Sequence record: OZ418233.1
Length of the DNA: 40,362 nucleotides
From: a phage
Reading direction: 5' to 3' (one strand)
Shown: in pieces, positions 1 through 40,362 of the stretch
Layout of the letters: each line of letters starts with the position of its first letter
Numbering within the stretch: position 1 is the stretch's first letter
Position numbers and translations under genes: made by a program
The notes under the pieces: model-generated
The model's input: the letters and a program-made list of their open reading frames with translations, nothing else
Database searches by the model: none
Told to the model about the DNA's origin: nothing

Positions 1-78
1 TTGAATACTGCCGCCAACTATGGCGGCTTTATTTTGCATGGTACTATTACCACAACGGTAACTATTACCACGGTGGTT

Positions 79-675
79 ATGATGCCTGCTGAACCTAAAA
101 CCTATAAACGCAAATCAACGCAATTTAAGCCGCTCACAGCAATGCAGGAGGCTTATTGCCAGTCATACATCAAAACGCCTGAAAACCAGACTCAGGCAGC
201 GATTAACGCAGGATTCTCCCCAAATACAGCGGCAGTTAAAGCCAGTGTCATGATGCGCGATGAACGCATTCAAAAACGGATTGCCGAGTTGATGGAGGAG
301 CGCAACAAACGAATGCGCGTCAGTGCCGATTACGTTCTCATGCGCCTGGTGGAGATCGACCAGATGGACGTGATTGATATCCTCAATGACGATGGGAGCC
401 TTAAGCCAATCCGCGAGTGGCCGAAAATCTGGCGCACTACGCTTAGTGGCTTTGATCTGTCATCGACCATCATGAACATGAACGAGGATTCGATAGAGAC
501 AATTCTCAAAAAAATTAAATGGCCTGACAAGGTGAAGAACCTCGAACTGATTGGTAAGCACGTCGACGTCAATGCATTCAAAGAACGCCTGGATGTTAAT
601 GTGAATGTGACAATTGCTGATCGCATAGCGGCAGCCAGGAAGCGACTCAAAGAACGTCAGGATGGTAATCAGTGA
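79..675 (+). CDS. terminase small subunit
   Basis: ORF is open from window start; first in-frame ATG at 79 gives about 198 aa. Translation has the layout I associate with Terminase_2-type small subunits (QEAYCQSYIKTPENQTQAAINAGFS...). Stop overlaps the GTG start of the next gene (GTGA at 672-675). Confidence 0.7.
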   Translation: MMPAEPKTYKRKSTQFKPLTAMQEAYCQSYIKTPENQTQAAINAGFSPNTAAVKASVMMRDERIQKRIAELMEERNKRMRVSADYVLMRLVEIDQMDVIDILNDDGSLKPIREWPKIWRTTLSGFDLSSTIMNMNEDSIETILKKIKWPDKVKNLELIGKHVDVNAFKERLDVNVNVTIADRIAAARKRLKERQDGNQ

Positions 676-2147
676 CAGATACAGCGTTATCTCCTGAAGA
701 GCAGTTGATCGAGGATATTGCAGGGTTCACTCACGATCCGCTTGGCTATGCCCTCTATGCGTTCCCGTGGGGGGAAGATGGGACTGAACTGGCACATGCC
801 ACCGGTCCACGTAAGTGGCAGGCTGATGCGTTCCGAGAGATACGTGATCACCTGCAGAATCCAGAGACGCGCTATCAGCCGCTTATGCTGGCACGCGCTT
901 CTGGTCACGGTATTGGTAAATCCGCATTCATCTCAATGCTGATCAACTGGGGCATGTCCACTTGCGAGGATTGTAAGGTCGTGGTGACCGCCAACACCGA
1001 CAACCAGCTACGAACGAAGACCTGGCCGGAAATTATCAAGTGGTCGAACCTTGCTATCACGAAAGACTGGTTCACCTGCACCGCTACCGCGATGTACAGC
1101 AATGATCCTGGGCACGACAAGCGGTGGCGCGCTGACGCAATCCCCTGGTCTGAGCACAACACTGAGGCGTTCGCCGGACTACACAACGAGCGCAAACGCA
1201 TCATCGTGGTATTCGATGAAGCGTCGAACATTGCGGATCTGGTGTGGGAAGTTGCTGAGGGTGCGCTTACGGACGAAGACACTGAGATTATCTGGGTGGC
1301 GTTCGGAAACCCTACACGTAACACCGGGCGTTTCCGCGAATGTTTCCGCAAATATAAACACCGCTGGAAAACTGCGCAGATTGACAGCCGAACGGTGGAA
1401 GGCACTAACAAACAGCAGTTGCAGAAATGGGTTGATGACTACGGGGAAGACAGCGACTTCGTTAAAATCCGTGTGCGCGGCATATTCCCTGATGCATCTG
1501 AATTGCAGTTTATCCCTACCGGTCTTACTGATGAGGCAATGAAACGGGTGGTGACCGCTGCGCAGGTGGCGCATGCTCCGGTGATAATCGGTGTTGACCC
1601 GGCATATTCAGGCGTTGATGACGCGGTGATATACCTGCGGCAGGGGCTACACAGTAAGGTGCTGTGGACTGGCAACAAGACTACCGACGATCTGATTATG
1701 GCGAAGCGTATCGCTGACTTTGAAGACCAGTATCAGGCTGACGCGGTGTTCATCGACTTCGGTTACGGAACCGGTTTGAAGTCAATCGGTGACGGCTGGG
1801 GTCGTACATGGCAACTTGTTCCGTTCGGTGGCGCGTCTACTGACCCGCAGATGCTCAACAAGCGTGGGGAGATGTTCAACTCATGCAAGACATGGCTGAG
1901 GCTGGGCGGCATGCTGGATGACCAGGAAACTGCAGACGACCTGTCGGCGGCAGAGTACAAAGTTCGAGTGGACGGTAAAGTCGTTATCGAACCGAAGGAA
2001 GATATCAAGGAGCGGCTTGGGCGTTCTCCGGGTAAAGGCGATGCGCTACTGCTGACGTTTGCTTTCCCTGTGTCGAAGCGTCTGCGAATTCCTGGGCAGC
2101 AGAACCAGCAAGGCAAGGCCATCACAGATTATGACCCGTATGCTTAA
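672..2147 (+). CDS. terminase large subunit
   Basis: 491-aa ORF directly downstream of and translationally coupled to the small terminase; P-loop-like segment GHGIGKS; size and position typical of large terminase. Confidence 0.8.
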   Translation: MTDTALSPEEQLIEDIAGFTHDPLGYALYAFPWGEDGTELAHATGPRKWQADAFREIRDHLQNPETRYQPLMLARASGHGIGKSAFISMLINWGMSTCEDCKVVVTANTDNQLRTKTWPEIIKWSNLAITKDWFTCTATAMYSNDPGHDKRWRADAIPWSEHNTEAFAGLHNERKRIIVVFDEASNIADLVWEVAEGALTDEDTEIIWVAFGNPTRNTGRFRECFRKYKHRWKTAQIDSRTVEGTNKQQLQKWVDDYGEDSDFVKIRVRGIFPDASELQFIPTGLTDEAMKRVVTAAQVAHAPVIIGVDPAYSGVDDAVIYLRQGLHSKVLWTGNKTTDDLIMAKRIADFEDQYQADAVFIDFGYGTGLKSIGDGWGRTWQLVPFGGASTDPQMLNKRGEMFNSCKTWLRLGGMLDDQETADDLSAAEYKVRVDGKVVIEPKEDIKERLGRSPGKGDALLLTFAFPVSKRLRIPGQQNQQGKAITDYDPYA

Positions 2148-2237
2148 TCCGCTGGTGGGGATAATGTCGTTGATATCCTCTGATGAGGATAAAACAAAGC
2201 CAGCTCATCGGCTGGCTGTTTGTGACATGTCACGGTG

Positions 2238-2609
2238 TTATTGCTCGCTTAGCTTCTGCTTCAGCAAGTAACCTTCGAGCATCCAGATTTTGTTTACAGC
2301 ATTCTGCCGGGCAATCTTCCGACCAATTTCTGCATCAAAGTTTTCCGGGCTTGCACAGGCGCTCTCTCCGGTGACGGTGAAGCCGTTGCGCAGCACCAGA
2401 ACGCAGAACGTCAGCAGAGAAAGTGATTCGTGCGGCTGGTAGTTTACCTCTCCGCCAGTATGTTTCGCTTTTATGGCTACGCCAAAGACACCATCTTCTG
2501 CTGTGAAATATGCCTCCTGAGCAATAATGCTCTCGATATGGTCTGGCGTAACGCGCGGCGCGGCTAAACCTTTAGCCTGAATTTCAGATTCAATGTCTTT
2601 GTCACTCAT
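2238..2609 (-). CDS. hypothetical phage protein (123 aa)
   Basis: Clean minus-strand ORF with RBS-like AAGGTGAGA upstream of ATG at 2609; possibly a widespread small phage family, not verified. Confidence 0.45.
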   Translation of the reverse strand: MSDKDIESEIQAKGLAAPRVTPDHIESIIAQEAYFTAEDGVFGVAIKAKHTGGEVNYQPHESLSLLTFCVLVLRNGFTVTGESACASPENFDAEIGRKIARQNAVNKIWMLEGYLLKQKLSEQ

Positions 2610-2625
2610 AGTCTAATCTCACCTT

Positions 2626-2650
2626 AAAAAAATGCCCGGCGAACCGGGCG
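2626..2650 (-). terminator. intrinsic terminator downstream of tRNA (minus strand)
   Basis: Plus strand reads AAAAAAA + GCCCGGCGAACCGGGC; on the minus strand this is a GC-rich hairpin followed by a U-run. Confidence 0.6.
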
Positions 2651-2812
2651 AACTGGAAGCAATGAGTTATGCCTTCCGTGGCTGTACTGGTTTACAGCAT
2701 GAAGTCATCGCAATGGCGTCCTGCTGTAAAAAGGGCGGTGATAGTCCTTCAAGGGAAACCATCACCGCCAAGCACCTGGAACTTCTGGCATCACGGTCCT
2801 TAGGCGTGATTC

Positions 2813-2889
2813 TGGCGTGGCATGCAGGATTCGAACCTGCGACCAACCGCTTAGAAGGCGGTTGCTCTGTCCGACTGAGCTAATGCCAC
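2813..2889 (-). tRNA. tRNA-Arg (anticodon TCT)
   Basis: Reverse complement reads GTGGCAT-TA-GCTC-AGTCGGACA-GAGC-A-ACCGC-CTTCTAA-GCGGT-TGGTC-GCAGG-TTCGAAT-CCTGC-ATGCCAC-G-CCA: 7-bp acceptor stem, D, anticodon and T arms all pair, anticodon loop CT-TCT-AA, encoded CCA. Confidence 0.85.
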
Positions 2890-3211
2890 AACGCTGAGAG
2901 CACTTAGCCTGTTAAGGCGCCACACTTTGTCGCGGCTCCATAAATGCTCTCATCGTTGTACCCTCGTCTCTTCCGAGGCGTCACACCGAATAGCCGGGAT
3001 GGTGAATCCCCGTGCGCGGAATAAAACCGCTCGACTTGCACATTCCGGCTACCTGGTTCGTTTGCCCGAGCAAGGGAGGGTGCCCCTTAAACGTATCCAG
3101 ACCGCTATCGTCGCATGTGCCATACGCCGTACTGCTCAAAATAAAAGCTCACTCCACCTGTTCAATTTAACGACAAGCCAGTCAGGTTAGTAACCGGAAT
3201 GAGCTCTTTAG

Positions 3212-3226
3212 TTACCTGAAAGGTAA
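3212..3226. promoter_or_regulatory. palindromic operator-like motif TTACC-TGAAA-GGTAA
   Basis: Perfect TTACC-N5-GGTAA inverted repeat, about 90 bp upstream of the first virion gene; one of 12 such sites in the window. Confidence 0.55.
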
Positions 3227-3316
3227 TAATTAACGCGTTAAATGTCAACCTTCTACGATAAATAAAACATATGTGGTTAAATTGGTAATAATTTAATTGC
3301 GTACGGAGTCATTGAT

Positions 3317-3523
3317 ATGTGCATGGGTAGCTCACCATCAGTGCCTGCAACACCAGAAGTTCAGGCAGCACCACAGGAGCAGGATGCCGCCGTTGTTGAT
3401 GCCCGCGACGAAGAAACACGTCGCCGTCGCGCTGCTGCTGGTCGTAGTTCTACGCTGCTTACCGGTTCTCAGGGCGACACATCAACCGCTAATACCAGCG
3501 GTAAAACGCTGCTTGGTCAGTAA
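3317..3523 (+). CDS. small virion protein, T7 gp6.7-like (68 aa)
   Basis: Begins Met-Cys like T7 gp6.7 as I recall it; sits immediately before the portal gene; RBS GGAGT with a translation initiation region nearly identical to the portal's. Confidence 0.45.
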   Translation: MCMGSSPSVPATPEVQAAPQEQDAAVVDARDEETRRRRAAAGRSSTLLTGSQGDTSTANTSGKTLLGQ

Positions 3524-3537
3524 CCGGAGTCATTGAA

Positions 3538-5217
3538 ATGGCGGAAACAACTAAAGAGCGATTGAACAAACAGTTCGCACAACTTGAAAGCGAGCGTCAG
3601 TCGTTCGAGCCGCACTGGCGCGAGTTGAGTGATTACATCAACCCGCGTGGTTCCCGCTTTCTGACTTCTGAGGTCAACCGTAACGATCGACGCAATACAC
3701 GCATTATTGATTCGACCGGGACTATGGCGGCGCGCACTCTCGCCAGCGGCATGATGTCAGGCATCACAAGCCCCGCGCGTCCGTGGTTTCGCCTGGCTAC
3801 GCCAGATCCTGAAATGATGGATTATGGCCCTGTTAAGTTGTGGCTTGAGGCGGTGCAGAACCGCATGAACGATATGTTCAATAAGTCGAATCTCTACCAG
3901 TCTCTTCCGCAGTTATACGGAAGCCTCGGCACATACAGCACTGGTGCAATGGCGGTGCTGGAGGATGACGAGGACATCATTCGCACAATGCCATTCCCGA
4001 TAGGCAGTTACTACCTGGCTAACTCACCTCGTGGCAGTGTGGACACCTGTTTTCGCAAGTTCTCTATGACTGTTCGTCAGCTTGTTCAGGAGTTCGGACT
4101 AAATAACGTCAGCGAATCCGTAAAAAGCATGTGGGAAAGCGGCGCCTACGAGAAGTGGATTGACGTGATGCATTCGGTTTACCCGAACATTGACCGCGAT
4201 ACATCGAAGCTGGATAGCAAGAACAAGCCATTCAAATCGGTTTATTACGAGGTTGGTGGCGATAACGACAAGTTGTTGCGTGAGTCCGGATTCGATGAGT
4301 TCCCAATTATGGCTCCGCGCTGGGAAGTTAACGGCGAAGATGTTTATGGATCATCATGCCCGGGTATGCTGGCGCTTGGACCTGTTAAGGCACTGCAGCT
4401 TCTCCAGAAGCGCAAGTCGCAGTTGATTGATAAAGCCACCAATCCGCCGATGGTTGCTCCGACTTCCCTCAAGAATCAGCGTGCCTCCCTTCTTCCTGGC
4501 GACATCACGTATATCGATCAGATTACTGGTCAGGATGGTTTCAGGCCTGCTTATCTGGTTAACCCCAGTACAGCAGATTTGGTGGCAGACATTCAGGACA
4601 CTCGTCAAATCATTAACAGCGCCTACTTTGTCGATCTGTTCATGATGTTGCAGAACATCAATACCCGCTCGATGCCTGTTGAAGCGGTGATCGAAATGAA
4701 AGAAGAAAAACTTCTGATGTTGGGGCCGGTTCTGGAGCGTCTGAACGACGAATGTCTTAATCCTCTCATTGACCGCGCTTTCTCGATGATGGTGCGTAAA
4801 AACATGCTGCCGCCACCGCCTGACGCGATGGAAGGTATGCCCCTGAAGGTCGAATACATTTCTGTCATGGCTCAGGCGCAGAAGTCTATCGGCCTGTCCA
4901 GTCTGGCGTCCACGGTTAACTTCATTGGTCAACTTGCGCAAGCGAAACCAGAAGCTCTCGACAAACTCAACGTTGATCAGGCGATCGATGCATTCGCTGA
5001 TATGTCCGGAGTGTCTCCAACCGTCATTGTTCCGCAGGAACAGGTTGAGCAGGCTCGCCAGCAACGGGCACAGCAACAACAGCAGCAACAAATGATGGCG
5101 ATGGGGATGGCGGCGGCACAGGGTGCCAAGACGCTAAGCGAAGCTAAAACTTCGGATCCGAGTGTTTTGTCAGCTATGGCGAATGCAGTTAGTGGTCAGG
5201 GTGGGCAATCACAATGA
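3538..5217 (+). CDS. portal (head-to-tail connector) protein, T7 gp8-like
   Basis: 559-aa ORF with Q-rich C-terminus (QQQQQQQMMAMGMAAAQG...) as in T7-type connectors; gene order portal-scaffold-capsid. Confidence 0.85.
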   Translation: MAETTKERLNKQFAQLESERQSFEPHWRELSDYINPRGSRFLTSEVNRNDRRNTRIIDSTGTMAARTLASGMMSGITSPARPWFRLATPDPEMMDYGPVKLWLEAVQNRMNDMFNKSNLYQSLPQLYGSLGTYSTGAMAVLEDDEDIIRTMPFPIGSYYLANSPRGSVDTCFRKFSMTVRQLVQEFGLNNVSESVKSMWESGAYEKWIDVMHSVYPNIDRDTSKLDSKNKPFKSVYYEVGGDNDKLLRESGFDEFPIMAPRWEVNGEDVYGSSCPGMLALGPVKALQLLQKRKSQLIDKATNPPMVAPTSLKNQRASLLPGDITYIDQITGQDGFRPAYLVNPSTADLVADIQDTRQIINSAYFVDLFMMLQNINTRSMPVEAVIEMKEEKLLMLGPVLERLNDECLNPLIDRAFSMMVRKNMLPPPPDAMEGMPLKVEYISVMAQAQKSIGLSSLASTVNFIGQLAQAKPEALDKLNVDQAIDAFADMSGVSPTVIVPQEQVEQARQQRAQQQQQQQMMAMGMAAAQGAKTLSEAKTSDPSVLSAMANAVSGQGGQSQ

Positions 5218-5510
5218 CAGATTACGAAGACGATCAACTGAAAGAAGAAAACGCCCGCAAGCAACGTGACATGGCACAGCGTGAAATTGATGACATTCGC
5301 TTTGTCATGAGCAGTGAACAGGGGCGTCGCGTTGTCTGGTCGGTGCTGGAGAAAGGCCGGGTGTTTTCCGCTATCTCTCCGATGGATGCTATGGCAATGG
5401 CATTTAATGAGGGGCAACGCAATCTGGCGCTGGAACTGTTTCAGCGCGTTATGGCGCATTGCCCTGAACAGTATTTGAAGATGGCCAAAGAGGCCAGTGA
5501 ACAGGAGTGA
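5214..5510 (+). CDS. hypothetical head-module protein (98 aa)
   Basis: ATG overlaps portal stop (ATGA); charged, helical-looking sequence between portal and scaffold genes. Confidence 0.45.
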   Translation: MTDYEDDQLKEENARKQRDMAQREIDDIRFVMSSEQGRRVVWSVLEKGRVFSAISPMDAMAMAFNEGQRNLALELFQRVMAHCPEQYLKMAKEASEQE

Positions 5511-5512
5511 TC

Positions 5513-6208
5513 ATGAGTTTATTTGAGCGTTTGCTGTATCGCCGTCTTTGCAATGAGCAACAAGTCGATGGTGGGGCAGCTCCGGCTGCGTCAGAACCGT
5601 CAGCGCATGCAGGTGATAACCCTGCTCCTGTTGGTGATCCATCACAACAGGAAGGTGATAAGCCACAACCTGTTTCTGATGGCGATAAACCTGCTGATGA
5701 CAAAAAGCCTGAAAACGATAAGCAGGATGAAAAAAAGGGCGGCGATAAACCAGAGGGTGCGCCTGAGAAGTACGAGTTTCAGGCTGCCGAAGGCGTAGAG
5801 CTGGATACAGAAGCGTTGAAGGAATTCGAGCCGGTGGCGCGAGAACTAAACCTGACCAACGAGCAAGCGCAAAAGCTGGTTGATGCTTATCCGAAGATTC
5901 TGGCAGGTGTGCAGCAGCGTCAGGCAGAAGCCTGGCAGAAAACAACCGAGCAGTGGGCTGCTGATGTAAAAGCTGACAAAGAAATCGGTGGCGACAAGTT
6001 GATTTCTAACCTTAGCGCCGCACAGCGTGCGCTTGACCAGTTCGGGACACCTGAACTCAAAGAATATCTGAACACCACCGGGCTGGGTAATCACCCTGAT
6101 CTGGTCAAAACGTTCGTGAAAATCGGAAAGGCGATGTCTGAAGATGGCATGGTCACCGGTGGTAATGAAGGCCAGCGTAGTGCGGCCGAAGTGCTCTATG
6201 GCAAATAA
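5513..6208 (+). CDS. scaffolding protein (putative)
   Basis: Highly acidic protein with a long D/E/K/P-rich low-complexity segment, located between portal and major capsid genes; RBS CAGGAG 5 nt before ATG 5513. Confidence 0.55.
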   Translation: MSLFERLLYRRLCNEQQVDGGAAPAASEPSAHAGDNPAPVGDPSQQEGDKPQPVSDGDKPADDKKPENDKQDEKKGGDKPEGAPEKYEFQAAEGVELDTEALKEFEPVARELNLTNEQAQKLVDAYPKILAGVQQRQAEAWQKTTEQWAADVKADKEIGGDKLISNLSAAQRALDQFGTPELKEYLNTTGLGNHPDLVKTFVKIGKAMSEDGMVTGGNEGQRSAAEVLYGK

Positions 6209-6222
6209 GAGAGGAAATGACA

Positions 6223-7209
6223 ATGGCTGTTAAAGGCTTAACTGCGCTAACGCTGGCTGACTGGGGTAAGCGCGTCGATCCAAACGGGAAAGTCGATAAG
6301 ATTATCGAGCTTCTCGGTCAAACTAACCCGATCCTTCAGGATATGCCTTTTGTCGAAGGGAACCTTCCTACCGGACACCGAACCACCATTCGTTCTGGTT
6401 TACCTTCAGCCACCTGGCGTTTGCTGAACTATGGCGTACAGCCAAGCAAATCAACCACAGTGCAGGTCACCGATTCCGTTGGAATGCTGGAAACCTATGC
6501 TGAAGTCGATAAGTCACTGGCTGATCTGAACGGTAATACCGCCGAATTCCGCCTGTCTGAAGACCGCGCATTTATTGAAGCGATGAATCAGCAGATGGCG
6601 CAGACGTTGTTTTATGGTGATTCCAGCGTTAACCCTCAGCAGTTTATGGGACTGTCCTCCCGCTATTCCAGCCTGTCTGCGGGTAATGCTCAGAACATCA
6701 TTGATGCTGGTGGCACGGGTACAGATAACACCTCAATCTGGTTAGTGGTGTGGGGCGAAAACACCGTGCATGGCATCTTCCCGAAAGGGCAGAAGGCTGG
6801 CATCCAGATGGAAGATAAAGGCCAGGTGACACTGGAAGATGCTGATGGCGGCAAGTACGAAGGCTACCGTACCCATTACAAATGGGACAACGGACTTGCT
6901 CTGCGTGACTGGCGTTATGTTGTTCGCATTGCAAACATCGATGTCAGCAATCTTTCAGAACCTTCCTCTGCCGCAAATATTGCGAAGTTGATGGTTAAAG
7001 CACTGCATCGCATTCCAAACCGTGGCATGGGTCGCCCGGTGTTCTACATGAACCGCACTGTAGGCCAGGCTCTTGATCTGCAATCTCTGGAGAAAACATC
7101 TCTGGCGATCAGCGTAAAAGAGACAGAAGGCGAGTGGTGGACTTCATTCCGTGGTGTACCAATCCGTGAAACTGATGCGCTTCTGGAAACAGAAGCCCGC
7201 GTGGTGTAA
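6223..7209 (+). CDS. major capsid protein
   Basis: About 328 aa, follows scaffold gene; RBS GAGAGG 10 nt upstream of ATG 6223; size and position fit T7-type/HK97-fold major capsid proteins. Confidence 0.8.
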   Translation: MAVKGLTALTLADWGKRVDPNGKVDKIIELLGQTNPILQDMPFVEGNLPTGHRTTIRSGLPSATWRLLNYGVQPSKSTTVQVTDSVGMLETYAEVDKSLADLNGNTAEFRLSEDRAFIEAMNQQMAQTLFYGDSSVNPQQFMGLSSRYSSLSAGNAQNIIDAGGTGTDNTSIWLVVWGENTVHGIFPKGQKAGIQMEDKGQVTLEDADGGKYEGYRTHYKWDNGLALRDWRYVVRIANIDVSNLSEPSSAANIAKLMVKALHRIPNRGMGRPVFYMNRTVGQALDLQSLEKTSLAISVKETEGEWWTSFRGVPIRETDALLETEARVV

Positions 7210-7260
7210 CGCCTGTTATTAACCTGTGTGTCGTAACAGACCCACTAATGGAGAAAGAAG

Positions 7261-7698
7261 ATGATCACCGACAAACTGTTGATGTTCTCCGAAGCTCAGG
7301 CGGTTACGAATACCGCGGCTTCTACTGACGTAATCGATCTCGGTCCAATTGACGGAAAACGTCGTGATATCGGCGTGGGTTACCCGCTTGAGTTTTGGGC
7401 GCTGGTTAACACAGCCGCCGCGGCAAGCGGTGATGCAACTGTAAACATCCAGTTGCAGACGAGTGAGAATAACAGCTCATGGACCACTATTTATGATAGT
7501 GGCGCACTGGCAAAGACCGCCCTGACAGCAGGTAAGCGAGTTGTTTCTGCAAAGGTGCCAGCCGGTGTTCAGCGATATCTGCGTGTTAACTACTCCGTCG
7601 CAACTGGCCCACTAACGGCCGGCAAATTCACTGCGGGTATCAGTCTGGATGTTGATGCCAATACGCCGTATCCGATCCGCTCAAAAGTAACTGGTTAA
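7261..7698 (+). CDS. putative capsid decoration or accessory head protein (145 aa)
   Basis: RBS GGAG upstream; position directly after major capsid gene; function is by position only. Confidence 0.4.
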   Translation: MITDKLLMFSEAQAVTNTAASTDVIDLGPIDGKRRDIGVGYPLEFWALVNTAAAASGDATVNIQLQTSENNSSWTTIYDSGALAKTALTAGKRVVSAKVPAGVQRYLRVNYSVATGPLTAGKFTAGISLDVDANTPYPIRSKVTG

Positions 7699-7708
7699 GG
7701 TGATATCG

Positions 7709-8044
7709 ATGTCAGGTGAGAAACCAAGATACCGCGTTCTGCGCCTCTCTCATATCCATAACACTCTGTGGCCGGAGGGGGCAGAAATCGAATACGAAGG
7801 TGAGCCTGGTAGCGCACTGGAACCTGTTAACGATGCAGCCAGACAGGCAAAAGCAAAAGTTGCAGGAAAGGTGTCAATGGCAGCAACCAGCACCAAAATC
7901 ATCAACGATGTGTCAGATGATGGTGAACTGGATAAGCTCCGTGAAGAGTACGAATTGCTCTTTAACGAGAAGCCACACCATAACGCCAAAGCCGAAACGC
8001 TCCGCGAGAAGATCGCAGATAAGCGTAAAGAACTGGGCGTGTAA
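7709..8044 (+). CDS. hypothetical head-module protein (about 111 aa)
   Basis: ATG at 7709 preceded by AAGGTGA; ORF also open from GTG 7700; followed by a terminator hairpin. Confidence 0.4.
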   Translation: MSGEKPRYRVLRLSHIHNTLWPEGAEIEYEGEPGSALEPVNDAARQAKAKVAGKVSMAATSTKIINDVSDDGELDKLREEYELLFNEKPHHNAKAETLREKIADKRKELGV

Positions 8045-8060
8045 GCCTCGCGAATCCGAC

Positions 8061-8082
8061 AAGGGGCTTCGGCCCCTTTACT
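8061..8082 (+). terminator. intrinsic terminator candidate
   Basis: AAGGGGC-TTCG-GCCCCTT hairpin followed by a short T tract. Confidence 0.5.
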
Positions 8083-8094
8083 GCAGGAGTGTAT

Positions 8095-8418
8095 ATGGAA
8101 CTCGTAAACCTCAAAACCGGCACTGACAGCTACCAGGATGAGAGCGGAGAAACCAGAACTCGCGATGAATACCCGTGGGGGCTGTGCATCACGCTGAATA
8201 ACGACACATTGAATAAGCTGAAGGCGCAACCTCAGGGCGTCGGAACAGAAGTGATGATAACTGCAAAGGCTGTTATTCGAGGCCTGTCTGCCAGAGAAAC
8301 TGACGATGGTGTTAATCGCAGCGCCGATCTGCAGATCACTGATATGGCGATCGCTCCTGTTTCCGGGGATGTAGAAAAATCAGCGGCTGAAACCCTGTAC
8401 GGCAATGGGGGTGAGTAA
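8095..8418 (+). CDS. hypothetical virion-module protein (107 aa)
   Basis: RBS AGGAG 5 nt upstream of ATG 8095; stop overlaps the next gene's start (TAATG). Confidence 0.45.
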   Translation: MELVNLKTGTDSYQDESGETRTRDEYPWGLCITLNNDTLNKLKAQPQGVGTEVMITAKAVIRGLSARETDDGVNRSADLQITDMAIAPVSGDVEKSAAETLYGNGGE

Positions 8419-9023
8419 TGGCCTCTGTAGTAGAGATCTGCAATCGTGCGCTGTCCAATATTGGCAATAGCCGCAGCATTAACAGCCTGACGGAAGCCAG
8501 CAAGGAAGCGGGGGAATGTTCGCTGCACTTTGAAGCCTGCCGTGATGCTGTGCTTTCTGATTTTGACTGGAACTTTGCTACCAAACGCGTGGCGCTTGCA
8601 GATACGAGCAATCCACCGCCTGACTGGGAATATGCGTACCAGTACCCGTCCGATTGTCTGCGCATTACTGAAATTATGCTTCCTGGTGTACGCAATCCAA
8701 CAGCAGCAATGCGCGTTCAGTACGAAGTTGGTGCAGACACCGACGGAACAGGAAAGTTGATCTACACAGACCAGCCTCAGGCATGGCTCAAGTATGTCTC
8801 TCGCGTTACAGATGTGAACATGTTTGATGCCATTTTTATGGAGGCGTTGGCCTGGCGTCTTGCGGCAGCTATTAACATGGCGCTGACTGGGAATGCAGAC
8901 CTCGGTACGTTTGCCCTCAATATGTACAATCGCGTGATTCTTAGTGCTGGCTCGCATAGCCAGAATGAATCACAGGAACCACAGCCACCGGTTGATGAGT
9001 TTACCATTGCGAGGTTGTCCTGA
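8418..9023 (+). CDS. tail tubular protein A-like (gp11-like adaptor)
   Basis: 201 aa, immediately upstream of a large gp12-like gene; translationally coupled to both neighbours. Confidence 0.5.
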   Translation: MASVVEICNRALSNIGNSRSINSLTEASKEAGECSLHFEACRDAVLSDFDWNFATKRVALADTSNPPPDWEYAYQYPSDCLRITEIMLPGVRNPTAAMRVQYEVGADTDGTGKLIYTDQPQAWLKYVSRVTDVNMFDAIFMEALAWRLAAAINMALTGNADLGTFALNMYNRVILSAGSHSQNESQEPQPPVDEFTIARLS

Positions 9024-11494
9024 TGGCTATCAGTTGGATCCAGCCCAGCTTTGCCGGTGGTGAGATTGGACCGTCGTTGTACGGGCGTATCGACATGGCG
9101 AAGTACCAGGTGGCATTGCGCAAGTGCGATAACTTTATCGTGCGGCAGTATGGCGGCGTTGAGAATCGACCTGGTACGCGTTTTGTCGGTGCCGCCAAAT
9201 ACCCAAATCGGAAATGCCGCCTGATCCCGTTCCAATTCTCGACGGTTCAGACTTATGCTCTGGAGTTCGGACACCAGTACATGCGCGTTATCAAAGATGG
9301 TGCGTTGGTGCTGAACAGCAGCAATGTTATTTATGAAATTGCCACGCCATATACTGAAGCCGATCTGTTCCGAATTAAATTCACGCAAAGCGCCGACGTG
9401 CTTACGCTGGTTCACCCGGCATACCCGCCGAAAGAGCTGCGCCGCTATGCGCATGACAACTGGCAACTGGTTGATGTGGTAACGAAGAACGGGCCATTTG
9501 AAGATATCAATATTGATGAGTCAGTGACGGTTTATGCCAGCGCCAGCACCGGGACAATTACGTTAACGGCAAGCGCCTCTATTTTTGGCGCGGAGCAGGT
9601 AGGCAAATTGTTCTATCTGGAACAGCCTGCAGTGGATTCTGTGCCGGTATGGGAAACCAGTAAGAGTACGTCGATTGGCGATATTCGCCGTGCAGACAGT
9701 AACTACTATCGCGCCGTTACAGCAGGAAAAACAGGTACTTTGCGCCCTTCGCATACAGAAGGCACATCATGGGATGGCTGGGGCGGATCCGGTGATGATG
9801 ATACCGGCATTGAGTGGGAGTATCTGCACAGTGGTTTTGGCATTGCCCGTATCTCTGCTGCAAATGGAACTACTGCAACTGCCGAGGTGATTTCCTATAT
9901 CCCTTCGCAGGTTGTTGGCGAGGATAATGCCAGCTATAAATGGGCTAAATATGCCTGGAACAGTGTTAATGGTTATCCTGGCACTGTTGTTTATTATCAA
10001 CAACGTCTTTACTTCGCCGCATCGACTGCGTTCCCTCAGACCATCTGGGCCAGCCGTACCGGGGATTATAAGGATTTTGGCAAAAGCAATCCTACGCAGG
10101 ATGACGACAGAATTATCTACACCTATGCCGGGCGTCAGGTTAATGAGATCCGTCACCTGATTGATGTTGGTTCTCTGGTGGCGCTGACTTCCGGAGGTGA
10201 GTACGTCATCACCGGCGACCAGAACAAAGTGTTAACCCCATCATCATTTGCATTCAGCTCTCAGGGATCAAATGGCTCGAGTAATGTCCCACCAATTGCC
10301 GTAGCGAATATTGCTCTGTTCGTCCAGGAGAAAGGCAGTGTTGTCCGTGATCTGGCCTACTCATTCGATGTTGACGGCTATCAGGGGAACGACCTGACCA
10401 TCCTTGCCAATCATCTTTTTCAGAAGCACAGCATTGTTGACTGGTGCTTCTCGATTGTCCCTTACTCCAGCGCCTTCTGCATCCGTGATGACGGTAAATT
10501 ACTGGTGATGACCTATTTGCGTGATCAACAGGTTTTTGCATGGGCACCACAGTCCAGTACCGGAAAATATGAAAGCACATGCAGTATCAGCGAAGGCAAT
10601 GAAGATGCGGTGTATTTCGTCGTTAACCGAACCGTTAACGGGCAAACAGTGAGATACATCGAGAGACTGTCCAGCCGTTTATTTACCAGCGATGAAGATG
10701 CTTTCTTTGTTGATTCTGGCCTTAGCTATGATGGAAGAAATACGTCTGACAGAACGATGACCATCACTGGTGGTTCTGGTGAATGGGATTACCGCGCGGA
10801 ATATACAATCAGTGTTTCTGGTGGTGCGTACTTCACCAGTAGTGATGTCGGTGCGCAACTACAGTTCCCTTATACCGGAACTGATCCTGATACTGGCGAT
10901 GAAGTGTCAAAAGAATTACGTTGCGACATTATTTCTGTAACCAGCAATACCGCTGTAGTGGTTCGTGCTAACAGGAACGTCCCGCCATCCCTCAGGAATG
11001 TGGCCACCACGAACTGGCAGATGGCGCGCCGGACATTTGGAGGCCTGTCTCATCTTGAAGGCCAGACCGTAAACATTCTTTCTGATGCGAATGTTGAGCC
11101 ACAGAAAGTTGTTTCCGGAGGTGCCGTCACACTGGAATCACCGGGGGCTGTAGTGCACATCGGCCTGCCAATAACTGCTGAATTCGAAACACTGGATATC
11201 AACATTAACGGACAGGAAACGCTGCTGGACAAAAAACAGGTGATCCCCTCCGTTACTCTGGTTGTGAATGCCAGCCGCGGCATCTGGGCGACTACGCCTG
11301 GCGGTAAATGGTACGAACATCCACAGCGTGAATTCGAGTTCTACGATGATCCTGTTGATGATGCTACCGGAAAAGTAGAAGTGAAACTGGACAGTAACTG
11401 GGGCAAAAACGGACGTGTAAAAATCCGTCAGCTTGACCCGTTGCCGCTGTCTGTTCTTGCCGTTATTCCTCGCCTTACTGTTGGGGGATTCTGA
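9023..11494 (+). CDS. tail tubular protein B-like (gp12-like tail hub/nozzle)
   Basis: 823-aa ORF in the position and size range of podovirus tail tubular protein B; overlapping start/stop coupling with flanking genes. Confidence 0.55.
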   Translation: MAISWIQPSFAGGEIGPSLYGRIDMAKYQVALRKCDNFIVRQYGGVENRPGTRFVGAAKYPNRKCRLIPFQFSTVQTYALEFGHQYMRVIKDGALVLNSSNVIYEIATPYTEADLFRIKFTQSADVLTLVHPAYPPKELRRYAHDNWQLVDVVTKNGPFEDINIDESVTVYASASTGTITLTASASIFGAEQVGKLFYLEQPAVDSVPVWETSKSTSIGDIRRADSNYYRAVTAGKTGTLRPSHTEGTSWDGWGGSGDDDTGIEWEYLHSGFGIARISAANGTTATAEVISYIPSQVVGEDNASYKWAKYAWNSVNGYPGTVVYYQQRLYFAASTAFPQTIWASRTGDYKDFGKSNPTQDDDRIIYTYAGRQVNEIRHLIDVGSLVALTSGGEYVITGDQNKVLTPSSFAFSSQGSNGSSNVPPIAVANIALFVQEKGSVVRDLAYSFDVDGYQGNDLTILANHLFQKHSIVDWCFSIVPYSSAFCIRDDGKLLVMTYLRDQQVFAWAPQSSTGKYESTCSISEGNEDAVYFVVNRTVNGQTVRYIERLSSRLFTSDEDAFFVDSGLSYDGRNTSDRTMTITGGSGEWDYRAEYTISVSGGAYFTSSDVGAQLQFPYTGTDPDTGDEVSKELRCDIISVTSNTAVVVRANRNVPPSLRNVATTNWQMARRTFGGLSHLEGQTVNILSDANVEPQKVVSGGAVTLESPGAVVHIGLPITAEFETLDININGQETLLDKKQVIPSVTLVVNASRGIWATTPGGKWYEHPQREFEFYDDPVDDATGKVEVKLDSNWGKNGRVKIRQLDPLPLSVLAVIPRLTVGGF

Positions 11495-11958
11495 TGATCG
11501 ATGTTCGAATTATTCCCGCTACCGAAGAGCATCTTCAGATGATTTTGCCGGATGTTCGTCAGGCTGATATTGACGAACTGTATGCGGTATCGCTGATGAC
11601 TACCGAAGATGCGCTGCGCGTTGGTCTGCGCACTGCGACTATGGCCTGGTCAGGGTTCGCGAACGGAGAACTGGTAACCATGTTTGGTGTATCTCCGGCG
11701 TCAATGATCGGTGGCAATGGTACACCCTGGCTGGTCGGAACCAGCCGTATTGAAAAATATCAGAAGACATTTCTGCGCCACTGCCGCCCTGTATTGCAGC
11801 AGATGCTGGCAGTTTATCCGCGCCTGGAAAACTACGTCGACGAGCGAAACTATGTTGCCAAAGCATGGCTGCACTGGCTTGGATTCAGGCTTGAAGAGGC
11901 CGCGCCTTATGGTGCTCTTGGTCTTAATTTCCACAGATTTCACATGGAGAGAAAATAA
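11494..11958 (+). CDS. hypothetical virion protein (154 aa)
   Basis: Coupled ORF between tail hub and internal virion protein genes. Confidence 0.4.
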   Translation: MIDVRIIPATEEHLQMILPDVRQADIDELYAVSLMTTEDALRVGLRTATMAWSGFANGELVTMFGVSPASMIGGNGTPWLVGTSRIEKYQKTFLRHCRPVLQQMLAVYPRLENYVDERNYVAKAWLHWLGFRLEEAAPYGALGLNFHRFHMERK

Positions 11959-12503
11959 TGTGCGATCCGGTTATTGCTGGTGGCGCAATGCTCGCCATGA
12001 GTGGCATTCAGGCATACACCCAGTACCAACAGGGAAAGTATGCCTCGAAGGTTGCAGAAGCGAACGCAGATATAGCCACTGCTCAGGCAAATGATGCAAT
12101 AAACATAGGTAACGCTGAAGCTGAGCAACGGCGCAGAGAGACCCGACAGCGGCTTGGTACACAGGCGGCGACAATGGGGGCTACCGGCGCTGATTTATCT
12201 ACAGGTAACGCGCTGGATATATTTGGCGACACTGCTCAGTTTGGCGCTCTTGATGCGCTGACGACGGTGAATAACGCGCAACGCGAGGCTTACGGTTATC
12301 AGGTTCAGGTTGCCAACTATAAAGCAGAAGCCAGTTCAGCCCGTAAACAGGGGAATGTAGGAGCAGCAACAACATTGCTCACTGCGCCTCTGAAGGCATA
12401 CGGTGCGTACCAGATGTTTGGTGGGACGTGGAGTCCGTTTACTCAAAGCACTCCTGCGCCAATCGGGGCAGCAGCAGGAACCAGATTACCCGGAGGATTA
12501 TAA
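11958..12503 (+). CDS. internal virion protein, T7 gp14-like
   Basis: Starts Met-Cys and ends with a Gly/Ala-rich basic tail (APIGAAAGTRLPGGL), resembling T7 gp14 as I recall it; stop overlaps next start (TAATG at 12501-12505). Confidence 0.55.
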   Translation: MCDPVIAGGAMLAMSGIQAYTQYQQGKYASKVAEANADIATAQANDAINIGNAEAEQRRRETRQRLGTQAATMGATGADLSTGNALDIFGDTAQFGALDALTTVNNAQREAYGYQVQVANYKAEASSARKQGNVGAATTLLTAPLKAYGAYQMFGGTWSPFTQSTPAPIGAAAGTRLPGGL

Positions 12504-14932
12504 TGCCAGTCGTACCAACAGTATCCGGACGTCAGGTTGAGAGTCGTGGAGTTCAGTCAGCAGGCTTGCAGACGTTTTCTCAGCCAGGTATTGGTGATGC
12601 TTTTGTTCGGGCAGGGACAGAGGCAATTGATGTTTTGGGGCAGGCAAAACAGCGTGCCAATATCGCTCTGGCTCAGGAGGCATCTCTTAACCTCAGTCAG
12701 ATAAGCAGCGATCTGCTGAATAATCCTGAAACAGGATTGCTTAACCTGAAAGGGAAAAATGCTATTGGAAAAGGCCATGAGTATACGCAGCAGTTTGATG
12801 CTCAGGTCGAACAACTGGCTATGTCGCTGCCGGATGAACAGGCTCGTAATGCTTTCATGCAGCAGGCGCAGCAGCAGCGTATTCAGTTCACTACGCAGGC
12901 CGGGCGGCACGAGATAGGGCAAATAAATGCCTACGAAGAAGGCCAGTTTCAGGCTACACTGCTGAACAATGGTAAAAATGCCGCAGCATTGTATGGCGAC
13001 AACGCCGCATACGTATTGGCTAACAAGCAAACTTTCCAGCAAATTGAGGAGTACGGTGTTGCACATGGCTGGAGCAACGAGCAAATCCAGGCCAAGAAAA
13101 TCGAGTTTAAAGAGAAGGTTGCTGATGCTGCATTGTCCCAGTGGTCGGCAAACAATGCGACCGCATTCATCCAAAGTAATGGCGAGTTAAGTGATACTGC
13201 TGCTGGAGCTCGCCGTGCTGTAGCAGATAGTGACTCTTCCGAGCGTGCCCGTGGCATACGCAACAATAACCCAGGAAATCTCGAATACAGCAAAACTAAT
13301 CCGTGGGTAGGCCAGACCGGTGATGATGGTCGATTTGCTAAATTCGAAACACCTGAACACGGGATTCGTGCATTAGGGCGGAACCTGATGTCGTATCAGA
13401 GGCAGGGTATTGATACCGTCAGCGAGATAATTAATCGCTGGGCACCGCCTACTGATAAAAATGACACTATGTCGTATATCAAAGCAGTGTGCGAACAACT
13501 TGGCGTTTCTGCTGATGAGCCTCTCGATGCATCTAATCCTGATACCCTGAAGGCGCTTTGTGCAGCCATTATCCATCATGAGAACGGTAGCCAGCCATAC
13601 AGTGATCAGCAGTTAACTGCTGGTGTCAGTGCAGCACTTGGTTTATCAACAATTCCAACCAACATCAAACGCTATACCGGTAATGCAGCATTCGATGCGG
13701 CATCTCCTGAGGCGCAGGCAAGTTTTATGCGACAGGCGGATCAACTGCGTCGGCAGCAGCAGGCTGAATATAAAACGATGATTGACAGCCAGGTTCGCGA
13801 TGCGACAGCTGCGTATATGCGTGGCGTTGAATTTCCTAACCCACCTGGTGAGGCTGATTTTATTGCAGCTTATGGAGTCAGAGAAGGAAACCTGCGATAT
13901 ACCGAGTTCAGAAATGCGCAAATCGCCGGACAGTATATAGGCTCTTTCCGCAACATGCCGACAAGCAGCATTACATCATATGTTGAGCAATTACGCCCGG
14001 ATACTGGTGAGACAGGGGAGGGTTATGCGGCACGAGCCGCTCTTTATGACAACGTTGTGTCGGCTGCAAGTCAGGTGATAAAGCAGCGACAGGCTGATCC
14101 TGTACAGTTCTCTCTTGCCGCCGGACAGGCAAAGCCTATCGACATGAGCAATAAGGATAACTTTGGACAGAGCGTTGCCTTGCGTGCCGCTCAGGTCAGT
14201 GACCTTGCTAAGTCATATGGCACTCCACTGACGTTCTTTTCCAAAGACGAGGCCAATCAGATCGGTGTTTTCTTTCGTGATGCGCCCGTTTCCCAACAGG
14301 CAGCATATCTCGATACCATCAGGCAGAGCACTGGTGGTGGGCAGGTGTATATGTCAGCACTACAGCAGATCAGTGCCAACGCTCCATCTGCTGCCGTTGC
14401 CGGGATACTGATGGATAAGCCAGGTGGTATTTTGGCAGAAAAAAACTGGTTTAATCCGGATGTTTCCGTGTCTCCTGAAACCGCTGCGCAGACAATTCTT
14501 GCTGGCGCGGCGGCTCGTAAAGGTACTGATGACGCGAAAGGTATTCCGATGCCTAAAGATGCTGATCTTCGCCTTGAGTTTTCTGACATGGTGAAGGATG
14601 CATTTGCTGGTGATGCTCAGGGGGCATCAATGGCATACGAGATCGCAAAGGACTATTACGCTGGTGTGATGGCGAAAAAAGGCGTGGTATCAGGCGAAAT
14701 TGACAATGATATCTGGAAACAGGCTGTTAACGTAGCTACAGGTGGCGTGCATGACTATAACGGAATGGGGAATGTTCTTTTGCCGTGGGGAATGTCTGCA
14801 GAGCAATTCGATAAGCAGGTTAATCAGGCTTGGAATGAACAAGTTGTTGGCACAGGGATAAAAACACCGCCTGGTCAGTATGGTGAACCGCCCCGGGAAT
14901 CCTGGAGACTAAACTTCCTGAGAAAGAGGTAA
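12503..14932 (+). pseudogene. large internal virion/ejection protein gene, 3' end disrupted by IS insertion
   Basis: Reading frame runs into the IS left end at 14884 and stops at an IS-internal TAA (14930-14932); the original reading frame resumes in frame after the IS (16197-16329). Contains motif RNNNPGNLEY, which may mark a cell-wall-hydrolase-like domain (unverified). Confidence 0.7.
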
Positions 14933-14937
14933 ACAGG

Positions 14938-15264
14938 ATGACTAAAAATACTCGTTTTTCCCCCGAAGTCCGTCAACGGGCAGTCCGTATGGTTCTGGAA
15001 AGTCAGAGCGAATATGACTCACAATGGGCGACAATTTGTTCCATTGCTCCAAAGATTGGCTGTACGCCGGAGACTCTGCGTGTCTGGGTTCGCCAGCATG
15101 AGCGGGATACCGGGGGCGGTGATGGAGGGCTCACCACCGCTGAACGTCAGCGTCTGAAAGAGCTGGAACGTGAAAATCGTGAACTGCGCCGCAGTAACGA
15201 TATCCTTCGCCAGGCTTCCGCTTATTTTGCGAAGGCGGAGTTCGACCGCCTCTGGAAAAAATGA
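14938..15264 (+). CDS. IS3-family transposase OrfA (HTH)
   Basis: 108 aa ending in a leucine-zipper-like segment ([25 protein letters not shown]); overlaps orfB in the -1 frame as in IS3 elements. Confidence 0.85.
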
Positions 15265-16151
15265 TGCCACTGCTGGATAAGCTGCGTGAGCAGTACGGGG
15301 TCGGACCGCTATGCAGCGAACTGCATATTGCCCCGTCAACGTATTACCACTGTCAGCAACAGCGACATCATCCGGATAAACGCAGTGCCCGTGCGCAGCG
15401 CGATGACTGGCTGAAGAAAGAGATACAGCGCGTATACGATGAAAATCACAAGGTATACGGTGTGCGTAAAGTCTGGCGTCAGTTGTTACGGGAAGGTATC
15501 AGAGTGGCCAGATGCACTGTGGCACGTCTCATGGCGGTTATGGGACTTGCCGGTGTTCTCCGGGGTAAAAAGGTCCGTACGACCATCAGCCGGAAAGCCG
15601 TTGCCGCAGGCGACCGCGTAAACCGTCAGTTCGTGGCAGAACGACCTGACCAGCTGTGGGTGGCTGATTTTACTTACGTCAGCACATGGCGGGGCTTCGT
15701 CTATGTGGCGTTCATCATTGATGTGTTTGCCGGATACATCGTGGGGTGGCGGGTCTCATCGTCCATGGAAACGACATTCGTGCTGGATGCACTGGAGCAG
15801 GCGTTATGGGCCCGTCGACCGTCCGGCACGGTCCATCACAGTGATAAAGGTTCTCAGTATGTATCGCTGGCCTACACACAGCGGCTTAAGGAAGCCGGAT
15901 TACTGGCATCAACAGGAAGTACAGGCGACTCGTATGACAACGCGATGGCGGAGAGCATCAATGGTCTTTACAAAGCGGAGGTAATACACCGTAAGAGCTG
16001 GAAAAACCGTGCAGAAGTGGAACTGGCCACACTCACGTGGGTGGACTGGTATAACAATCGACGATTGCTGGAAAGGCTGGGCCATACTCCTCCGGCAGAA
16101 GCAGAAAAAGCTTATTATGCTTCCATCGGAAACGATGATCTGGCAGCCTGA
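15261..16151 (+). CDS. IS3-family transposase OrfB (DDE integrase-like catalytic domain)
   Basis: 296 aa with rve-type features (WVADFTYV..., HSDKGSQY..., [15 protein letters not shown]); overlaps orfA, consistent with programmed frameshift expression. Confidence 0.85.
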
Positions 16152-16193
16152 GTTCACAGATAAAACACTCTCCAGGAAACCCGGGGCGGTTCA

Positions 16194-16329
16194 TGGTTTG
16201 CAAAGTTACGGCGATAGTCAGTACCTGGTGAAACTTGGTACTGGTTATCTGCTAAAAGATGATGGTTCTCCCGTTGTTCTTGATCTGACACAGAAGCGTC
16301 AGAGATTCTCCGGAGATATTCCGAAATGA
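16194..16329 (+). other. displaced 3' remnant of the IS-disrupted internal virion protein gene
   Basis: In-frame continuation (…GLQSYGDSQYLVKLGTGYLL…) whose stop TGA overlaps the ATG of the next gene at 16326 (ATGA), preserving the original translational coupling. Confidence 0.7.
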
Positions 16330-18128
16330 GTTACTTTGGCCTTAATCCAGTAAACCAGAATCAGCAGCTTGACGAAGCAGCATCAAATCCAGTTGGCTTT
16401 AACAGCGATGTTGGTTTTTTCGACAATGCTGTAGGAGCGGCATTGTCTGGTTTGTACTCCGGGCTGGTGGCAAAGCCTGATCAGTTGCTCTGGGCAGGGA
16501 TGGATAAAATCGTATCCCCGATTGCTCAGTTTGTTAACGAAAACACCTCGCTCAATGACACTTCAGTTTCATACATTGCCGAGCAGAGAAAACTAGCAGA
16601 GCAGCAGGTTAAGCGGCTGACGCCTGATGCCGCGACAACCGGAACCGCCGGGCAGGTTCTTTATGGGTTGTTCGATATGGGCGGGCAGGCTGTTATCGGT
16701 ACAACGCTCGGTGGTCCGGTCGGAGGTGCTGCGGCGGTAACTTCGCTACAGGGTTTTTCTGAGTTTGAACGGCTGACAGCACAGGGTGTTGATTTCAGGA
16801 CGGCGCAGGAAGCGGGATTAGTGCAGGGTATTACTGCTGGTGCCGGAACACTGATCCCTATGAGCCTCGGGTTACGTGCTGGTGGTGCGCTGGCGGAAGG
16901 TGTGGCGGCTCAGCTTGCGCGGACGGGTGAAAGTTCAGTGCGACGCGCCGCAGCAACAGCAGTACGTGCAACGCCAGATATTGCCTATGCCGCAGGTACA
17001 AATATTGCGTTCGGTATGGCACAGCGTGGGCTTACTGCAAAAACGCTTCGTGATGGTGGCTATAGCGAAATGGCTAACCAGTATGATGTGTTGGATCGAC
17101 AGGCAATTGCTATTGATGCTGTTCTTGGGGTGGCGTTTGGTGGTGTCGGCAGATTTATTAACTCTCGCGGCGAGTCTACAAGCGCACCAAATTTTTCACC
17201 AGTTGATATCGATGCTGCACTGGCGGCGAATGCCGCTCATCATGCTGAAATTGATATTGCTCCCGGCGTTCCGATCAACGTGCTTTCGCGTAATTCGCAC
17301 ATTCAGGCTCTGCGAAAAGCCATGTCTGATGTTAGCCAGGGGAGACCTGTAGACGTTGCCAGCATTGTTGAGTCTGCATCTTTCAGTGAAATTCCTGGGC
17401 GTAAGAGTCTGCTGTCTCAGGCAGTTAATGAGGCTCTGTCATCTGTAGATGATGGAGTAACGGCGCGCGCTATAGAAAATCGGTTGCTTGAAGAACAGGC
17501 CGCGCAGCTTTTGCCGCGTGGCGATAGACAGGTTTACCAGTCTGAAATCGCTAATAGCCAACGAATTATTGAAAATCTCACTGAACAGCGCGCACAAATT
17601 CTTGCAGAAGAGCCAACCGGTAGCGGTAAGGCTTTATCTCGTGCTCGATCAGATAAACAGGCCAGACTTCGCGATATTGACCAACGAATCCGGCAGGTAC
17701 AAGAACGCTTGGAATTTTCCCGTAACGCGTTGGCACCGCATGAGCCTGGCGGTCAGTTTTTTGAAGCTCGAGCAGAACTGGCACGGCGACAGCAGGCAGA
17801 AAGTGAACTTAATGCTCAGGCTGTTTCATTCTATAAAACAGCAGAGGTCAGGACGCCAGACGAAGTAGCTCCTTTTGAGCCCGGTAAGATATTGCAACAG
17901 ACAGAACAAAAAATGATGTCAGATCAGGCAGGAGATATTGATCTGCGCATAGCTGAAGACTCGCTGCTTGAATCACCTGACATGATAATCACCGTGCTGG
18001 ATGATGATGGTAATCCACAATCGCGCAGTGCGCGTGAAGTACTGGATGAAACGAACAGGGAAAGTGAGCAGGCAATACAGGATTCCAGCCTGTTTGATGT
18101 CGCTGTGGCGTGTTTCTTGAGAGGTTAA
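16326..18128 (+). CDS. internal virion/ejection protein (600 aa)
   Basis: Large Ala/Gly-rich protein in the ejection-protein block after the gp14/gp15-like genes. Confidence 0.45.
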   Translation: MSYFGLNPVNQNQQLDEAASNPVGFNSDVGFFDNAVGAALSGLYSGLVAKPDQLLWAGMDKIVSPIAQFVNENTSLNDTSVSYIAEQRKLAEQQVKRLTPDAATTGTAGQVLYGLFDMGGQAVIGTTLGGPVGGAAAVTSLQGFSEFERLTAQGVDFRTAQEAGLVQGITAGAGTLIPMSLGLRAGGALAEGVAAQLARTGESSVRRAAATAVRATPDIAYAAGTNIAFGMAQRGLTAKTLRDGGYSEMANQYDVLDRQAIAIDAVLGVAFGGVGRFINSRGESTSAPNFSPVDIDAALAANAAHHAEIDIAPGVPINVLSRNSHIQALRKAMSDVSQGRPVDVASIVESASFSEIPGRKSLLSQAVNEALSSVDDGVTARAIENRLLEEQAAQLLPRGDRQVYQSEIANSQRIIENLTEQRAQILAEEPTGSGKALSRARSDKQARLRDIDQRIRQVQERLEFSRNALAPHEPGGQFFEARAELARRQQAESELNAQAVSFYKTAEVRTPDEVAPFEPGKILQQTEQKMMSDQAGDIDLRIAEDSLLESPDMIITVLDDDGNPQSRSAREVLDETNRESEQAIQDSSLFDVAVACFLRG

Positions 18129-18133
18129 ATTAA

Positions 18134-20608
18134 ATGAGACAGGAATGTATACAAGCGGTCCAGCAGGCGGCGCAGCGCACGTTAACGGCGCGAGAAATAC
18201 AGAACATTGAAGACCGCATTTATCGCAATATGCGCTCCATTGCTCGTGATGACCCTATGTCGTGGCGACAACTTTCCGAGTCAGAGCGGCTGTATCGTGC
18301 AGCACAATTGGCATCTGAAGAATTACAGCGAGAAGCGGCATTAAAGAAACGTCGTGTGGCTCTTACTATAGCCGCACGTCAGAGATTGGATAAATTTATC
18401 AATAGCTATCAAGGGGCTGATGGGAAACTTGGCGCTCTTAACCGTACTATTGCTTTTAATGCAGACGGTAAATCGAATTTCCTCTCTGTTGAGTCCAGAA
18501 CAAAAGCCACTCGTGATTATGCATTGAGTCAATTGCAGGAGGCATTTGAAGCAGTTGATCCTCGCTTTTTTGGCCTGTTTGAAGATGAAGCTGGCGTGCG
18601 TGACCTGGTATATGAAATGCGAGGGCAAAATACTGGCAATGCTAAAGCAAGAAAAGGTGCTAAGGCGTGGAGAGAAGTGACAGATCTACTGCGCCGCCGG
18701 TTTAATGATGCTGGTGGGGACATTGGCTATCTCGAAAACTGGGGGATCCCTCAACATCATTCTATGGAAAAGGTTGGGACGGTATCAAAAGATAAATGGG
18801 TTAGCGATGTTATAGGTAAGCTGGATCGCAAATATTATACCCGAGCCGATGGACAACTGATGAACGATGCCGAGTTGTCTGCATTTCTTGGAGAGGCTTA
18901 TAACACGATCGCTACTGGTGGGCTGAATAAGCTTACTGATACCGGAATGCGAATTTCCGGCGCACGTGCTAACCGTGGTAATGCATCACGACAGATACAT
19001 TTCAAAGATGCAGATTCCTATCTGCAATATCAGCAACTTTATGGCGATCGCTCTCTATGGGAAATCATGGTCGGTCACCTTGAAGGTATCAGTAAAGATA
19101 TTGCACTGGTGGAAACATATGGCCCAAACCCCGATCATGTTTTCCGCTCTCTTCTTGATCAGGTGAAGGCAGAAACGGCAACAGCTAACCCGAGTAAAAC
19201 CGGTAAAGTCGAGCGGCTGGCGAACAACACAGAGAATCTGTACAACTTTATTTCCGGAAAGACACAGCCTGTAGCGAATCCGCACATCGCGCGATGGTCT
19301 GACAATATCCGCAACTGGCTGGTTGCCAGCAGACTCGGATCCGCGTTGCTGTCATCGTTCTCTGATCTTGGAACCATGTATCTGTCTGCGAAGGTTACCA
19401 ACCTTCCAATGAACCAGTTATTCCGCAACCAGCTTGAAGCTATGGACCCAACGAACCGTACAGAACTTGCGCGGGCGCGCCGCGCTGGTCTGGCGATGGA
19501 ATCTCTACTTGGCAGCGTTAACCGCTGGGCGATGGATAATATGGGGCCGTCTGTGTCTCGTTGGGCTGCAACGGCGGTGATGCGTGCCAGTGGGCTTACA
19601 GCATGGTCAGATGCGCACAAGCGCGCCTATGGCGTAACCATGATGGGAAGCCTGGGAGAAGTAGTGTCACGGACACCAGACCTTCGTAGCCTCGATGATT
19701 CTGATTTTCGTATCCTGAAAAGCAAAGGGATTACTGACACAGACTGGAGCGTATGGAAGCTGGCGCAACAGGAGGACTGGGGGAACGGCAATAATACGAT
19801 GCTGACACCGGAAAGCATTATGCGTATCCCTGATTCAGCAGTTAAACATCTTGGTGAGCCTGAACGCGTGAAATTTGAGGCAATGCGTAAACTGCTCGGT
19901 GCCGTAACTGAAGAAGTTGATATGGCTGTTATTACACCGGGAGCACGTGAGCAACTGATAACCGGTTCTGGTATTCAGCGTGGAACATGGAAAGGTGAAT
20001 TAACGAGAAGTGTTTTCCTGTTTAAATCGTTCCCTATCTCGGTGGTTATGCGTCACTGGTCACGCGCTATGGGTATGCCGTCTGCTGGTGGGCGTGCGGC
20101 ATATATTGCGACGTTTATTGCCAGTACGACCATTCTTGGCGCTTTGTCGCAGCAACTTAACGACCTTGCGTCTGGTCGTAATCCTCGCGAGATGACAGGA
20201 GAAGATGCTGCTAAATTTTGGCTTGGTGCTCTACTGAAAGGTGGTGGTCTTGGCCTTTACGGTGACTTTTTATTGTCAGATCACACTAGGTACGGAAGCG
20301 GCGCGCTGGCGTCGATGCTTGGCCCGGTAGCTGGTCTGGTTGATGACGTAGTGAAGATTGCTCAGGGCATACCGTTAAATGCTGTGGAAGGGAAGAATGA
20401 GCAGACTGGTGGTGATCTGGTTAAGCTGGGGAAAGGTCTGATGCCAGGTGCGAATCTCTGGTACTTAAAGGCGGCTCTCGATCACATGATCTTTAACCAG
20501 ATGCAGGAGTATTTTTCACCAGGTTATTTGCGTAAAATGGAGCAACGTTCGAAGAAAGAGTTTAACCAGACATACTGGTGGCGACCACAGGATGTCACTC
20601 CGCAATAA
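18134..20608 (+). CDS. large internal virion/ejection protein (824 aa)
   Basis: Last and largest gene of the virion core block; hydrophobic C-terminal segments; RBS GAGAGG upstream. Confidence 0.45.
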   Translation: MRQECIQAVQQAAQRTLTAREIQNIEDRIYRNMRSIARDDPMSWRQLSESERLYRAAQLASEELQREAALKKRRVALTIAARQRLDKFINSYQGADGKLGALNRTIAFNADGKSNFLSVESRTKATRDYALSQLQEAFEAVDPRFFGLFEDEAGVRDLVYEMRGQNTGNAKARKGAKAWREVTDLLRRRFNDAGGDIGYLENWGIPQHHSMEKVGTVSKDKWVSDVIGKLDRKYYTRADGQLMNDAELSAFLGEAYNTIATGGLNKLTDTGMRISGARANRGNASRQIHFKDADSYLQYQQLYGDRSLWEIMVGHLEGISKDIALVETYGPNPDHVFRSLLDQVKAETATANPSKTGKVERLANNTENLYNFISGKTQPVANPHIARWSDNIRNWLVASRLGSALLSSFSDLGTMYLSAKVTNLPMNQLFRNQLEAMDPTNRTELARARRAGLAMESLLGSVNRWAMDNMGPSVSRWAATAVMRASGLTAWSDAHKRAYGVTMMGSLGEVVSRTPDLRSLDDSDFRILKSKGITDTDWSVWKLAQQEDWGNGNNTMLTPESIMRIPDSAVKHLGEPERVKFEAMRKLLGAVTEEVDMAVITPGAREQLITGSGIQRGTWKGELTRSVFLFKSFPISVVMRHWSRAMGMPSAGGRAAYIATFIASTTILGALSQQLNDLASGRNPREMTGEDAAKFWLGALLKGGGLGLYGDFLLSDHTRYGSGALASMLGPVAGLVDDVVKIAQGIPLNAVEGKNEQTGGDLVKLGKGLMPGANLWYLKAALDHMIFNQMQEYFSPGYLRKMEQRSKKEFNQTYWWRPQDVTPQ

Positions 20609-20804
20609 GGAAGTGTTGTGTTTTTAATTATTTTGAGTGTGATAATTTCTGGTGGATTGTTATTTATTGACCGCTACAAATATTTTCTTAACCCTCAGAC
20701 TCAAGCTATTTGCTGGTTCATCTTTGTTGTGCAGGGAGTCGTTCTTGTTGCAAGCCTTATTGAGGGGAGGCCTCTTATTTTTACTGGGTAAATTAGGTGA
20801 CTAC

Positions 20805-21101
20805 ATGCAAGCTATAGGATTCATTGTTTATATCGTCGTTGGTCTTTTTCAGTTGGCAGCAATTATGGCTGGGCTTGAATCATGGTGGGGATTGCACTGG
20901 ATAATTGCAGCCCCCATTGCTTTCATCGTGAGCTATATTCCATTTGTTGGAGCGATTGTTGGTATGGTTGGCGCTGTGGATGTATGGCGGTGGGAGTGGT
21001 GGCAGGCTGGCCTTCTCTTCTTTGGTGGGATCATCTTTGCTATTGTCTGCGGTGGAATGTCATCATTTTTCGAATGGCTAGCATTCAGAAAAGGAACGTG
21101 A
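20805..21101 (+). CDS. small integral membrane protein (99 aa)
   Basis: ATG 20805 preceded by AGGTGA; about three hydrophobic helices; followed by a strong terminator. The longer ORF from 20652 lacks an RBS. Confidence 0.5.
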   Translation: MQAIGFIVYIVVGLFQLAAIMAGLESWWGLHWIIAAPIAFIVSYIPFVGAIVGMVGAVDVWRWEWWQAGLLFFGGIIFAIVCGGMSSFFEWLAFRKGT

Positions 21102-21110
21102 CATGTCACA

Positions 21111-21134
21111 GGCCGCTTTCGCGGCCTTGTTTTT
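21111..21134 (+). terminator. intrinsic terminator
   Basis: GGCCGC-TTTC-GCGGCC hairpin followed by TTGTTTTT. Confidence 0.65.
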
Positions 21135-21294
21135 AACGAATGCCACCGCCTCCCGGGCGGGAATCCGCAGAACGCCCACCGCAGCGGGAGCCGTCAGCGG
21201 CAGTATCGCTGTCGTGCTGACAACGACCGGCAAAGGCCTGAGTTGAAGCTACCAGAGACAACAAAACGAACAGTGCAGCAAATGCTTTTTTCAT
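21133..21294 (-). CDS. small secreted/lipoprotein-like peptide (53 aa)
   Basis: Internal Met of the 77-aa ORF gives MKKAFAALFVLLSLVASTQAFAG..., a signal-peptide-like N-terminus; weak RBS; uncertain gene. Confidence 0.3.
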   Translation of the reverse strand: MKKAFAALFVLLSLVASTQAFAGRCQHDSDTAADGSRCGGRSADSRPGGGGIR

Positions 21295-21387
21295 TGTGAA
21301 ATTTCCATCTATAAGCCACCTCAATGTGGCGTCAATGAGTGTAGCACTGACTTTTGTTTCGTCCACAAAAAATCCCGCAGCGCGGGC

Positions 21388-21831
21388 TTATTCTTCTTCT
21401 TCATCATTAAAAAGCGGATTGTTGTTTCCATCTGATGAAAGGAAAGGTATGTGTTCTCTTGAAAATCCAACAATGACAATTTCATTATCATTTTTTGCAT
21501 AATGAATGCATTCATTAGAATGCATTCCGCCAGGGTTGAAATTTAAGTTAATGGTATAATTCTTAAATGTGTTTGGATACCATGTTGGCCCACAATGATA
21601 ATGCCAATAATTCTCTTGCTCATAATTGTCTGAGCCGGGAATTTTATCATGGTTATCATCAACCCACGAGGGCTTGTTTTTTCCAACAAGCGCCCTTCCA
21701 TTGGCAACATCCTCTAAAAACCTTTGTATGATTTTTATTTCATCATCAGTAAGGAAAGGTCCGTCTACAGCGAAAGGGGTGTTGCTTTCCCCATGTAGAA
21801 AACTATTAGATATTCTAATGTTAAACTTCAA
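21388..21831 (-). CDS. hypothetical acidic protein (147 aa), AT-rich
   Basis: TTG start with RBS CAGGAG 7 nt upstream; visibly low GC versus flanks; strongly acidic (poly-E C-terminus); clustered His/Cys (HYHCGP, NECIHY); no family recognised. Confidence 0.5.
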   Translation of the reverse strand: MKFNIRISNSFLHGESNTPFAVDGPFLTDDEIKIIQRFLEDVANGRALVGKNKPSWVDDNHDKIPGSDNYEQENYWHYHCGPTWYPNTFKNYTINLNFNPGGMHSNECIHYAKNDNEIVIVGFSREHIPFLSSDGNNNPLFNDEEEE

Positions 21832-21851
21832 GGAAAACTCCTGATGTGCTT

Positions 21852-22019
21852 CTATTTGGAGCGAAATGCCGCCTTGAAGTCGCTAAAAGATGTTCCTGTC
21901 TGGTAAACCATATCCTTGTCGCGCTCTTTGCTTGCGCGACCAAGCATAACTTTTCCAATGACATCCCAGCATTGCTTGGCTTGTTCATTGTGCTGAGTAC
22001 GATTTTTCAACGCTGTCAT
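21852..22019 (-). CDS. hypothetical small protein (55 aa)
   Basis: Not in the supplied ORF track (below 60 aa); found by reading the minus strand: ATG with strong RBS AAGGAGG, translation MTALKNRTQHNEQAKQCWDVIGKVMLGRASKERDKDMVYQTGTSFSDFKAAFRSK, stop 21 bp upstream of the 147-aa gene. Confidence 0.35.
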   Translation of the reverse strand: MTALKNRTQHNEQAKQCWDVIGKVMLGRASKERDKDMVYQTGTSFSDFKAAFRSK

Positions 22020-22031
22020 ATCGCGCCTCCT

Positions 22032-22046
22032 TTACCTTTAAGGTAA
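22032..22046. promoter_or_regulatory. operator-like motif TTACC-TTTAA-GGTAA
   Basis: Perfect copy of the shared palindrome, 13 bp upstream of the 55-aa gene start, directly after a -10-like TAATAT on the minus strand. Confidence 0.55.
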
Positions 22047-22112
22047 TATTACGCGAATCTACATCACATCGCCAATGATTATTTTAAAGGCACATCCCTG
22101 TGCCGCCGCCCG

Positions 22113-22799
22113 TCAGAAGAACCCTGCTTTGTCGTTGATGTACTCCGCGTGGGTCTGGATATCACGCAGGCATTTGCTCACACCAACGATGTAGCAGAAC
22201 ATGGTGGTCAGCTCCGCCGCCGCTCCCGATACGTCGTGCCCGTCGTCCTGTAACTGGTTCAGCAGATTCATCAGCAGTGAGTTCTCCGTCAGGCCGAGAA
22301 CACCAGACGGCGAATGAATCAGGCTACGGTAGCCGGGCTTCAGTGGGGCGCTGTAGGTTTTGTTCTCTATCTTCATTGCCTGCATCACTGCTGACGCCGT
22401 GGCGTTGGCTACCTGGTCGGCAACCATCTTTATGCGTTCTTCTTGCGGGAGCGAGTTTTTAATGTAACTTCCGGTGCGGCGGATCTGAGGAAGAACCTCA
22501 CCTGTAACCCATTTACGAAAGCGGTATGGGATAGTGCCTGGTGTCACCGCATCGCGGCAGCGGAGGATCAGTGTGTAGAGGCCTGACTCGTTGATAATAT
22601 TGGTTTCGCCTTGACGGCCTAAGTTAAATTTAGCCCTTTCATCATCATCAAGAGATTTTATTGACATAGTGGGGTTTGTCAGTTGAAGAGCTTTAATAAC
22701 GTCTTTGGCAACAAACCAAGGATTTCCATCAATAACAATGGCTCGAATGGTTGCTTCTGATTCAAAATGAAAAACAGATGGGGTTACGTTAGCAGTCAT
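22113..22799 (-). CDS. Bro-N domain protein (antirepressor-like), 228 aa
   Basis: From internal ATG with RBS AGGTGA: MTANVTPSVFHFESEATIRAIVIDGNPWFVAKDVIKALQL... is a Bro-N-type N-terminal domain; C-terminal about 65 aa is paralogous to the small protein at 23945-24217. Confidence 0.7.
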   Translation of the reverse strand: MTANVTPSVFHFESEATIRAIVIDGNPWFVAKDVIKALQLTNPTMSIKSLDDDERAKFNLGRQGETNIINESGLYTLILRCRDAVTPGTIPYRFRKWVTGEVLPQIRRTGSYIKNSLPQEERIKMVADQVANATASAVMQAMKIENKTYSAPLKPGYRSLIHSPSGVLGLTENSLLMNLLNQLQDDGHDVSGAAAELTTMFCYIVGVSKCLRDIQTHAEYINDKAGFF

Positions 22800-22952
22800 A
22801 GTGATCACCTTTGTAGTTAGGTTAATCACCACTACCGACGCCAATCGGTTGGTGGTGAACTGTGCAGGGTTGGCGTAACCGGCTACAAAGGACCCGGCGC
22901 ACCTTTCGGTGCCCCCACACAGCCCACCATAGAATAGGTGCGCTTTACACAT

Positions 22953-22971
22953 AAAAAAACCGCTTATGCGG
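22953..22971 (-). terminator. candidate terminator/attenuator in the leader upstream of the Bro-N gene
   Basis: On the minus strand: GCCGCATAAGCGG hairpin followed by TTTTTTTA; lies between the operator/promoter region (about 23060-23080) and the Bro-N start. Confidence 0.3.
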
Positions 22972-23065
22972 CATATGTGCCTCTGTAGTAATCCGGGACG
23001 CCAATCCCGGCACTGGATTTTGCCAGTGCCCGATTACTATGGCACAAGAGGAGTGCGATGTAAAT

Positions 23066-23080
23066 TTACCGTAAAGGTAA
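23066..23080. promoter_or_regulatory. operator-like motif TTACC-GTAAA-GGTAA
   Basis: Perfect palindrome; on the minus strand it follows a -35/-10-like pair (TTGATT, 18 bp, TATCAT). Confidence 0.55.
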
Positions 23081-23158
23081 TGATAAGCGCGAAGAAACAT
23101 TAAAATCAACCGTATTTGGTTGATTGCGTTTAACGCTTGATCACCTGAAAGCAAGATA

Positions 23159-23173
23159 TTACCTTTAAGGTAA
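23159..23173. promoter_or_regulatory. operator-like motif TTACC-TTTAA-GGTAA
   Basis: Perfect palindrome 20 bp upstream of the ATG of the 242-aa gene. Confidence 0.55.
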
Positions 23174-23193
23174 TGTTATTGTGAGGAAAAGCA

Positions 23194-23922
23194 ATGGAAG
23201 TTTTCTGGATAGTTGTTGGTGTGGTTGCGGTGATTATTTACGTTATCAACCAGAACAAGACTAAGATCTCTGATCGTACGGTCGTTAATCATAACAAAAC
23301 GATAAAGACCGAAGATGGGGAGATAACGATTAATCGTACACAGGTGATAGAACACACCTCTACTCAGTTTCAAAAAACTGGAGGTAATGCGCCTAATATT
23401 TCCGCACCTCCTGCTTATGATAGTGCGGTAATCCAGACATATTATAAACAGCAGGAGTTAGCAAAAGAGAGGCAACTGATTCAGCCAAAGCCGTTTACAG
23501 CTGAGATTCCACCTGGAGTGTCAACGCGTCCGGCATATCATGGAAGATTCCCTGGTGATGACATATCGTCTCAGTCATCTAAAAAAGCACCTCAGGCAAT
23601 ATCAGAGCCAGCAAGAATACCTTCTGTATCGCCGCCAAAAGAAGAATCAGCTAACAGAGTTTCAAGTGGTAGCAAGCAGTGCTTGCGATGCAGAATAAAC
23701 CTTCCATATGAAAAATTCAGGAAATCGTCAAAAAATCCAGATGGATTGACTAAATGGTGTGCAAGGTGTCTCGATGGCCCAAAGAATACACGCCATATGA
23801 AGTGGTGCCCAATTTGTAATGTCCGCAGAAAACGAACCAGCTTTTACCCTAATAATCAAAATGCGGACGGCTTAATGGCATGGTGCAAAACGTGCTGGGA
23901 TGAGCACAAAGCGAAACGATAG
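23194..23922 (+). CDS. membrane-anchored protein with two CxxC zinc-ribbon-like pairs (242 aa)
   Basis: RBS GAGGAAAA; N-terminal hydrophobic helix followed by basic residues; Pro/Ser-rich linker; C-terminal C-x2-C repeats (CLRC, CARC, CPIC, CKTC). Confidence 0.55.
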   Translation: MEVFWIVVGVVAVIIYVINQNKTKISDRTVVNHNKTIKTEDGEITINRTQVIEHTSTQFQKTGGNAPNISAPPAYDSAVIQTYYKQQELAKERQLIQPKPFTAEIPPGVSTRPAYHGRFPGDDISSQSSKKAPQAISEPARIPSVSPPKEESANRVSSGSKQCLRCRINLPYEKFRKSSKNPDGLTKWCARCLDGPKNTRHMKWCPICNVRRKRTSFYPNNQNADGLMAWCKTCWDEHKAKR

Positions 23923-23944
23923 GCCGCTCTTGCGGCCTTTAAAT

Positions 23945-24217
23945 TTACCGGGTTTGTTTTCGTAATTGTTCGGCACAATAGTCGAGATGTGTTTGCAGAT
24001 CCCGCATAGACATCTGTGAGCTGGTGACGTAGTTAATCAGTGCAGTCAGTTCGGCAAGTGGGCCATCGACATTAAATCCATCCTTATCGAGATCCCGGAG
24101 TAATTTCATCAAGTGCGATCCCTCCACCAGTGACTTGACGCCTCCCGGCGTGTGAATCCTTTCGGTAAATCCGTCTTCCAGTGGATAGTGATACTGCTGC
24201 ATCTTAATCTTCTCCAT
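23945..24217 (-). CDS. small antirepressor-like protein (Bro C-terminal-domain paralog), 85-90 aa
   Basis: About 45% identical by eye over 60 aa to the C-terminus of the Bro-N protein (…LAELT…RD[IL]QTH…); second ATG at 24202 has RBS GGAGAAG; LexA-box-like palindrome immediately upstream. Confidence 0.55.
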   Translation of the reverse strand: MEKIKMQQYHYPLEDGFTERIHTPGGVKSLVEGSHLMKLLRDLDKDGFNVDGPLAELTALINYVTSSQMSMRDLQTHLDYCAEQLRKQTR

Positions 24218-24221
24218 GCAA

Positions 24222-24243
24222 TAACTGTATATTTATACAGTAT
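24222..24243. promoter_or_regulatory. LexA (SOS) box candidate
   Basis: TAACTGTATATTTATACAGTAT contains CTGT-N8-ACAG with AT-rich spacer, one mismatch from the E. coli consensus TACTGTATATATATACAGTA as I recall it; located just upstream of the small antirepressor-like gene. Confidence 0.65.
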
Positions 24244-24279
24244 CAAATAATTTGTTTGCTATCCAGCACGTTTTGCAAA

Positions 24280-24294
24280 TTACCTAAAAGGTAA
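24280..24294. promoter_or_regulatory. operator-like motif TTACC-TAAAA-GGTAA
   Basis: Perfect palindrome in the divergent intergenic region between the small antirepressor-like gene and the tailspike gene. Confidence 0.55.
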
Positions 24295-24398
24295 TATCTA
24301 TTTATATTCACAGTATTTCTATCCATATGTGGTTTTTCAGGTAATAGAATAACCAGATATGCGGCGCAACGGGTGCTGCGACTATCTGGAGATTTAAC

Positions 24399-26588
24399 AT
24401 GACGGTCTCAACCGAAGTTGACCACAACGAATACACCGGTAACGGCGTTACGACATCATTTCCGTATACCTTCCGTATTTTCAAAAAAACCGACCTGGTT
24501 GTTCAGGTGTCTGACCTGAACGGGAACGTAACAGAATTGGTTCTGGATACCGGTTATAAGGTAACTGGAGCGGGCACTTATAGTGGCGGTGAAGTGGTTC
24601 TCCCGTCGCCGCTTGCTGCTGGCTGGCGAATTACGATAGAGCGTGTGCTTGATGTGGTGCAGGAGACTGATCTTCGCAATCAGGGAAAATTTTTCCCCGA
24701 AGTTCATGAAGATGCATTTGACTACCTGACGATGCTGATCCAGCGATGTTTTGGGTGGTTCAGACGTGCATTGATGAAACCATCTTTGCTTGCAAAATAT
24801 TACGATGCAAAGCAAAACAAAATTTCTAACCTTGCAGATCCATCATTTGAGCAGGACGCTGTAAATAATCGCTCAATGCGTAATTATGTCGATGCTGCAA
24901 TCGCCGGGGTTGTTGGTGGTTTTGGTTGGTTTATACCGTCAGGAAGCGGGGCAAGACAACGAACATTTCAAAGCAAAATGAGGGATATAATTTCTCCTTG
25001 TGATTACGAAGATAATATTTTTATGATTAAGGAGTTGATATCCAAAGGCAAAAATGCCGCTGTTTTTAACTCATATTATACTTTTGTTATTACTGTTGGC
25101 GAATGGGGTGATTACCCTACACTCAAAGATGCAATCATTGCAGCCCAGTCAATGAGACCTATGTGGGATGGTGGTAATGCTTTCTGCGAAATAAGAATTA
25201 AGACCGGGCATATTATCAACTATCAAATTGAATTCAGTTCAGGTGTTGATTTGTCTTGGATTAAAATAACATCAGAAGACTCAGTGGTTTTCTCTGATAC
25301 TCGTTTGTTTACTAAAATCGTTAGAACGTATTACGAATACAAGTATTTATTTTACATTTGCGATGCAGCAAAAAGTCCTGTATTTGCTATTCAGATCGAA
25401 GAAAATAGAGATGATAGCGATGTTTGTGCATTTATTGTAACTCAAAAAGCTGAACTTAATTTCTATCCGTATTCAGGTGCTCGAAAGTTCTACGTTGGAA
25501 TTCATGGTAGTTTTGGTGCAAAAATTAGTGCATATCATACCGGATGTGCTCCTGATGAGGAAAGTGTTGCTGCATATATGCCAGAAGGGTATTACGTATG
25601 TGATTTTTCTTATAGCAGATACTCTTCCCTGCAACTGGTAAATAATGTCAAGGCATCAATGCCTGTAAGCAAGTTTGAACGGTGCACAGAGAGTACGGTT
25701 GCGTCAGTTAATTGTATTTATAATGTTAAAGCAGATTTTCAGGGGTCAAGTGCAAGCTATTGTTATATAGGATGGAATGTAAGAGATGGTTCAAATGTTA
25801 ATATACGCGACCATAAAACTATACATTGCTCATATCGTGGATTAACCTGCATTCATACAGCATATGTTGATGCAAGACGACATGACGTTGAAGAAAGTGA
25901 TGCAGAAACAAGTGGTAAAGTCCTTGAACCAAATATTGAAAAAGGTTTTTATGGATGTGCACTTGGTGTGCGTATTGATGGTGCGGGTTGCGTTGATGTT
26001 GCTGGTAATGATATGCGCAATTGTGGAACAGCCGTTAATGCAGACACTGGTGCTGTTATTTCAGGAAAGGCTGTAGATATCTCAGGGGCTGAGCTGGGAT
26101 TTGATTGCCATGCAGGAGCATCTGTTAATTTTCCAAGGCTATGGGGTACAGATATAAAAAAATTAATGCACCTCCAAGATGGTGTAAGGTTTAACTCTAA
26201 TATTTGTCATGTATTTGGTGCAAATCCCACAAAAGATATTAGATGGATTGATGTAGAGAGATCTGAAGCTTCTTTTATGAATGCAACGCTGGATGCAGAT
26301 TCAGGATTTATTGCCGACTGTGGTAGTAGGATAACCATTGAAGGAAGTAAAGTTAAAAACCAAACAATAAGAAGTTTTTTTGGATCATATGTGGCTATAA
26401 ATAATACTGTTGCTGACAGAACTTATTCAGATATAGCCGATGTTCCGCAGTTGACTATTAGTGGAGGATCTTTTATTTCTGCTACAGGATATTCTAATTC
26501 TGACTCCAGCCCTCTGAGGTTGAGCACAACACGAAATACACTTGGCGTTGGAGGAGCCATATTTTCAACCAATGGGGAAGTTTCATGA
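24399..26588 (+). CDS. tailspike / receptor-binding depolymerase (729 aa)
   Basis: N-terminal about 130 aa resembles the conserved particle-binding module of podovirus tailspikes (from memory); the remaining body is visibly AT-rich; RBS GGAG. Confidence 0.75.
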   Translation: MTVSTEVDHNEYTGNGVTTSFPYTFRIFKKTDLVVQVSDLNGNVTELVLDTGYKVTGAGTYSGGEVVLPSPLAAGWRITIERVLDVVQETDLRNQGKFFPEVHEDAFDYLTMLIQRCFGWFRRALMKPSLLAKYYDAKQNKISNLADPSFEQDAVNNRSMRNYVDAAIAGVVGGFGWFIPSGSGARQRTFQSKMRDIISPCDYEDNIFMIKELISKGKNAAVFNSYYTFVITVGEWGDYPTLKDAIIAAQSMRPMWDGGNAFCEIRIKTGHIINYQIEFSSGVDLSWIKITSEDSVVFSDTRLFTKIVRTYYEYKYLFYICDAAKSPVFAIQIEENRDDSDVCAFIVTQKAELNFYPYSGARKFYVGIHGSFGAKISAYHTGCAPDEESVAAYMPEGYYVCDFSYSRYSSLQLVNNVKASMPVSKFERCTESTVASVNCIYNVKADFQGSSASYCYIGWNVRDGSNVNIRDHKTIHCSYRGLTCIHTAYVDARRHDVEESDAETSGKVLEPNIEKGFYGCALGVRIDGAGCVDVAGNDMRNCGTAVNADTGAVISGKAVDISGAELGFDCHAGASVNFPRLWGTDIKKLMHLQDGVRFNSNICHVFGANPTKDIRWIDVERSEASFMNATLDADSGFIADCGSRITIEGSKVKNQTIRSFFGSYVAINNTVADRTYSDIADVPQLTISGGSFISATGYSNSDSSPLRLSTTRNTLGVGGAIFSTNGEVS

Positions 26589-26881
26589 TTAAGAGCATTG
26601 ATGTCACTCCATTTCTTCACTCGCTTTGCGCTTTTGCGGCTCAGGTACTGGTTGGTATTTTTACCGGAAACTGGGCTTACGGTGCGATAGCCGGTTGTAC
26701 GTTCTTCATTGCGCGTGAACACACCCAGGCAGAATATCGCTGGATAGAAAAGTTTGGGAAAGGGAAACGTATCAACATGCCGTGGTGGGGAGGTTTTGAT
26801 CCACGCGTGTGGGATGTGGGAAGTCTGTTGGATTTTGCTGTTCCTGTTGTTTTTTGTTTTTGTGTTTATTTCTCTATTTGA
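26585..26881 (+). CDS. membrane protein, possible holin-class lysis protein (98 aa)
   Basis: ATG overlaps tailspike stop (ATGA); two or three hydrophobic helices; first gene of the lysis cassette block. Confidence 0.4.
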   Translation: MIKSIDVTPFLHSLCAFAAQVLVGIFTGNWAYGAIAGCTFFIAREHTQAEYRWIEKFGKGKRINMPWWGGFDPRVWDVGSLLDFAVPVVFCFCVYFSI

Positions 26882-27083
26882 CTGCTACCGCGCCATTAAA
26901 TGGTGCGGTATTCAACCTGCTCTTCACTGTTTGTTTCTTCAGAGTCATGTAAAAGGTGAGCTTTATTCTCGGCATGAAAAACAGGGAATTGACGATGTTA
27001 AAGTAACAAAAAACCATAAATGGTTTATTATGCGTAATGCTTTACTGTTCAGGAGGTTGTTATGCATATAAACGGTGGAAAAC

Positions 27084-27488
27084 ATGTCAGCTCAACTAAC
27101 CAGTGAAACTTTAAATCAGTGGCTTAGCATGAGTTCTCTGGCGGCGGTGATAGCAGGAGTTCCTCCTGAGGTTGCTTTGGGTGCTTTGGCTGGAGCGGTA
27201 ATTTTTGTTACCTCTGCAGTAGAGTACCCCATCCGTCGCCGGGTGCTCCTGTCGATGCTCAGCTTTCTTTGCGGCCTTCTCTTTTACAAACCAGCAGCAT
27301 CAATTCTTATCGGCATAGCCAGCCTGATCCCTACCATCACGCAGGACTCTTTTGAAAAAGGGATTGTTTTCTCTGCAGGCGCATTCGTGTCAGCAATTGT
27401 CGCTGTGCGTATTGGTATATGGCTCTATCACCGTTCCGATAATCCACGCGAGTTAATTCCGGGGAGAAAAGACGATGGTAACGCATGA
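27084..27488 (+). CDS. membrane protein, possible holin/antiholin (134 aa)
   Basis: ATG 27084 preceded by GGTGG; multiple hydrophobic helices; located before the endolysin gene. Confidence 0.4.
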   Translation: MSAQLTSETLNQWLSMSSLAAVIAGVPPEVALGALAGAVIFVTSAVEYPIRRRVLLSMLSFLCGLLFYKPAASILIGIASLIPTITQDSFEKGIVFSAGAFVSAIVAVRIGIWLYHRSDNPRELIPGRKDDGNA

Positions 27489-27783
27489 GTTTTTTTTGCT
27501 TATCACCAATGCAGTTATTTGCACTGGCATAGCAATTCGCGTTGTCACATTCCGGCGTAACGGCTCTCAACACCGAAGGTGGGGAGGATGGCTTGCTTAT
27601 TTCCTGATTGTTGCTGCGGCCAGTATTCCTGTTCGTGTCGCCTATGCAATCTGGTTACGTACGCCAATGGCTGTGGATTTATCTGAGGTCATTATCAACG
27701 CTGTCATGCTAGCTGCGGTTATTAAAACGCGCGGTAACGTCGTTCAAATTTTCAAAGTATCGAGGTCTAAACATGGAGATTAA
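27475..27783 (+). CDS. membrane protein, possible holin (102 aa)
   Basis: Overlaps previous and next genes; three hydrophobic segments; immediately upstream of endolysin. Confidence 0.45.
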
Positions 27784-28402
27784 ACAATTCCAGCGAGCTG
27801 CTGGTATCAGCGAGGCACTGGCCGCACGCTGGTTCTCGCATATAACTTCTGCGATGAAAGAGTTTGGTATCAGCAAACCAGAAGATCAGGCTATGTTTAT
27901 TGCTCAGGTCGGGCATGAGTCTGGAGGCTTCACCCGGTTGCAGGAGAATTTCAACTACAGCGTCAGCGGACTGGCTAACTTTGTTCGGGCTGGGCGTCTC
28001 ACTCAGGGACAGGCCAACGCATTGGGGCGACGTGCAGGCGAACCACCATTGCCACTTGAGCGCCAGAGAGCGATTGCCAATCTGGTGTACAGCAAACGCA
28101 TGGGGAACAATGCCCCTGGTGATGGCTGGAACTACCGTGGGCGCGGGCTTATCCAGGTTACCGGTTTGAATAACTATCGTGACTGTGGAAACGGTCTTAA
28201 GGTTGACCTGCTGGAGAGTCCTGAACTGCTGGCGCAGGACGAATACGCGGCTCGTAGCGCGGCGTGGTTCTTTGCCAGCAAAGGATGCATGAAGTATACC
28301 GGCGATATTGCACGTGTAACTCTGATTATCAATGGTGGCCGGAACGGCATCGACGACCGGCGCGCGCGATACATCAATGCCAGTAAGGTGCTGGCGGTAT
28401 GA
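27773..28402 (+). CDS. endolysin, glycoside hydrolase family 19-type lysozyme
   Basis: Motifs as I recall them for GH19 phage endolysins ([30 protein letters not shown]); followed by overlapping spanin genes. Confidence 0.8.
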
Positions 28403-28896
28403 TCTGGGCATTCGTAAAAGCATACCGGAAACAGTTGATTATCATGGCGGTGCTTGCTGTTCTGGTCATATCAGGAGTTGTTGCCTGGAATGTGCACGGC
28501 ATCCGTCAGTACGATGCCGGGTATGCGCAGGCGAAGGAAGATCAGAAACAGGCTGATGATAAGTTAAGGTCACAGCGTGAGCAGGAGAAAACACAAATTG
28601 AACGTGAAGCACAATCCCGTATCGATGCGGCGCGTGCTGATGCTGAGTATGCTAATTCCGCTGCTGACAGCATGCGCGCCGAGCTTGACAAAACCAGGCG
28701 GCTCGCCGAACACTATACCGGATCTTTCCCCCCTGGCACGCCAGCCAGCAAGGTCATCGGTGTGCTCGCCGACATGCTTGAAGAAAGCAACCGAGTTTAC
28801 AACGCAACAGCAGCTGAGGCTGAAAAGTATCGTATCGCAGGGGAATTCTGCGAGCAGCAATACGATTCACTGAAGAAGCAAAAATCGTGGCACTGA
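28399..28896 (+). CDS. i-spanin (Rz-like)
   Basis: ATG overlaps endolysin stop (ATGA); N-terminal transmembrane helix then a charged coiled-coil-like region; o-spanin ORF embedded in the +1 frame. Confidence 0.7.
28625..28873 (+). CDS. o-spanin (Rz1-like lipoprotein), embedded
   Basis: Embedded in the i-spanin gene in another frame; signal peptide with lipobox LLTAC then Pro-rich mature region; start chosen at MRRVL. Confidence 0.55.
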   Translation: MRRVLMLSMLIPLLTACAPSLTKPGGSPNTIPDLSPLARQPARSSVCSPTCLKKATEFTTQQQLRLKSIVSQGNSASSNTIH

Positions 28897-29046
28897 TTTC
28901 CGGTGACGGTATATAAAACGGTACGGTGAAAATCAGGTTACAGAAAGTTGTTACCAGTCAATTGGTTATGCGTGCCGTAAATAATTGAGTGGGAATGATT
29001 AACAGCTAACTCATAGCAAGTCATTCCTATTCAGATACTAATTTAA

Positions 29047-29078
29047 CCCTCTGTTTTTACAGAGGGTTTTTGTTTTTG
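29047..29078 (+). terminator. intrinsic terminator after lysis operon
   Basis: CCCTCTG-TTTTTA-CAGAGGG hairpin followed by TTTTTGTTTTTG. Confidence 0.7.
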
Positions 29079-29133
29079 TGTATTCATTTCTATTCACTCT
29101 ACACCATATTTTTAGGCGGTACAGGTGACGGTA

Positions 29134-29148
29134 TTACCTTAAAGGTAT
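29134..29148. promoter_or_regulatory. operator-like motif TTACC-TTAAA-GGTAT (one mismatch)
   Basis: Copy of the shared palindrome 43 bp upstream of the integrase start. Confidence 0.45.
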
Positions 29149-29190
29149 ACTCTCATACCGTCATGAAAATGGTTTCTATACGGGTGAATT

Positions 29191-30438
29191 GTGCTTACCG
29201 ATACAAAATTAAAAAACCTCAAGCCGCAGGACAAACTGTACAAGGTCTCCGATCGTGACGGGCTGTATGTAGCTGTACTTACGTCAGGCACGGTCTCGTT
29301 TCGCTATGACTACCGTATCAACGGTCGCCGCGAAACACTGGTAATCGGGCAGTATGGGCGTGACGGTATCAGCCTGGCAGAAGCGCGGGAAGAACTGATT
29401 GCTGCAAAGAAGCTGCTTAAAGCAGGCCAGTCACCGGCTGCGGCTAAACGTGACGGTATCAAAAAGATTCGTGGTGCTGAGACGTTTGCGGTACATACCG
29501 ACAGTTATATGAAACACGTCATCCTGGCTGACAGTACCCGCGCAATGAAGCAGGCGGTGATCGACCGTGACATACTTCCGGTTCTTGGCAACAAAATGAT
29601 GGCTGAAATTACCACATCGATGGTTCGTGATTTGTGTGACCGGATTGTCGAACGCGGTGGTCGGGCAACAGCAGTACAGGCCAGGGAGATCATCAGCAGC
29701 GTATACCGTCACGCCAATGATCGTGGTCATGGTTTGTTTAATCCTGCGGCTGACATTAAACCTTCGTCTATCGCCATATTTAAACCACGAGAGCGAACAC
29801 TGACACCAGAAGAAATTGGCCTGTTCTTCCGCACGCTGGATGCCATTGGTGCTATGGGCACTATGAAAATGGCTTTAAAGCTGGTGCTTATCACTATGGT
29901 TCGTAAAGGCGAATTCACCAACGCAACGTGGGATGAAATAGATTTTAAAAAATGGACATGGACAATTCCTTCAGACCGCATGAAGGGAAGCCGGGCGCAC
30001 GTTATTTACCTGCCTAAACAGGCTCAGGATATATTGGTCGGGTTGCAGATGTGCGCTGGTGGAAGTGAATATCTGGTTCCTGGTCGTTACAATTTCCGGA
30101 AGCCATTATCTAATGCCGCGCTGAACTCTCTGATCGACAGAACGGTGAAAATAATAAATGAAGATGGTGAGCATATTCAGGGCTTCACCGTACACGATAT
30201 GCGCCGTACAGCAAGTACGTTGTTGCATGAGGCTGGTTATCCTTCAGACTGGATTGAAAAGGCTCTGGCACATGAGCAGAAAGGTGTGCGCGCCGTATAT
30301 AACAAAGCGGAATACGCCAGACAGCGCGCCTACATGTTGCAGCAGTGGGCCGATATGATTGATTCCTGGATTGACGGGGAGCATACGGATCTGATTCCGT
30401 TCTCCCCGTCGAAGTTTGAGAAGTGGATGGCGGGATAA
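29191..30438 (+). CDS. int: tyrosine integrase (P4-like, N-terminal arm-binding domain)
   Basis: GTG start; N-terminus LTDTKLKNLKPQDKLYKVSDRDGLYVAV typical of P4-family integrases; C-terminal region has R...H-x-x-R...Y-type catalytic features (HDMRRTASTLL, AVYNKAEY). Confidence 0.85.
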   Translation: MLTDTKLKNLKPQDKLYKVSDRDGLYVAVLTSGTVSFRYDYRINGRRETLVIGQYGRDGISLAEAREELIAAKKLLKAGQSPAAAKRDGIKKIRGAETFAVHTDSYMKHVILADSTRAMKQAVIDRDILPVLGNKMMAEITTSMVRDLCDRIVERGGRATAVQAREIISSVYRHANDRGHGLFNPAADIKPSSIAIFKPRERTLTPEEIGLFFRTLDAIGAMGTMKMALKLVLITMVRKGEFTNATWDEIDFKKWTWTIPSDRMKGSRAHVIYLPKQAQDILVGLQMCAGGSEYLVPGRYNFRKPLSNAALNSLIDRTVKIINEDGEHIQGFTVHDMRRTASTLLHEAGYPSDWIEKALAHEQKGVRAVYNKAEYARQRAYMLQQWADMIDSWIDGEHTDLIPFSPSKFEKWMAG

Positions 30439-30444
30439 TAACGT

Positions 30445-30639
30445 TTAATAGTTCTGCTGATTTTCTTCCATCTCGGCTTCTGCTGCCAGTGATTCAATTT
30501 TGTTTGCGAATATTGCTGACAGCGTTGCAAATTCAGCATCAGTGACAGCGGGAATTGGAACAAACCTGATCCCGCTGTGTGCAAGCATGTTTGCAGTTTC
30601 AAGGCATTTCCTTAAATCTGCTGGTGATGCCCTGTTCAT
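30445..30639 (-). CDS. hypothetical small protein (64 aa)
   Basis: ATG overlaps the stop of the upstream methyltransferase gene; last gene of the leftward operon, convergent with int. Confidence 0.35.
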   Translation of the reverse strand: MNRASPADLRKCLETANMLAHSGIRFVPIPAVTDAEFATLSAIFANKIESLAAEAEMEENQQNY

Positions 30640-31298
30640 GCTGCACGCTCCCGCCCCTGGTTGTCTGTTGGTGACAGCGGAGCATTGCTGAATGCATTTG
30701 TTAATCCGCCAATATCCAACGCGTATCCAGGGTGTAGTTGCACTGCCGGGTCTTCGCACTGATTACCCCAAACATCGAAGCCATGAGACGTCTGGCGGGC
30801 GAACAGTTCAATGCGAGAAACATCGCCTAACAATTGCACAAGTTTTTCACGAACGACATCTGGTTTTCTTGAATGCTCAAGCCGCGGTGCGGTAAATGAC
30901 TGAACGATCCCTGCATTAATGCGTGGAGGTAGTTTTCCCTTTACTGCAAACAGGCAATCTTCACTATTGGCGCGAGTCATGTGTCCCATACCCATAACCA
31001 GTTTATCTGGTTGTCGACTACCACATTTTATCCACGTGAAGCCCTTCATGGTCATCAGACGGAATCCCCAGGCTTCAACAACTTTTAGTGCTTCGAGTGG
31101 TTGTGTTGGCACCCACCACATGGCCAACAGACAGTTTTCATCGGCCAAATCCCACACAGGAAGGCGGCAGATATCCAGCACACTCATAACCGGATATTTA
31201 AAACCGGCACCGCGATTACCATCTGCGGCTTTGTCCCGGTATACCCAGGGTGGATCTGCATAGATTAGTGTGTATTTCTTAGTCATAAACCACCCCAC
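30636..31298 (-). CDS. MT-A70-family N6-adenine DNA methyltransferase (orphan)
   Basis: YADPPW motif at the N-terminus (catalytic DPPW); no adjacent restriction endonuclease gene. Confidence 0.75.
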   Translation of the reverse strand: MGWFMTKKYTLIYADPPWVYRDKAADGNRGAGFKYPVMSVLDICRLPVWDLADENCLLAMWWVPTQPLEALKVVEAWGFRLMTMKGFTWIKCGSRQPDKLVMGMGHMTRANSEDCLFAVKGKLPPRINAGIVQSFTAPRLEHSRKPDVVREKLVQLLGDVSRIELFARQTSHGFDVWGNQCEDPAVQLHPGYALDIGGLTNAFSNAPLSPTDNQGRERAA

Positions 31299-31578
31299 AA
31301 CATCCTATGCCGCTATAGTCGCCACGGCGAAGGCCGTTACCTTTTGTGATACATTGGTCCCTGCGAACCGCGATCCTTGCACGTTCAACATCACCAGAAG
31401 CAACATCCATACACTGAAGCCAAAGGTGAGCGGCAATGCGGAACTGCCCTTTTTTCTCTCTTTCAATCGCGCGTTTTTCGATCTCTATCGCCGCAGGAGT
31501 AACGGCGACAATCTTTGACGGACTGCGCATTGAAACCTTATTCATGTGATATTTTTCAAGTCGGCTTAACTTTCTCAC
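31279..31578 (-). CDS. hypothetical protein (88-99 aa)
   Basis: Minus-strand ORF in the early-left operon; start uncertain (M1 or M12). Confidence 0.35.
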   Translation of the reverse strand: MRKLSRLEKYHMNKVSMRSPSKIVAVTPAAIEIEKRAIEREKKGQFRIAAHLWLQCMDVASGDVERARIAVRRDQCITKGNGLRRGDYSGIGCCGVVYD

Positions 31579-31687
31579 TTAATCCAACCCTCTCTGAAAA
31601 TTAATGCCAGCAGATAAAGCCATGCTGAAACAGAGGCCAGGAATAAGTACCATCCTGACCATTTGCTCCAGTGCCTTAGCAGCGCAC

Positions 31688-31936
31688 TCATGCAGCGTTG
31701 CTCACGGGACGATATACACGTTGCTGAACAGGAGGTTTTTTACCCTGGTACTCTGCCGGGCTTGCTGCCTGACGTTCATCAAGCCAACGCTCAACTTCGT
31801 CACGGTTCCATGCGCAGCGTTTGTCAGTGATATACCAGCGTTTAGGAAATTCCCCTGCGCGCTCCATACGGTCGATAGTGCTCCATGACAGTGGCACCAC
31901 CGCTAGGAGTTCCTTCTTACCTAATGCACCTTTCAT
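31688..31936 (-). CDS. AlpA-family DNA-binding protein (excisionase/regulator candidate)
   Basis: 82 aa, LAVVPLSWSTIDRMERAGEFPKRWYITDKRCAWNRDEVERW fits the AlpA/Xis-type HTH pattern. Confidence 0.65.
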   Translation of the reverse strand: MKGALGKKELLAVVPLSWSTIDRMERAGEFPKRWYITDKRCAWNRDEVERWLDERQAASPAEYQGKKPPVQQRVYRPVSNAA

Positions 31937-31985
31937 AAATACCTCTCTTGGTTGCAGTGCGGCGCGTGTGGCGCCGCGGTGGTGG

Positions 31986-32927
31986 TTACATAGATGTTTC
32001 GTTTAATTCTTCCCGACGAACGCTGTAAACGTCGGTGGCTTTTGCCAGCAGTTCGTCATCATCTGAAAGTTTTTGTGCAATGTATTTGTAAGCCTTATCC
32101 AGTTCGGAGACAGTGCTGTAATTCATCGCTGCGCTGGTAAAGGCCATCAGCATTTCTTCTGGATCACGGCTATCCGCTTTACGAGTTTGCTCATCAGGCT
32201 TTTTCACTGGTTTAGCGTTGATCAGACTGTTCATTCCCGCAGCAGTGGTCGTTTGCGGAGTAATGTCTCGCTCAACGCGCGGTGCCGTTTCCTGTAATTC
32301 GTCTGGTGTGTAGACGCCCATGATTACGTCAGGACAGTGCAAGCGAGACCAGCGTTTTGTCGCAAGGTATGCGAGTTGTTGTTTCGGATCACTGGCCCAA
32401 AGTGTGGAGTTTCTTACCTGTGCTTGAGACAGCATTAACTCAAGCACTCGAGGTTGATCCTCGCCCTTCATGGTTGCCCATACGCGAACACCGCAGCCTT
32501 CTTCGTCTTTTAGAGTCCAGCCTGGTGCGATATATGGATTGCCGTTTTTGGATTTTTTCTCAACAAACTTACCGATCACGCGTTCCCACGGCCCGAACCA
32601 CTCGTAGTTGATGCGATCTTTTGTTGGCGACATCGTTGAGATAACTGCGTTTACTAATTGGGCTTCATAACCTAGCGTGCCGTTCACAACATGGGTTTTC
32701 TGAGCCACGGCAAACGGGTTCATTCCCCACTGCGCAGCCTGCATTGCCACGGCCATGCAATCAGCTGGTTTCCCGGCGAGGTGCGCCGGTACCGTTACGC
32801 GGCTTTGCGCCATTACCTCGGCGAATTTCATCAGTTGGTTCAAGCCGTCTGGGCTGAAAATAGTTGCAGCAGTTCCAGCGATTGCTGTGTCTACTGGTGC
32901 GTTGATGTTTGCGATGTCGTTGCTCAT
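31986..32927 (-). CDS. recT: RecT-family single-strand annealing recombinase
   Basis: About 313 aa from ATG 32927 (ATGA overlap with upstream exonuclease stop, RBS AGGAT); paired with an upstream exonuclease gene as in RecE/RecT-type modules. Confidence 0.7.
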   Translation of the reverse strand: MSNDIANINAPVDTAIAGTAATIFSPDGLNQLMKFAEVMAQSRVTVPAHLAGKPADCMAVAMQAAQWGMNPFAVAQKTHVVNGTLGYEAQLVNAVISTMSPTKDRINYEWFGPWERVIGKFVEKKSKNGNPYIAPGWTLKDEEGCGVRVWATMKGEDQPRVLELMLSQAQVRNSTLWASDPKQQLAYLATKRWSRLHCPDVIMGVYTPDELQETAPRVERDITPQTTTAAGMNSLINAKPVKKPDEQTRKADSRDPEEMLMAFTSAAMNYSTVSELDKAYKYIAQKLSDDDELLAKATDVYSVRREELNETSM

Positions 32928-33745
32928 ATGTACATATCCTGTTTGCGTGCCCACTCAGGGCGTTTAATGATTTCCACACCGCCCCATTCATCATTTATGC
33001 GGCATTCGTGATAGGTATTCAGATCCCGGCGGAACAGAGCGTGCCCGGCATCGACATCCGGCGCATCCAGCTCGAACACGCGTACCGGATACCGACCACA
33101 ATCAATGCTTTCGCTCACGGCAAGAAAGAAAAAACCATGCGGCTGACCAGTAACCCTCATTGCGCCTTCGCGGTACATTGCGTCCTGCACGTGGTAGCGG
33201 AATTCCTCGATGTGGCGTGCAAAACGGTCCATATCTGCAACCTTTTTCACGTCGACGATCACGTTGTGCTCGTTCAGCCATTTGTCTGGACGAATGCGGC
33301 ACAACTCACCAGTCTCTTCATCATTCCAGTACATTGATGCTTCGCAGTAACCAGGTGCTTCCAGCATCCAGCGTGCCGCCGGGTGAGCCATTGCGCTATC
33401 ACGCATCAGCTCCAGTTTCCGCCACTGCTCGGCATCAAGTACCGTAATCCCCATATCCGCTACATCACGAAGAAATGCTTCTTCGTCAGCTTTACCTTGT
33501 TTCGTCCGACGATCGAACTTCGGTGAAACAATGAAGCGTTTGTCGAATTCTCCAGGCTCCAGAAGCAGACAGTGCAATGCGGTTCCAATATCCAGTGCAG
33601 ACTTTTTCTCTTCGTCTTCTGGTGCTGCCTGGACCCATTTAAGAAGCGCCGGATTCTTGGCAACCATGTCCAGTTGCGACTTACTCACGCCGTCACCGGC
33701 GTGGTAGTCTTCGTTGCTGATGTCGAAATAAATTCCCGGTTTCAT
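32924..33745 (-). CDS. PD-(D/E)XK-type exonuclease (RecE C-terminal-domain/YqaJ-like)
   Basis: 273 aa immediately upstream of and coupled to recT; acidic/lysine catalytic-like residues (…IVDVKKV…); call rests mainly on gene context. Confidence 0.6.
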   Translation of the reverse strand: MKPGIYFDISNEDYHAGDGVSKSQLDMVAKNPALLKWVQAAPEDEEKKSALDIGTALHCLLLEPGEFDKRFIVSPKFDRRTKQGKADEEAFLRDVADMGITVLDAEQWRKLELMRDSAMAHPAARWMLEAPGYCEASMYWNDEETGELCRIRPDKWLNEHNVIVDVKKVADMDRFARHIEEFRYHVQDAMYREGAMRVTGQPHGFFFLAVSESIDCGRYPVRVFELDAPDVDAGHALFRRDLNTYHECRINDEWGGVEIIKRPEWARKQDMYI

Positions 33746-34041
33746 GCCGCGTCCCTCTGTCCATCAAGCTGATCCGCCAGATCCCAGCGGGCGATAATTG
33801 CCATTGCCTCTCGCCGATAGGCATCCATCAGTTCTTCGAACTCAGGGCTGTCTTTAGCAGCCTCCAGTACTTCCTGACGAACGCCTTTGCCTGTTACAAC
33901 GTCAAAAGTTGAGGACAGTTGATGAAGTCGGATGCTCTCAATCAGTTCAACTTGTCGGTCATATAGCTGTTCTGACAGGCGGTAGTCCTTGTCGAATGCC
34001 AGCATGATTTTTTGAAGATTTTTCTGCTGATTAACGTTCAT
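33742..34041 (-). CDS. hypothetical early protein (99 aa)
   Basis: Start at MNVNQQ with RBS GGGAGGG; stop overlaps the exonuclease start. Confidence 0.4.
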   Translation of the reverse strand: MNVNQQKNLQKIMLAFDKDYRLSEQLYDRQVELIESIRLHQLSSTFDVVTGKGVRQEVLEAAKDSPEFEELMDAYRREAMAIIARWDLADQLDGQRDAA

Positions 34042-34043
34042 TA

Positions 34044-34196
34044 TCAGCCCTCCCATATCTCGTTATCGTTGGCTACATCGCGAGCTTCTTTGCTGACGAA
34101 AGCCCACTTAATGCCTTCCTGTAAGGTGCGGAACTTCCAGCTCATGAATCCGCATGCAGTAACGCAGTACCAACCGTTGATGATTTTCCACTGCAT
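34044..34196 (-). CDS. hypothetical small early protein (50 aa)
   Basis: Not in ORF track; read manually: ATG with RBS GAGGT, MQWKIINGWYCVTACGFMSWKFRTLQEGIKWAFVSKEARDVANDNEIWEG; first gene after the leftward promoter/operators. Confidence 0.3.
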   Translation of the reverse strand: MQWKIINGWYCVTACGFMSWKFRTLQEGIKWAFVSKEARDVANDNEIWEG

Positions 34197-34215
34197 AACT
34201 TGTTACCTCGGTCTG

Positions 34216-34230
34216 TTACCGTTGAGGTAA
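34216..34230. promoter_or_regulatory. operator-like motif TTACC-GTTGA-GGTAA
   Basis: Perfect palindrome at the head of the leftward early operon. Confidence 0.55.
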
Positions 34231-34277
34231 TAATTATGCGTATCTGGTTTGATGTCAATAGATATGAGTTAAAAAAA

Positions 34278-34292
34278 TTACCCGTTAGGTAA
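34278..34292. promoter_or_regulatory. operator-like motif TTACC-CGTTA-GGTAA
   Basis: Perfect palindrome 62 bp from the previous site. Confidence 0.55.
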
Positions 34293-34302
34293 TCGAATAG
34301 GC

Positions 34303-34328
34303 AATAAAAAAGCCGCCATAAGGCGGCT
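34303..34328 (-). terminator. intrinsic terminator after the repressor gene (minus strand)
   Basis: On the minus strand AGCCGCC-TTAT-GGCGGCT hairpin followed by TTTTTTATT. Confidence 0.7.
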
Positions 34329-34349
34329 TACTTACTGAAAAATATGATT

Positions 34350-34934
34350 TTATTGTTTGTTTTTTTCGTTCTGGTTGATGACAAATTCAATGTAACTTTC
34401 GATCTTTGCCTTCTCTGTTTCAGGTAGCAATGCGTAGCGCGAGCGGTCATAGTTGATAGTCGCGGGGTCGTGCGGGTGAATCAGTAATTCATATCCGTGA
34501 CGCCCAAATGCGGATGCAACATTCTCCAGGGTGGAAATGGAAACGCTGACCTCATTGTTTAACAGGCGGCTGATTGTTACCTGGGCGACGCCGGATGCGC
34601 GGTGAAGTTTTCCCTGCGTTGAAAGGTCGCGGCTTTCGCTCATCCAGCGTTCCAGGTTGTGAGCCGCCAGTTGACCAATGTCGCTTGGTCCGACAGGCTG
34701 AAAACCTTCCTGAGAAAGCGAGCGATCGATATCAAGCCAGTTACGGGGTTTATTGGCGGCAGCTTCAATTTTTCGCGCAACCTGGTCGCCGATAACCTTC
34801 TTGCCAAGAGCCCAGCGGTTTACCAGATTTGCCTGAGTTCCAAGTTTTTCAGCCATCCGCGTCTGAACACCATTGAATTCACGGTCGATCAAGTCGTTGA
34901 GATTTTGCCTGCGGACGTCCTGGATACTTTTCAT
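34350..34934 (-). CDS. prophage repressor candidate with two HTH (XRE-like) domains, no peptidase domain
   Basis: 194 aa; two HTH-like segments (…TRMAEKLGTQANLVNRWALGK… and …SGVAQVTISRLLNNEVSVSISTLENVASAFG…); divergent from a Cro-like gene with two palindromic operators between them; no Ala-Gly/Ser...Lys S24-type self-cleavage module seen. Confidence 0.55.
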   Translation of the reverse strand: MKSIQDVRRQNLNDLIDREFNGVQTRMAEKLGTQANLVNRWALGKKVIGDQVARKIEAAANKPRNWLDIDRSLSQEGFQPVGPSDIGQLAAHNLERWMSESRDLSTQGKLHRASGVAQVTISRLLNNEVSVSISTLENVASAFGRHGYELLIHPHDPATINYDRSRYALLPETEKAKIESYIEFVINQNEKNKQ

Positions 34935-34989
34935 TTTCTGGAAAATCGCCTCATATCTGAATCAGAAGATGATTCAATTTAAAGCAATA

Positions 34990-35004
34990 TTACCCAACAG
35001 GTAA
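34990..35004. promoter_or_regulatory. operator-like motif TTACC-CAACA-GGTAA (immunity region)
   Basis: Perfect palindrome in the repressor/Cro-like divergent intergenic region. Confidence 0.6.
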
Positions 35005-35037
35005 ATGCACCTCATGGGTAACTATCCTTGATTTTTG

Positions 35038-35052
35038 TTACCTTATAGGTGA
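35038..35052. promoter_or_regulatory. operator-like motif TTACC-TTATA-GGTGA (one mismatch) overlapping a rightward promoter
   Basis: Sits between a -35-like TTGTTA (35035-35040) and a -10-like TATTAT (35058-35063, 17-bp spacing) upstream of the Cro-like gene. Confidence 0.55.
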
Positions 35053-35088
35053 ATATTTATTATCTGAAATAAATATCAGGCAATAGCT

Positions 35089-35319
35089 ATGAGCGATAAC
35101 GGACATTTCGATTTCAAAAAGCACTGGCTTGCACTTACTCCGGATGAGCGTGAAGCCTTCGCACAGGAAGCCGGAACGACGAGTCACTATATCCAGACTC
35201 ACTTAACAGGTAAGCGCAAAATGCCAGGTAAGGTATTGATGAATGGGCTTTTTAAAGCCTGTAAATCAAGACAATGGCTGCGCTCAAAAGCAGAACTGGC
35301 ATACTTCTTCTACTCATGA
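35089..35319 (+). CDS. Cro-like small HTH regulator (76 aa)
   Basis: Small basic protein with an HTH-like segment (EREAFAQEAGTTSHYIQTHLTG), first gene of the rightward operon, divergent from the repressor. Confidence 0.5.
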   Translation: MSDNGHFDFKKHWLALTPDEREAFAQEAGTTSHYIQTHLTGKRKMPGKVLMNGLFKACKSRQWLRSKAELAYFFYS

Positions 35320-35340
35320 TATCCAGCCACAACCCTCTGT

Positions 35341-35364
35341 AGACCGCCATCCGGCGGTCTTTTC
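35341..35364 (+). terminator. intrinsic terminator candidate after the Cro-like gene
   Basis: AGACCGCC-ATCC-GGCGGTCT 8-bp stem followed by TTTC; followed by a partial operator GCACC-TCAAA-GGTAA at 35375-35389. Confidence 0.5.
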
Positions 35365-35469
35365 ATATCTATTCGCACCTCAAAGGTAATAAAAAACCAA
35401 ATCTGGTTGATCTTTTTTTTGTGTCAGCACAAAATGACCGTAATCCCAATGCTAATAACAGGGCTTACC

Positions 35470-35670
35470 ATGGAAATCATTACACGTATTGATGCCGCAA
35501 AGCGCGGACTTAAACGCTACTACACCGGAAAACCATGTAAGCACGGACATGACAGTGAACGCTGGGTTTACAACGGACACTGTGTTGAGTGCACCATGGA
35601 ATCAAACCGTCGCATCAGGGCAGAGATTAAGCAGATCATGATTAATTCCTCCCCACAACATTCAAGCTGA
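35470..35670 (+). CDS. hypothetical small protein with Cys/His cluster (66 aa)
   Basis: CKHGHDSERWVYNGHCVEC suggests a metal-binding knuckle; start uncertain (weak RBS). Confidence 0.35.
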   Translation: MEIITRIDAAKRGLKRYYTGKPCKHGHDSERWVYNGHCVECTMESNRRIRAEIKQIMINSSPQHSS

Positions 35671-35685
35671 TAGCGGAGATTAATC

Positions 35686-36525
35686 ATGAGCAGACATGCA
35701 ACAGATTGGGCCTGGGAGACAGATCCAGGTAGCTCGTCATTAAAGCTCATACTGCTCTCGATGGCTGACAGAGCCGATGAATATAACCTCTGCTACCCCA
35801 GCATAGAACGCCTCGTTAAAGACACTTGCCTGAATAAAAAAACCGTGCAGGCCGGGCTTATATCGCTCATGAAAATGGGGCTTATTTCAGATACCGGAGA
35901 GAGAAAGGGAGCGACAAAAAGAGTGCGGGTTTTCTCTCTTAATATAACCAAAAACGGGAACATTAAAGGCAACCGGGAGGGGGGCAATGAACCCGAAAAC
36001 GGTAATGTTACCGAAAACGGGAATATACCCAAAAACGGGATGTTGAATGATCCCAAAAACGGGATGTTGAATGATCCCAAAAACGGGATGTTGAATGATC
36101 CCAAAAACGGGATCCAGAACCAGTCATATAACCAGTCATTTAACCAAGAGAGGGAGAGCAGGACAAAAAACGGGGATTCTGTGCCTCATGACCCTGGCGC
36201 AAACAACGCCGTGATGAATAACTTTGTTCCTCCTGGTGGGCCAGGGCAATTAGGCAAATTTGTCATGCATGAACAATGGCAACCATCAGATGACTTTCTT
36301 CGGAAAAGCTCATTGCAGGGGATCTACCTGGACAGTCTGCCAACGGCACAGGAACTTGCAGAGTTCAGAATTTACTGGATGGCTGAGGGTAAGGCATACC
36401 ATCAGGCACAGTGGGAGCAGAAGCTGGCAAGGCGGCTGCAGATTAGCAGACAGAAGCAATCAACATTACCTGATAACAACGTTCCGCACTGGAACAGCCC
36501 TGAAGCATGGGAGGATTTCTTGTGA
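35686..36525 (+). CDS. replication initiator (lambda O-like, N-terminal HTH) containing origin iterons
   Basis: RBS GGAG; N-terminal HTH-type region (…SSSLKLILLSMADRADEYNLCYPSIERLVKDT…); central coding region made of direct DNA repeats (translated NGMLNDPK x3); followed by a P-like gene. Confidence 0.7.
   Translation: MSRHATDWAWETDPGSSSLKLILLSMADRADEYNLCYPSIERLVKDTCLNKKTVQAGLISLMKMGLISDTGERKGATKRVRVFSLNITKNGNIKGNREGGNEPENGNVTENGNIPKNGMLNDPKNGMLNDPKNGMLNDPKNGIQNQSYNQSFNQERESRTKNGDSVPHDPGANNAVMNNFVPPGGPGQLGKFVMHEQWQPSDDFLRKSSLQGIYLDSLPTAQELAEFRIYWMAEGKAYHQAQWEQKLARRLQISRQKQSTLPDNNVPHWNSPEAWEDFL
36028..36113. repeat. iteron array (3.5 copies of a 24-bp direct repeat CCCAAAAACGGGATGTTGAATGAT), putative origin
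   Basis: Direct repeats at 36028, 36052, 36076 and partial at 36100; additional degenerate AAAACGG(G/T)AA units at about 35949, 35993 and 36011; in lambda the ori iterons lie inside the O gene. Confidence 0.7.
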
Positions 36526-37307
36526 ACAACGTTTTTACCGCGATACAAAACCGTGACGGAGAAGCCCTTTCTCGCATGTCAGGTTATGAGCATCAGTACG
36601 TCAACAATGACAATGTGGTTAACATGTCAGCAGAGAGGCTTGTTGATGCCCTTTTCAAACAGCTGAAACAACTGTTTCCGGCGGCAGTGGTAACCAACCT
36701 GAAGACGCCAGAGCAGGAAGTAGCTGCAAAACAGCAGTGGATTGCTGCGTTTGCCGAAGGGGGGATCCGAACCCGTGAACAGGTTTCTGCTGGTATGCGC
36801 CACGCCCGCGCCAGTGAATCTCCGTTCTGGCCGTCGCCTGGGCAATTCATCAAGTGGTGTAAAGACAGCAAGATGGTTCTTGGCGTCACCATTGACGATG
36901 TGATGGCGGAGTTTCACCGGTACAGCAAGGAAAAAAGTTTATATCCTGGTGGTCCCGAAAGATTCCCGTGGCGACATCCGGTTATGTACTGGGTCGTATG
37001 TGATACCCGCCGTGCAATGTATCAGCGCCAGCTTAGCGAGATTGAGGTTGAGAAACACGCGCGCAGGCTGCTCGATGATTGGGCGAAAAAGGTGGCTTCC
37101 GGACAGCAGATACCGGATCCGGTGATCAGCATACAGGCAAAGCCAGAACCCATGAGTACGCCTCCGGACACAGGGAGAGACGTTTACCATCCACCAGGGC
37201 GAAGTTTCGGGTGCATGCCTAACGCCGCCACCCTTGGGGGAATAACACCGGCGCAGTGGCTGATGGAGGAATACAGGCGGGGAAAGGCGGCAGGATTTAT
37301 CAAGTAA
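36522..37307 (+). CDS. replication protein P-like (helicase loader)
   Basis: Aligns by eye with lambda P as I recall it (NGITTMEQVNAGMRVARRQNRPFLPSPGQFVAWC versus GGIRTREQVSAGMRHARASESPFWPSPGQFIKWC here); GTG start overlapping the O stop with RBS GGGAGGA. Confidence 0.75.
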   Translation: MNNVFTAIQNRDGEALSRMSGYEHQYVNNDNVVNMSAERLVDALFKQLKQLFPAAVVTNLKTPEQEVAAKQQWIAAFAEGGIRTREQVSAGMRHARASESPFWPSPGQFIKWCKDSKMVLGVTIDDVMAEFHRYSKEKSLYPGGPERFPWRHPVMYWVVCDTRRAMYQRQLSEIEVEKHARRLLDDWAKKVASGQQIPDPVISIQAKPEPMSTPPDTGRDVYHPPGRSFGCMPNAATLGGITPAQWLMEEYRRGKAAGFIK

Positions 37308-37344
37308 TACCAGCGCGATAGCGCATTTTTTTACGCCTCGATAG

Positions 37345-37359
37345 TTACCTATTGGGTAA
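37345..37359. promoter_or_regulatory. operator-like motif TTACC-TATTG-GGTAA
   Basis: Perfect palindrome downstream of the P-like gene. Confidence 0.55.
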
Positions 37360-37406
37360 CAAAATATTCTAAATTCTATTGATTTCGTGTCTTATGTGGT
37401 TTTTAA

Positions 37407-37421
37407 TTACCTAAGAGGTAA
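37407..37421. promoter_or_regulatory. operator-like motif TTACC-TAAGA-GGTAA overlapping an RBS
   Basis: Perfect palindrome ending 3 nt before ATG 37425; its right half doubles as the SD (GAGGT). Confidence 0.55.
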
Positions 37422-37424
37422 ATC

Positions 37425-37769
37425 ATGAGAAAACAGATACAGGCTCTTGGTCGACTCAAAACAGGCCAGATGAACAAAACAGAATCTGCGTATTGCCAGC
37501 ACCTTGAGCAGCGTAAACGTGCAGGGGAAATCGCCTGGTATCGATTCGAGGGTATCAAGCTGCGGTTAGCTGATAACACGTTTTATACGCCCGATTTCGC
37601 TGTGATGCTCGCCACCGGCGAGATGGAACTGCACGAAGTGAAAGGTTTCTGGACCGAAGACGCCAGGGTGAAAACCAAAGTCGCCGCAGATCAGTATCCG
37701 TTCCGAATCATCGGGGTAACGGTTAAACCAAAGAAAGCAGGTGGTGGCTGGAAAATCGAAGAGTTCTGA
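37425..37769 (+). CDS. hypothetical protein (114 aa), possibly a small nuclease-fold protein
   Basis: Position after replication genes; acidic/Lys pattern (…YTPDFAVML…ELHEVKG…) could be a PD-(D/E)XK-like core; unverified. Confidence 0.35.
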   Translation: MRKQIQALGRLKTGQMNKTESAYCQHLEQRKRAGEIAWYRFEGIKLRLADNTFYTPDFAVMLATGEMELHEVKGFWTEDARVKTKVAADQYPFRIIGVTVKPKKAGGGWKIEEF

Positions 37770-37830
37770 ATCGACGATCTTTTTAGTTATCAATGTAATC
37801 AATAAGTTATGTGGATAAGCGAGGGTAAAG

Positions 37831-38457
37831 ATGGAAAGTAATATCAAAGGGTTAGTTGCCGCCGGGCATGAGATGGCTTCGGAACTGAAAGCAGAATGTG
37901 GTGCCGTTGATATGCGCAGTGTGGCAAAGCTGATCAGCGATTTGGCAACGCAACTGGAAGTGCAACTGGTGCGTGCTAATGCGCTGGCCGAAGACCAGCA
38001 GAAAGCGATTGAGTCAATTAAGCAGGCTGATTCGGCTGTTAAGTTGGCGCACGAGAAGTTTTCGGCGCTGGCAGCGGAGAATGCGGGGCTGAAACACGCA
38101 ATGGCCGTAACTCTTGAGCATGTGTCGGTCACGGATGCAGGGCAGGCCGGAGTTGCTGCAATGATTATCAACGATGCCCTGCACCACAGCGAAACCCCAG
38201 CCACCGATGCTTTCCTGGCTGAAGTGAAGACTGAAGCACGCAAGGAGGGCGCTTACTTTGTGGCGAACACAATGCTGGCTGCCTGGGAAGCTGGTTTTAT
38301 TGATGATACTGCGAAGAACGCCGCGGATATTGCCCGGATGATTCTTACCTCTACTGAGTTTATGGCTAATGCGCCGGAAGGCGATTTTGACCGCTCATTC
38401 TCTGATGGCGTTCTCGAAGATATCGCCGCCCAGCTTCGCAAAGGAGGCAACCAGTGA
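37831..38457 (+). CDS. hypothetical nin-region protein (208 aa)
   Basis: Ala-rich helical protein with RBS GAGGG upstream; possibly Ea22-like, unverified. Confidence 0.35.
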   Translation: MESNIKGLVAAGHEMASELKAECGAVDMRSVAKLISDLATQLEVQLVRANALAEDQQKAIESIKQADSAVKLAHEKFSALAAENAGLKHAMAVTLEHVSVTDAGQAGVAAMIINDALHHSETPATDAFLAEVKTEARKEGAYFVANTMLAAWEAGFIDDTAKNAADIARMILTSTEFMANAPEGDFDRSFSDGVLEDIAAQLRKGGNQ

Positions 38458-38879
38458 GCAAGATTGACTATCAGGTACTGCGTGAGGCAGCAGTAGCAAT
38501 TGAAACAGTAGCAACGCCTCAAAAATTGCTGGCATTTCGTATGAAAGTCACACCTCAGGTTGTGCTGGCACTACTGGATGAACGGGAAGCAGACAAAAAG
38601 CGCATTGCAGAACTGGAAGCACGGGAAATAAAACCAGCCAAAGGTGAAGTTCTTGTCGTTGTTTCTGGTTTTACTGGTTGCGGAAAAAGCGCCATCGCCG
38701 GGGAAATAGAAATCGCGATGCAGGCTATTGGTGTACCGGTTCAGTGGACTAATGGCGATGCGGAAAAGCGCATGACAGGAGCTGACTGGCTGACAGCGAT
38801 TGAGATGTACAAACCAACAGTGCGCATCGTGGAAGTTAATGTGCCACGCGCCCCTGGCATTCGCATCAAAGGAGAGTGA
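38454..38879 (+). CDS. hypothetical nin-region protein, Ead/Ea22-like (141 aa)
   Basis: GTG start overlapping the upstream stop with RBS AAAGGAGG; N-terminus MSKIDYQVLREAA resembles Ea22-like prophage proteins as I recall them. Confidence 0.4.
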   Translation: MSKIDYQVLREAAVAIETVATPQKLLAFRMKVTPQVVLALLDEREADKKRIAELEAREIKPAKGEVLVVVSGFTGCGKSAIAGEIEIAMQAIGVPVQWTNGDAEKRMTGADWLTAIEMYKPTVRIVEVNVPRAPGIRIKGE

Positions 38880-38880
38880 T

Positions 38881-39453
38881 ATGACCACTATTACCAATAA
38901 GAAACAGTATCCCAGCGAGCAATATCTTAATGAGCTGATCACCAACATGGAGTTTGCCGCAAGGGCACCAGTTGAAGTCGTGAGAGCGATGGCAGCAGAG
39001 CTACAGAAGCGGCGCGAAGCTGATAGTGCAGAACCTGTAAGCCAAACTTACAAGTCACAACACACGCAGTTTGAACAAGTTGCTGACCTCTACGAAATGC
39101 AATTTGATGACGGTCGCACTTGTGCCTTTCACACTGATGCGCAAAAGGCTGCGCAATGGCTTCAGGCATGCGACGGAAACAGGGTTCAGGAATACGTGAA
39201 GCTGGAGCGATTGCGTAATGCGCTATCGGGCAACTATCCGGTAATTCCGGATGGTTGGATAAGCTGTAGTGAGCGAATGCCGGAAGAAACGGGTGACATT
39301 ATTGTTGTTTCTGATGGCATTGTAATGTCAGGGATTTCTTATTCTCGTCGTGACGGGTTCTATATAGCCGCATTGGAGTACGACGACGATGAGCCAATTG
39401 GCGGTGTAACCCACTGGATGCCGCTACCAGAACCGCCGCAGGAGGCGAAATGA
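38881..39453 (+). CDS. hypothetical protein, DUF551-like C-terminus (190 aa)
   Basis: RBS AAAGGAG; C-terminal DGWISCSERMPEE…WMPLPEPP resembles the DUF551 pattern seen in lambdoid prophages. Confidence 0.45.
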   Translation: MTTITNKKQYPSEQYLNELITNMEFAARAPVEVVRAMAAELQKRREADSAEPVSQTYKSQHTQFEQVADLYEMQFDDGRTCAFHTDAQKAAQWLQACDGNRVQEYVKLERLRNALSGNYPVIPDGWISCSERMPEETGDIIVVSDGIVMSGISYSRRDGFYIAALEYDDDEPIGGVTHWMPLPEPPQEAK

Positions 39454-39710
39454 TGGATGTAAAAGAGAAGGTTTTGCAGGTGATGCGTTCCCGGGCTGCC
39501 CTGCAAGATAAAGCTCTCGGCGGGGAATATCCATTCACGATAGCAACCTGGAATCTGCGGTTGGCAATGGAGAAGGAATTTCCTGATGAAGAATGGCGTT
39601 CGGCAGATTTGCGCAAAATTCTTATGGAAATGGCTAAAGACGGAACAGTATCCAAAGATACCTATGCCAGCCGGATTGGTCAGGCGGTATGGAGACTGGA
39701 GGTGCGGTAA
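39450..39710 (+). CDS. hypothetical small protein (86 aa)
   Basis: ATG overlaps upstream stop (ATGA) with RBS GGAGG. Confidence 0.35.
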   Translation: MMDVKEKVLQVMRSRAALQDKALGGEYPFTIATWNLRLAMEKEFPDEEWRSADLRKILMEMAKDGTVSKDTYASRIGQAVWRLEVR

Positions 39711-39991
39711 TGGCTAACCTACAGCTTGCTGTCAAAGGTGAATACTTCGATGCCATGATTCGCGGAGAGAAAACGGAGGAGTATCGCCTGTGTAATGACT
39801 ATTGGAATAAGCGAATTATGTTCCGGGAATATGACCGCCTGATTATCACAAAGGGATATCCGAAGCGCGACGATTCCAGTCGCAGAATAGACGTCCCGTA
39901 TGACGGATATGAAATCAAGACAATCACACATCCGCACTTCGGCGATAAACCGGTAAAGGTGTTCGCGATAAAGGTGAATATTGATGGCTAA
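39710..39991 (+). CDS. ASCH/PUA-like small protein (93 aa)
   Basis: Start overlaps upstream stop (TAATG); MANLQLAVKGEYFDAMIRGEKTEEYR fits the N-terminal pattern of ASCH-type domains; unverified. Confidence 0.4.
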   Translation: MANLQLAVKGEYFDAMIRGEKTEEYRLCNDYWNKRIMFREYDRLIITKGYPKRDDSSRRIDVPYDGYEIKTITHPHFGDKPVKVFAIKVNIDG

Positions 39992-40322
39992 ATCAGCAGC
40001 AGAGCGCAAAGCCGCTCAGAGAGCCAGACAAGCTGCATCTGGTGTGCGTAAGCTGGAAATTGTGCTTGATGCTCAGGAAATTGAAATGCTGGAGCGTAAC
40101 TGTGCCACGCGTCGCCCCGGGCGTGCGTCTTACGAATTTGGTGAGTATATAGCGTTATTGATCCGCCAGGATGATGCACGCGTGCACGGGCGTATAAAAT
40201 CGATCAGCAGAAAACGTTGCGGTAAGTGCGGCGAGAGAGTTCCAGTTAATTCATGCCCGTGTAATGGTGACTCGCAATGCTGGGTGACTAAAGGCTGGCA
40301 TGAAACGAAATTAATAGTGTGA
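39984..40322 (+). CDS. hypothetical basic protein with C-terminal zinc-ribbon-like CxxC pairs (112 aa)
   Basis: ATG 39984; basic N-terminus with a ribbon-helix-helix-like segment; C-terminal CGKCG…CPC cysteine cluster. Confidence 0.35.
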   Translation: MAKSAAERKAAQRARQAASGVRKLEIVLDAQEIEMLERNCATRRPGRASYEFGEYIALLIRQDDARVHGRIKSISRKRCGKCGERVPVNSCPCNGDSQCWVTKGWHETKLIV

Positions 40323-40362
40323 CATGTTACGAGTAGATTATGCATGATGAATTTGATGGGTT

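Follow-up and report, generated by a model that had tools for sequence, protein, structure and literature searches.

The DNA immediately upstream of a tRNA-Arg(UCU) gene in an E. coli prophage encodes a structured RNA of ~245 nt (positions 3133-2889, minus strand) that has six helices and two candidate pseudoknots. Comparison of diverged copies indicates that this is a real, selected fold which is read on the minus strand, and that it belongs to a family common to epsilon15-like phages, lambda-like phages and phage P1. We are highly confident of the descriptive part of this conclusion, i.e. that the element represents a covarying RNA family which has the same orientation as the genes downstream of it and is independent of the tRNA. 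With respect to its role, we tentatively propose that it may be a cis-acting leader for processive antitermination, akin to the put RNAs of phage HK022 or to boxA leaders; we consider this quite possible, and hold it with reserve. The tRNA is routine. The large covarying RNA beside it, on the other hand, is unannotated even in the well-studied phage P1, and the family appears to be undescribed so far.

Organization of the locus

The window, i.e. the whole stretch of 40,362 nucleotides that was analysed, is by its gene content and sequence matches a phiV10/epsilon15-type (Uetakevirus) prophage of E. coli. Several E. coli chromosomes (e.g. that of strain 118UI) carry prophages that are 100% identical to the 1.4 kb at the locus, and the identity to phage phiV10 is 98.6%. 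The region contains, in this order, the genes for the small and large terminase (plus strand), a Gp49-family gene (minus strand), the tRNA-Arg gene (minus strand), and a 68-aa gene and the portal gene (plus strand). The locus is a single leftward transcription unit that is probably controlled by a phage repressor. On the minus strand a promoter and operator region (3248-3212) is followed by a leader of ~80 nt, the structured RNA and the tRNA, and then by terminator T1, a conserved 85-nt segment with hairpins, terminator T2 and the gp49-family gene (Table 1). This last gene is the downstream gene of the unit and is convergent with the terminase gene.

Table 1. Features of the leftward unit in the direction of transcription; positions are those of the window.
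Feature	Position	Strand	Basis
Candidate sigma-70 promoter of the leftward unit: TTGACA (3248-3243), 17-nt spacer, TACCTT (3225-3220)	3220-3248	-	sequence reading
Palindrome TTACCTgaaAGGTAA, candidate repressor operator	3212-3226	.	motif recurrence; epsilon15 annotation
5' leader, predicted start to helix P1; weak hairpin 3197-3178	3134-3211	-	sequence; alignment A2
Core of the structured RNA	2956-3133	-	covariance model R1; alignment A4
Helix P1	3129-3122 with 3116-3109	-	
Helix P2, distal part variable	3105-3097 with 3056-3048	-	
Invariant 19-mer GGUAGCCGGAAUGUGCAAG	3053-3035	-	
Variable hairpin	about 3030-3016	-	
Helix P4	3010-3007 with 2999-2996	-	
Candidate pseudoknot, P4 loop CACC with GGUG	3004-3001 with 2987-2984	-	
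Candidate pseudoknot, P1 loop GCAC with GUGC of the invariant 19-mer		-	
Helix P5, loop GAAGAGA	2978-2974 with 2966-2962	-	
Helix P6, long 3' closing helix, variable insert inside	2889-2958 (2958-2945 with 2902-2889)	-	
tRNA-Arg(UCU), argU paralogue, encoded CCA	2813-2889	-	ARAGORN; Rfam tRNA; alignment with K-12 argU; RefSeq
Terminator T1, 14-bp stem (2769-2734), then CUUUUUAC	2727-2769	-	consensus scan; -22.8 kcal/mol; covariation
Inter-terminator segment, hairpins ACAGCAGGACGCCAUUGCGAUGAC..GCUGU and GGAAGGCA..UGCUUCC	2650-2733	-	conservation
Terminator T2, GCCCGG-UUCG-CCGGGC, then AUUUUUUU; hairpin and U-run 2649-2634, T-run to 2626	2626-2649	-	consensus scan
Phage_gp49_66 family gene (N4 gp49 / Sf6 gp66)	2238-2609	-	Pfam PF13876, E 2.4e-35; RefSeq 'Gp49 family protein'

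A covarying RNA structure upstream of the tRNA

The helices were defined on 50 representatives, obtained by clustering at 93% identity the 147 copies that were present among the matches listed. In the core (alignment A4, 50 diverged copies) 97.2% of the pair cells are standard and 13 of the 34 pairs are changed on both sides. None of 500 shuffled controls reached these measures of pairing and covariation, and pairing fell to 25-42% when the partners were moved by 1-3 columns. All 14 pairs of helix P6 show double changes, with 80-95% of their cells paired, and inclusion of this helix brings the number of pairs with double changes to 27. The copy of phage P1 lacks P6 and has P5 re-paired at three positions, which adds three further compensatory pairs to that helix. 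The last pair of P6 uses G1 of tRNA-Arg, and its 3' strand reads UGCUCUCAGCGUUG(UGG). Covariance model R1, built on the core, found a single copy in the window (141.6 bits, E 6e-41), the next match scoring 10.6 bits.

The same pairs indicate the strand. An invariant U-G is present at two positions and many other pairs have G-U variants; since these would read A-C on the opposite strand, the RNA sense strand is the minus strand, i.e. that of the tRNA. This asymmetry bears on the view that the conserved block acts as DNA, as a cluster of protein-binding sites or as a recombination or packaging signal, with no RNA involved. Such a role would fit the facts that the block adjoins operator sites and marks mosaic junctions between phage types, but the retention of G-U pairs and of the two invariant U-G pairs, the fixed orientation of the block relative to flanking genes and the position of the operator palindrome outside of it all argue against it, and we regard it as very improbable.

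The preliminary description found no ORF to be trusted in the region 2890-3211, and this holds across the 50 relatives: no frame stays open, the length of the element varies modulo 3, and the variable columns lack a 3-periodicity. A protein-coding reading was rejected because of the absence of an open frame and of codon periodicity, and a type I toxin or small peptide because no small ORF is conserved. Two readings of the invariant motifs were dropped by eye: a sigma-54 promoter (TGGCAC), for which the -12 element does not fit, and CsrA sites (GGA), for which the density of GGA does not fit. ORFs have been annotated over the element, namely PhiV10p04, the now-removed p05 and gp37 of mEp460; whatever the role of the RNA, the spurious ORFs PhiV10p04 and mEp460 gp37 merit removal from the annotations.

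The region had been described as unexplained DNA that might carry the promoter of the tRNA or another small RNA. It is instead a strongly conserved and covarying RNA structure, of a family independent of the tRNA. The suggestion of a promoter is borne out in so far as TTGACA-17-TACCTT is a plausible one, and that of another RNA is correct in kind and not in size, the element being ~245 nt long and structured. A covariance-model scan had also been proposed; Rfam recognised the tRNA, and Rfam 15 at E values up to 10 returned nothing for 2890-3316. The copies of phage P1 and mEp460 had no Rfam match either at permissive thresholds. The invariant sequence was not found in the literature searched, and the element goes unmentioned in papers on put, on lambda-like phages, on phage ZX5 and on P1 in an hfq mutant. 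A 2023 IMG/VR catalogue of candidate structured RNAs contains one unnamed motif that sometimes overlaps tRNA-Arg, and this motif could be the present element.

Distribution and genomic contexts

A BLAST search with 2890-3316 matched Uetakeviruses and, at about 82% over 240 bp, lambda-like phages (mEp460, cdtI, Stx2c and Stx2a phages, Ayreon and 2H10) that have nothing else in common with the prophage. The lambda-like match runs from the 5' edge of the tRNA to near position 3130, and none of these lambda-like phages has a tRNA at the site of the element. A pattern consisting of two invariant stretches was then run on species-representative genomes and on IMG/VR. The former yielded 15 loci, in Klebsiella, Citrobacter, Kosakonia, Phytobacter, Kluyvera, Enterobacter, Pseudescherichia and Erwinia dacicola. 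When 5,426 complete E. coli genomes were scanned, the core of the element turned up in 1,812, i.e. in a third of them; 530 of the places are on plasmids of ~90-100 kb, which are P1-like. The carriers of the element include Stx2-converting and other lambda-like prophages.

Among the matches listed, tRNA-Arg(tct) follows the element in 36 of the 147 copies and no tRNA is present in the other 111, which shows that the element is independent of the tRNA. At 81 of 146 loci (among the matches listed) an S24-type, cI-like repressor gene ends ~155 nt upstream on the same strand, and the genes that follow the element are early-left genes (a 126-aa unknown protein, YfdQ/DUF2303 and the YfdR nucleotidase). 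Another 37 loci of the matches listed have the context of the present prophage. The element is co-oriented with the downstream genes in every case. In mEp460, the gap contains the cI terminator, two TTGCAnnnnnnGCAA operators, the sequence TTGCAT-17-TATCTT, ~40 nt, the element, ~150 nt and a strong terminator that precedes the first gene, and there is no ORF between the promoter and that gene. The copy of phage P1 (71,020-71,203, 128 bits) is part of the ban operon, which is controlled by C1, and is found in a gap without annotation that separates trnI from ban. The C1-controlled promoter of ban is 2.3 kb upstream of this copy, ban follows it directly, and no intrinsic terminator comes after it. 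P1-type copies carry a GGAAGAGUC loop.

Each phage has one copy, the exception being a locus with a tandem pair (L035), and no second copy was found in the window or downstream of the rightward promoter. In epsilon15, a single deletion between two 13-nt repeats has taken away the tRNA and the 5' arm of T1 together with the larger part of the element. ST64B and the K-12 prophage CPS-53, which have the same early-left genes, gave no match to the element; in ST64B the flanks are kept and enclose another insert, of 330 nt, that faintly resembles the invariant 19-mer at one place.

The distribution also bears on the view that the stretch is nothing special, i.e. a tRNA promoter, leader or spacer or a decayed gene that is kept by hitch-hiking. 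In its favor, annotators called the above-mentioned ORFs there, and the block is partly missing in epsilon15. On the other side stand the 111 of 147 copies (among the matches listed) without a tRNA, compensatory changes far above the controls, the lack of any conserved frame, and the presence of the block at 70-82% identity in otherwise unrelated phages whose flanks differ. We give this view next to no credence. Together, the covariation, the strand asymmetry and the distribution contradict both the absence of a function and a role at the level of DNA.

Candidate promoter, operator and terminators of the leftward unit

The candidate promoter predicts a transcription start near 3213. In many diverged Uetakevirus-type copies TTGACA/TTGACC-17-TACCTT is present 27-95 nt upstream of helix P1. 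Promoter scores of at least 9 were obtained on the sense strand of 23 of 49 representatives, compared with 2 on the antisense strand and 11 in shuffled sequences; a stricter consensus promoter scan did not list the TTGACA-17-TACCTT promoter. The leader between the predicted start and P1 is conserved only within Uetakevirus-type copies (alignment A2).

The palindrome TTACCTgaaAGGTAA overlaps the -10 sequence and the predicted start of the leftward promoter. Matches to it with at most two mismatches occur 17 times in the window, against 0.95 expected, and they are concentrated near two genes, that of the HTH_3 repressor (34350-34934) and that of the Bro-N antirepressor (22113-22952). In addition, the epsilon15 record marks the homologous site as one of 'repressor' binding. 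By these comparisons, TTACCTgaaAGGTAA is likely to be an operator of the prophage repressor.

Both T1 and T2 have the predicted make-up of intrinsic terminators, with a G+C-rich hairpin and a U-run on the transcribed strand. T1, located 44 nt after the tRNA, is the stronger one, and its stem covaries in relatives (pairs 15:42 and 16:41 of alignment A7). The stem of T2 covaries as well (pairs 148:156 and 149:155 of A7, GC/AU and CG/GC), and its U-run directly adjoins the Shine-Dalgarno sequence (AAGGUGA) that serves the gp49-family gene. The preliminary description assigned the tRNA its own terminator. The hairpin and U-run at 2649-2634 are real, but they form the second of two terminators, and the proximal and stronger T1 had been missed. 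The segment between them is 73-88% identical across diverged Uetakevirus-type loci, has one covarying pair in A7 (62:81, AU in 14 and GC in 8 sequences) and gives a fold z-score of -2.3.

A sense-strand terminator was predicted within 600 nt of the element in 38 of the 50 representatives, often as two terminators ~100 nt apart, and was not predicted in the other 12; the terminator finder is noisy, as it also called antisense-strand sites in 24 of the 50. The sequence between element and terminator is unrelated between phages, being the tRNA here and other sequence elsewhere. This argues against local alternative pairing between element and terminator, and in favor of action at a distance.

A possible role in antitermination

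The tRNA is a passenger in untranslated space of the early transcript; it would be made when derepression causes the leftward promoter to fire, and would be excised by RNase P and 3'-processing enzymes. According to the antitermination reading, the nascent structured RNA would modify RNA polymerase, either alone, as HK022 put RNA does, or together with host Nus factors by means of the boxA-like 3' strand of P6. The modified polymerase would then read through T1 and T2 in the present prophage, would pass the leader terminator in N-less lambda-like phages, and would resist Rho over the long untranslated stretch.

Several observations count in favor of this reading. The element is positioned after a cI-like repressor gene and before early-left genes, an order that mEp460 exemplifies, and terminators follow it in 38 of 50 representatives. 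In the present prophage the operator overlaps the -10 sequence, and epsilon15 has lost most of the element together with the 5' arm of T1 in one deletion. Moreover, in lambda-like phages without an N gene the element occupies the nutL/putL position, and a boxA-like motif is present in 106 of 126 distinct tails. Counted against it are the lack of put homology, the single copy per phage with no rightward counterpart of putR or nutR, the P1 context (2.3 kb from the promoter and no terminator), the 12 of 50 representatives without a predicted terminator, and a fold that exceeds the 70-nt put RNA in size and intricacy. In addition, NusB/NusE bind boxA in single-stranded form, and the boxA-like strand of the element is base-paired in P6.

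No antiterminator is known from N-less lambda-like phages that have yfdP/Q/R-type early-left genes, and the suggestion of a put-like RNA has been made for them (PMC12315714). The mEp phages are reported to be Nus-dependent isolates (PMC11893012). If the element is an antiterminator, it would provide a testable answer to the question how these N-less phages pass the terminator of their early-left leader, and it would add a new way of remodelling RNA polymerase. With somewhat more reserve than for the leader role itself, we see it as possible that the element constitutes a second, evolutionarily unrelated class of RNA-based processive antiterminators, present in P1-like phage-plasmids, N-less lambda-like phages and epsilon15-like phages, and that it explains early-left expression past the leader terminator.

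Two other roles of the RNA have to be weighed. First, it might be a free-standing, stable and trans-acting non-coding RNA, released by RNase P at the 5' end of tRNA-Arg (here) or by 3' processing of tRNA-Ile (phage P1), together with T1. It would bind some factor of the host or the phage, for example a nuclease, the polymerase, a protein involved in defence or machinery related to tRNAs, and the downstream genes would be incidental. The long invariant single-stranded segments, which include GGUAGCCGGAAUGUGCAAG, and the two candidate pseudoknots support this possibility, since such features are typical of RNAs that have tertiary structure or protein partners. The downstream genes share nothing (gp49-family, YfdP/Q/R, ParB-HTH, Exc, DnaB-like Ban), tRNAs abut the element on either side in different phages, and a strong terminator follows it in most contexts. 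Its orientation, however, is invariably that of the repressor-controlled operon whose genes it immediately precedes; in lambda-like phages, a self-contained RNA gene that ended at the strong terminator would close off the early-left genes, to which no other route is known; and no terminator precedes the next gene in phage P1 and in about a quarter of the representatives. We think of a trans-acting RNA as rather unlikely; if the element does act in trans, it would be an enterobacterial counterpart of the tRNA-linked phage RNAs, in genetically easy organisms.

Second, the element might be a local cis-regulatory leader (an attenuator, a riboswitch-like sensor, a 5' stabiliser or a processing platform) that acts on the adjacent RNA, either the tRNA or the downstream mRNA, by setting how stable it is or how it is processed or translated, and leaves the processivity of the polymerase unchanged. 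In phage P1 and in the subgroup with an alternative 3' domain it forms a direct part of the 5' UTR of the gene that follows. The GCACAU in the loop of helix P1 is perfectly complementary to the AUGUGC of the invariant 19-mer, and RNAalifold prefers this pairing to the upper pairs of P1, a hint that the RNA may adopt more than one conformation; the T2 U-run that abuts the Shine-Dalgarno sequence of the gp49-like gene would fit as well. In contrast, the sequences between the element and the terminator or start are unrelated across contexts, over distances of 90 to >400 nt, so that a shared expression platform is hard to see. Neither does the element have a common downstream function that points to a ligand or a match to an Rfam riboswitch or leader family. 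A local leader is unlikely in our view.

Comparison with known RNA elements

The closest functional parallel to the proposed antiterminator is given by putL and putR of HK022, which are cis-acting, RNA-only processive antiterminators (PMC9378689). In its lambda-like and Uetakevirus contexts the element parallels put: it is part of the sense-strand leader of an early operon under repressor control, in an N-less temperate phage of enterobacteria, and is followed by the terminators to be passed. Both RNAs have two 5' stem-loops that are connected through a short junction, and the base of helix P1 (CGGCG/CGUCG after CAUG) is, in some copies, that of putL stem I. The put-like position, after a repressor-controlled promoter and before terminators, was seen in the lambda-like and Uetakevirus contexts and not in phage P1. 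The differences are considerable: put has 70 nt and two helices whereas the element has 245 nt and six, and the element is single-copy without an equivalent of putR and, as in phage P1, is not always promoter-proximal. Model R1 did not match putL or putR, a BLAST search with putL matched 21 phage records none of which is a carrier of the element, and a MAFFT alignment with put gave only a local match in helix P1 (ACGGCG..CAUGCGUCG) in a subset of copies. Homology to put was therefore rejected, as there was no covariance-model match and the resemblance is a local one in helix P1.

We take the 3' strand of P6, UGCUCUCAGCGUUG, to resemble boxA (rrn UGCUCUUUAACAA; lambda CGCUCUUA). The boxA-like sequence TGCTCT(CA/TT/CT)..GTTGTGG is present in 106 of 126 distinct tails, in which the variants TGCTCTCA, TGCTCTTT and TGCTCTCT occur 83, 12 and 8 times, respectively; they match 6-8 of the 8 core positions and are on a strand that is paired within P6. 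Known leaders with boxA or nut sites are lambda nutL/nutR, the rrn leader and boxA upstream of CRISPR arrays (PMC7665894). Similar to these, the element has a conserved motif UGCUCU(C/U)(A/U) that is followed by a GU-rich run, and it would shield a long untranslated transcript, as those leaders do. As in nut, lambda-like copies have a 5-bp hairpin 14 nt downstream, with a conserved GGCUGA loop and a covarying stem; this boxB-like hairpin is restricted to some of the lambda-like copies. Most copies deviate from rrn boxA at positions 7-8, and the nut and rrn leaders have no counterpart of the 180-nt upstream core. No N-like ORF was found between promoter and terminator, and a search for a second nut-like site (boxA plus a hairpin with GGCUGA loop) yielded one site per locus. 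The element appears to be a member of neither the put nor the boxA family, and our best guess is that it works like them.

Large, ornate phage-associated RNAs such as GOLLD and ROOL typically adjoin tRNAs, a parallel that counts in favor of the trans-acting role. Like the present element, these RNAs (described in PMC12286853) are structured non-coding RNAs of prophages without an assigned function, often beside tRNA genes; they differ from it in being 500-800 nt long and mostly found outside the Enterobacteriaceae, and their Rfam models miss the element. Nothing points to the formation of multimers by the present element.

The tRNA-Arg(UCU) gene and codon usage

The preliminary description reported a complete tRNA-Arg(UCU) with good cloverleaf pairing on the minus strand. 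ARAGORN, applied to the whole window, found it (anticodon tct) as the sole tRNA, and Rfam model RF00005 scored it at 73.3 bits against a threshold of 29. Alignment with K-12 argU showed that the D arm, the anticodon loop and the T arm are identical, that every stem difference, in the acceptor and anticodon stems, is a paired change, and that GCCA is encoded. The phage tRNA thus looks intact and functional by comparison. It is already known, being annotated in GenBank/RefSeq in phiV10-like phages and prophages. In agreement with the preliminary view it is not the remnant of an attachment site; it is intact and located inside a conserved leftward unit between the portal and terminase genes.

It had also been suggested that the tRNA supports the translation of late genes. 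AGA plus AGG codons amount to roughly 3-4 per 1000 in E. coli K-12, whereas we counted 9.1 per 1000 in the plus-strand structural genes of the window and 16.1 in its remaining genes. The two checks proposed in the preliminary description, by tRNA model and by codon count, thus gave an intact tRNA, not a pseudogene, and an elevated usage. These codons are unevenly distributed: they are almost absent from the terminase, portal and head genes, and most are in tail, tailspike and early genes, the tailspike gene (24399-26588) having 13 AGA among its 36 Arg codons. Late gene translation is therefore too simple a description. The codon frequencies are consistent with codon supplementation by tRNA-Arg, which is not proof, and would give only a partial rationale, since epsilon15 and most relatives of the adjacent RNA have no tRNA. 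The absence of tRNA-Arg from epsilon15 and from 111 of the 147 element-bearing loci (among the matches listed) indicates that it is dispensable for the family.

Compared with other phage-borne tRNAs, tRNA-Arg resembles trnI of phage P1 in that it is located in a repressor-controlled early operon beside an untranslated RNA. It has in common with argU the anticodon UCU, the encoded CCA and identical D and T arms, and differs from it by the re-paired acceptor and anticodon stems. Its location between the terminase and portal genes sets it apart from argU and from trnA, trnT and trnI of phage P1, and is peculiar to the phiV10 group.

Copies and variants of the structured element in other phages

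The trnI-ban gap of phage P1, an unannotated stretch of 286 nt, contains the same structured RNA element as the window, and about 530 loci on P1-like plasmids in E. coli carry it. Two copies are present in tandem on one IMG/VR contig, about 650 nt apart. The corresponding locus of phage ST64B retains the operators, the 3′ end of helix P6 and the leader terminator, and its core of ~330 nt differs and includes CCUGUAGCCAGUGCAAGCGA, which echoes the invariant 19-mer of the element core. This ~330 nt core may be a distant variant of the element that was overlooked by our covariance model. Lambda-like copies (mEp460 and others) contain a 5 bp hairpin directly 3′ of P6, with a conserved GGCUGA loop and a covarying stem, located 14 nt downstream of the boxA-like motif. 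This layout is similar to that of a nut site, but the lambda-like copies that have the GGCUGA hairpin are without an N-like gene.

The region around the tRNA gene

Comparison with loci L009 and L008 showed that epsilon15 has lost the tRNA gene by deletion between a pair of UUCCCUUGAUGCU copies, which lie in the apical loops of helix P2 and terminator T1, respectively. In the window, the apical loops of both P2 and T1 contain the pyrimidine motif UCCCUUG. The segment between terminators T1 and T2 is 73-88% identical among diverged Uetakevirus-type loci; it may represent an sRNA or serve as an attenuator for the gp49-like gene. The ORFs that public records place over the tRNA gene or the RNA element, including PhiV10p04 and mEp460 gp37, are almost certainly spurious.

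Other features of the prophage

The palindrome TTACCTnnnAGGTAA occurs 17 times in the window, against 0.95 occurrences expected, and is found across the prophage at intergenic promoter regions. These sites are probably operators of the prophage repressor, in which case direct repression may extend even to the promoters of structural genes. Rfam matches in the window include a C4 antisense RNA (79.5 bits) and isrK (76.8 bits) that adjoin each other; together with the Bro-N antirepressor gene they form a predicted P1/P7-type RNA immunity module, here in a podovirus prophage. An IS3-family insertion sequence is located amid the tail and ejection genes, and the window is ~1.3 kb longer than phiV10. 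Finally, AGA and AGG account for 13 and 5, respectively, of the 36 arginine codons of a 729-aa ORF that we presume, from its size and position, to encode the tailspike. This usage far exceeds that of the head genes, which suggests that the ORF was recently acquired from a source of lower GC content.

Locations of the features described in this section
Feature	Location	Strand	Remarks
Element copy, phage P1	L158 11021-11204 (NC_005856.1 71,020-71,203)		
Element copies, IMG/VR contig	L035 3994-4156 and 4801-4961	(-)	ParB-HTH-type genes downstream; SieB-like gene adjacent
ST64B locus	L150 27238-28052		
Post-P6 hairpin, mEp460	L004 2975-2998		
tRNA deletion, epsilon15	L003 2688-2730		
Inter-terminator segment	window 2626-2733	(-)	two hairpins; invariant ACGCCAUUGCGAUGAC; Hfq-type 3′ end (T2)
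ORFs almost certainly spurious	window 2632-2883, 2927-3190	(+)	
ORF almost certainly spurious	L004 2930-3298		
TTACCTnnnAGGTAA sites	window 3212-3226 and 16 others, e.g. 22032, 23066, 23159, 24280, 29134, 34216-35389, 37345, 37407		putative operators
C4 antisense RNA and isrK	window 22848-23029	(-)	just upstream of Bro-N antirepressor gene (22113-22952)
IS3-family element	window 14938-16151	(+)	HTH_Tnp_1 and rve ORFs; frameshift ALIL pseudoknot 15219-15335
Presumed tailspike ORF	window 24399-26588	(+)

What the first reader, a model, noticed from the sequence alone, without database searches (positions are those of the whole stretch)
3212..37421. A 15-bp palindrome TTACC-N5-GGTAA recurs at 12 intergenic sites across the phage genome
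Sites read directly from the sequence: 3212, 22032, 23066, 23159, 24280, 29134 (GGTAT), 34216, 34278, 34990, 35038 (GGTGA), 37345, 37407, plus a partial at 35375. A fully specified 10-base palindrome is expected about 0.04 times by chance in 40 kb, so a dozen copies is far beyond chance. All are outside coding sequence. Half-site centres are 10 bp apart, the geometry of a dimeric HTH operator. Two copies flank the repressor/Cro-like promoters, two head the leftward early operon, two precede the post-replication genes, and single or paired copies sit at the promoters of the accessory genes, int and the first virion gene. Several overlap a -10 element or the RBS. This looks like one regulator silencing many transcription units, closer to a genome-wide operator or stoperator regulon than to a classic two-operator lambda immunity region.
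Basis: seen in the sequence. Interest (0 to 1): 0.78.

Follow-up and report, generated by a model that had tools for sequence, protein, structure and literature searches.

The report
Dispersed repressor operators of a phiV10-like phage
The repeated TTACC-N5-GGTAA palindrome is real and is almost certainly the binding site of this phage's lysogeny repressor at nearly every promoter region, but the same sites are already annotated as repressor sites in the related phage epsilon15, so it is a correct but ordinary finding.

Summary
TTACC-N5-GGTAA occurs 11 times exactly (0.03 expected) and 3 more times with one mismatch. Two degenerate copies bring the total to 16. All 16 lie in the 6.6% of the genome that is non-coding.

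The window is a complete phiV10/epsilon15-like temperate podovirus (Uetakevirus). Its 194-aa repressor is 100% identical to phiV10 gp40 and is a full-length homologue of the Salmonella phage SPC32H repressor Rep (PDB 5D50). A 90-aa gene (23945-24217) is the SPC32H-type antirepressor Ant, and a perfect LexA box sits in front of it.

The epsilon15 RefSeq record already annotates seven dispersed copies of the same palindrome as "repressor / lysogeny" binding sites. Six other Uetakevirus genomes carry the motif in the same positions relative to the genes. Half-sites are invariant and spacers vary. Operator pairs are exactly 62 bp apart in 14 of 14 cases here, and in 149 of 151 cases in 80 further prophage loci. 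E. coli K-12 DNA has 1 hit in 150 kb.

The reading "one repressor, many transcription units" is supported. The stoperator analogy is not. Binding itself was not tested here. The finding is already known and of low to moderate interest.

The parts
47..61 (.). Operator, exact (TTACCACAACGGTAA), upstream of terS.
   Evidence: Syntenic sites occur in phiV10 (87), epsilon15 (12, annotated as a repressor site), Tyrion (67) and TL-2011b (11590).
65..79 (.). Operator with one mismatch (GGTTA). It abuts the terS start codon (ATG 82) and covers its ribosome-binding site (RBS).
   Evidence: Tyrion annotates the RBS inside the equivalent site.
3212..3226 (.). Operator upstream of the first head-operon gene (3317-3523).
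   Evidence: Half-sites are invariant in 7 genomes. The epsilon15 equivalent at 2931-2947 is annotated as a repressor site.
22032..22046 (.). Operator directly abutting the AGGAGG RBS of the minus-strand 55-aa gene (21852-22019), downstream of the Bro-N gene.
   Evidence: A counterpart is present in TL-2011b.
23066..23080 (.). Operator at predicted leftward promoters pointing toward the Bro-N gene.
   Evidence: Promoter-like hits on the minus strand at 23109..23080 and 23064..23036.
23159..23173 (.). Operator 20 bp upstream of the 242-aa accessory gene (23194-23922).
24280..24294 (.). Operator in the divergent ant / tailspike intergenic region.
   Evidence: Conserved in 6 genomes. The epsilon15 equivalent at 19895-19911 is annotated as a repressor site.
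29134..29148 (.). Variant operator (GGTAT) between the attP core (28984-29000) and the int start (29191).
   Evidence: The same GGTAT variant occurs in all 7 genomes, but the whole region is 90% conserved, so selection specific to the site cannot be shown.
34216..34230 (.). Proximal operator of the leftward early promoter (PL). It overlaps the -10 element and the predicted transcription start.
   Evidence: Promoter TTGACA-17-AATTAT on the minus strand at 34258..34230. Alignment.
34278..34292 (.). Distal PL operator, 62 bp from the proximal one, just beyond an invariant A-tract.
34350..34934 (-). Rep, the immunity repressor (194 aa).
   Evidence: Matches PDB 5D50_A (SPC32H Repressor) at E = 4e-42 over the full length. 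100% identical to phiV10 gp40. HTH_3 domain and no S24 peptidase domain.
34990..35004 (.). Operator on the rep side of the rep-cro divergent region.
35007..35021 (.). Degenerate middle operator (GCACC...GGTAA). An exact site sits at this position in epsilon15 and SPC32H.
   Evidence: PWM score 11.2, about the mean of the shuffle maxima. Alignment.
35038..35052 (.). Operator with one mismatch (GGTGA) inside the predicted rightward promoter for the cro-like gene.
   Evidence: Promoter TTGTTA-17-TATTAT at 35035-35063, and an invariant TTGATT at 35028.
35089..35319 (+). Cro-like 76-aa protein, a possible second binder of the same sites.
   Evidence: 78% identical to epsilon15 gp39. Matches phrog_35, 'transcriptional repressor'.
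35375..35389 (.). Degenerate operator (GCACC...GGTAA) after the cro terminator.
   Evidence: One-mismatch counterparts in phiV10 (33112) and Tyrion (35365).
37345..37359 (.). Distal operator of the post-replication promoter (called P3 in this report).
37407..37421 (.). Proximal P3 operator. It overlaps the -10 element and contains the Shine-Dalgarno sequence of the DUF1064 gene (ATG 37425).
   Evidence: Predicted promoter TTGATT (37379-84)-17-TTTAAT (37402-07). Alignment.
23945..24217 (-). Ant, the SPC32H-type antirepressor (90 aa).
   Evidence: Matches PDB 5D50_E (Anti-repressor protein) at E = 4.6e-46.
24225..24240 (.). LexA box CTGTATATTTATACAG, immediately upstream of ant.
   Evidence: Conserved in 6 genomes.

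Best explanation
The palindromes are the operators of the phage's own lysogeny repressor, Rep (34350-34934, minus strand). Rep belongs to the SPC32H/epsilon15 type.

Proposed binding mode (inferred). Two N-terminal helix-turn-helix domains read the two TTACC half-sites, which lie one helical turn apart. Rep is reported to work as a tetramer, so it carries two such DNA-reading pairs. That would explain why early promoters carry two operators at a fixed 62-bp distance. One operator sits over the -10 element and the transcription start. The other sits just upstream of the -35 element and an A/T-rich tract.

Proposed function (inferred). In a lysogen, Rep would occupy operators in 10 of the 17 intergenic gaps of 40 bp or more. 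These gaps cover the leftward early operon, the rep/cro switch, the post-replication operon, the terS, head and tailspike units, int, ant and the accessory genes. Nearly every transcription unit would then be shut off directly. After DNA damage, LexA cleavage would allow expression of the small antirepressor Ant (23945-24217). Ant takes Rep off the DNA, so all units would be released together.

Shown here: the motif exists, is enriched, is confined to non-coding DNA and is under selection; Rep and Ant are homologous to the crystallised SPC32H proteins; and a LexA box precedes ant. Inferred: that Rep physically binds these sites in this phage, the promoter assignments, tetramer bridging of the 62-bp pairs, and direct control of the late genes.
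For: - Motif statistics and placement.
- The epsilon15 RefSeq record annotates 7 protein_bind 'repressor / lysogeny' features, and they are this same palindrome.
- Rep matches PDB 5D50_A at E = 4e-42. Ant matches 5D50_E at E = 4.6e-46.
- A LexA box sits upstream of ant and is conserved in relatives.
- Rep is only 43% identical between the phiV10 and epsilon15 lineages, yet the predicted recognition-helix residues N36-W41 (NLVNRW) are invariant. This matches the invariant half-site.
- The motif occupies the same positions in 6 other genomes, with 8-11 exact copies each.
- Half-sites are invariant and spacers vary in alignments of 6-7 genomes. The same holds in 45 and 55 unique variants from 80 prophage loci that carry the identical Rep.
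- The 62-bp spacing is found in 14 of 14 pairs in 7 genomes and in 149 of 151 pairs in the prophage loci.
- PL and P3 share the same operator/promoter geometry.
- Per the ZX5 paper, its ORF21 repressor has the same sequence as phiV10 ORF40, which is identical to the window's Rep. Overexpressing ORF21 abolished free phage and cut holin and endolysin transcripts by more than 99.9% (PMC9782041).
- Rep is described as a tetramer that binds palindromic sites and is disassembled by Ant (PMC9638917; PMC9986798).
Against: - No binding data for this phage were available. The three primary papers (PMC2698709, PMC3807360, PMC4983836) are not held, so I could not see which sites were tested experimentally.
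- The epsilon15 annotation may itself be purely computational.
- The Cro-like protein is better conserved than Rep (78% against 43%). Conservation of the operator therefore does not single out Rep.
- Clear sigma-70 promoters were found only at PL, PR and P3. At terS the operators follow a terminator with no recognisable promoter, so promoter occlusion is not established at every site.
- The promoter scan as a whole found fewer hits than shuffled sequence gave.
- The two domain pairs of the Rep tetramer are reported to be about 100 angstroms apart. Sixty-two bp of straight DNA is about 210 angstroms, so bridging would need DNA bending or flexible linkers.
Confidence: 0.85

Rival explanations
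1. The sites are bound mainly or only by another phage regulator, not by Rep. Candidates are the Cro-like 76-aa protein (35089-35319) and the 113-aa regulator encoded just before terS (39981-40322).
For: The Cro-like protein is 78% identical between lineages that share the half-site and matches a repressor family (phrog_35). The 113-aa protein matches phrog_536, 'transcriptional regulator'. Nothing here tests binding.
Against: Epsilon15 annotators assigned the sites to the repressor. Rep's predicted recognition helix is invariant across 43%-identical homologues. Rep is reported to bind palindromic DNA as a tetramer. In lambda-type switches the repressor and Cro share operators, so Cro binding would add to Rep binding rather than replace it.
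Confidence: 0.07
2. Some sites act as transcription roadblocks inside operons, in the manner of stoperators, rather than as promoter operators. The candidates are 47/65 (terS) and 22032, and possibly 37407.
For: Sites 47 and 65 follow a terminator hairpin with no recognisable sigma-70 promoter and abut the terS start codon. Site 22032 lies 66 bp after the Bro-N stop codon and touches the RBS of the next gene. Mycobacteriophage L5 repressor sites are known to stop elongation (PMC1934351).
Against: The sites are symmetric, so they carry no orientation, whereas stoperators are asymmetric and oriented. PL, PR and P3 show clear overlap with core promoters. Late promoters may depend on an activator and so be invisible to a consensus scan.
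Confidence: 0.15
3. The palindromes work at the RNA level, as small hairpins that hide ribosome-binding sites or mark processing sites.
For: Three sites overlap or touch a Shine-Dalgarno sequence (65, 22032, 37407). The 17-mers can fold, with energies of -3.3 to -5.2 kcal/mol.
Against: The hairpins are weak. The half-site sequence itself is invariant, with no compensatory changes among dozens of copies, and every deviation breaks pairing (GGTAT, GGTGA, GGTTA, TCACC, GCACC). Many sites lie upstream of the predicted transcription start or in divergent promoter regions.
Confidence: 0.03
4. The motif is a generic host element (a host transcription-factor site or promoter feature), or a by-product of base composition.
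For: The right half-site followed by AT-rich sequence resembles a -10 element (GGTAATAAT).
Against: There is 1 exact hit in 150 kb of E. coli K-12, and it is inside the yacL coding sequence. The phage genomes have 8-11 hits per 40 kb. Dinucleotide-preserving shuffles give 0.03. Isolated half-sites are not enriched in non-coding DNA.
Confidence: 0.02

Closest known systems
Epsilon15 / SPC32H Rep-Ant immunity system (genus Uetakevirus)
   Same: The same palindrome (ATTACC-N5-GGTAAT) is annotated as repressor sites at the same syntenic positions in epsilon15. Rep and Ant are homologous to the crystallised SPC32H proteins. ant is guarded by a LexA box. Rep has no autocleavage domain.
   Different: Rep is only 43% identical to the epsilon15/SPC32H protein. 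The window has three extra sites in an accessory-gene region (22032, 23066, 23159). The middle rep-cro operator is degenerate. The window lacks the operator in front of the lysis genes, and it has two PL operators where epsilon15 has three.
Phage P1 C1 repressor regulon
   Same: One repressor has many operators spread over the whole phage genome and is inactivated by an antirepressor protein. P1 has 22 operators (PMC8546580).
   Different: P1 operators are asymmetric 17-mers (ATTGCTCTAATAAATTT). P1 late genes are controlled indirectly through the late activator Lpa. Here the sites are symmetric palindromes and sit directly in front of virion and packaging genes.
Mycobacteriophage L5/L1/Bxb1 repressor sites (stoperators)
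   Same: The genome carries dozens of repressor sites in short intergenic regions, and some of them act beyond the immunity region (PMC1934351).
   Different: Those sites are asymmetric 13-mers that can stop elongation. Here the sites are palindromes, and the best-resolved ones overlap core promoter elements.
Lambda-type immunity region (CI/Cro, OL and OR)
   Same: rep and the cro-like gene are divergent, with three operators between them and further operators at the leftward early promoter.
   Different: Rep has no S24 autocleavage domain and is removed by an antirepressor. Operators also occur at eight intergenic regions outside the rep-flanking PL and rep-cro regions.

Membership tests
SPC32H/epsilon15-type Rep-Ant immunity system | Repressor homologous to SPC32H Rep over its full length (N-terminal DNA-binding domain, middle dimerisation domain, C-terminal tetramerisation / Ant-binding domain). 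| tested here: met
   phmmer against the PDB: 5D50_A, E = 4e-42, query residues 1-190. The domain description comes from PMC9986798.
SPC32H/epsilon15-type Rep-Ant immunity system | Small antirepressor homologous to SPC32H Ant. | tested here: met
   Window 23945-24217(-) against 5D50_E: E = 4.6e-46, residues 7-89.
SPC32H/epsilon15-type Rep-Ant immunity system | ant is under LexA control, with a LexA box at the ant promoter. | tested here: met
   A perfect CTGT-N8-ACAG box lies at 24225-24240, 8 bp upstream of the ant start codon, and is conserved in 6 genomes. This is sequence-level evidence only. That LexA controls ant in SPC32H is recalled from the abstract of Kim and Ryu 2013, which is not held.
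SPC32H/epsilon15-type Rep-Ant immunity system | The repressor is not a RecA-dependent self-cleaving protein (no S24 peptidase domain). | tested here: met
   Pfam reports only HTH-type domains and no Peptidase_S24.
SPC32H/epsilon15-type Rep-Ant immunity system | Operator palindrome ATTACC-N5-GGTAAT at the positions annotated as repressor sites in epsilon15. | tested here: met
   with syntenic mapping.
SPC32H/epsilon15-type Rep-Ant immunity system | Physical binding of Rep to the operators, and release of Rep by Ant. | not testable with these tools
   Needs EMSA, footprinting or ChIP.
Stoperators (cluster A mycobacteriophages) | Asymmetric site with a fixed orientation relative to transcription. 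| tested here: not met
   The sites are perfect or near-perfect palindromes.
Stoperators (cluster A mycobacteriophages) | Sites lie within operons, away from promoters, and block elongation. | tested here: inconclusive
   The PL, PR and P3 sites overlap core promoters. Sites 47/65 and 22032 have no recognisable promoter. Whether elongation is blocked cannot be tested here.
P1 C1-type dispersed operator regulon | Many operators of one repressor spread across the genome. | tested here: met
   16 sites in 10 intergenic regions spanning the whole 40-kb genome.
P1 C1-type dispersed operator regulon | Asymmetric 17-bp operator and a C1-family repressor. | tested here: not met
   The operator is symmetric. 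Rep's only solved-structure relatives are the SPC32H Rep entries. Homology to P1 C1 was not tested directly.
Lambda CI-type immunity | A self-cleaving CI with an S24 domain, and operators confined to OL and OR. | tested here: not met
   There is no S24 domain, and operators occur at eight further regions.

The most novel reading that the evidence does not exclude
A single Rep tetramer clamps each early promoter through a rigidly spaced 62-bp operator pair. The proximal site covers the -10 element and transcription start, and the distal site lies beyond the UP-like A/T tract. The same repressor also directly gates the packaging, head, tailspike, integrase, antirepressor and accessory units. Ant-driven disassembly of Rep would then release the whole genome in one step, rather than through a lambda-style or P1-style cascade. 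I could not establish whether the published SPC32H and epsilon15 work already covers this.
Probability: 0.25. Interest if true: 0.45.

Novelty: already known. Interest (0 to 1): 0.22.

Why it matters
The result confirms that the first-stage reader can recover a real regulatory code from raw sequence. For the biology, it adds annotation that the phiV10 record lacks, namely 16 operator sites, the true SPC32H-type ant gene and its LexA box. It also points out a strictly conserved 62-bp operator-pair module that could be used to test how the Rep tetramer engages DNA. Beyond that, it gives no new kind of system. The motif-to-repressor assignment is already in the public epsilon15 record, and the repressor/antirepressor pair has been crystallised.

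Tried and rejected
Literature:
- The three primary papers could not be opened by PMC id, DOI or PubMed id. They are the epsilon15 genome paper (PMC2698709), Kim and Ryu 2013 (PMC3807360) and Kim et al. 2016 (PMC4983836).
- Full-text searches found nothing useful. I tried the motif, a consensus string I recalled from memory (ATTACCWDWWNGGTAAT), and 'hyphenated inverted repeat'.

Searches that did not deliver what was wanted:
- The viral-contig scan with the Rep alignment returned only loci with a 100% identical Rep. It therefore could not test whether the operator sequence changes together with the recognition helix in distant homologues.
- The consensus promoter scan found fewer sites than shuffled sequence did. 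It is used only for PL, PR and P3, where relatives conserve the hexamers.
- A search for a composite motif, TGTGGTT-N6-GGTAAT, used the wrong gap and found nothing relevant. ATGTGGTT alone is not significantly enriched: 4 copies against 1.5 expected.

Tool problem:
- Loci L004-L006 never appeared in the script folder. They were scanned with the DNA search instead.

Considered and rejected:
- RNA hairpin function (and no covariation).
- Host element.
- Stoperator membership (the sites are palindromic).


Full report
**1. Observation**

TTACC-N5-GGTAA occurs 11 times exactly in the 40,362-bp window. Dinucleotide-preserving shuffles give a mean of 0.03. Allowing one mismatch gives 14 sites against 0.69 expected.

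- an exact site at 47-61;
- a one-mismatch site at 65-79;
- a two-mismatch site at 35007-35021, found with a position-weight matrix built from the sites, which also recovers the partial at 35375.

Most copies extend to ATTACC-N5-GGTAAT.

I built a gene map from the ORF list, the phiV10 annotation and family hits. With that map, all 16 sites lie in the 6.6% of the window that is non-coding. Ten of the 17 intergenic gaps of 40 bp or more hold at least one site.

Sites 47 and 65 sit in a mechanically listed ORF (1-675). That ORF runs through a terminator hairpin. In Tyrion and TL-2011b the annotated terS start lies 3 bp after the second site, which corresponds to window 82.

**2. What the window is**

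The immunity region is 97-98% identical to Escherichia phages phiV10, phiv142-3 and PAS61. Gene order matches phiV10 from terS to the last early gene. The window is therefore a complete genome of a phiV10/epsilon15-like temperate podovirus, genus Uetakevirus.

**3. The motif is already annotated**

They lie:
- upstream of terS;
- upstream of the first head gene;
- between gp19 and the tail-fibre gene;
- three between the repressor gene and the leftward early operon;
- one after the replication genes.

Extracting them gives ATTACC-N5-GGTAAT in every case. The phiV10 record has no such features. The dispersed palindrome and its assignment to the repressor are therefore already public for this genus. 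I could not tell whether that assignment is experimental or computational.

**4. The regulator**

- The 194-aa protein at 34350-34934 (minus strand) is 100% identical to phiV10 gp40.
- It matches the full-length repressor of Salmonella phage SPC32H (PDB 5D50 chain A) at E = 4e-42.
- It has HTH domains and no S24 self-cleavage domain.
- The 90-aa ORF at 23945-24217 (minus strand) matches the SPC32H antirepressor (5D50 chain E) at E = 4.6e-46.
- A perfect LexA box, CTGTATATTTATACAG, lies at 24225-24240, immediately upstream of that ORF. It is conserved in six genomes.

Secondary sources describe SPC32H Rep as a tetramer. Its DNA-binding pairs are formed across dimers and bind palindromic sites, and a tetrameric Ant disassembles it (PMC9638917). 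Rep has an N-terminal DNA-binding domain, a middle dimerisation domain and a C-terminal tetramerisation domain (PMC9986798).

The ZX5 paper reports that its ORF21 repressor has the same sequence as phiV10 ORF40. Overexpressing ORF21 eliminated free phage and reduced holin and endolysin transcripts by more than 99.9% (PMC9782041).

**5. Architecture**

Six further Uetakevirus genomes carry 8-11 exact copies each: phiV10, epsilon15, SPC32H, Tyrion, BUCT554 and TL-2011b. The copies occupy the same slots:

| Slot | Window sites | Notes |
|---|---|---|
| Upstream of terS | 47, 65 | Two sites, 18 bp apart |
| First head gene | 3212 | |
| ant / tailspike divergent region | 24280 | |
| Lysis operon | none | Site present in relatives, absent from the window |
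| int | 29134 | Always the GGTAT variant |
| Leftward early promoter (PL) | 34216, 34278 | Pair, 62 bp apart |
| rep-cro region | 34990, 35007, 35038 | Three sites, spaced 17 and 31 bp; epsilon15 has 17 and 30 |
| After the cro terminator | 35375 | Degenerate |
| After the replication genes (P3) | 37345, 37407 | Pair, 62 bp apart |
| Accessory region | 22032, 23066, 23159 | Shared with TL-2011b |

PL and P3 have the same layout: distal operator, 19 bp, a -35 element (TTGACA or TTGATT), 17 bp, then a -10 element whose last T is the first T of the proximal operator. The proximal operator therefore covers the transcription start. The distal operator lies just beyond an A/T-rich tract at the usual UP-element position.

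The rightward promoter for the cro-like gene has operator 35038 inside it.

Start-to-start spacing of paired operators is exactly 62 bp in all 14 pairs in the seven genomes. It is also 62 bp in 149 of 151 pairs in 80 further viral contigs that encode the identical Rep.

**6. Evidence for selection on the half-sites**

- In alignments of PL, the rep-cro region, the ant-tailspike region, P3 and the head-operon upstream region, the TTACC and GGTAA columns are invariant. Spacers and flanks vary.
- Among 45 unique PL variants and 55 unique P3 variants from the prophage loci, the half-sites are 100% conserved. The N5 columns are among the most variable.
- Deviant copies never show compensatory changes. 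They simply break the symmetry (GGTAT, GGTGA, GGTTA, TCACC, GCACC). This fits protein recognition of a sequence, not an RNA stem. The possible hairpins are weak, at -3.3 to -5.2 kcal/mol.
- In 150 kb of E. coli K-12 there is one exact match, inside the yacL coding sequence.

**7. Which protein binds**

Rep is only 43% identical between the phiV10-type and epsilon15-type lineages. Even so, residues N36-W41 (NLVNRW) and other N-terminal positions are invariant, matching the invariant half-site.

The Cro-like 76-aa protein is 78% identical between the lineages and belongs to a repressor family. It is therefore an equally conserved candidate. By analogy with lambda it probably shares at least the rep-cro operators. 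Sequence analysis cannot separate the two proteins.

**8. Most likely mechanism**

In the lysogen, Rep sits on operators at 10 of the 17 intergenic gaps of 40 bp or more and keeps nearly every transcription unit off. At PL, PR and P3 this is promoter occlusion, probably reinforced by one tetramer holding both operators of a pair. SOS induction removes LexA from the ant promoter. Ant then strips Rep from all operators at once.

- Shown here: steps 1-6 above.
- Inferred: actual binding, tetramer bridging, and direct control of the late genes.
- A caution on bridging: the two domain pairs of the tetramer are reported to be about 100 angstroms apart, whereas 62 bp of straight DNA is about 210 angstroms. 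Bridging would need DNA bending or flexible linkers.

At terS the operators follow a terminator with no recognisable promoter. At 22032 the operator sits between two genes of one operon and touches the RBS. For these sites a roadblock action is a live alternative.

**9. Comparison with known systems**

This is a member of the SPC32H/epsilon15 Rep-Ant system. Every defining feature that can be tested from sequence is met.

It works like the dispersed regulons of P1 C1, with 22 asymmetric 17-bp operators (PMC8546580), and of mycobacteriophage L5, with many asymmetric 13-bp sites that also stop elongation (PMC1934351). It is not a member of either family, because its operators are symmetric.

It differs from lambda in three ways: Rep has no self-cleavage domain, it is removed by an antirepressor, and it has operators far outside the immunity region.

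**10. Verdict**

- Observation: confirmed.
- Interpretation: supported, apart from the stoperator analogy.
- Novelty: already known, on the basis of the epsilon15 annotation and the SPC32H structures.
- What is added here: a fuller site list for a phiV10-type genome, identification of the true ant gene and its LexA box, and the strict 62-bp pair module.
- Interest: about 0.2.

**11. Dead ends**

The primary papers are not held. Motif text searches were empty. The viral-contig scan returned only identical Rep alleles. Three loci could not be read by scripts.

Noticed in passing
window 23945-24217 (-) and 24225-24240: A 90-aa gene about 87% identical to the crystallised SPC32H antirepressor Ant, with a perfect LexA box 8 bp upstream of its start codon. 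In phiV10 the equivalent gene (p24) is annotated only as 'hypothetical protein'.
   Followed up: yes
window 22113-22952 (-): A Bro-N domain protein. Relatives such as ZX5 ORF4 label it 'anti-repressor'. It is unrelated to the SPC32H-type Ant, so the genome carries two different candidate antirepressors. The ORF's first 68 or so residues look like an over-extension, since the TL-2011b homologue is 231 aa.
   Followed up: partly
window 3268-3297; also 24327-24334 and 37394-37401: A 30-nt block, CATATGTGGTTAAATTGGTAATAATTTAAT, lies downstream of the head-operon operator and is nearly invariant in the seven genomes (the two differences are both in BUCT554). Its core, ATGTGGTT, recurs 47-59 bp downstream of operators 3212, 24280 and 37345. 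It may be a late-promoter or activator element. The 8-mer alone is not significantly enriched (4 copies against 1.5 expected).
   Followed up: partly
window 36028-36113: 3.6 perfect tandem copies of a 24-bp unit (CCCAAAAACGGGATGTTGAATGAT) inside the replication-initiator gene (35686-36525), flanked by further short repeats at 35991-36040 and 36118-36146. These are probably origin iterons.
   Followed up: partly
window 28984-29000: An exact copy of the attP core ATTGAGTGGGAATGATT reported for phiV10, epsilon15 and ZX5 (integration at the 3' end of guaA). It lies about 190 bp upstream of int, and the variant operator 29134 sits between the core and int.
   Followed up: yes
window 1-81, and L001 (phiV10) 41-121: The phiV10 RefSeq terS start (record position 41, equivalent to window 1) appears over-extended. 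That reading frame runs through a terminator hairpin and both operators. Tyrion, TL-2011b, epsilon15 and SPC32H annotate the start just after the second operator.
   Followed up: partly
loci L010-L089 (IMG/VR viral contigs): At least 80 viral contigs encode a Rep 100% identical to the window's, and 317 candidate stretches encode a relative. This immunity type is therefore very common among enterobacterial prophages.
   Followed up: partly
window 26585-27075: The window has no operator in front of the lysis cassette, whereas phiV10 (24692), epsilon15 (24704), SPC32H (24782), Tyrion (26408) and BUCT554 (21929) all do. Here ORFs abut the cassette and leave no intergenic gap.
   Followed up: no
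window 34200-34212: An extra isolated GGTAA half-site lies between the proximal PL operator and the first PL gene. Overall, isolated half-sites are not enriched in non-coding DNA.
   Followed up: partly

Follow-up and report, generated by a model that had tools for sequence, protein, structure and literature searches.

Canonical start regions of polycistronic phage late operons have a purine-rich sequence such as GGAG, which matches the 3' end of 16S rRNA, followed by a spacer and an AUG, and in many translationally coupled phage structural genes the second site is located close to the preceding stop codon. Start regions may also carry related regulatory sequences. In phage T4 the RegA sites overlap several start regions and act as multi-target translational operators. 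Short-patch ectopic gene conversion and template-switch micro-duplication are further routes by which a short sequence comes to stand twice in a genome. The virion core of phage T7 has 12 copies of gp6.7, a protein that surrounds the barrel of the dodecameric portal with its N-terminal loop and is ejected at infection (PMC11784390).

The locus described here lies in the window, by which we mean the whole stretch of 40,362 nucleotides of phage sequence record OZ418233.1. It combines a small gene, here called gp3, with the portal gene, and the two genes start within nearly identical 16-mers. The locus has the layout and close spacing of coupled late-operon cistrons. It differs from canonical Shine-Dalgarno (SD) start regions in that not only the SD but also the spacer is common to two adjacent genes, which is unusual and was found in one clade only. 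As with RegA-type operators, more than one gene has a related short sequence overlapping its ribosome-binding site; here, however, there are two copies, no candidate repressor, no conservation in relatives, and mutations in a single copy are tolerated. The locus also resembles a short-patch conversion or template-switch micro-duplication, as a 14-nt tract would have been replaced once from a locus 221 bp away and then have undergone point mutation. It differs in that the event is here deduced from the phylogenetic distribution alone and that the flanking homology is minimal (GTA...ATG).

Genome Context of the Window

Megablast of positions 3000–5300 gave 98–99% identity to Escherichia phages phiV10, PAS61, ZX5, and TL-2011b, which identifies the window as a phiV10-like member of the genus Uetakevirus (epsilon15-like podoviruses). 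In the same search the identity was 83% for Enterobacter phage Tyrion and approximately 77–78% for Salmonella phages epsilon15 and SPN1S and for one Klebsiella phage. The local gene order is terS, terL, a leftward gene, a tRNA-Arg gene on the minus strand, approximately 400 nt of non-coding sequence, the 68-aa open reading frame and the portal gene. Genes for a Bbp19-like protein, the scaffold/protease and the major capsid protein (MCP) follow 3' of the portal gene.

Homology with all other Uetakevirus lineages begins at the non-coding leader of gp3 (Table 1), and the megablast alignments to Tyrion and epsilon15 start at approximately 3209–3212. This leader block was found in every lineage, whereas the sequence 5' of it varies. 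The palindrome at its start corresponds to a site for which the epsilon15 record gives repressor/IHF binding as annotation. gp3 is the first cistron behind this conserved operator/leader region. Mosaic boundaries are located near the gp3/portal region. The phage encodes a RecE/RecT-type recombinase (phiV10p37). A sigma-70 promoter scan of positions 2100–3700 gave 0 matches and is uninformative on a late promoter, and an Rfam scan of the same interval gave nothing besides the tRNA.

Two Near-Identical Start Regions

The sequence-only reading had reported near-identity at 15 of 16 nt between two regions of this locus, and both 16-mers, CGGAGTCATTGAtATG and CGGAGTCATTGAaATG, were confirmed (Table 1). 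The sole mismatch is the base directly before the ATG, which is T at 3316 and A at 3537. Both 16-mers consist of a C, GGAG, the 8-nt spacer TCATTGA(T/A), and ATG. Copy 2 starts two bases past the gp3 stop codon TAA (3521–3523) and, with one extra C, makes up the full gap between the two cistrons.

Table 1. Positions of the features of the gp3/portal locus in the window.
Feature	Position	Strand	Sequence and remarks
Non-coding leader, conserved, 5' of gp3	3212..3303	+	Starts with the palindrome TTACCTGAAAGGTAA (3212–3226)
Copy 1, gp3 translation initiation region	3304..3319	+	CGGAG (SD GGAG 3305–3308), 8-nt spacer TCATTGAT (3309–3316), ATG 3317–3319
gp3, 68-aa gene	3317..3523	+	Homologue of epsilon15 gp3 / phiV10p06; phrog_831
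Entire gp3-portal intergenic spacer, 14 nt	3524..3537	+	CCGGAGTCATTGAA; derived copy of gp3 -14..-1
Copy 2, portal translation initiation region	3525..3540	+	CGGAG (SD 3526–3529), spacer TCATTGAA (3530–3537), ATG 3538–3540
Portal (head-to-tail connector) gene, 559 aa, T7 gp8 type	3538..5217	+	PF12236, E = 1.5e-187; phrog_332

The two regions had also been taken for translation initiation regions, one for each of two neighboring genes, in agreement with the SD, the spacing and the N-termini, which are real for both genes. GGAG is located 8 nt from the ATG at both sites, within the range of 5–10 nt expected of an SD, and almost all of the 49 haplotypes compared below have retained GGAG or a close variant at the two sites. 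The Tyrion record annotates RBS features at both sites. For gp3, the invariant M1-C2 in 18 homologues and the large excess of synonymous over non-synonymous changes mark the start codon as the true N-terminus, while the portal start codon is backed by an N-terminus, MAET.., that is conserved in relatives.

The similarity stops at the 16-mer and enters neither coding sequence. A larger duplication of the 5' end of gp3 or of the portal gene was ruled out, as nothing outside the 16-mer is alike. When both strands of the window were searched with the 11-mer GGAGTCATTGA, allowing one mismatch, there was no third copy and no antisense copy, and exactly two sites were found. The predicted RNA accessibility of the start regions in seven lineages was 0.27–0.65 and varied with flank length; among the seven lineages folded, those with the repeat did not differ systematically from the others.

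Portal Gene and Coupling to gp3

The portal protein matches PF12236 (Head-tail_con) over its full length, with 624 bits against a cut-off of 27. The match covers profile positions 2–488 of 489 and starts at residue 7. The portal ATG follows the gp3 stop codon at a distance short enough for a coupled pair. The gap of 14 nt is kept in most lineages; a few relatives from Klebsiella, Proteus, Pantoea, Providencia, Morganella, and Buttiauxella deviate. In Kp4865-1/L103 only 3 nt separate the two genes, and in L106 the stop codon overlaps the start codon (TAATG). The portal start site would be used for de novo initiation and, in addition, probably for re-initiation of ribosomes that finish gp3, a coupling that we infer.

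The gp3 Gene and T7 gp6.7

An alignment of 18 diverse gp3 homologues revealed an invariant Met1-Cys2, the conserved motifs RRRRAAAG and STLLTG, and a conserved C-terminal GKTLLGQ. Homologues reach as far as prophages in Sphingopyxis and Rhodospirillales MAGs, and in all lineages examined gp3 adjoins a T7-type portal gene on its 5' side. The ratio of synonymous to non-synonymous codon differences was 30:2 relative to Tyrion and 25:8 relative to epsilon15, and judged from these differences gp3 is under purifying selection. The gp3 homologues in GenBank are all annotated as "hypothetical protein," and among the papers searched none was found to discuss gp3.

The 68-aa gene had previously been labeled gp6.7-like. 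The label was based on the Met-Cys start and an N-terminal stretch rich in Pro and Lys; otherwise few N-terminal residues are common to the two proteins. This feature is indeed present, with MCMGSSPSVP in gp3, MCGFSKPKINTPPP in the homologue L101, and MCFSPKIKTPK in T7 gp6.7. Homology is a different matter. No Pfam family matched gp3 of the window at E <= 1, and DUF5476, the Pfam family of T7 gp6.7, did not match any of 18 gp3 family members at E <= 10. gp3 belongs to phrog_831 and T7 gp6.7 to phrog_1391, and hhalign of the two gave a probability of 3.2% over 10 aligned columns. A search of PDB sequences with the gp3 family profile returned only spurious matches. Homology of gp3 to T7 gp6.7 is thus unsupported by Pfam, PHROG, and hhalign, and so is the label.

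The two proteins are alike in being small, in having a Met-Cys followed by a stretch rich in Pro, Lys, and Ser, and in belonging to phages with a PF12236 portal and internal core proteins. They differ in the C-terminal half, which in gp3 is distinct and highly conserved (RRRRAAAG...STLLTG...GKTLLGQ), and in gene position, gp3 being located directly 5' of the portal gene while T7 gene 6.7 is not. gp3 might conceivably be a functional analogue of T7 gp6.7.

The Match Is Not Due to Chance

The phiV10 sequence is identical to the window at both start regions, and its 55 annotated coding sequences were compared over positions -13..-1. The gp3/portal pair ranked 1st of 1485 pairs, with 12 of 13 nt identical. 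The runner-up pair (11/13) was due to the SD consensus GGAGGTGAGT alone; the gp3/portal match lies instead in the spacer. By our own extrapolation of the tail, approximately 0.15 such pairs would be expected per genome and approximately 0.006 among adjacent genes. A second null was obtained from 35 haplotypes outside the repeat-bearing clade, for which 609 cross-pairings of gp3 and portal leaders never exceeded 9/13. Their own gp3/portal pairs reached at most 6/13, compared to 10–12/13 for pairs inside the clade. A probability of 5e-8 calculated from a PWM was discounted, as portal-type SDs shifted by one nucleotide deflate the figure. Because the pair ranked first among the 1485 pairs of phiV10 and no cross-pairing exceeded 9/13, the match between the two start regions is not due to chance.

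The Repeat Is Restricted to One Clade

Approximately 320 loci were collected from GenBank phages, IMG/VR contigs, and GTDB (one genome per species) and gave 49 gp3/portal leader haplotypes. The IMG/VR contigs were retrieved by searches with portal proteins and by two junction DNA patterns built to exclude the phiV10 type. The first IMG/VR protein scans yielded only contigs with 93–100% identity, and the diversity came from the GTDB scan and the junction patterns.

Among the 49 haplotypes, the shared spacer was found only in the phiV10-like and Tyrion-like groups. The phiV10-like contigs (approximately 150) have the gp3 leader ACGGAGTCATTGAT and the portal leader CCGGAGTCATTGAA, and the Tyrion-like contigs have ACGGAGTCATTGTT and ACGGAGTCATTGTC, respectively. 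Lineages outside this clade have kept gp3 and portal, mostly with the 14-nt gap, but only (C)GGAG is common to their two leaders. The gp3 and portal leaders are ACGGAGCTATTGCT and CGGAGTAGGCAGAG in epsilon15, SPN1S, and 65FD, GAGGTTATCGCT and CGGAGCGCGCAGAG in BUCT554 and L100, and TGGAGTATCGAT and CTGGAGCGCGGAAG in a Klebsiella phage. Prophages of at least 15 genera retain gp3 and portal without the repeat, and those lacking it include prophages of Citrobacter, Kluyvera, Scandinavium, Superficieibacter, Pseudescherichia, Buttiauxella, Pantoea, Providencia, Proteus, and Morganella. Conservation of the shared sequence in related phages, on which the sequence-only reading had made its case depend, was therefore largely not found: epsilon15, SPN1S, 65FD, BUCT554, the Klebsiella phages and at least 15 prophage lineages are without it.

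In a neighbor-joining tree built from the initial 900 nt of portal, the sequences with the repeat (phiV10 and Tyrion) group in a single clade, and this monophyly points to a single origin of the repeat.

Direction of Copying

Between phiV10 and epsilon15 the gp3 leader differs at 3 of 14 positions and is orthologous, while the portal spacer differs at 10 of 14. AT-rich gp3 leaders were found in all lineages, and outside the clade the portal spacers are GC-rich (CGGAGCGCGCAGAG, CGGAGTAGGCAGAG, CGGAGACCTGAGAG, CTGGAGCGCGGAAG). The epsilon15-like lineages have orthologous gp3 leaders of the form ACGGAG(C/T)(T/C)ATTG.., and two lineages with portal genes in another clade (L288 and L217) have the gp3 leaders CGGAGTCATTGAA and CGGAGTCAGTCAA next to an unrelated portal spacer, CGGAGCGCGCA.. 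In Tyrion, the full 14-nt portal spacer matches gp3 -14..-1 at 13 of 14 positions. These comparisons show the gp3 leader as the ancestral source copy and the portal spacer as the derived one, since the AT-rich motif is native to gp3 and portal spacers elsewhere are GC-rich.

Maintenance of the Two Copies

Each copy was found to have changed independently of the other. The portal copy alone is changed in L016, L053, L175, L109, L201, and L203, where the changes include GGAG to GGGG, and the gp3 copy alone is changed in L165. In L110 the two start regions are down to 7/13. Altogether, at least nine single-copy changes in these eight haplotypes are unmirrored, and one change is possibly mirrored. 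The latter is at position -2, with A/A in the phiV10-like group and T/T in Tyrion. Co-variation at this position is contradicted by L110, which has A/T, and amounts to one ambiguous event. When mirrored substitutions were looked for across the lineages of the clade, the pattern of concerted evolution was not found, and the leaders give no support for ongoing gene conversion.

Between phiV10 and Tyrion, 53–64% of the four-fold sites differ, whereas the gp3 leader differs at 1 of 14 positions and the portal leader at 3 of 14. The saturated four-fold sites suggested selective retention of the repeat. This suggestion was removed by other intergenic leaders, which served as control and differ between the same two phages at 0/14 (gp8-like), 0/14 (gp10), 2/14 (MCP), and 2/14 (gp9). 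The portal copy was the least conserved of the intergenic start regions compared. Leader conservation is therefore no evidence for a selected identity, because start regions in these phages are conserved in general. In the phiV10-like population, polymorphism affects 3 of 28 sites in the leaders compared to 108 of 299 four-fold sites, and this is ordinary start-region constraint. Recent horizontal exchange between phiV10-like and Tyrion-like phages was rejected as a cause of retention, as 64% of the silent sites of gp3, the gene located between the two copies, differ between these phages. Some selection acts on both leaders, which are more conserved than silent sites, and part of it could conceivably favor similarity.

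Origin of the Repeat

The reading that we favor, with a probability of roughly 0.72, is that the near-identity is the footprint of a one-off copy of the 14-nt gp3 leader that has been kept by ordinary start-region constraint, the identity being without demonstrated function. In the ancestor of the phiV10-like phages of E. coli and the Tyrion-like phages of Enterobacter, the 14-nt intercistronic spacer would have been overwritten by the 14 nt preceding the gp3 start. The copying may have proceeded by short-patch ectopic conversion or template switching, possibly helped by the GTA...ATG microhomology. Each copy would afterwards have evolved alone under moderate purifying selection of the kind that any start region experiences. 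A conversion tract of 14 nt with only 3 nt of flanking microhomology is unusual and counts against the copy explanation, the mechanism itself being unobservable. The sequence-only reading had offered equalized translation or local duplication as the cause of the identity. Duplication is supported by the clade restriction and the direction of copying, and equalization is not supported.

Equalization would mean that the identity is selected, with equal initiation rates fixing the gp3:portal ratio (e.g., 12:12) and gp3 acting as a small portal-decorating protein. Such a role has a model in the Met-Cys protein gp6.7 of T7, with its 12 copies around the dodecameric portal barrel (PMC11784390). gp3 is likewise small, has an invariant Met-Cys and is always encoded directly 5' of a T7-type portal gene, and the repeat has outlasted a divergence that saturates four-fold sites. 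We nevertheless regard a selected identity as unlikely. Most relatives that have both genes lack the repeat, changes in a single copy are uncompensated in the other, unrelated start regions are retained no less well, and the homology of gp3 to gp6.7 is unsupported. Moreover, the output of the two sites would not be equal even with the same SD and spacer, because the contexts differ (5' leader compared to an intercistronic site with possible coupling, and other downstream codons) and the predicted accessibility depends on context (0.33–0.60). It is quite doubtful that the copied leader was fixed by a near 1:1 tie between gp3 and portal, with gp3 as a 12-copy core protein binding the portal barrel and an analogue, not a detectable homologue, of gp6.7. 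If true, the repeat would represent one of the rare natural examples in which duplication of a ribosome-binding site tunes stoichiometry.

Two A/U-rich spacers behind the same SD could also have become alike without any copying. CGGAG(T) is already present at both sites in other lineages (with CGGAGT.. at portal in epsilon15 and L092), the L092 portal spacer CGGAGTCTGAAGAG includes GGAGTC as well as TGAA, whereby the portal site may have had part of the motif ancestrally, and another phiV10 pair reaches 11/13 by SD consensus only. The match studied here is located in the spacer outside the SD (7/8), though, the cross-lineage pairings stay at or below 9/13, and the portal spacer of phiV10 and Tyrion is a compositional outlier among portal spacers, being of the gp3 type and, in Tyrion, alike over 13 of 14 nt. 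Convergence is for these reasons improbable. The shared sequence GGAGUCAUUGA might instead be a common operator through which a trans-acting translational regulator, protein or small RNA, controls both gp3 and portal. Its two copies coincide exactly with the ribosome-binding sites of two genes in succession and are both less variable than silent sites, but there are only two of them, no complementary sequence occurs in the 40-kb genome, and Rfam gave nothing nearby except the tRNA. As the motif is also missing from most relatives, mutations of SD (GGAG to GGGG) and spacer are tolerated in a single copy, and the conservation is typical of all start regions, we consider an operator very unlikely. 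Direct repeats 221 bp apart that flank exactly one gene could finally mean that gp3 is a cassette able to move or to be deleted, which recombination between the 13–15-nt repeats would excise or insert, leaving portal behind the gp3 leader; the RecE/RecT-type recombinase (phiV10p37) and the mosaic boundaries nearby would fit this. None of the IMG/VR contigs, however, contained the junction predicted for a gp3 deletion, TTGCGTACGGAGTCATTGAnATGGCGG, in which the gp3 leader is fused to the portal ATG, and every lineage examined, whether or not it has the repeat, contains gp3 under purifying selection, which makes a cassette highly improbable.

Read as a one-off copy, the locus offers a clean case, which can be dated, of an ectopic copy as short as 14 nt that took the place of an intercistronic spacer within a structural operon of a phage, and it illustrates that a striking identity between start regions can be a neutral historical footprint instead of a regulatory device. 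The case itself matters little; it is a warning that function read into such repeats needs a comparative check. Two side products of the analysis may be of wider use. The intergenic start regions of these phages are far better conserved than silent coding sites, and gp3 represents a widespread, uncharacterized family of small Met-Cys proteins that always adjoins T7-type portal genes.

Constraint on the start regions of the structural operon

The sequence of the start regions in these phages is under marked constraint, and this includes the spacer. We compared phiV10 and Enterobacter phage Tyrion over the structural operon. The portal proteins of the two phages were found to be approximately 95% identical, and the four-fold degenerate sites differed at 53-64%, which is near saturation. 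At the truly intergenic start regions only 0-3 of 14 positions differed.

The portal leader of two phiV10-like IMG/VR contigs (L016 and L148) carries a T to G change, giving GGAGTCATGGAAATG. This creates a new in-frame ATG two codons 5' of the portal start. Since the additional ATG is located just 2 nt past the Shine-Dalgarno sequence, it is probably not used.

The architecture of the gp3-portal junction was found to differ at loci L007, L103, and L106. Only 3 nt separate the portal ATG from the end of gp3 (TAATCCATG) in K. pneumoniae ATCC 13883 and in Klebsiella phage Kp4865-1 (L007, 3304-3316), which leaves no separate Shine-Dalgarno spacer. In a Sphingopyxis MAG (L106, 1498-1503) the gp3 stop overlaps the portal start (TAATG).

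The gp3 protein family

The gp3 family (phrog_831) is a widespread, uncharacterised small protein for which neither a Pfam family nor a structure was found. Genes of the family are directly followed by T7-type portal genes from Enterobacterales through to alphaproteobacterial MAGs. The family alignment (A2) shows an invariant Met-Cys together with conserved RRRRAAAG, STLLTG, and a terminal GKTLLGQ-stop.

The region upstream of gp3

The leader block that opens with the palindrome was kept in all lineages examined. The palindrome is the counterpart of a site annotated in the epsilon15 record as binding repressor and IHF. This suggests repressor control of the gp3-portal operon or of the divergent tRNA operon.

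The window sequence GGTTAGTAACCGGA (3185-3198) was identical at 13 of 14 positions to GGTCAGTAACCGGA (3515-3528), which covers the gp3 stop codon and the beginning of the portal leader. GGTTAGTAACCGGA is limited to phiV10-like loci and lies approximately 10 nt upstream of the mosaic boundary where homology to other Uetakevirus members starts. About 0.2 matches of this kind are expected by chance in 1.6 kb, and the match could be either a chance occurrence or a recombination scar.

Features of the window and of related loci. Positions refer to the window unless a locus is named.
Feature	Position	Strand	Remarks
tRNA-Arg(TCT) gene	2813-2889	-	ARAGORN; Rfam 73 bits
ORF, hypothetical protein PhiV10p04 in the phiV10 annotation	2632-2883	+	Overlaps the tRNA-Arg(TCT) gene on the opposite strand; probably spurious
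Palindrome TTACCTGAAAGGTAA	3212-3226		First element of leader block 3212-3303
Extra ORF	L005 3801-4124		Klebsiella phage ST11-OXA245phi3.2
Extra ORF	L006 3790-4335		Salmonella phage 65FD

A segment of approximately 96 nt (3036-3131) has counterparts in phages P1 and P7, with 84-86% identity. In both phages the similar segment is located immediately 5' of a tRNA gene and on the same strand as that gene; in P1 it falls in an unannotated gap flanked by ban and trnI (tRNA-Ile). A search of Rfam with the window segment gave no match. The segment may be the conserved leader of a tRNA operon, or a spacer that is removed by processing.

Extra ORF in related phages

In some relatives (L005 and L006) an extra ORF separates the Bbp19-like gene from the scaffold/protease gene. 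The window lacks such an ORF. One such ORF is labelled 'phenylalanyl-tRNA synthetase subunit beta', which is implausible.

Follow-up and report, generated by a model that had tools for sequence, protein, structure and literature searches.

A recent IS629 insertion truncates the gp15-type injection-protein gene of a phiV10-like phage genome

An insertion sequence (IS) lodged in the late operon of a temperate phage raises two questions: what has become of the gene that it entered, and can the phage still infect? Both are posed by the window, a 40,362-bp stretch of phage DNA (record OZ418233.1) analysed here at its full length. We identified the window as a complete phiV10-like (Uetakevirus) genome, its 40.4 kb falling inside the genus range of 38.4–41.8 kb, with the remaining phiV10 core genes all intact. 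The phage that carries the IS integrates at guaA and is a temperate, phiV10-like podophage of human ExPEC such as ST69; it differs from phiV10 in having another tailspike and no phiV10 O-acetyltransferase. The genome stands in the attP configuration (the excised or circular form), with its first base at the terS start codon, which is consistent with excision competence; this form, taken with a size in the genus range, means that excised or even packaged DNA might be the source of the window. The features discussed are listed in Table 1.

Table 1. Positions in the window of the IS, the interrupted gene and the neighbouring late genes
Feature	Position	Strand	Basis or comment
Upstream internal virion protein gene, T7 gp14 family, 181 aa, intact	11958..12503	+	PF24072 T7_gp14; phrog_418
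Truncated chimeric ORF, 809 aa	12503..14932	+	Translation; WP_307722265.1; phrog_992
Peptidoglycan-hydrolase domain (aa 249–382), intact, upstream of the IS	13247..13648	+	PDB sequence matches
Left TGG target-site duplication copy	14881..14883	.	Single TGG in empty sites of L005 and L021
Complete IS629 (IS3 family)	14884..16193	+	1310 bp; orientation of the phage late operon
Left terminal inverted repeat	14884..14908	+	23/25 positions complementary to right end
IS629 orfA, 108 aa, HTH_Tnp_1	14938..15264	+	Match to PF01527
Programmed −1 frameshift region (A6 run then TGA, plus ALIL pseudoknot)	15219..15335	+	Rfam RF01497
IS629 orfB, 296 aa, HTH_21 and rve DDE integrase core	15261..16151	+	Matches to PF13276 and PF00665
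Right terminal inverted repeat	16169..16193	-	
Right TGG target-site duplication copy	16194..16196	.	
Displaced 3′ remnant of injection-protein gene	16197..16329	+	Third base of codon 794, codons 795–837, stop
Epsilon15 gp16 / phiV10 gp19 ortholog, 600 aa, intact	16326..18128	+	
Epsilon15 gp17 / phiV10 gp20 ortholog, 824 aa, virion structural protein, intact	18134..20608	+	

The element was identified from its ends, its open reading frames and its identity to annotated copies. It begins with TGAACCGCCCCGGG and finishes at its 3′ end with CCCGGGGCGGTTCA, the outermost bases being TGAACC and GGTTCA, and its length of 1310 bp and TG...CA imperfect inverted repeats agree with what is expected of the IS3 family (about 1.2–1.5 kb). 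The boundaries given in a first-pass annotation of this DNA were exact to the base, and the inverted repeats, which it had called undamaged, belong to a complete IS. Its description of the element as IS629-like was also borne out: the copy is 99.5% identical, at 100% coverage, to annotated IS629 in Stx phages, with 6 nt differences in 1310 from the O157 feature 'IS3 family IS629' of LC567824.1, and a copy in AF017626.1 is 100% identical to it. The IS629 of these E. coli O157 Stx phages has the same length, ends, ORF sizes, ALIL pseudoknot and prophage target, and OrfA and OrfB differ from those of LC567824.1 by one amino acid each; the window copy is a minor sequence variant residing in a non-O157 (ST69-type) prophage, and nothing else of substance sets it apart. 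The reading frame of orfB lies at −1 relative to orfA (starts modulo 3 of 0 and 1, respectively), the ALIL pseudoknot scored 120.2 bits (gathering score, 50; E = 3.5e-32), and a modelled −1 slip at the A6 run would yield an open OrfAB of 404 aa. To judge from its sequence, the element is thus a complete and intact copy of IS629, a common E. coli jumping gene whose isoforms are also known as IS1203 and IS3411. An identical IS629 copy is inserted elsewhere in a sibling prophage (L007), an indirect sign of transposition activity.

The gene as it stood before the insertion can be reconstructed exactly, as had been proposed. When the IS and one TGG are removed, 12503–14883 joined to 16197–16329 gives 2514 nt, comprising 837 sense codons and a stop codon with no internal stop, and the encoded protein is found residue-for-residue on 192 public contigs. 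Gene 18 of phiV10 (YP_512272.1) has the same length and is 99.4% identical at the nucleotide level, with 7 amino-acid differences; it is uninterrupted and carries a single TGG at the insertion site, whereas the gene in the window is split at codon 794. The continuity of the frame across the junction is no artefact of misread coordinates. TGG flanks the IS on both sides, and because the empty sites of L005 and L021, whose flanks are 100% identical, have one TGG and no IS, this is not a chance 3-mer. The event is a simple insertion with an intact 3-bp target-site duplication, within the range of 3–4 bp published for IS629 (PMC3271280).

Two details of the earlier reading required correction. The chimeric protein consists of residues 1–794 of the epsilon15 gp15 / phiV10 gp18 ortholog followed by IS-encoded residues up to a stop codon inside the left end of the IS. 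The gain of such residues had been recognized, but they number 15 and not 16, the sixteenth IS codon being the stop. Gly794 is kept, because the third base of its codon is T with and without the IS. The displaced 3′ piece had been located correctly and described as the last 44 codons; it is made up of 1 base, 43 sense codons and the stop codon, so 43 conserved residues are lost from the C-terminus. The ATGA by which this remnant overlaps the next gene is still in place, as had been pointed out, the ATG of that gene starting at 16326 and the TGA occupying 16327–16329.

The interrupted gene had been called a virion internal protein gene, and the assignment can now be made more specific. A match to phrog_992 spans residues 1–832 (E = 0), indicating full-length homology. 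A Pfam search of the 809-aa protein returned no domain; the putative hydrolase domain was detected by PDB sequence search, with matches to 9vvp_L Gp29 (E = 6.5e-38) and the endolysin 7q47_A (E = 2.7e-17), and epsilon15 gp15 is annotated as a putative lytic transglycosylase. The synteny agrees: a T7_gp14-family gene, which is the ortholog of phiV10 gp17 and epsilon15 gp14 and is classed by PHROG as an internal virion protein, precedes the interrupted gene in the late operon, and the gp16 and gp17 orthologs follow it. Phage phiV10 gene 18 and epsilon15 gene 15 share this place, the hydrolase domain and the C-terminal motif with the reconstructed gene. On these sequence comparisons, we assign the gene as the ortholog of epsilon15 gene 15, encoding a virion injection protein with a putative cell-wall hydrolase domain. 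Nonsense mutants of epsilon15 gene 15 were reportedly described by Guichard et al. in 2013 and are said to bear on the presence of the protein in the virion and its requirement for infectivity. The arrangement resembles the T7 gp14/gp15/gp16 ejectosome, in that the internal virion proteins are encoded in a cluster headed by a T7_gp14-family gene, and one large member bears a cell-wall hydrolase domain. However, T7 gp16 carries an N-terminal lytic transglycosylase, whereas the domain here lies in mid-protein and matches another lysozyme family (7q47 / 9vvp), and sequence homology of the window proteins to T7 gp15 or gp16 was not detected.

Comparison with related genomes, which the first-pass annotation had suggested as a check, revealed relatives with neither the IS nor the split: their homologs of the interrupted gene are uninterrupted and 678–937 aa long. 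The motif in the lost C-terminal segment was present in all eight relatives examined and is conserved out to homologs in Pseudomonas, Ralstonia and Acinetobacter. The stop/start overlap between genes 15 and 16 was likewise found in 8/8 relatives.

The IS-bearing allele was found only by exact-protein look-up of the chimeric ORF; empty-site loci were reached through the downstream gene product. Exact matches to the chimeric protein lie on 16 contigs, which come from two or more sources, so the allele has been propagated and is not a one-off, and its occurrence in several sources could reflect either clonal descent or infectious spread. Contigs of more than 1 Mb are among the 16, some of the carriers are integrated chromosomal prophages, and both carriers with readable context are of this integrated kind; the isolates GCA_964043355.1 and HmCmsJML061 are examples of IS-bearing lysogens. 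An identical junction occurs in a 5.08-Mb contig, which matches the window at 100% over 22.4 kb, and 15 further contigs share it; for the IS-bearing locus L003, identity to the window is 100% over 22.4 kb. Empty-site prophages are equally close, with 100% identity over 21.8 kb for L005 and over 17.4 kb for 118UI (ST69). The absence of any substitution against these empty-site siblings over 17–22 kb indicates that the insertion is very recent, as the first-pass annotation had supposed, though the allele is already on 16 contigs. The exact left junction was absent from RefSeq complete E. coli genomes, INPHARED phages, IMG/VR, GTDB representative genomes and JGI metagenomes; in IMG/VR, the empty-site 31-mer was present in 111 contigs and the IS junction in 0. 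A literature search for phiV10 and IS629 together found nothing.

The course of events can be described as follows. A resident intact IS629, an IS3-family element with a copy-out/paste-in DDE transposase made via −1 frameshifting, moved very recently into codon 794 and duplicated TGG. The resulting 809-aa chimera lacks the 43 conserved C-terminal residues and retains its hydrolase domain, and the family-wide stop/start overlap that couples gene 15 to gene 16 is broken by 1.3 kb of largely untranslated IS. The late operon may still be transcribed through the IS, given that the search for an intrinsic terminator turned up no convincing one. Scans for promoters and terminators across 14500–16700 did no better than shuffled controls and so gave no evidence of a terminator or outward promoter in the IS, whose + strand has no strong terminator. 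Expression of the gene 16 and gene 17 orthologs would probably be lowered, because the coupling is lost and Rho polarity is possible across the poorly translated orfB, and the truncated protein would probably assemble or function poorly. Together, these effects would leave particles poorly infectious or non-infectious, with the excision, replication, packaging and lysis functions intact. Podophages need their ejection proteins to be infectious (PMC8954989). The first-pass annotation had raised polarity on the two downstream genes and a phage copy that is defective but inducible; both proposals are plausible, because the lost C-terminus and the stop/start overlap are each conserved. A loss of infectivity from the insertion is likewise plausible and would be the usual first step in the grounding of a prophage by an IS. 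We regard the account as a whole, in which a recent IS629 insertion yields a chimera, breaks the coupling and leaves an inducible phage with little or no infectivity, as quite probable.

The insertion might instead be tolerated, in which case the phage would be infectious, with IS629 as its cargo, and would serve as a vehicle for the spread of the IS between strains. The truncated protein might be functional after all, since the loss amounts to just 43 residues out of 837 and spares the catalytic domain, and enough gp16 and gp17 might arise from read-through combined with the ribosome-binding site of gene 16 itself (a GGAG about 10 nt upstream of the ATG, read directly in the sequence). All other genes are intact, the IS has no convincing terminator and the allele occurs in isolates of more than one source. 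The attP form and the terS-first start are what a genome taken from virions or in circular form would show, as opposed to a chromosomal slice, and the full length of the window suits the genus; however, the attP form might be the product of mere computational re-circularisation. Also against tolerance are the conservation of the lost motif in very distant homologs and in every relative examined, the destruction here of a coupling that is family-wide, the integrated state of both context-readable carriers and the absence of the junction from IMG/VR, INPHARED phages and JGI metagenomes. We consider tolerance rather unlikely. In our estimation, the IS-bearing genome is unlikely to be a live phage that carries packaged IS629 from one E. 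coli lineage to another, with the window as virion-derived DNA.

Another possibility is that selection favours insertions of IS629 in the ejection-protein module: once the prophage is grounded, its lethal or infectious outcome is gone, and the host keeps the immunity and surface-modification functions. In L007, whose backbone is 100% identical, an IS629 copy identical to that in the window interrupts the gp14-like gene at the equivalent of window 12444–12446. It lies in the same orientation, 2.4 kb upstream of the window site, and is an independent insertion with its own CAA duplication. Inactivating lesions of other kinds occur in further siblings, for example the portal-protease deletion of L008. 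However, two IS events are too few for statistics, no common motif was found when the two IS629 target sites were compared, and IS629 prefers prophages anyway, with 62% of O157 copies residing in them (PMC3271280). Moreover, when the 24 longest contigs for the prophage were read, 21 were merged into the intact arrangement without the IS that L005 typifies. We judge such selection very unlikely; selection for grounding in ST69-like hosts, reflected in the repeated insertion in the window and L007, would be a weaker variant of the live-phage reading.

An assembly chimera or misjoin, or an old split common to the phage family, has a negligible chance of being correct: beyond the general tendency of multicopy IS elements to confuse short-read assemblies, nothing speaks for it, and it is ruled out by the same junction in the 5.08-Mb contig and 15 others, the perfect target-site duplication and the uninterrupted gene of every relative.

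A recent IS629 insertion in a prophage gene is an ordinary event of a familiar kind. Insertions of this element differ among closely related strains (PMC3271280), and those in the Sp and SpLE prophages of O157:H7, where phage genes are inactivated by it, involve the same IS, the same prophage preference and a short target-site duplication, an annotated example reading 'interrupted by IS629'. Those prophages are lambdoid, whereas the window is an epsilon15-like podophage in another host lineage. The biological interest is modest; the feature is real, correctly read and routine. Its value lies in a natural before-and-after pair, an identical phage backbone with and without the IS, joined by a third sibling with the IS in the neighbouring gene. 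This set could be used for testing the role of the C-terminus of epsilon15 gp15-type proteins and the weight of gp15–gp16 coupling, and for asking whether IS629 grounds prophages or rides along. The IS junction may also serve as a lineage marker. Finally, the RefSeq 'hypothetical protein' WP_307722265.1 (809 aa) is the IS-truncated chimera, and a pseudogene flag is due.

The window comprises a complete phage genome that is collinear with Escherichia phage phiV10 (Uetakevirus). It is circularly permuted: the terS start codon comes first, and phiV10 bases 1-40 come last (40323-40362). Compared with phiV10, its tailspike/surface-modification module and part of its early region have been replaced. 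The phiV10 structural, lysis, integration, recombination and replication genes are all present and intact except for one, the ortholog of phiV10 gene 18 and of epsilon15 gene 15 (annotated 'putative lytic transglycosylase'), which is interrupted by an insertion sequence. The interrupted reading frame opens with an ATG at 12503 that overlaps the stop codon of the preceding gene, and closes inside the element at 14932, yielding 809 aa. When 12503-14883 and 16197-16329 are joined, they form 2514 nt, or 837 codons plus a stop, whose TGA overlaps the ATG of the next gene (ATGA, 16326-16329). The left terminus of the element, TGAACCGCCCCGGG, and its right terminus, CCCGGGGCGGTTCA, are complementary at 23 of 25 terminal positions.

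Coordinates of the IS element, its target duplication and the related insertion in a sibling prophage (contig locus L007)
Feature	Coordinates	Size or equivalent position	Context or basis
IS element	14884-16193	1310 bp	direct reading of 14700-16500 and scripted checks
TGG duplication	14881-14883 (left), 16194-16196 (right)		adjoining both IS ends
IS629 in L007	L007:6122-7431	window 12444-12446 (within 11958-12503)	gp14-like gene

The first-pass annotation had placed the element, the TGG duplication, the 837-codon pre-insertion gene and the ATGA overlap exactly, as confirmed by sequence reading and scripts. It had credited the truncated protein with 16 IS-encoded residues, of which there are 15, the 16th IS codon being the stop. 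The 44 displaced codons do lie at 16197-16329, but the chimeric protein lacks only 43 residues (795-837): codon 794 encodes Gly with or without the IS, T being its third base in both states.

Features annotated 'IS3 family IS629' match the element at 99.5% identity, and 168 phage records match its 1310 bp at a coverage of at least 80%. It differs from the annotated IS629 of LC567824.1 by six nucleotides, with OrfA (108 aa) and OrfB (296 aa) complete and carrying one substitution apiece, so what had been called IS629-like is IS629. Pfam assigns HTH_Tnp_1 to orfA and HTH_21 plus rve to orfB, and Rfam places the ALIL frameshift pseudoknot at 15219-15335 (120 bits; gathering score 50); modelling a -1 slip at the A6 run yields an uninterrupted OrfAB of 404 aa. 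Published IS629 copies generate 3-4 bp target duplications, and 62% of those in O157 genomes sit in prophages (PMC3271280), with both of which the present insertion agrees. Every defining feature of IS3/IS629 that can be tested by sequence is present, and none fails. This is IS629 itself, in a known gene of a known phage genus, behaving as documented. The element is also 100% identical to a copy in AF017626.1, an old GenBank record (Escherichia phage 21 int region, strain EC38), where it lies at 731-2040 beneath the annotated phage integrase gene, a further case of the same variant disrupting a prophage gene.

The pre-insertion gene could be reconstructed exactly, as had been claimed: its 837-aa product exists naturally, being found residue for residue in public data (look-up handle P0135; 192 contigs). 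The reconstructed gene equals phiV10 gene 18 in length, with 99.4% identity and a single TGG at the phiV10 site. Empty sites also occur in the prophage of contig OZ039537.1, which matches the window at 100% identity for 9,872 bp on one side of the IS and 11,936 bp on the other, and in that of the urinary isolate 118UI, an ST69 strain (PMC8900328), with 100% identity over flanks of 4,598 and 12,808 bp. In IMG/VR, the empty-site 31-mer occurs on 111 contigs and the IS junction on none; nor was the junction found in RefSeq complete E. coli genomes, INPHARED phages, GTDB representatives or JGI metagenomes. Relatives lacking the insertion, which the first-pass annotation had sought, are thus at hand, and their identical flanks uphold the recency that it had proposed. 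The empty sites in identical prophages, the occurrence of the reconstructed protein and the rarity of the junction together show that the insertion is real, simple and very recent.

The IS-bearing allele is not confined to one sequence. Sixteen contigs, including three of more than 1 Mb, encode the exact 809-aa chimera (WP_307722265.1, for example in HmCmsJML061), and one 5.08-Mb contig (L003) matches the window at 100% identity for 22,430 bp, IS included. An assembly artefact is ruled out because the same junction is present in L003 and 15 other contigs.

The interrupted gene encodes an injection protein that matches phrog_992 end to end and, at residues 249-382, PDB chains 9vvp_L (Gp29) and 7q47_A (endolysin). 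Upstream lies a T7_gp14-family internal virion protein gene, and downstream are orthologs of epsilon15 gp16 and gp17. Nonsense mutants in epsilon15 genes 15, 16 and 17 were reportedly found by Guichard et al. in 2013 to give non-infectious particles. Podophage infectivity requires ejection proteins (PMC8954989). The 43 lost residues lie within a C-terminal domain (phrog_35810, residues 637-837). They contain the motif G-D/N-x-Q/K-Y-x-V ... G ... dG-x-P-x-V/I, which can be aligned in the homologs from epsilon15, SPN1S, Klebsiella, Enterobacter, Pseudomonas, Ralstonia and Acinetobacter and is missing from none of eight relatives. Among the protein-search matches (P0001-P0120), many E. coli prophages carry a 935-aa variant, which exceeds the 837-aa form by approximately 98 aa and has 97-99% identity to it in the parts common to both.

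In all eight relatives the stop codon of the gene overlaps the start of the next, by 1, 4 or 22 nt, which argues for translational coupling between genes 15 and 16. The IS would abolish this coupling, the nearest stop upstream of the gene 16 ATG now being that of orfB at 16151, 175 nt away. With orfB translated chiefly through frameshifting, approximately 1 kb of ribosome-poor RNA would be exposed to Rho. Against a strong downstream effect weigh the lack of a convincing intrinsic terminator or outward promoter in the scanned IS region and the GGAG that gene 16 retains approximately 10 nt upstream of its ATG. The most likely outcome predicted from these features is a phage that can still be induced but whose infectivity is reduced or lost. 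A 106-codon GTG-start ORF (16009-16329, +) begins in the right end of the IS, runs in frame with the displaced C-terminal remnant and ends at the ATGA overlap; a 70-aa version is called as a gene in one assembly (L003, 13615-13827). Translation of this putative ORF, if it occurs, might re-establish part of the coupling to the next gene.

Chromosomal copies of this phage family sit at the 3′ end of guaA (order xseA-guaB-guaA|int), between guaA and the yfgI side. The 17-bp core ATTGAGTGGGAATGATT, at window positions 28984-29000, is the 3′ end of guaA. Because phage DNA flanks this core on both sides (attP), compared with bacterial DNA on one side in 118UI and at another locus (L010), the window is either an excised or circular form or a record that was re-circularised; it is not a slice of a chromosome. 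The attP form fits excision competence but falls short of proof. Packaging would not obviously be prevented, because 40,362 bp lies within the genus range of 38.4-41.8 kb.

Sibling prophages carry other lesions. L007 (CACRWT010000001.1), whose backbone is 100% identical to the window, bears the same IS copy in the same orientation as a separate event with its own CAA duplication, which shortens the gp14-like protein from 181 to 163 aa. CP090319.1 has a deletion of approximately 2.5 kb (equivalent to window ~3678-6222) that removes most of the portal gene, p08 and the protease gene. These lesions are independent and affect one and the same young prophage; two IS events are too few for any claim about IS629 targeting. 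Residual interest lies in this natural isogenic series, with the site empty or with the IS in gene 15 or in gene 14, and in whether the IS-bearing genome still infects. The sibling in CP164715.1 has small indels, and no protease or gene 15 ORF is called in it; these differences may reflect long-read assembly errors.

On the minus strand (31986-33745), a RecT-like gene (31986-32954) overlaps a separate RecE/DUF3799-like gene (32924-33745, 273 aa), the arrangement seen in other prophages of the phiV10-like family, whereas the phiV10 record has one 586-aa 'RecE-RecT fusion' that may be a frameshift or sequencing error in that record. The host-range module (20611-27012) is unlike that of phiV10: of its 729-aa tailspike (24399-26588), only ~162 N-terminal residues are shared (67% identity) with the O157-specific tailspike of phiV10, and it holds no homolog of the phiV10 O-acetyltransferase (oac). 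Five human isolates, 118UI among them, carry this module at 100% identity.

Follow-up and report, generated by a model that had tools for sequence, protein, structure and literature searches.

What do two small convergent genes, found in a temperate podophage after the last of its ejection-protein genes and ahead of its tailspike gene, contribute to that phage, and do they act together? We examined this question for positions 20805 to 21294 of a phage sequence of 40,362 nucleotides (OZ418233.1; this whole stretch is called the window below), which is that of an epsilon15/phiV10-like temperate podophage (Uetakevirus). A first-pass annotation, made from the letters of the sequence, had described here a multi-pass membrane protein and a convergent 53-aa peptide, had regarded both calls as weak, and had argued that conversion or exclusion genes are often carried at this position in temperate podophages. 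Both open reading frames exist where they had been placed. We favor, with a probability of about 0.5, the reading that these are two independent accessory genes acting at the envelope, namely, an inner-membrane protein made late in lytic growth and a secreted moron peptide probably produced in the lysogen too.

The end of the structural operon

Upstream of the locus (Table 1), an 824-aa protein matches phrog_684 ("virion structural protein") over its full length (E = 0), and the annotations of phiV10 and phiv142-3 concur; its gene is the last large gene of the structural operon. This agrees with the earlier description of the locus as lying right after the ejection-protein genes, with the ejection role of the upstream genes assigned, as far as it is assigned, by analogy. 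The next gene, orf57, fills the slot of epsilon15 gp18 and phiV10 p21 and is retained in Klebsiella phage BUCT711 and in K. pneumoniae ATCC 13883, there with a TTG start; it gave no PHROG or Pfam match. A terminator-like hairpin at the end of orf57 (20761-20777) was rejected as a terminator because it is absent from the Klebsiella counterpart. The epsilon15 and phiV10 proteins (64 and 46 aa) resemble the small proteins of this locus in being hydrophobic and encoded on the same strand after a gp17-type gene, with a similar terminator. With two hydrophobic segments each, they are positional counterparts of orf57 and not of the 98-aa protein; no DNA homology was detectable in their region, and orf57 is unrelated to them. 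Farther upstream, at 14884-16193, the window carries a copy of IS629, which may lower expression of the membrane-protein gene in this particular prophage; the relative phiv142-3 is IS free.

TABLE 1 Features of the locus and its flanks, in window coordinates
Feature	Position	Strand	Basis or remark
824-aa virion structural/putative ejection protein, epsilon15 gp17/phiV10 p20 type	18134..20608	+	phrog_684
orf57, 57 aa, two hydrophobic segments	20618..20791	+	GTG start, GGAAG ribosome-binding site, hydropathy
Shine-Dalgarno sequence AGGTG	20795..20799	+	5 nt before ATG of 98-aa gene; same in Klebsiella orthologue
98-aa inner-membrane protein (phrog_3075), terminal cistron of structural operon	20805..21101	+	PHROG, homologues, AlphaFold2
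Perfect 12-bp palindrome GTGACATGTCAC	21098..21109	.	Overlaps stop of 98-aa gene; left edge of peptide module
Intrinsic terminator	21110..21135	+	Stem 21110-21127, T-tract 21128-21134
53-aa peptide precursor (phrog_14503)	21133..21294	-	PHROG, homologues, codon analysis
Leader 5'-end hairpin GCCAC-N6-GTGGC	21315..21330	-	At predicted start of peptide mRNA (near 21331)
Inferred promoter -10 element TACACT with TG extension (TGcTACACT)	21338..21346	-	Conservation; inference
Terminator-like hairpin CCCGCGCTGCGGG plus T-run	21367..21386 (hairpin 21374-21386)	-	Right edge of peptide module

The operator TTACC-N5-GGTAA, which is the annotated repressor site in the epsilon15 record, matches the window 27 times when each strand is counted, at about 16 sites, versus 0.6 expected. 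One of these sites (3212) precedes the structural genes, and others (22032, 23066, 23159, and 24280) fall within the accessory island, where the operator is present between most neighboring genes. The same scan of the window found no such operator ahead of the peptide gene, nor ahead of orf57 and the 98-aa gene. A consensus scan of the + strand from 20000 to 21100 likewise found no sigma-70-like promoter for the 98-aa gene, which, together with its place as the terminal cistron of a repressor-controlled operon, speaks against its serving, in this phage, as a conversion gene expressed in the lysogen. The gene would be translated last, after orf57, from the repressor-controlled operon for structural and ejection proteins. 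As the last cistron of such an operon, it should yield its protein late in lytic growth and not in the quiescent lysogen.

The transcript carrying the 98-aa gene would be ended by a strong hairpin terminator. Its stem has 7 bp, 6 of them G-C, and is followed by TGTTTTTAA; the T-tract overlaps the stop codon of the peptide gene, and a U-tract arises in the + direction only, with none on the minus strand. The element is thus a good terminator for the membrane-protein gene, as had been claimed for it, and merely a hairpin for the peptide gene. The adjoining palindrome is kept in phiV10 and in Klebsiella; the window holds four matches to it, versus 1.8 expected, which is not above chance and gives no ground for reading it as an operator.

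The 98-residue membrane protein

The membrane-protein gene runs from an ATG at 20805 to a TGA at 21099-21101 and so has 98 codons; the earlier length of 99 aa does not hold, and the multi-pass character is borne out by hydropathy and by AlphaFold2. The protein has a GRAVY score of 1.27 and three hydrophobic blocks. It matches the phrog_3075 profile with an E value of 7.3e-54, residues 1 to 98 aligning with profile positions 1 to 98 of 98. Between the E. coli gene and its Klebsiella orthologue, dN/dS is 0.03 at a pS of 0.65; the gene is under strong purifying selection, with synonymous sites near saturation. The family comprises 746 representatives.

Wherever it occurs in Enterobacterales (E. 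coli, Klebsiella, Cronobacter with a 1-nt gap, Salmonella, and Yersinia), the gene comes after the last large virion or ejection gene and shares its strand. Distant family members adjoin integrases, Bro-N genes, and recombinases and are apparently stand-alone genes. Proximity to ejection genes is thus no general rule for the family, and in those elements the gene may be expressed in the lysogen and have its role there. Among longer proteins that contain the domain, Pfam gives just RDD and MORN fusions, which are uninformative.

The AlphaFold2 model (pLDDT 91) has helices at residues 2 to 28, 32 to 42, 46 to 59, and 65 to 97, that is, a short helical hairpin between two long transmembrane (TM) helices, with a G-x3-G-x2-G motif in helix 3. 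In the family alignment, lysine and arginine are nearly confined to the C-terminal tail (2.9 per sequence), and the two loops are acidic and tryptophan rich. Both termini are predicted to be cytoplasmic, with the glycine-rich hairpin reentering from the periplasmic side and the periplasmic edges rich in tryptophan. Foldseek comparison of the model to the PDB and BFVD gave no match with an E value below 2. We gave no weight to a resemblance to K+ channel pores of the two-TM/P-loop kind (Kcv or MthK type), for which the best Foldseek E value was 3 and TM-scores were 0.3 to 0.44; a selectivity-filter signature of the TVGYG type is absent from the family alignment.

The secreted peptide

On the minus strand, the peptide gene starts with an ATG at 21294 and ends with a TAA at 21135-21133; a predicted signal (21229-21294) precedes a mature part of 31 aa (21136-21228). 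By direct reading and hydropathy, the N-terminus consists of MKK, a 14-residue hydrophobic core (AFAALFVLLSLVAS), and then TQAFA followed by G. Judged on its motif, this is a predicted textbook Sec/signal peptidase I signal with A-x-A at -3/-1, which agrees with the earlier description of a convergent 53-aa peptide with a signal-peptide-like N-terminus. The peptide matches the phrog_14503 profile with an E value of 2.3e-40 over residues 1 to 53 of 53. That family is labeled "membrane associated protein" in the moron category, and homologues with 70 to 98% identity carry the NCBI name "transmembrane anchored protein." Both proteins of the locus are full-length members of such bookkeeping families (phrog_14503/phrog_3117/the NCBI name, and phrog_3075).

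The mature part is nearly invariant, with a median dN/dS of about 0.10 at a pS of 0.71; it too is under strong purifying selection with synonymous sites near saturation. Its family core, C-x4-D-[RT]-A-[AS]-D-G-S-R-C-G-x-R-[AS][AS]-x-x-R-P-G-G, lies at the C-terminus. Across the family and across phyla, A-x-A is kept directly before the mature domain and the hydrophobic segment varies freely; a lipobox replaces A-x-A in some cyanobacterial and Bacteriovorax members, and in some relatives the domain forms the end of larger secreted proteins. With A-x-A or a lipobox throughout the family, the mature domain would always lie outside the cytoplasm. We suggest that the precursor is exported by Sec and cut after AFA, that oxidation of the exported peptide probably forms a Cys25-Cys38 loop, and that the end product would be a soluble, hydrophilic periplasmic peptide of 31 residues, with an expected mass of about 3.1 kDa, less 2 Da in the oxidized form. 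For such a cleaved and soluble product, the PHROG label and the NCBI name are probably misnomers. AlphaFold modeled the peptide poorly (pLDDT 65), with low confidence outside the signal helix.

Full-length PHROG matches, homologous clusters (52 and 57 for the two proteins in a word-index search), and strong purifying selection together show that the remark that both calls were weak was wrong.

The peptide gene as a mobile module

The peptide gene sits in a module of 300 bp (21097-21396) with a hairpin at each end. A hairpin occurs at the position matching that of the leader hairpin in 15 of 16 diverse upstream regions, with varying stem sequences that include G-U pairs. All 14 of 14 diverse regions have TAnnnT upstream, and its first T, its A, and its last T vary little or not at all. 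In the window, about 43 nt separate this putative -10 element from the ATG; the consensus scan did not register it because its -35 region is poor. The hairpin at the right edge also ends the upstream 147-aa gene. TL-2011b, in which the module lies beside ant/arc, and EC.W1-9 match the module at 97 to 98% and otherwise differ from the window here, and the sharing stops at this hairpin. The neighbors of the module also differ in P22-like and Klebsiella phages. In phiV10, the terminator and some 25 nt from the 3' end of the peptide gene are all that remains, and L018 shows an internal deletion.

Morons are recognized by terminators on both flanks and by patchy occurrence among close relatives. 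Both traits are found here, and this architecture, together with the lack of an operator for the prophage repressor, fits expression of the peptide in the lysogen. We propose that the 53-aa gene is an autonomous moron composed of a weak promoter without an operator, a 5' stem-loop, the reading frame, and a hairpin at each end, and that the peptide is probably made constitutively, lysogens included.

At least 887 clusters make up the peptide family, which reaches Alphaproteobacteria and Cyanobacteria, where its genes stand alone. Outside Enterobacterales, it is chromosomal with housekeeping neighbors, so that its primary role may have nothing to do with phages. Neighbor clustering and a Pfam survey around 44 nonenteric peptide genes found no conserved partner, and no Pfam family covers the domain in the diverse members scanned, longer domain-bearing proteins included. 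A literature search for "transmembrane anchored protein" with phage, or for the motif DGSRCG, returned no papers.

Comparison with known systems

P22 sieA (superinfection exclusion A) lies immediately after ejection gene 16 and convergent to it, with its own promoter; the SieA family, of types A to C, has the motif FxRYPxEAxxFNK; and P22 SieA acts on the conduit formed by the neighboring ejection proteins (PMC10883804). The positional argument of the first-pass annotation accordingly has a precedent in P22. Like SieA, the 98-aa protein is small, is placed in the inner membrane with about three TM segments predicted, and is encoded after the ejection-protein genes and before the tailspike gene of a temperate podophage. 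However, SieA is longer (162 to 164 aa), and the 98-aa gene is codirectional with the structural genes and lacks a detectable promoter; the convergent slot with its own promoter, which sieA fills in P22, is filled here by the peptide gene. BLASTP found no similarity between P22 SieA and the 98-aa protein (E = 19), which also lacks the family motif. Pfam and NCBIfam scans of both proteins and their neighbors gave nothing above threshold, PADLOC-DB 2.0 gave no match at an E value of <=0.1 for either protein or the neighbors, and PDB profile searches with both families found no relatives; by these comparisons, neither protein is tied to a known exclusion or conversion system. A part in superinfection exclusion, or some other role at the envelope, would fit the position of both genes.

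Morons are known from lambdoid phages, among them lambda bor and lom and the HK97 morons. Like these, the peptide module has one gene with its own (inferred) promoter and flanking terminator hairpins, separates genes that adjoin each other in relatives, is patchy among those relatives, and is common to unrelated phages. Unlike them, it encodes a product far smaller than known moron products, and outside the enterics most of its family is chromosomal. T4 Spackle (Sp), an exclusion protein that is the product of an early gene of a lytic phage, is a small, soluble, Sec-exported periplasmic protein. The peptide would resemble it in being Sec exported and periplasmic and could likewise meet incoming phage components, although the two share no homology and Sp is about 3 times larger.

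Weighing the explanations

Adjacency, convergent orientation, and the common hairpin might suggest a functional pair kept as one cassette, such as a secreted ligand with a membrane receptor or a toxin with an immunity protein, and the same arrangement is conserved in Klebsiella phages (e.g., BUCT711), with the module at 71% nucleotide identity. The two genes, however, assort independently and are not a unit. In IMG/VR, 49 of 80 membrane-protein loci also have the peptide and 22 of 80 peptide loci also have the membrane protein; among 5,426 complete E. coli genomes, 422 have the peptide module, versus 205 with the membrane-gene block; the chromosome of E. coli 118UI matches these two regions at 100%. 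The module moves alone into P22-like and other phages, and Cronobacter, Yersinia, and Salmonella prophages have the membrane gene without the peptide, so that we regard a pair as highly improbable. That one or both are chance reading frames within a conserved DNA or RNA element, such as a terminator or an antisense RNA, has next to no probability: both are short, and the 3' end of the peptide gene overlaps the terminator T-tract, but the codon-level pattern of saturated synonymous sites with conserved amino acids refutes it. The numbers of clusters and representatives in the two families also speak against it, and an Rfam scan of 20400 to 22200 gave only a Trp-leader match at noise level. A lysis-timing protein (holin, antiholin, or pinholin-like) that is made late and oligomerizes in the inner membrane through glycine-rich helices is an unlikely identity for the 98-aa protein. 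Such a role would suit a small multihelix membrane protein coexpressed with late genes and bearing the glycine motif of helix 3, and annotated holins appear among the nonsignificant viral Foldseek matches, all of which have E values above 2. The Pfam match to Phage_holin_5_2 (PF16079; E = 0.027) scores 15.2 bits, well under the gathering threshold of 29.2, and a complete lysis cassette with two holin-family genes, an endolysin, and an Rz-like spanin already occupies 27075-28896, a cassette in which the 98-aa gene never occurs.

A role for either gene, or for both, in converting the O-antigen or capsule and so altering the receptor is, in our view, quite improbable. The annotated small, two-TM serotype-conversion inhibitor of epsilon15 (the alpha-polymerase inhibitor) offers a parallel, and genes of that kind are common near the tailspike gene in temperate podophages. 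The epsilon15 conversion genes, though, come after the tailspike gene and not at this slot; both families occur in phages with unrelated hosts and receptor-binding proteins (E. coli tail fiber, Klebsiella GDSL esterase, "eliminase," and Cronobacter and Yersinia tailspikes); neither a glycosyltransferase nor a polymerase is linked as a partner; and no promoter was found from which a lysogen would transcribe the membrane gene. For the peptide, we have little confidence in an uncleaved form whose N-terminal helix anchors it in the inner membrane while a periplasmic tail with the Cys pair modulates a sensor kinase or another membrane protein. The NCBI name points that way, as does a resemblance to MgrB, which has about 50 aa and two conserved periplasmic cysteines and acts on PhoQ. 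Against this, retention of A-x-A across phyla while the hydrophobic segment is free to vary, the lipobox variants, and the relatives at the ends of larger secreted proteins indicate a released or lipid-tethered extracytoplasmic domain and not a specific TM anchor; the family also occurs in phyla without PhoQ-type partners.

Two independent envelope-acting genes thus remain our preferred reading, with the genes side by side because neighboring slots were filled where the rightward structural operon meets the leftward accessory island. Both products most likely act at an envelope step of infection or on envelope physiology. Our best guess for the membrane protein is that it interferes with or serves the inner-membrane DNA-delivery conduit of the neighboring ejection proteins, an action that would be SieA-like in logic and not in ancestry; for the peptide, it is that it binds a broadly conserved periplasmic target and so protects or benefits the lysogen. 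A bolder version is doubtful: the mature peptide would belong to an unrecognized multiphylum family of Sec-exported disulfide-loop miniproteins that bind a universal envelope component and have been captured repeatedly as morons to block the entry of competing phages, which would make superinfection exclusion by peptide a new type; and, as a separate matter, the 98-aa protein, with its arrangement of TM, reentrant hairpin, and TM, could form a small channel-like oligomer that gates or blocks the DNA conduit.

Meaning for the phage family

Existing catalogs already list both genes as hypothetical proteins, so the window itself adds little, and the paper on vB_EcoP_ZX5 does not discuss either of them. 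What the locus holds is ordinary phage accessory cargo plus one moderately interesting, uncharacterized peptide family. Conservation of the mature domain of that family extends beyond enteric prophages as far as rhizobia and cyanobacteria, and the domain is without a Pfam entry, a structure, or a described function. Its module is present in about 8% of complete E. coli genomes, moves between unrelated podophages, and is a cheap, well-defined candidate for exclusion or fitness assays. The structural operons of all the Uetakevirus phages examined here end in one or two small hydrophobic proteins beside the ejection-protein genes, and these proteins may bear on DNA delivery or exclusion at the inner membrane in this group.

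Both open reading frames are conserved genes

The region studied here is 98.6 to 99% identical to Escherichia phages HEMP4 and phiv142-3, and the window is related to phiV10 and epsilon15, temperate podophages of the genus Uetakevirus. Genes for a 600-aa protein and an SLT-domain protein lie upstream of the 824-aa gene, and we take the three to be an ejection or internal-protein block. A leftward accessory island follows, whose products include a 147-aa protein and a Bro-N antirepressor-like protein. The 242-aa protein has zinc-ribbon-like C-terminal matches to endonuclease VII, Lar-like, and HNH families, as well as a sub-threshold Pfam match to the Stc1 domain; its gene and the Bro-N gene are divergent, with two repressor operators between them. 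The IS629 copy, which is 99.5 to 100% identical to those of Stx phages, lies within the structural operon, inserted where the SLT-domain internal-protein gene (12428-14932) has its 3' end. This insertion may have left the prophage defective or may exert polarity on downstream genes, including the 98-aa gene.

Positions of the features discussed
Feature	Position	Strand	Remarks
IS629 (IS3 family), complete	14884-16193		25-bp terminal inverted repeats
824-aa gene	ends 20608	+	epsilon15 gp17-type virion structural protein, phrog_684
orf57	20618-20791	+	GTG start; 57 aa, two hydrophobic segments; between 824-aa and 98-aa genes
98-aa gene	20805-21101	+	membrane protein
Palindrome GTGACATGTCAC	21098-21109		perfect, 12 bp; overlaps 98-aa stop; edge of mobile peptide module
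Hairpin, then T-run	21110-21135		7 bp, G+C-rich; 3' of 98-aa gene
Peptide gene	21294-21133	-	53-aa precursor
5' hairpin of peptide mRNA	21315-21330	-	at predicted mRNA 5' end
TACACT (TAnnnT)	21343-21338	-	
Second hairpin	21374-21386		terminates preceding leftward gene; far edge of peptide module
147-aa protein gene	21388-21831	-	phrog_5954, acidic C terminus; next island gene
242-aa protein gene	23194-23922		phrog_6762
Tail-fibre gene	24399-26588		after island
Complete lysis cassette	27075-28896		after island
TTACC-N5-GGTAA site	3212		ahead of structural genes
TTACC-N5-GGTAA sites	22032, 23066, 23159, 24280		island intergenic regions and ahead of tail-fibre gene
TTACC-N5-GGTAA site	29134		ahead of integrase gene
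TTACC-N5-GGTAA sites	34216, 34278, 34990, 35038, 37345, 37407		34-37 kb regulatory region

The two convergent frames are present as the first-pass annotation described them, the minus-strand product being MKKAFAALFVLLSLVASTQAFA followed by GRCQHDSDTAADGSRCGGRSADSRPGGGGIR. Its rating of both calls as weak is contradicted by PHROG matches, homologous clusters, and codon-level conservation. The 98-aa protein is matched end to end by phrog_3075 (E = 7e-54) and the peptide by phrog_14503 (E = 2e-40), and a word-index search with the two proteins retrieved 52 and 57 homologous clusters from Escherichia, Klebsiella, Cronobacter, Salmonella, Yersinia, Dickeya, Pectobacterium, and others. Codon-level comparison found synonymous sites near saturation in both genes and protein sequences conserved: the 98-aa gene has a pN of 0.04, a pS of 0.65, and a dN/dS of 0.03 between E. 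coli and Klebsiella, and the peptide gene has a mean pS of 0.71 and a median dN/dS of 0.10 in the mature part versus 0.20 in the signal peptide.

The membrane protein gene is predicted to end the structural operon

In every enterobacterial example, Salmonella and Yersinia included, the 98-aa gene comes after the final large gene for a virion or ejection protein and is codirectional with it. The gap is 1 nt in Cronobacter; in E. coli and Klebsiella orf57 intervenes, and the gap is 195 to 198 nt in 63 of 80 IMG/VR loci. orf57 had no PHROG or Pfam match, and its frame is retained in Klebsiella relatives. In epsilon15 and phiV10 the same slot holds small, hydrophobic proteins that are not related to orf57: gp18 (64 aa), whose frame overlaps the stop of gp17, and p21 (46 aa), respectively. 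Small membrane proteins ending this operon are thus general in the genus. The 98-aa gene is an additional insertion between this slot and the terminator.

The strong terminator assigned earlier to this site holds in one direction. The hairpin 3' of the 98-aa gene has a U-tract only in the plus direction and is thus a proper terminator for the membrane gene only; on the minus strand it is merely a 3' hairpin for the peptide mRNA, and the peptide stop codon falls within its T-run. Both phiV10 and Klebsiella conserve the adjoining palindrome, of which the window has another exact copy at 2222-2233; its count in the window is not above chance.

Scanning the window for TTACC-N5-GGTAA with up to three mismatches gave 27 strand-matches versus 0.6 expected, at about 16 distinct sites that are mostly intergenic or in promoter regions. 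In the GenBank record of epsilon15, that sequence, ATTACCTGTAAGGTAAT, is marked as the repressor binding site in front of the tail-fibre gene. Together these findings suggest direct control by the prophage repressor of the promoters for the structural genes, the tail-fibre/lysis genes, the integrase gene, and the antirepressor island. The window scan found no such operator ahead of orf57 or of the 98-aa and peptide genes, and a consensus scan of the plus strand from 20000 to 21100 found no sigma-70-like promoter. The 98-aa ORF has a good ribosome-binding site (AGGTG) 5 nt upstream. We infer that the repressor-controlled structural operon ends with the 98-aa gene as its last cistron and that the 98-aa product would be made late, not in the quiescent lysogen.

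The 98-aa protein is predicted to have a re-entrant hairpin

A confident AlphaFold2 model (pLDDT 91; 31-sequence alignment) places helices at residues 2-28, 32-42, 46-59, and 65-97. Across the family, lysine and arginine are almost confined to the C-terminal tail (2.9 per sequence), which by the positive-inside rule indicates a cytoplasmic C terminus; the connecting segments ESWWGLH and DVWRWEWWQ are acidic, Trp-rich, and almost without positive charge. The two short helices (11 and 14 residues) are insufficient to span a bilayer. N-in/C-in is therefore the most probable topology, and the two would form a hairpin re-entering from the periplasmic side. This hairpin holds an invariant P46 and the motif G49-x3-G53-x2-G56. 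No relative was found in Pfam, NCBIfam, PADLOC, or the PDB, and Foldseek gave no significant match to the model. An exhaustive profile search recovered 746 cluster representatives (E ≤ 1e-3), mostly stand-alone proteins of about 100 aa with a few fusions to RDD or MORN regions. In other mobile elements, more distant members adjoin an integrase, Bro-N, or recombinase gene, indicating that the family is mobile-element cargo rather than a fixed part of the ejection module.

The peptide gene lies on a separate mobile module

Phage TL-2011b, which is P22-like in this region and carries the peptide gene beside arc/ant, and EC.W1-9, which otherwise differs here, share only positions 21097-21396 with the window (97 to 98% identity). 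This 300-bp module starts with the palindrome and hairpin, ends with the second hairpin, and is 95 to 100% identical across E. coli genomes despite a changing neighbor: the preceding gene is that for the 147-aa protein or, in other prophages, for a YafO toxin, DUF2335, or DUF4760 protein. Among 5,426 complete E. coli genomes, 422 carry the module, versus 205 with the orf57 and 98-aa block. Its loss is recurrent: phiV10 retains only the hairpin plus about 25 nt from the peptide gene 3' end, and in IMG/VR locus 2563366969_000004 (L018) the copy just 3' of the 98-aa gene is internally deleted, with its 3' end fused directly to the upstream terminator.

Upstream of the peptide gene, 14 diverse species have an invariant or nearly invariant TAnnnT hexamer. 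In 15 of 16 sequences a short G+C-rich hairpin is predicted at an equivalent position, a few nucleotides after the hexamer. Its stem varies among species (GCCAC/GTGGC, GCCGC/GCGGC, GCCGTC/GATGGC, and TTGCC/GGCAA) with pairing preserved, G-U pairs included, and equivalents occur in loci L183-L195, L004, and L005. A conserved CTACACA-like box lies between this hairpin and the ribosome-binding site. We read the module as a weak promoter followed by an mRNA that opens with a stabilizing stem-loop; a modest ribosome-binding site precedes the ORF, and the whole would be a classical moron. Lacking a repressor operator, the peptide gene is probably expressed in lysogens.

The membrane and peptide genes are not one unit. 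The peptide was present in 49 of 80 IMG/VR loci found via the membrane protein, and the membrane protein in 22 of 80 found via the peptide; where both occur, they are always convergent and 38 to 58 nt apart.

The peptide family extends beyond enteric prophages

Pattern scans with one genome per species found peptide relatives in Alphaproteobacteria (Mesorhizobium, Rhizobium, Agrobacterium, Devosia, Bradyrhizobium, Methylobacterium, and Microvirga), Cyanobacteria (Dolichospermum, Anabaena, and Nostoc), Vibrio, and Bacteriovorax, and a profile search found at least 887 clusters. Many of these clusters, even in rhizobia, are called "transmembrane anchored protein" by NCBI. The domain has no counterpart among Pfam families or PDB entries. 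The core is C-x4-D-[RT]-A-[AS]-D-G-S-R-C-G-x-R-[AS][AS]-x-x-R-P-G-G, followed by 1 to 5 residues that complete the C terminus. The N-terminal hydrophobic segment varies freely and nearly always ends in A-x-A, and a few relatives instead have a lipobox or form the end of a larger secreted protein, which indicates that the domain is extracytoplasmic and probably released. Non-enteric genes have housekeeping surroundings without conserved neighbors. The ancestral role is probably cellular, the gene having been borrowed by enteric prophages.

Possible functions

The sieA gene of P22 lies after gene 16, convergent to it, with its own promoter (PMC10883804). The positional analogy is real: the peptide gene resembles sieA in position and orientation, and the 98-aa protein resembles SieA in protein type. 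The exclusion or conversion role first proposed for this pair is plausible by position and has no support from homology; the absence of a lysogenic promoter weakens the case for the membrane gene. We put the chance that either gene excludes incoming phages at roughly one in four. Alternatives include receptor conversion, an MgrB-like anchored regulator, and a lysis-timing protein, although the phage has a complete lysis cassette. The two genes could also form a paired system, but they assort independently.

Our working model has both proteins acting at steps in the envelope. The membrane protein would do so at the inner membrane, the site at which ejection proteins form a DNA conduit; the peptide would do so in the periplasm, through a target that is widely conserved. 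Both families are already catalogued but uncharacterized, and the one finding that merits follow-up is how broad and how well conserved the peptide family is.

Follow-up and report, generated by a model that had tools for sequence, protein, structure and literature searches.

The 40,362-nt stretch of phage DNA analyzed here (sequence record OZ418233.1, hereafter the window) encodes two proteins that share a module of about 80 amino acids, one of them a small SPC32H-type antirepressor (Ant) and the other a fusion of the module to a Bro-N domain (Bro-N::Ant). It is probable that these two modules inactivate one non-cleavable immunity repressor (Rep) under different triggers, SOS/LexA for the small Ant and an isrK/C4 RNA cassette for the fusion. 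The region would be the anti-immunity (immI-like) corner of a temperate E. coli phage of the phiV10/epsilon15 type (Uetakevirus). The original prediction had described three genes here, for a Bro-N protein, a small protein and a 242-aa protein on the opposite strand between them, and all three are present at the coordinates it gave.

The module shared by the small Ant and the Bro-N fusion

The resemblance between the C-terminal part of the Bro-N protein and the small protein had been noticed by eye and put at about 65 aa. Pairwise alignment with BLASTP, which had been proposed as a check, returned significant similarity: residues 143–224 of the Bro-N protein align without gaps to residues 3–84 of the small protein with 34 of 82 identities (41%, E=3e-21), a value that rules out chance resemblance of the two modules. 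The paralogy therefore stands, but the length does not; because the ungapped alignment runs over 82 aa, the module comprises about 82 residues rather than about 65.

The small protein (ant, 23945..24202, reverse strand, 85 aa) was matched by phmmer to the PDB chain 5d50_E, annotated as "Anti-repressor protein" (residues 7–89 against 3–85, E=4.6e-46), and to phrog_450 (E=6.5e-48). It is 85.9% identical to SPC32H Ant, of which it is, judging from these matches, the ortholog. Descriptions of SPC32H Ant present it as a tetramer (PMC9638917) and as a LexA-controlled antirepressor that was crystallized in complex with the repressor (PDB 5D50), binds the C-terminal domain of Rep and dissociates the Rep tetramer (PMC9638917, PMC9986798). 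The Bro-N protein (22113..22799, reverse strand, 228 aa) matched phrog_130 and phrog_1760 ("anti-repressor"). Its predicted Bro-N domain (aa 18–104, nt 22748–22488) is borne out by Pfam PF02498 at 72.3 bits against a gathering score of 25.6, and a helical linker separates it from the SPC32H-Ant-type module (aa 143–228, nt 22373–22116), in which aa 147–223 gave a PDB profile match to residues 3–79 of 5d50_E (E=1.9e-13). In an AF2 model of the fusion the Bro-N domain is confident (pLDDT 82–92) and the C-terminal module is helical with pLDDT 50–82; a Foldseek search of the PDB with this model gave no match at E<=0.001 (best 0.047), and 5d50_H was returned with a probability of 0.99 but a weak E-value of 0.12. 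A 279-aa extended version of the Bro-N ORF was discarded, its extension being unconserved.

The 194-aa repressor (rep, 34350..34934, reverse strand) matched PDB 5d50_A, "Repressor", over its full length (E=4e-42). It is 100% identical to the repressors of phiV10 and ZX5 and 43% identical to SPC32H Rep; its Pfam matches are HTH domains only, with no S24 peptidase domain. Because Rep cannot cleave itself, it must be inactivated by protein binding, and we infer that it is the common target of both antirepressors. The matches of the small Ant, the fusion and Rep to chains of one crystallized complex agree with the original proposal of two antirepressors that share a target-binding module, perhaps for the repressor. 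As in SPC32H, Ant would bind the C-terminal tetramerization domain of Rep and split the DNA-binding tetramer into inactive dimers, and the module of the fusion is likewise predicted to bind Rep directly.

The function of the fusion can be approached through ORF4 of phage ZX5, to which the Bro-N protein is 82% identical; from residue 68 onward, D185E is the only difference. The evidence for ZX5 ORF4 as an anti-repressor comes from overexpression, which lowered lysogens from 1e9 to 1e6 (about 1000-fold) and rep transcription by 75% (PMC9782041). By way of this ortholog the Bro-N protein is presumably an antirepressor as well, and a fusion that ends in the SPC32H Ant domain would explain the promotion of lysis by ORF4. 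The gene is dispensable, since its ortholog in the type phage phiV10 is frameshifted within the module.

Among 30 sequences, 15 positions are invariant and common to both module subfamilies. The subfamilies are old paralogs: small Ant and Bro-N C-module are about 39–40% identical inside the E. coli phage and inside a Klebsiella phage. Given that Ant itself forms tetramers, the residue conservation could stem from oligomerization rather than from contact with Rep. The module would then be mainly a tetramerization domain, and the fusion, not aimed at the resident Rep, would use Bro-N to act on DNA or on targets in the host, or would co-assemble with the small Ant and modulate it. The age of the paralogy and the tetramer described for SPC32H Ant fit such a reading, as does the similarity of the Bro-N domain to winged-helix DNA-binding folds (SKI/Dachshund, Foldseek probability 0.97). 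We nevertheless consider it rather unlikely, as overexpression of ZX5 ORF4 acted toward lysis and lowered rep transcription (PMC9782041), and as the module is found on five N-terminal scaffolds, always alongside an SPC32H-type Rep. At a module search threshold of E<=1e-3, all 32 module-bearing phage records co-carry a full-length Rep of this type, which occurs in only 36 of 50,697 records. An exhaustive profile search, on which the domain architectures are based, identified AntA, pRha and ORF6N as further scaffolds; word-indexed searches with isolated modules gave mostly close, short relatives. In phage TL-2011b the scaffold is P22_AR_N. The number of scaffolds and the constant co-occurrence with Rep are better accommodated by a target-binding cassette than by a generic oligomerization tag.

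A target-binding fusion could also be directed at the repressors of heteroimmune relatives, as a trans-acting weapon of anti-immunity or cross-induction, with only the small Ant serving the phage's own induction. Non-cognate antirepressor action is documented for Gifsy and Fels prophages, the C4-controlled Ant of P1 is classically an anti-immunity function, and a patch of the module reads DGHDVSGAAAEL in the Bro-N protein versus DGFNVDGPLAEL in the small Ant. This alternative is improbable in our estimation: ZX5 ORF4 acted on ZX5 itself (PMC9782041), and in a comparison of three lineages only, the identities of the Bro-N C-module and Rep move roughly in step (79%/78% and 52%/47%), whereas those of the small Ant and Rep do not (86%/43%). 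These few lineages suggest that the fused module, rather than the small Ant, is matched to the resident Rep. Phages with Reps only 43% identical still have small Ants that are 86% conserved, so the matching of Ant to Rep would be loose or its recognition broad.

The relation between module and scaffold is illustrated by TL-2011b, whose C-module is 83% identical over 101 aa, the last approximately 80 aa being identical bar one substitution, and is carried by a P22_AR_N scaffold downstream of a sar RNA. Scaffold and control differ there, and the C-module is therefore the retained part. More tentatively, and with some doubt on our part, the approximately 80-aa SPC32H-Ant fold might be regarded as a portable, Rep-family-specific "warhead" that is mounted on at least five unrelated scaffolds, each with its own control device, such that one non-cleavable repressor is wired to two or three signals; free and fused copies could co-assemble, because Ant is a tetramer. 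If this were true, the control devices (LexA box, isrK/C4 and sar) would arrive with the scaffolds, the repressor would answer two induction or anti-immunity signals in the window and three in TL-2011b, and co-assembly would combine the SOS input with the RNA-gated one at the level of the proteins.

LexA, antisense RNA and operator-like sites

The start codon of ant is most likely the ATG at 24202, and the originally assumed start at 24217 is probably five codons too far upstream. The downstream start is used by PGAP (E. coli 118UI CDS) and by nearly all database clusters, and the corresponding Met is the first residue of crystallized SPC32H Ant (86 aa). With ant starting at this codon, GGAGAA (24210–24215) would be the ribosome-binding site. 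Approximately 10 nt upstream of it lies CTGTATATTTATACAG (24225..24240), an exact match to the CTGT-N8-ACAG pattern of a LexA (SOS) box. The pattern has three matches in the window, with 0.59 expected, and the spacer is AT-rich only in this one. The box is kept in five of the six relatives' loci scanned, at an identical position in phiV10, TL-2011b, SPC32H and Tyrion. The LexA box anticipated for the small gene is thus a near-consensus match that is conserved in relatives, and the window scan located no CTGT-N8-ACAG near the Bro-N fusion. The predicted consequence is that host LexA represses ant and that Ant is produced once DNA damage removes LexA. A hairpin terminator (23921..23938) separates ant from the convergent 242-aa gene.

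For the Bro-N gene, the main control indicated by the sequence is an isrK/C4 antisense cassette of the P1 immI type, not operators alone. A candidate sigma-70 promoter on the reverse strand (TTTACA, 17 nt with TG, CATAGT; 23036..23064), assigned like the other promoters by its match to the consensus, would initiate transcription at the 5' end of an isrK model (23029). The isrK-like leader RNA (22953..23029, reverse strand) matched Rfam RF01394 at 76.8 bits (gathering score 50), and an overlapping match to RF03163 (c4-a1b1) reached 45.1 bits, just under its gathering score of 46.7. Within the leader are the upstream C4 targets a1 (TTGGCGT, within 23005–22999) and b1 (CTACAGAGG, 22988–22980), both complementary to segments of C4, and a Rho-independent terminator (22972–22953) ends it. 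C4 itself (22848..22934, reverse strand; RF01695, 79.5 bits, gathering score 45) covers model positions 1–87, which is the full length, and has a minimum free energy fold of -45.2 kcal/mol with CCUUUGUAG as the hairpin-2 loop and ACGCCAA as a single-stranded 3' segment. The downstream targets (22808..22845, reverse strand) show exact complementarity to two C4 segments and consist of a2 (ATTGGCG, 22845–22839) and b2 (CTACAAAGG, 22816–22808), the latter covering the Shine-Dalgarno sequence of the Bro-N gene (AAGGTG).

The pairing of C4 with its targets was assigned by explicit matching of loops to targets and by co-variation, RNAduplex on the whole RNAs having given uninterpretable long duplexes. 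Across six phages, C4 and both target sets display compensatory co-variation: the loop pairing is CCUUUGUAG:CUACAAAGG in the window, Tyrion and the Klebsiella phage and CCUUUUAG:CUAAAAGG in phiV10, TL-2011b and ZX5, and the pairing of the 3' segment is ACGCCAA:UUGGCGU in the E. coli phages and AGACCAA:UUGGUCU in Tyrion and the Klebsiella phage. C4 was found in all relatives that have the Bro-N gene and is missing from SPC32H. A coupled leader ORF of the icd or orf45 kind was not encountered; the sole in-frame upstream ORF starts at ATG 22952 and stops 4–9 codons before the start codon in phiV10, TL-2011b and Tyrion. Rfam gave no sar match in the window and Pfam no P22_AR_N or P22_AR_C domain; among the relatives, both sar and the P22_AR domains are present only in TL-2011b.

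Transcription of the fusion gene, starting at the candidate promoter and its neighboring Rep-operator-like site, would produce the isrK-like leader with its terminator and then C4, which is presumably processed from the same transcript as in P1. C4 would pair with the two short targets that directly precede the Bro-N gene, one of them the Shine-Dalgarno sequence, and block translation in the lysogen, and the short isrK RNA, with the identical upstream target pair, could titrate C4. Under the control of this promoter and isrK/C4, Bro-N::Ant would inactivate Rep independently of SOS, either at infection or superinfection, while C4 has yet to accumulate, or upon a shift in the isrK:C4 ratio, as in P1 immI and Gifsy-1 isrK-anrP.

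The palindrome TTACC-N5-GGTAA occurs 14 times in the window, with 0.69 expected, and at all promoters of the region. From its position and conservation it is the probable Rep operator; the positional argument rests on two sites in the rep/cro-like divergent region (34990–35004 and 35038–35052). Sites at syntenic positions also occur in SPC32H, whose rep-cro intergenic region contains three, with another three just downstream of rep. One copy, TTACCGTAAAGGTAA (23066..23080), is 1 nt upstream of the -35 element of the isrK/C4/Bro-N-ant promoter, and a site 281–287 nt upstream of the Bro-N start is found in all six phages compared. At a distance of 93 bp from the next site, TTACCTTTAAGGTAA (23159..23173) lies 21 nt upstream of the start codon of the 242-aa gene; the same sequence recurs before the downstream cargo genes (22032..22046), overlapping a promoter-like TTGGCG-18-TAATAT. 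In the divergent region between ant and the tailspike gene, TTACCTAAAAGGTAA (24280..24294), with a syntenic SPC32H copy at 20013, abuts a palindromic TTGCAA (24273–24278) that could be the -35 element of the ant promoter. Because an operator-like site thus also adjoins the small ant promoter, operators fail to distinguish ant from the Bro-N gene. The original prediction had assigned operators to one gene and a LexA box to the other; differing input control, the LexA box and the operator-like palindromes all hold, but operators as the distinguishing control of the Bro-N gene do not, and the isrK/C4 cassette had been overlooked.

The zinc-ribbon gene and downstream cargo

The intervening gene (23194..23922, forward strand) encodes, as had been read from the sequence, a 242-aa protein with an N-terminal membrane anchor and four C-x2-C pairs. 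A hydrophobic N-terminus (MEVFWIVVGVVAVIIYVI) is followed by K22/K24, a low-complexity linker and two C-terminal CxxC...CxxC zinc ribbons (CLRC, CARC, CPIC and CKTC). The protein matched phrog_6762, of unknown function (E=5.7e-150). The ribbons resemble the N-termini of phage endonuclease-VII/HNH-type families (E of about 1e-9 to 1e-11), in PHROG matches that span only the approximately 45-aa zinc-ribbon segments. A nuclease catalytic domain was not detected, with no Pfam nuclease domain and no NCBIfam or PADLOC match, and Pfam Stc1 stayed under the cut-off. NCBIfam and PADLOC matched none of the genes of the region, and nothing in these searches points to a known defense system in the 242-aa protein or in the downstream cargo (ORFs of 55 aa at 21852–22019, 147 aa at 21388–21831 and 53 aa at 21133–21294). 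The cargo genes differ in TL-2011b, ZX5 and the Klebsiella phage.

The adjacency of the three genes and the operator-like site directly upstream of the 242-aa gene might indicate a single functional unit, in which the membrane protein serves the two antirepressors as sensor or anchor. We find this scarcely credible and reject such a triad on distribution. The 242-aa gene is absent from SPC32H, phiV10, ZX5, Tyrion and the Klebsiella phage, the last four of which have both ant genes, and is truncated in TL-2011b; the remaining homologs among phages come from Yersinia and Aeromonas phages that are unrelated. It is present in 129 of 5426 E. coli genomes, compared to 529 for ant and a range of 469–529 for the ant genes. 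The gene further differs from its neighbors in GC content (0.43 versus approximately 0.50), lies on the opposite strand with its own terminator, and yielded no convincing sigma-70 promoter in the promoter scan. It is a horizontally acquired accessory passenger outside the antirepressor system.

Significance and comparison with known systems

Among complete E. coli genomes, ant and the fused module each occur in about 9%, which makes this a common prophage switch. Such prophages would have an SOS-independent, antisense-RNA-gated route of induction or anti-immunity beside the SOS route, and this second route bears on spontaneous induction and on cross-talk among co-resident prophages. For a large and vaguely annotated family, the Bro-type "anti-repressor" of phiV10-like phages, the solved SPC32H Ant domain at the C-terminal end also offers a concrete, testable mechanism and target.

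The closest parallel is the Rep-Ant switch of SPC32H, reportedly described by Kim and Ryu in 2013 and by Kim et al. in 2016 with structures 5D50 and 5D4Z in the PDB. SPC32H belongs to the same phage type at genus level and shares the gene order of the window (injection-protein gene, ant, divergent tailspike gene), with a small Ant 86% identical to that of the window, the LexA box and adjacent TTACC-N5-GGTAA at equal positions, and a Rep homolog of the same two-domain layout without an autocleavage domain. It differs in having neither the Bro-N gene nor the isrK/C4 RNAs and in a Rep that is only 43% identical; in the window, ant has next to it an inserted second copy of the Ant module, one that is fused and under RNA-based control of its own. 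The immI operon of P1/P7 is said to comprise the c4 antisense RNA, icd and ant (Citron and Schuster in 1990). Shared with it are a C4-family RNA inside the antirepressor leader, a/b target pairs duplicated up- and downstream of c4, a downstream pair that occludes the ribosome-binding site, a promoter adjoining an immunity-repressor operator, and lineage-specific C4/target specificities. Unlike P1, the window has no icd-like leader ORF, and its C4 is aimed at the antirepressor's own Shine-Dalgarno sequence; the effector module has no relation to that of P1 Ant, and the repressor belongs to another family.

The Gifsy-1 prophage combines a LexA-controlled GfoA with isrK-orf45-anrP (PMC3121763, PMC4825925), that is, a small LexA-controlled antirepressor with a second one behind isrK and a processed C4-like RNA (STnc1160), and its isrK route is likewise one of SOS-independent induction. 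No Gifsy record was among the module-search matches (E<=1e-3), in a collection that may not include Gifsy-1; in the window, by contrast, both antirepressors have a common effector module and the orf45 coupling ORF is absent. The immI region of P22 (mnt, arc, sar, ant) also places an antirepressor region between injection-protein genes and the tailspike gene, and the P22_AR_N-type antirepressor with sar RNA in TL-2011b bears the C-module of the window, which itself has no sar match, no Arc or Mnt and no P22_AR domains. ZX5 shares ORF4 (82% identical), an identical Rep and the upstream isrK and C4 RNAs, and differs in lacking the 242-aa gene; its description assigns ORF4 to the Bro family, with a mechanism that is unclear, and mentions neither a small LexA-controlled Ant, nor SPC32H, nor a C4/isrK leader (PMC9782041). 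The system of the window is an assembly of known kinds, namely SPC32H Rep-Ant, P1 immI and Gifsy-1 isrK-anrP, and because all of its components are of known kinds, the gain lies in linking them, not in discovering something new.

A module shared by two antirepressors

The two antirepressor genes had been proposed to be paralogous through a C-terminal module, and alignment of their products bore this out: residues 143–224 of the Bro-N protein (22113–22799, minus strand, 228 aa) matched residues 3–84 of the free-standing small protein at 41% identity without gaps (BLASTP, E = 3e-21). The expected Bro-N domain (PF02498) spanned residues 18–104 of the former. The small protein matched chain E of PDB 5D50 ("Anti-repressor protein"; E = 4.6e-46) and shares 85.9% identity with SPC32H Ant. 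Secondary descriptions present SPC32H Ant as a LexA-controlled tetramer that binds Rep, the repressor, at its C-terminal tetramerisation domain and thereby separates the DNA-binding Rep tetramer into a pair of dimers (PMC9638917, PMC9986798, PMC7380047). The 194-aa Rep of the window (34350–34934, minus strand) gave a full-length match to 5D50 chain A (E = 4e-42); HTH domains were present, and no S24 autocleavage domain was found. The start originally assigned to the small gene probably needs correction. The most likely start is 24202 (23945–24202, minus strand, 85 aa), which is used by PGAP and almost all database clusters and is equivalent to the start of the crystallised SPC32H Ant; GGAGAA (24210–24215) then becomes a proper ribosome-binding site. 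A near-consensus LexA box, CTGTATATTTATACAG (24225–24240), lies approximately 10 nt upstream of that site, and its position is the same in phiV10, TL-2011b, SPC32H, and Tyrion. Together with the Ant and Rep matches to 5D50, this box identifies the small-Ant half of the finding, at the sequence level, as the known SPC32H switch.

The C-terminal 77 residues of the Bro-N protein also matched 5D50 chain E (E = 1.9e-13), and PHROGs link both antirepressors (phrog_450 and phrog_15539, unknown function; phrog_1760 and phrog_130, anti-repressor). In an AF2 model of the fusion, the Bro-N domain was predicted confidently, with a long helix after it and then a helical C-terminal module whose confidence was only moderate, plausibly because the module is oligomeric; Foldseek returned 5D50_H for this model at probability 0.99 with a weak E-value. 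The full-length architecture forms a large conserved family in Escherichia, Salmonella, Enterobacter, Klebsiella, Citrobacter, and Raoultella, and the best 120 of 7057 matches to the Bro-N protein were all at least 68% identical and 212–286 aa long, with "anti-repressor" and "BRO-like" as common names. Among the relatives is ZX5 ORF4, which is 82% identical overall and differs from residue 68 to the C-terminus by the single substitution D185E; its overexpression reduced lysogens from 1e9 to 1e6 and repressor transcription by 75% (PMC9782041), and the Reps of ZX5 and the window are identical. The ZX5 paper makes no mention of the small Ant, SPC32H, LexA, or leader RNAs. With the match to 5D50 Ant and the ZX5 ORF4 result, the original guess of a shared target-binding module was essentially right. 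In the type phage phiV10 (L002 3063–3742), a frameshift within the Ant module has left the Bro-N antirepressor annotated as a pair of CDSs, p23 and p22, so a viable temperate phage can do without the fused antirepressor.

When 1.84 billion cluster representatives were searched exhaustively with a profile, only 66 carried the module at E ≤ 1e-3, either free-standing (~85–95 aa) or at the C-terminus of longer proteins. The N-terminal partners are Bro-N, AntA, Phage_pRha, and ORF6N; in TL-2011b the partner is P22_AR_N. The TL-2011b protein, of 314 aa (L003 1451–2464) and with that phage's third copy of the ~80-aa module, is preceded by a sar antisense RNA match (44.8 bits) and matched the Bro-N C-module at 83% over 101 aa, its last ~80 aa being the Bro-N version except for one substitution. 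The module is thus kept while scaffold and control device change, one of several lines pointing to a repressor-binding cassette. A full-length SPC32H-type Rep was present in 32 of 32 phage records with the module and in only 36 of 50,697 phage records overall, although this co-occurrence is not independent evidence because all of these phages are relatives. The small Ant and the fused module share 39–40% identity within the E. coli phage, and likewise within the Klebsiella phage, and have 15 invariant positions in common; the two subfamilies are old paralogs. The small Ant is 86% identical between the E. coli phage and SPC32H even though their Reps are 43% identical, whereas the identities of fused module and Rep to those of the window fall roughly in step (79% and 78% in Tyrion, 52% and 47% in the Klebsiella phage). 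With three lineages compared, this pattern at most hints at a small Ant that is broad-spectrum, like the Gifsy antirepressors, and at a fused module that is allele-matched.

Control by RNA and by putative Rep operators

The original prediction assigned the two genes different inputs, operator sites for the fusion and a LexA box for the small gene. The LexA box was found, but an RNA control of the fusion had been missed. Upstream of the Bro-N gene, on the minus strand, are an isrK-like RNA (23029–22953, 76.8 bits, overlapping the c4-a1b1 model and with a terminator at its end) and a C4 antisense RNA (22934–22848, 79.5 bits), both well over the Rfam gathering score. The C4 hairpin-2 loop, CCUUUGUAG, is the exact complement of CUACAAAGG (22816–22808), which includes the Bro-N Shine-Dalgarno sequence, and the single-stranded C4 segment ACGCCAA is complementary to UUGGCGU (22844–22838); the isrK RNA carries a second copy of both targets. 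In the six phages compared, the C4 segments and both sets of targets co-vary. At the b site, CCUUUGUAG pairs with CUACA(A/G)AGG in the window, Tyrion, and the Klebsiella phage, and CCUUUUAG pairs with CUAAAAGG in phiV10, TL-2011b, and ZX5; at the a site, ACGCCAA pairs with UUGGCGU in the E. coli phages and AGACCAA with UUGGUCU in Tyrion and the Klebsiella phage. Such compensatory changes are direct comparative evidence for functional pairing. In all relatives examined, the Bro-N gene comes with both RNAs, and both are absent from SPC32H, which lacks that gene. Many automatic calls give a 279-aa protein by a 51-codon in-frame extension from ATG 22952 (22800–22952) that reads through the C4 RNA and joins the Bro-N ORF. 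This ATG has no ribosome-binding site and stop codons close the extension in relatives, so it is probably an annotation artefact. The ZX5 annotation places an 'ash family protein' across the equivalent C4 RNA.

Comparison of the window's C4 RNA (22848–22934) with the loci of phiV10 (L002), TL-2011b (L003), and further relatives (L005, L006, and L008) revealed a mosaic: the window's b-type loop (CCUUUGUAG) is that of Tyrion and the Klebsiella phage, whereas its a-type segment (ACGCCAA) is that of the phiV10 group. Such mosaicism implies several mutually heteroimmune immI specificities in this phage group, comparable to those of P1 and P7. The leader segment 22826–23024 is ~78% identical to >100 records of Stx1/Stx2-converting phages, suggesting that lambdoid Stx phages use this RNA cassette at their antirepressor loci as well.

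The palindrome TTACC-N5-GGTAA, allowing at most one mismatch, occurs at 14 sites in the window against 0.69 expected. Two are in the divergent region between rep and the cro-like gene and two just past the rep 3' end, and SPC32H has syntenic sites (three rep-cro, three downstream of rep, and one ant-tailspike); on these grounds we infer that it is the Rep operator. Four sites fall in the region of interest: at 23066–23080, 1 nt upstream of the -35 element in a promoter-like TTTACA-17-CATAGT with a predicted start at the isrK 5' end; at 23159–23173, in front of the 242-aa gene; at 22032–22046, overlapping a promoter-like element ahead of the downstream cargo genes; and at 24280–24294, abutting a TTGCAA by the ant/LexA region. 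An operator-like site at the isrK promoter is kept in 6/6 phages. Contrary to the prediction, such sites do not set the two genes apart; with one at each, both antirepressor promoters appear to be under Rep, besides their other controls, and for the fusion this would reproduce the Op51 logic of P1. [quoted passage not shown] These sites beyond the immunity region, which mirror those of SPC32H, suggest an unusually wide Rep regulon.

Genomic setting and the 242-aa zinc-ribbon protein

The window represents the genome of a temperate E. coli podophage of the phiV10/epsilon15 type (genus Uetakevirus). Its 3.5-kb region 21000–24500 matches a prophage in E. coli 118UI and in five further complete genomes at 100% identity and is partly in common with TL-2011b, HEMP4, phiv142-3, ZX5, and phiV10 at 93–96% identity. 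The antirepressor region is flanked by the last injection-protein gene (18134–20608) and the tailspike gene (24399–26588), the slot occupied by ant in SPC32H and, in its equivalent, by immI in P22. An IS3-family element (14938–16151; orfA HTH_Tnp_1, orfB rve), with an ALIL -1 frameshift pseudoknot at the orfA/orfB overlap (15219–15335, 120 bits), lies within the structural/injection block, and the ORF ahead of it encodes 834 aa where its counterpart, SPC32H_016, has 937 aa. The phage is thus probably defective. A tRNA gene (2816–2889, minus strand, 73 bits) matches the tRNA-Arg of SPC32H in position. Downstream of the Bro-N gene is a three-gene cargo operon (21133–22019) with its own promoter-like site, overlapped by the operator-like palindrome, encoding proteins of 55 aa, 147 aa (phrog_5954), and 53 aa, the last resembling one with a signal peptide; none matched Pfam, NCBIfam, or PADLOC. 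The contents of this slot differ in TL-2011b, ZX5, and the Klebsiella phage, and one TL-2011b product is a YafO-family toxin according to RefSeq.

As originally described, the opposite-strand ORF between the antirepressor genes (23194–23922) encodes a 242-aa protein with a hydrophobic N-terminal anchor and four CxxC pairs, its zinc ribbons being predicted as cytoplasmic by the positive-inside rule. It belongs to phrog_6762, to which no function is assigned. Its two ribbons resemble the N-terminal ones of phage endonuclease VII/HNH/Lar-like families, but no catalytic domain of these families was found, nor any Pfam match over the cut-off or any match in NCBIfam or PADLOC. The gene was not found in SPC32H, phiV10, ZX5, or Tyrion and is truncated in TL-2011b; other homologs are in Yersinia and Aeromonas phages. 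Of 5426 E. coli genomes, 129 had the gene, compared with 529 that had ant and 469 that had the fused module; its GC content is 0.43 versus ~0.50 nearby. This accessory gene, inserted into a variable slot, does not belong to the switch.

Relation to known systems

The known parts are the SPC32H Rep-Ant switch, the Bro-type antirepressor tested in ZX5, and the P1/Gifsy-type isrK/C4 cassette. A statement linking the phiV10-like Bro-type antirepressor to the SPC32H Ant domain was not found in the accessible literature. Judged by its homology, this antirepressor ends in that domain, such that one non-cleavable Rep would be addressed by two differently triggered antirepressors and, in TL-2011b, by three under different controls. 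The connection is useful for annotation and testable, and is unlikely to surprise a specialist. The locus differs from P1/P7 immI and Gifsy-1, which have a leader ORF, in lacking a conserved one, but its architecture is otherwise that of P1/P7 immI, where Ant is controlled by C1, C4 RNA, and Icd, and of Gifsy-1 isrK-orf45-anrP, where short IsrK acts in trans to turn on antirepressor translation, leading to SOS-independent induction (PMC3121763, PMC4825925).
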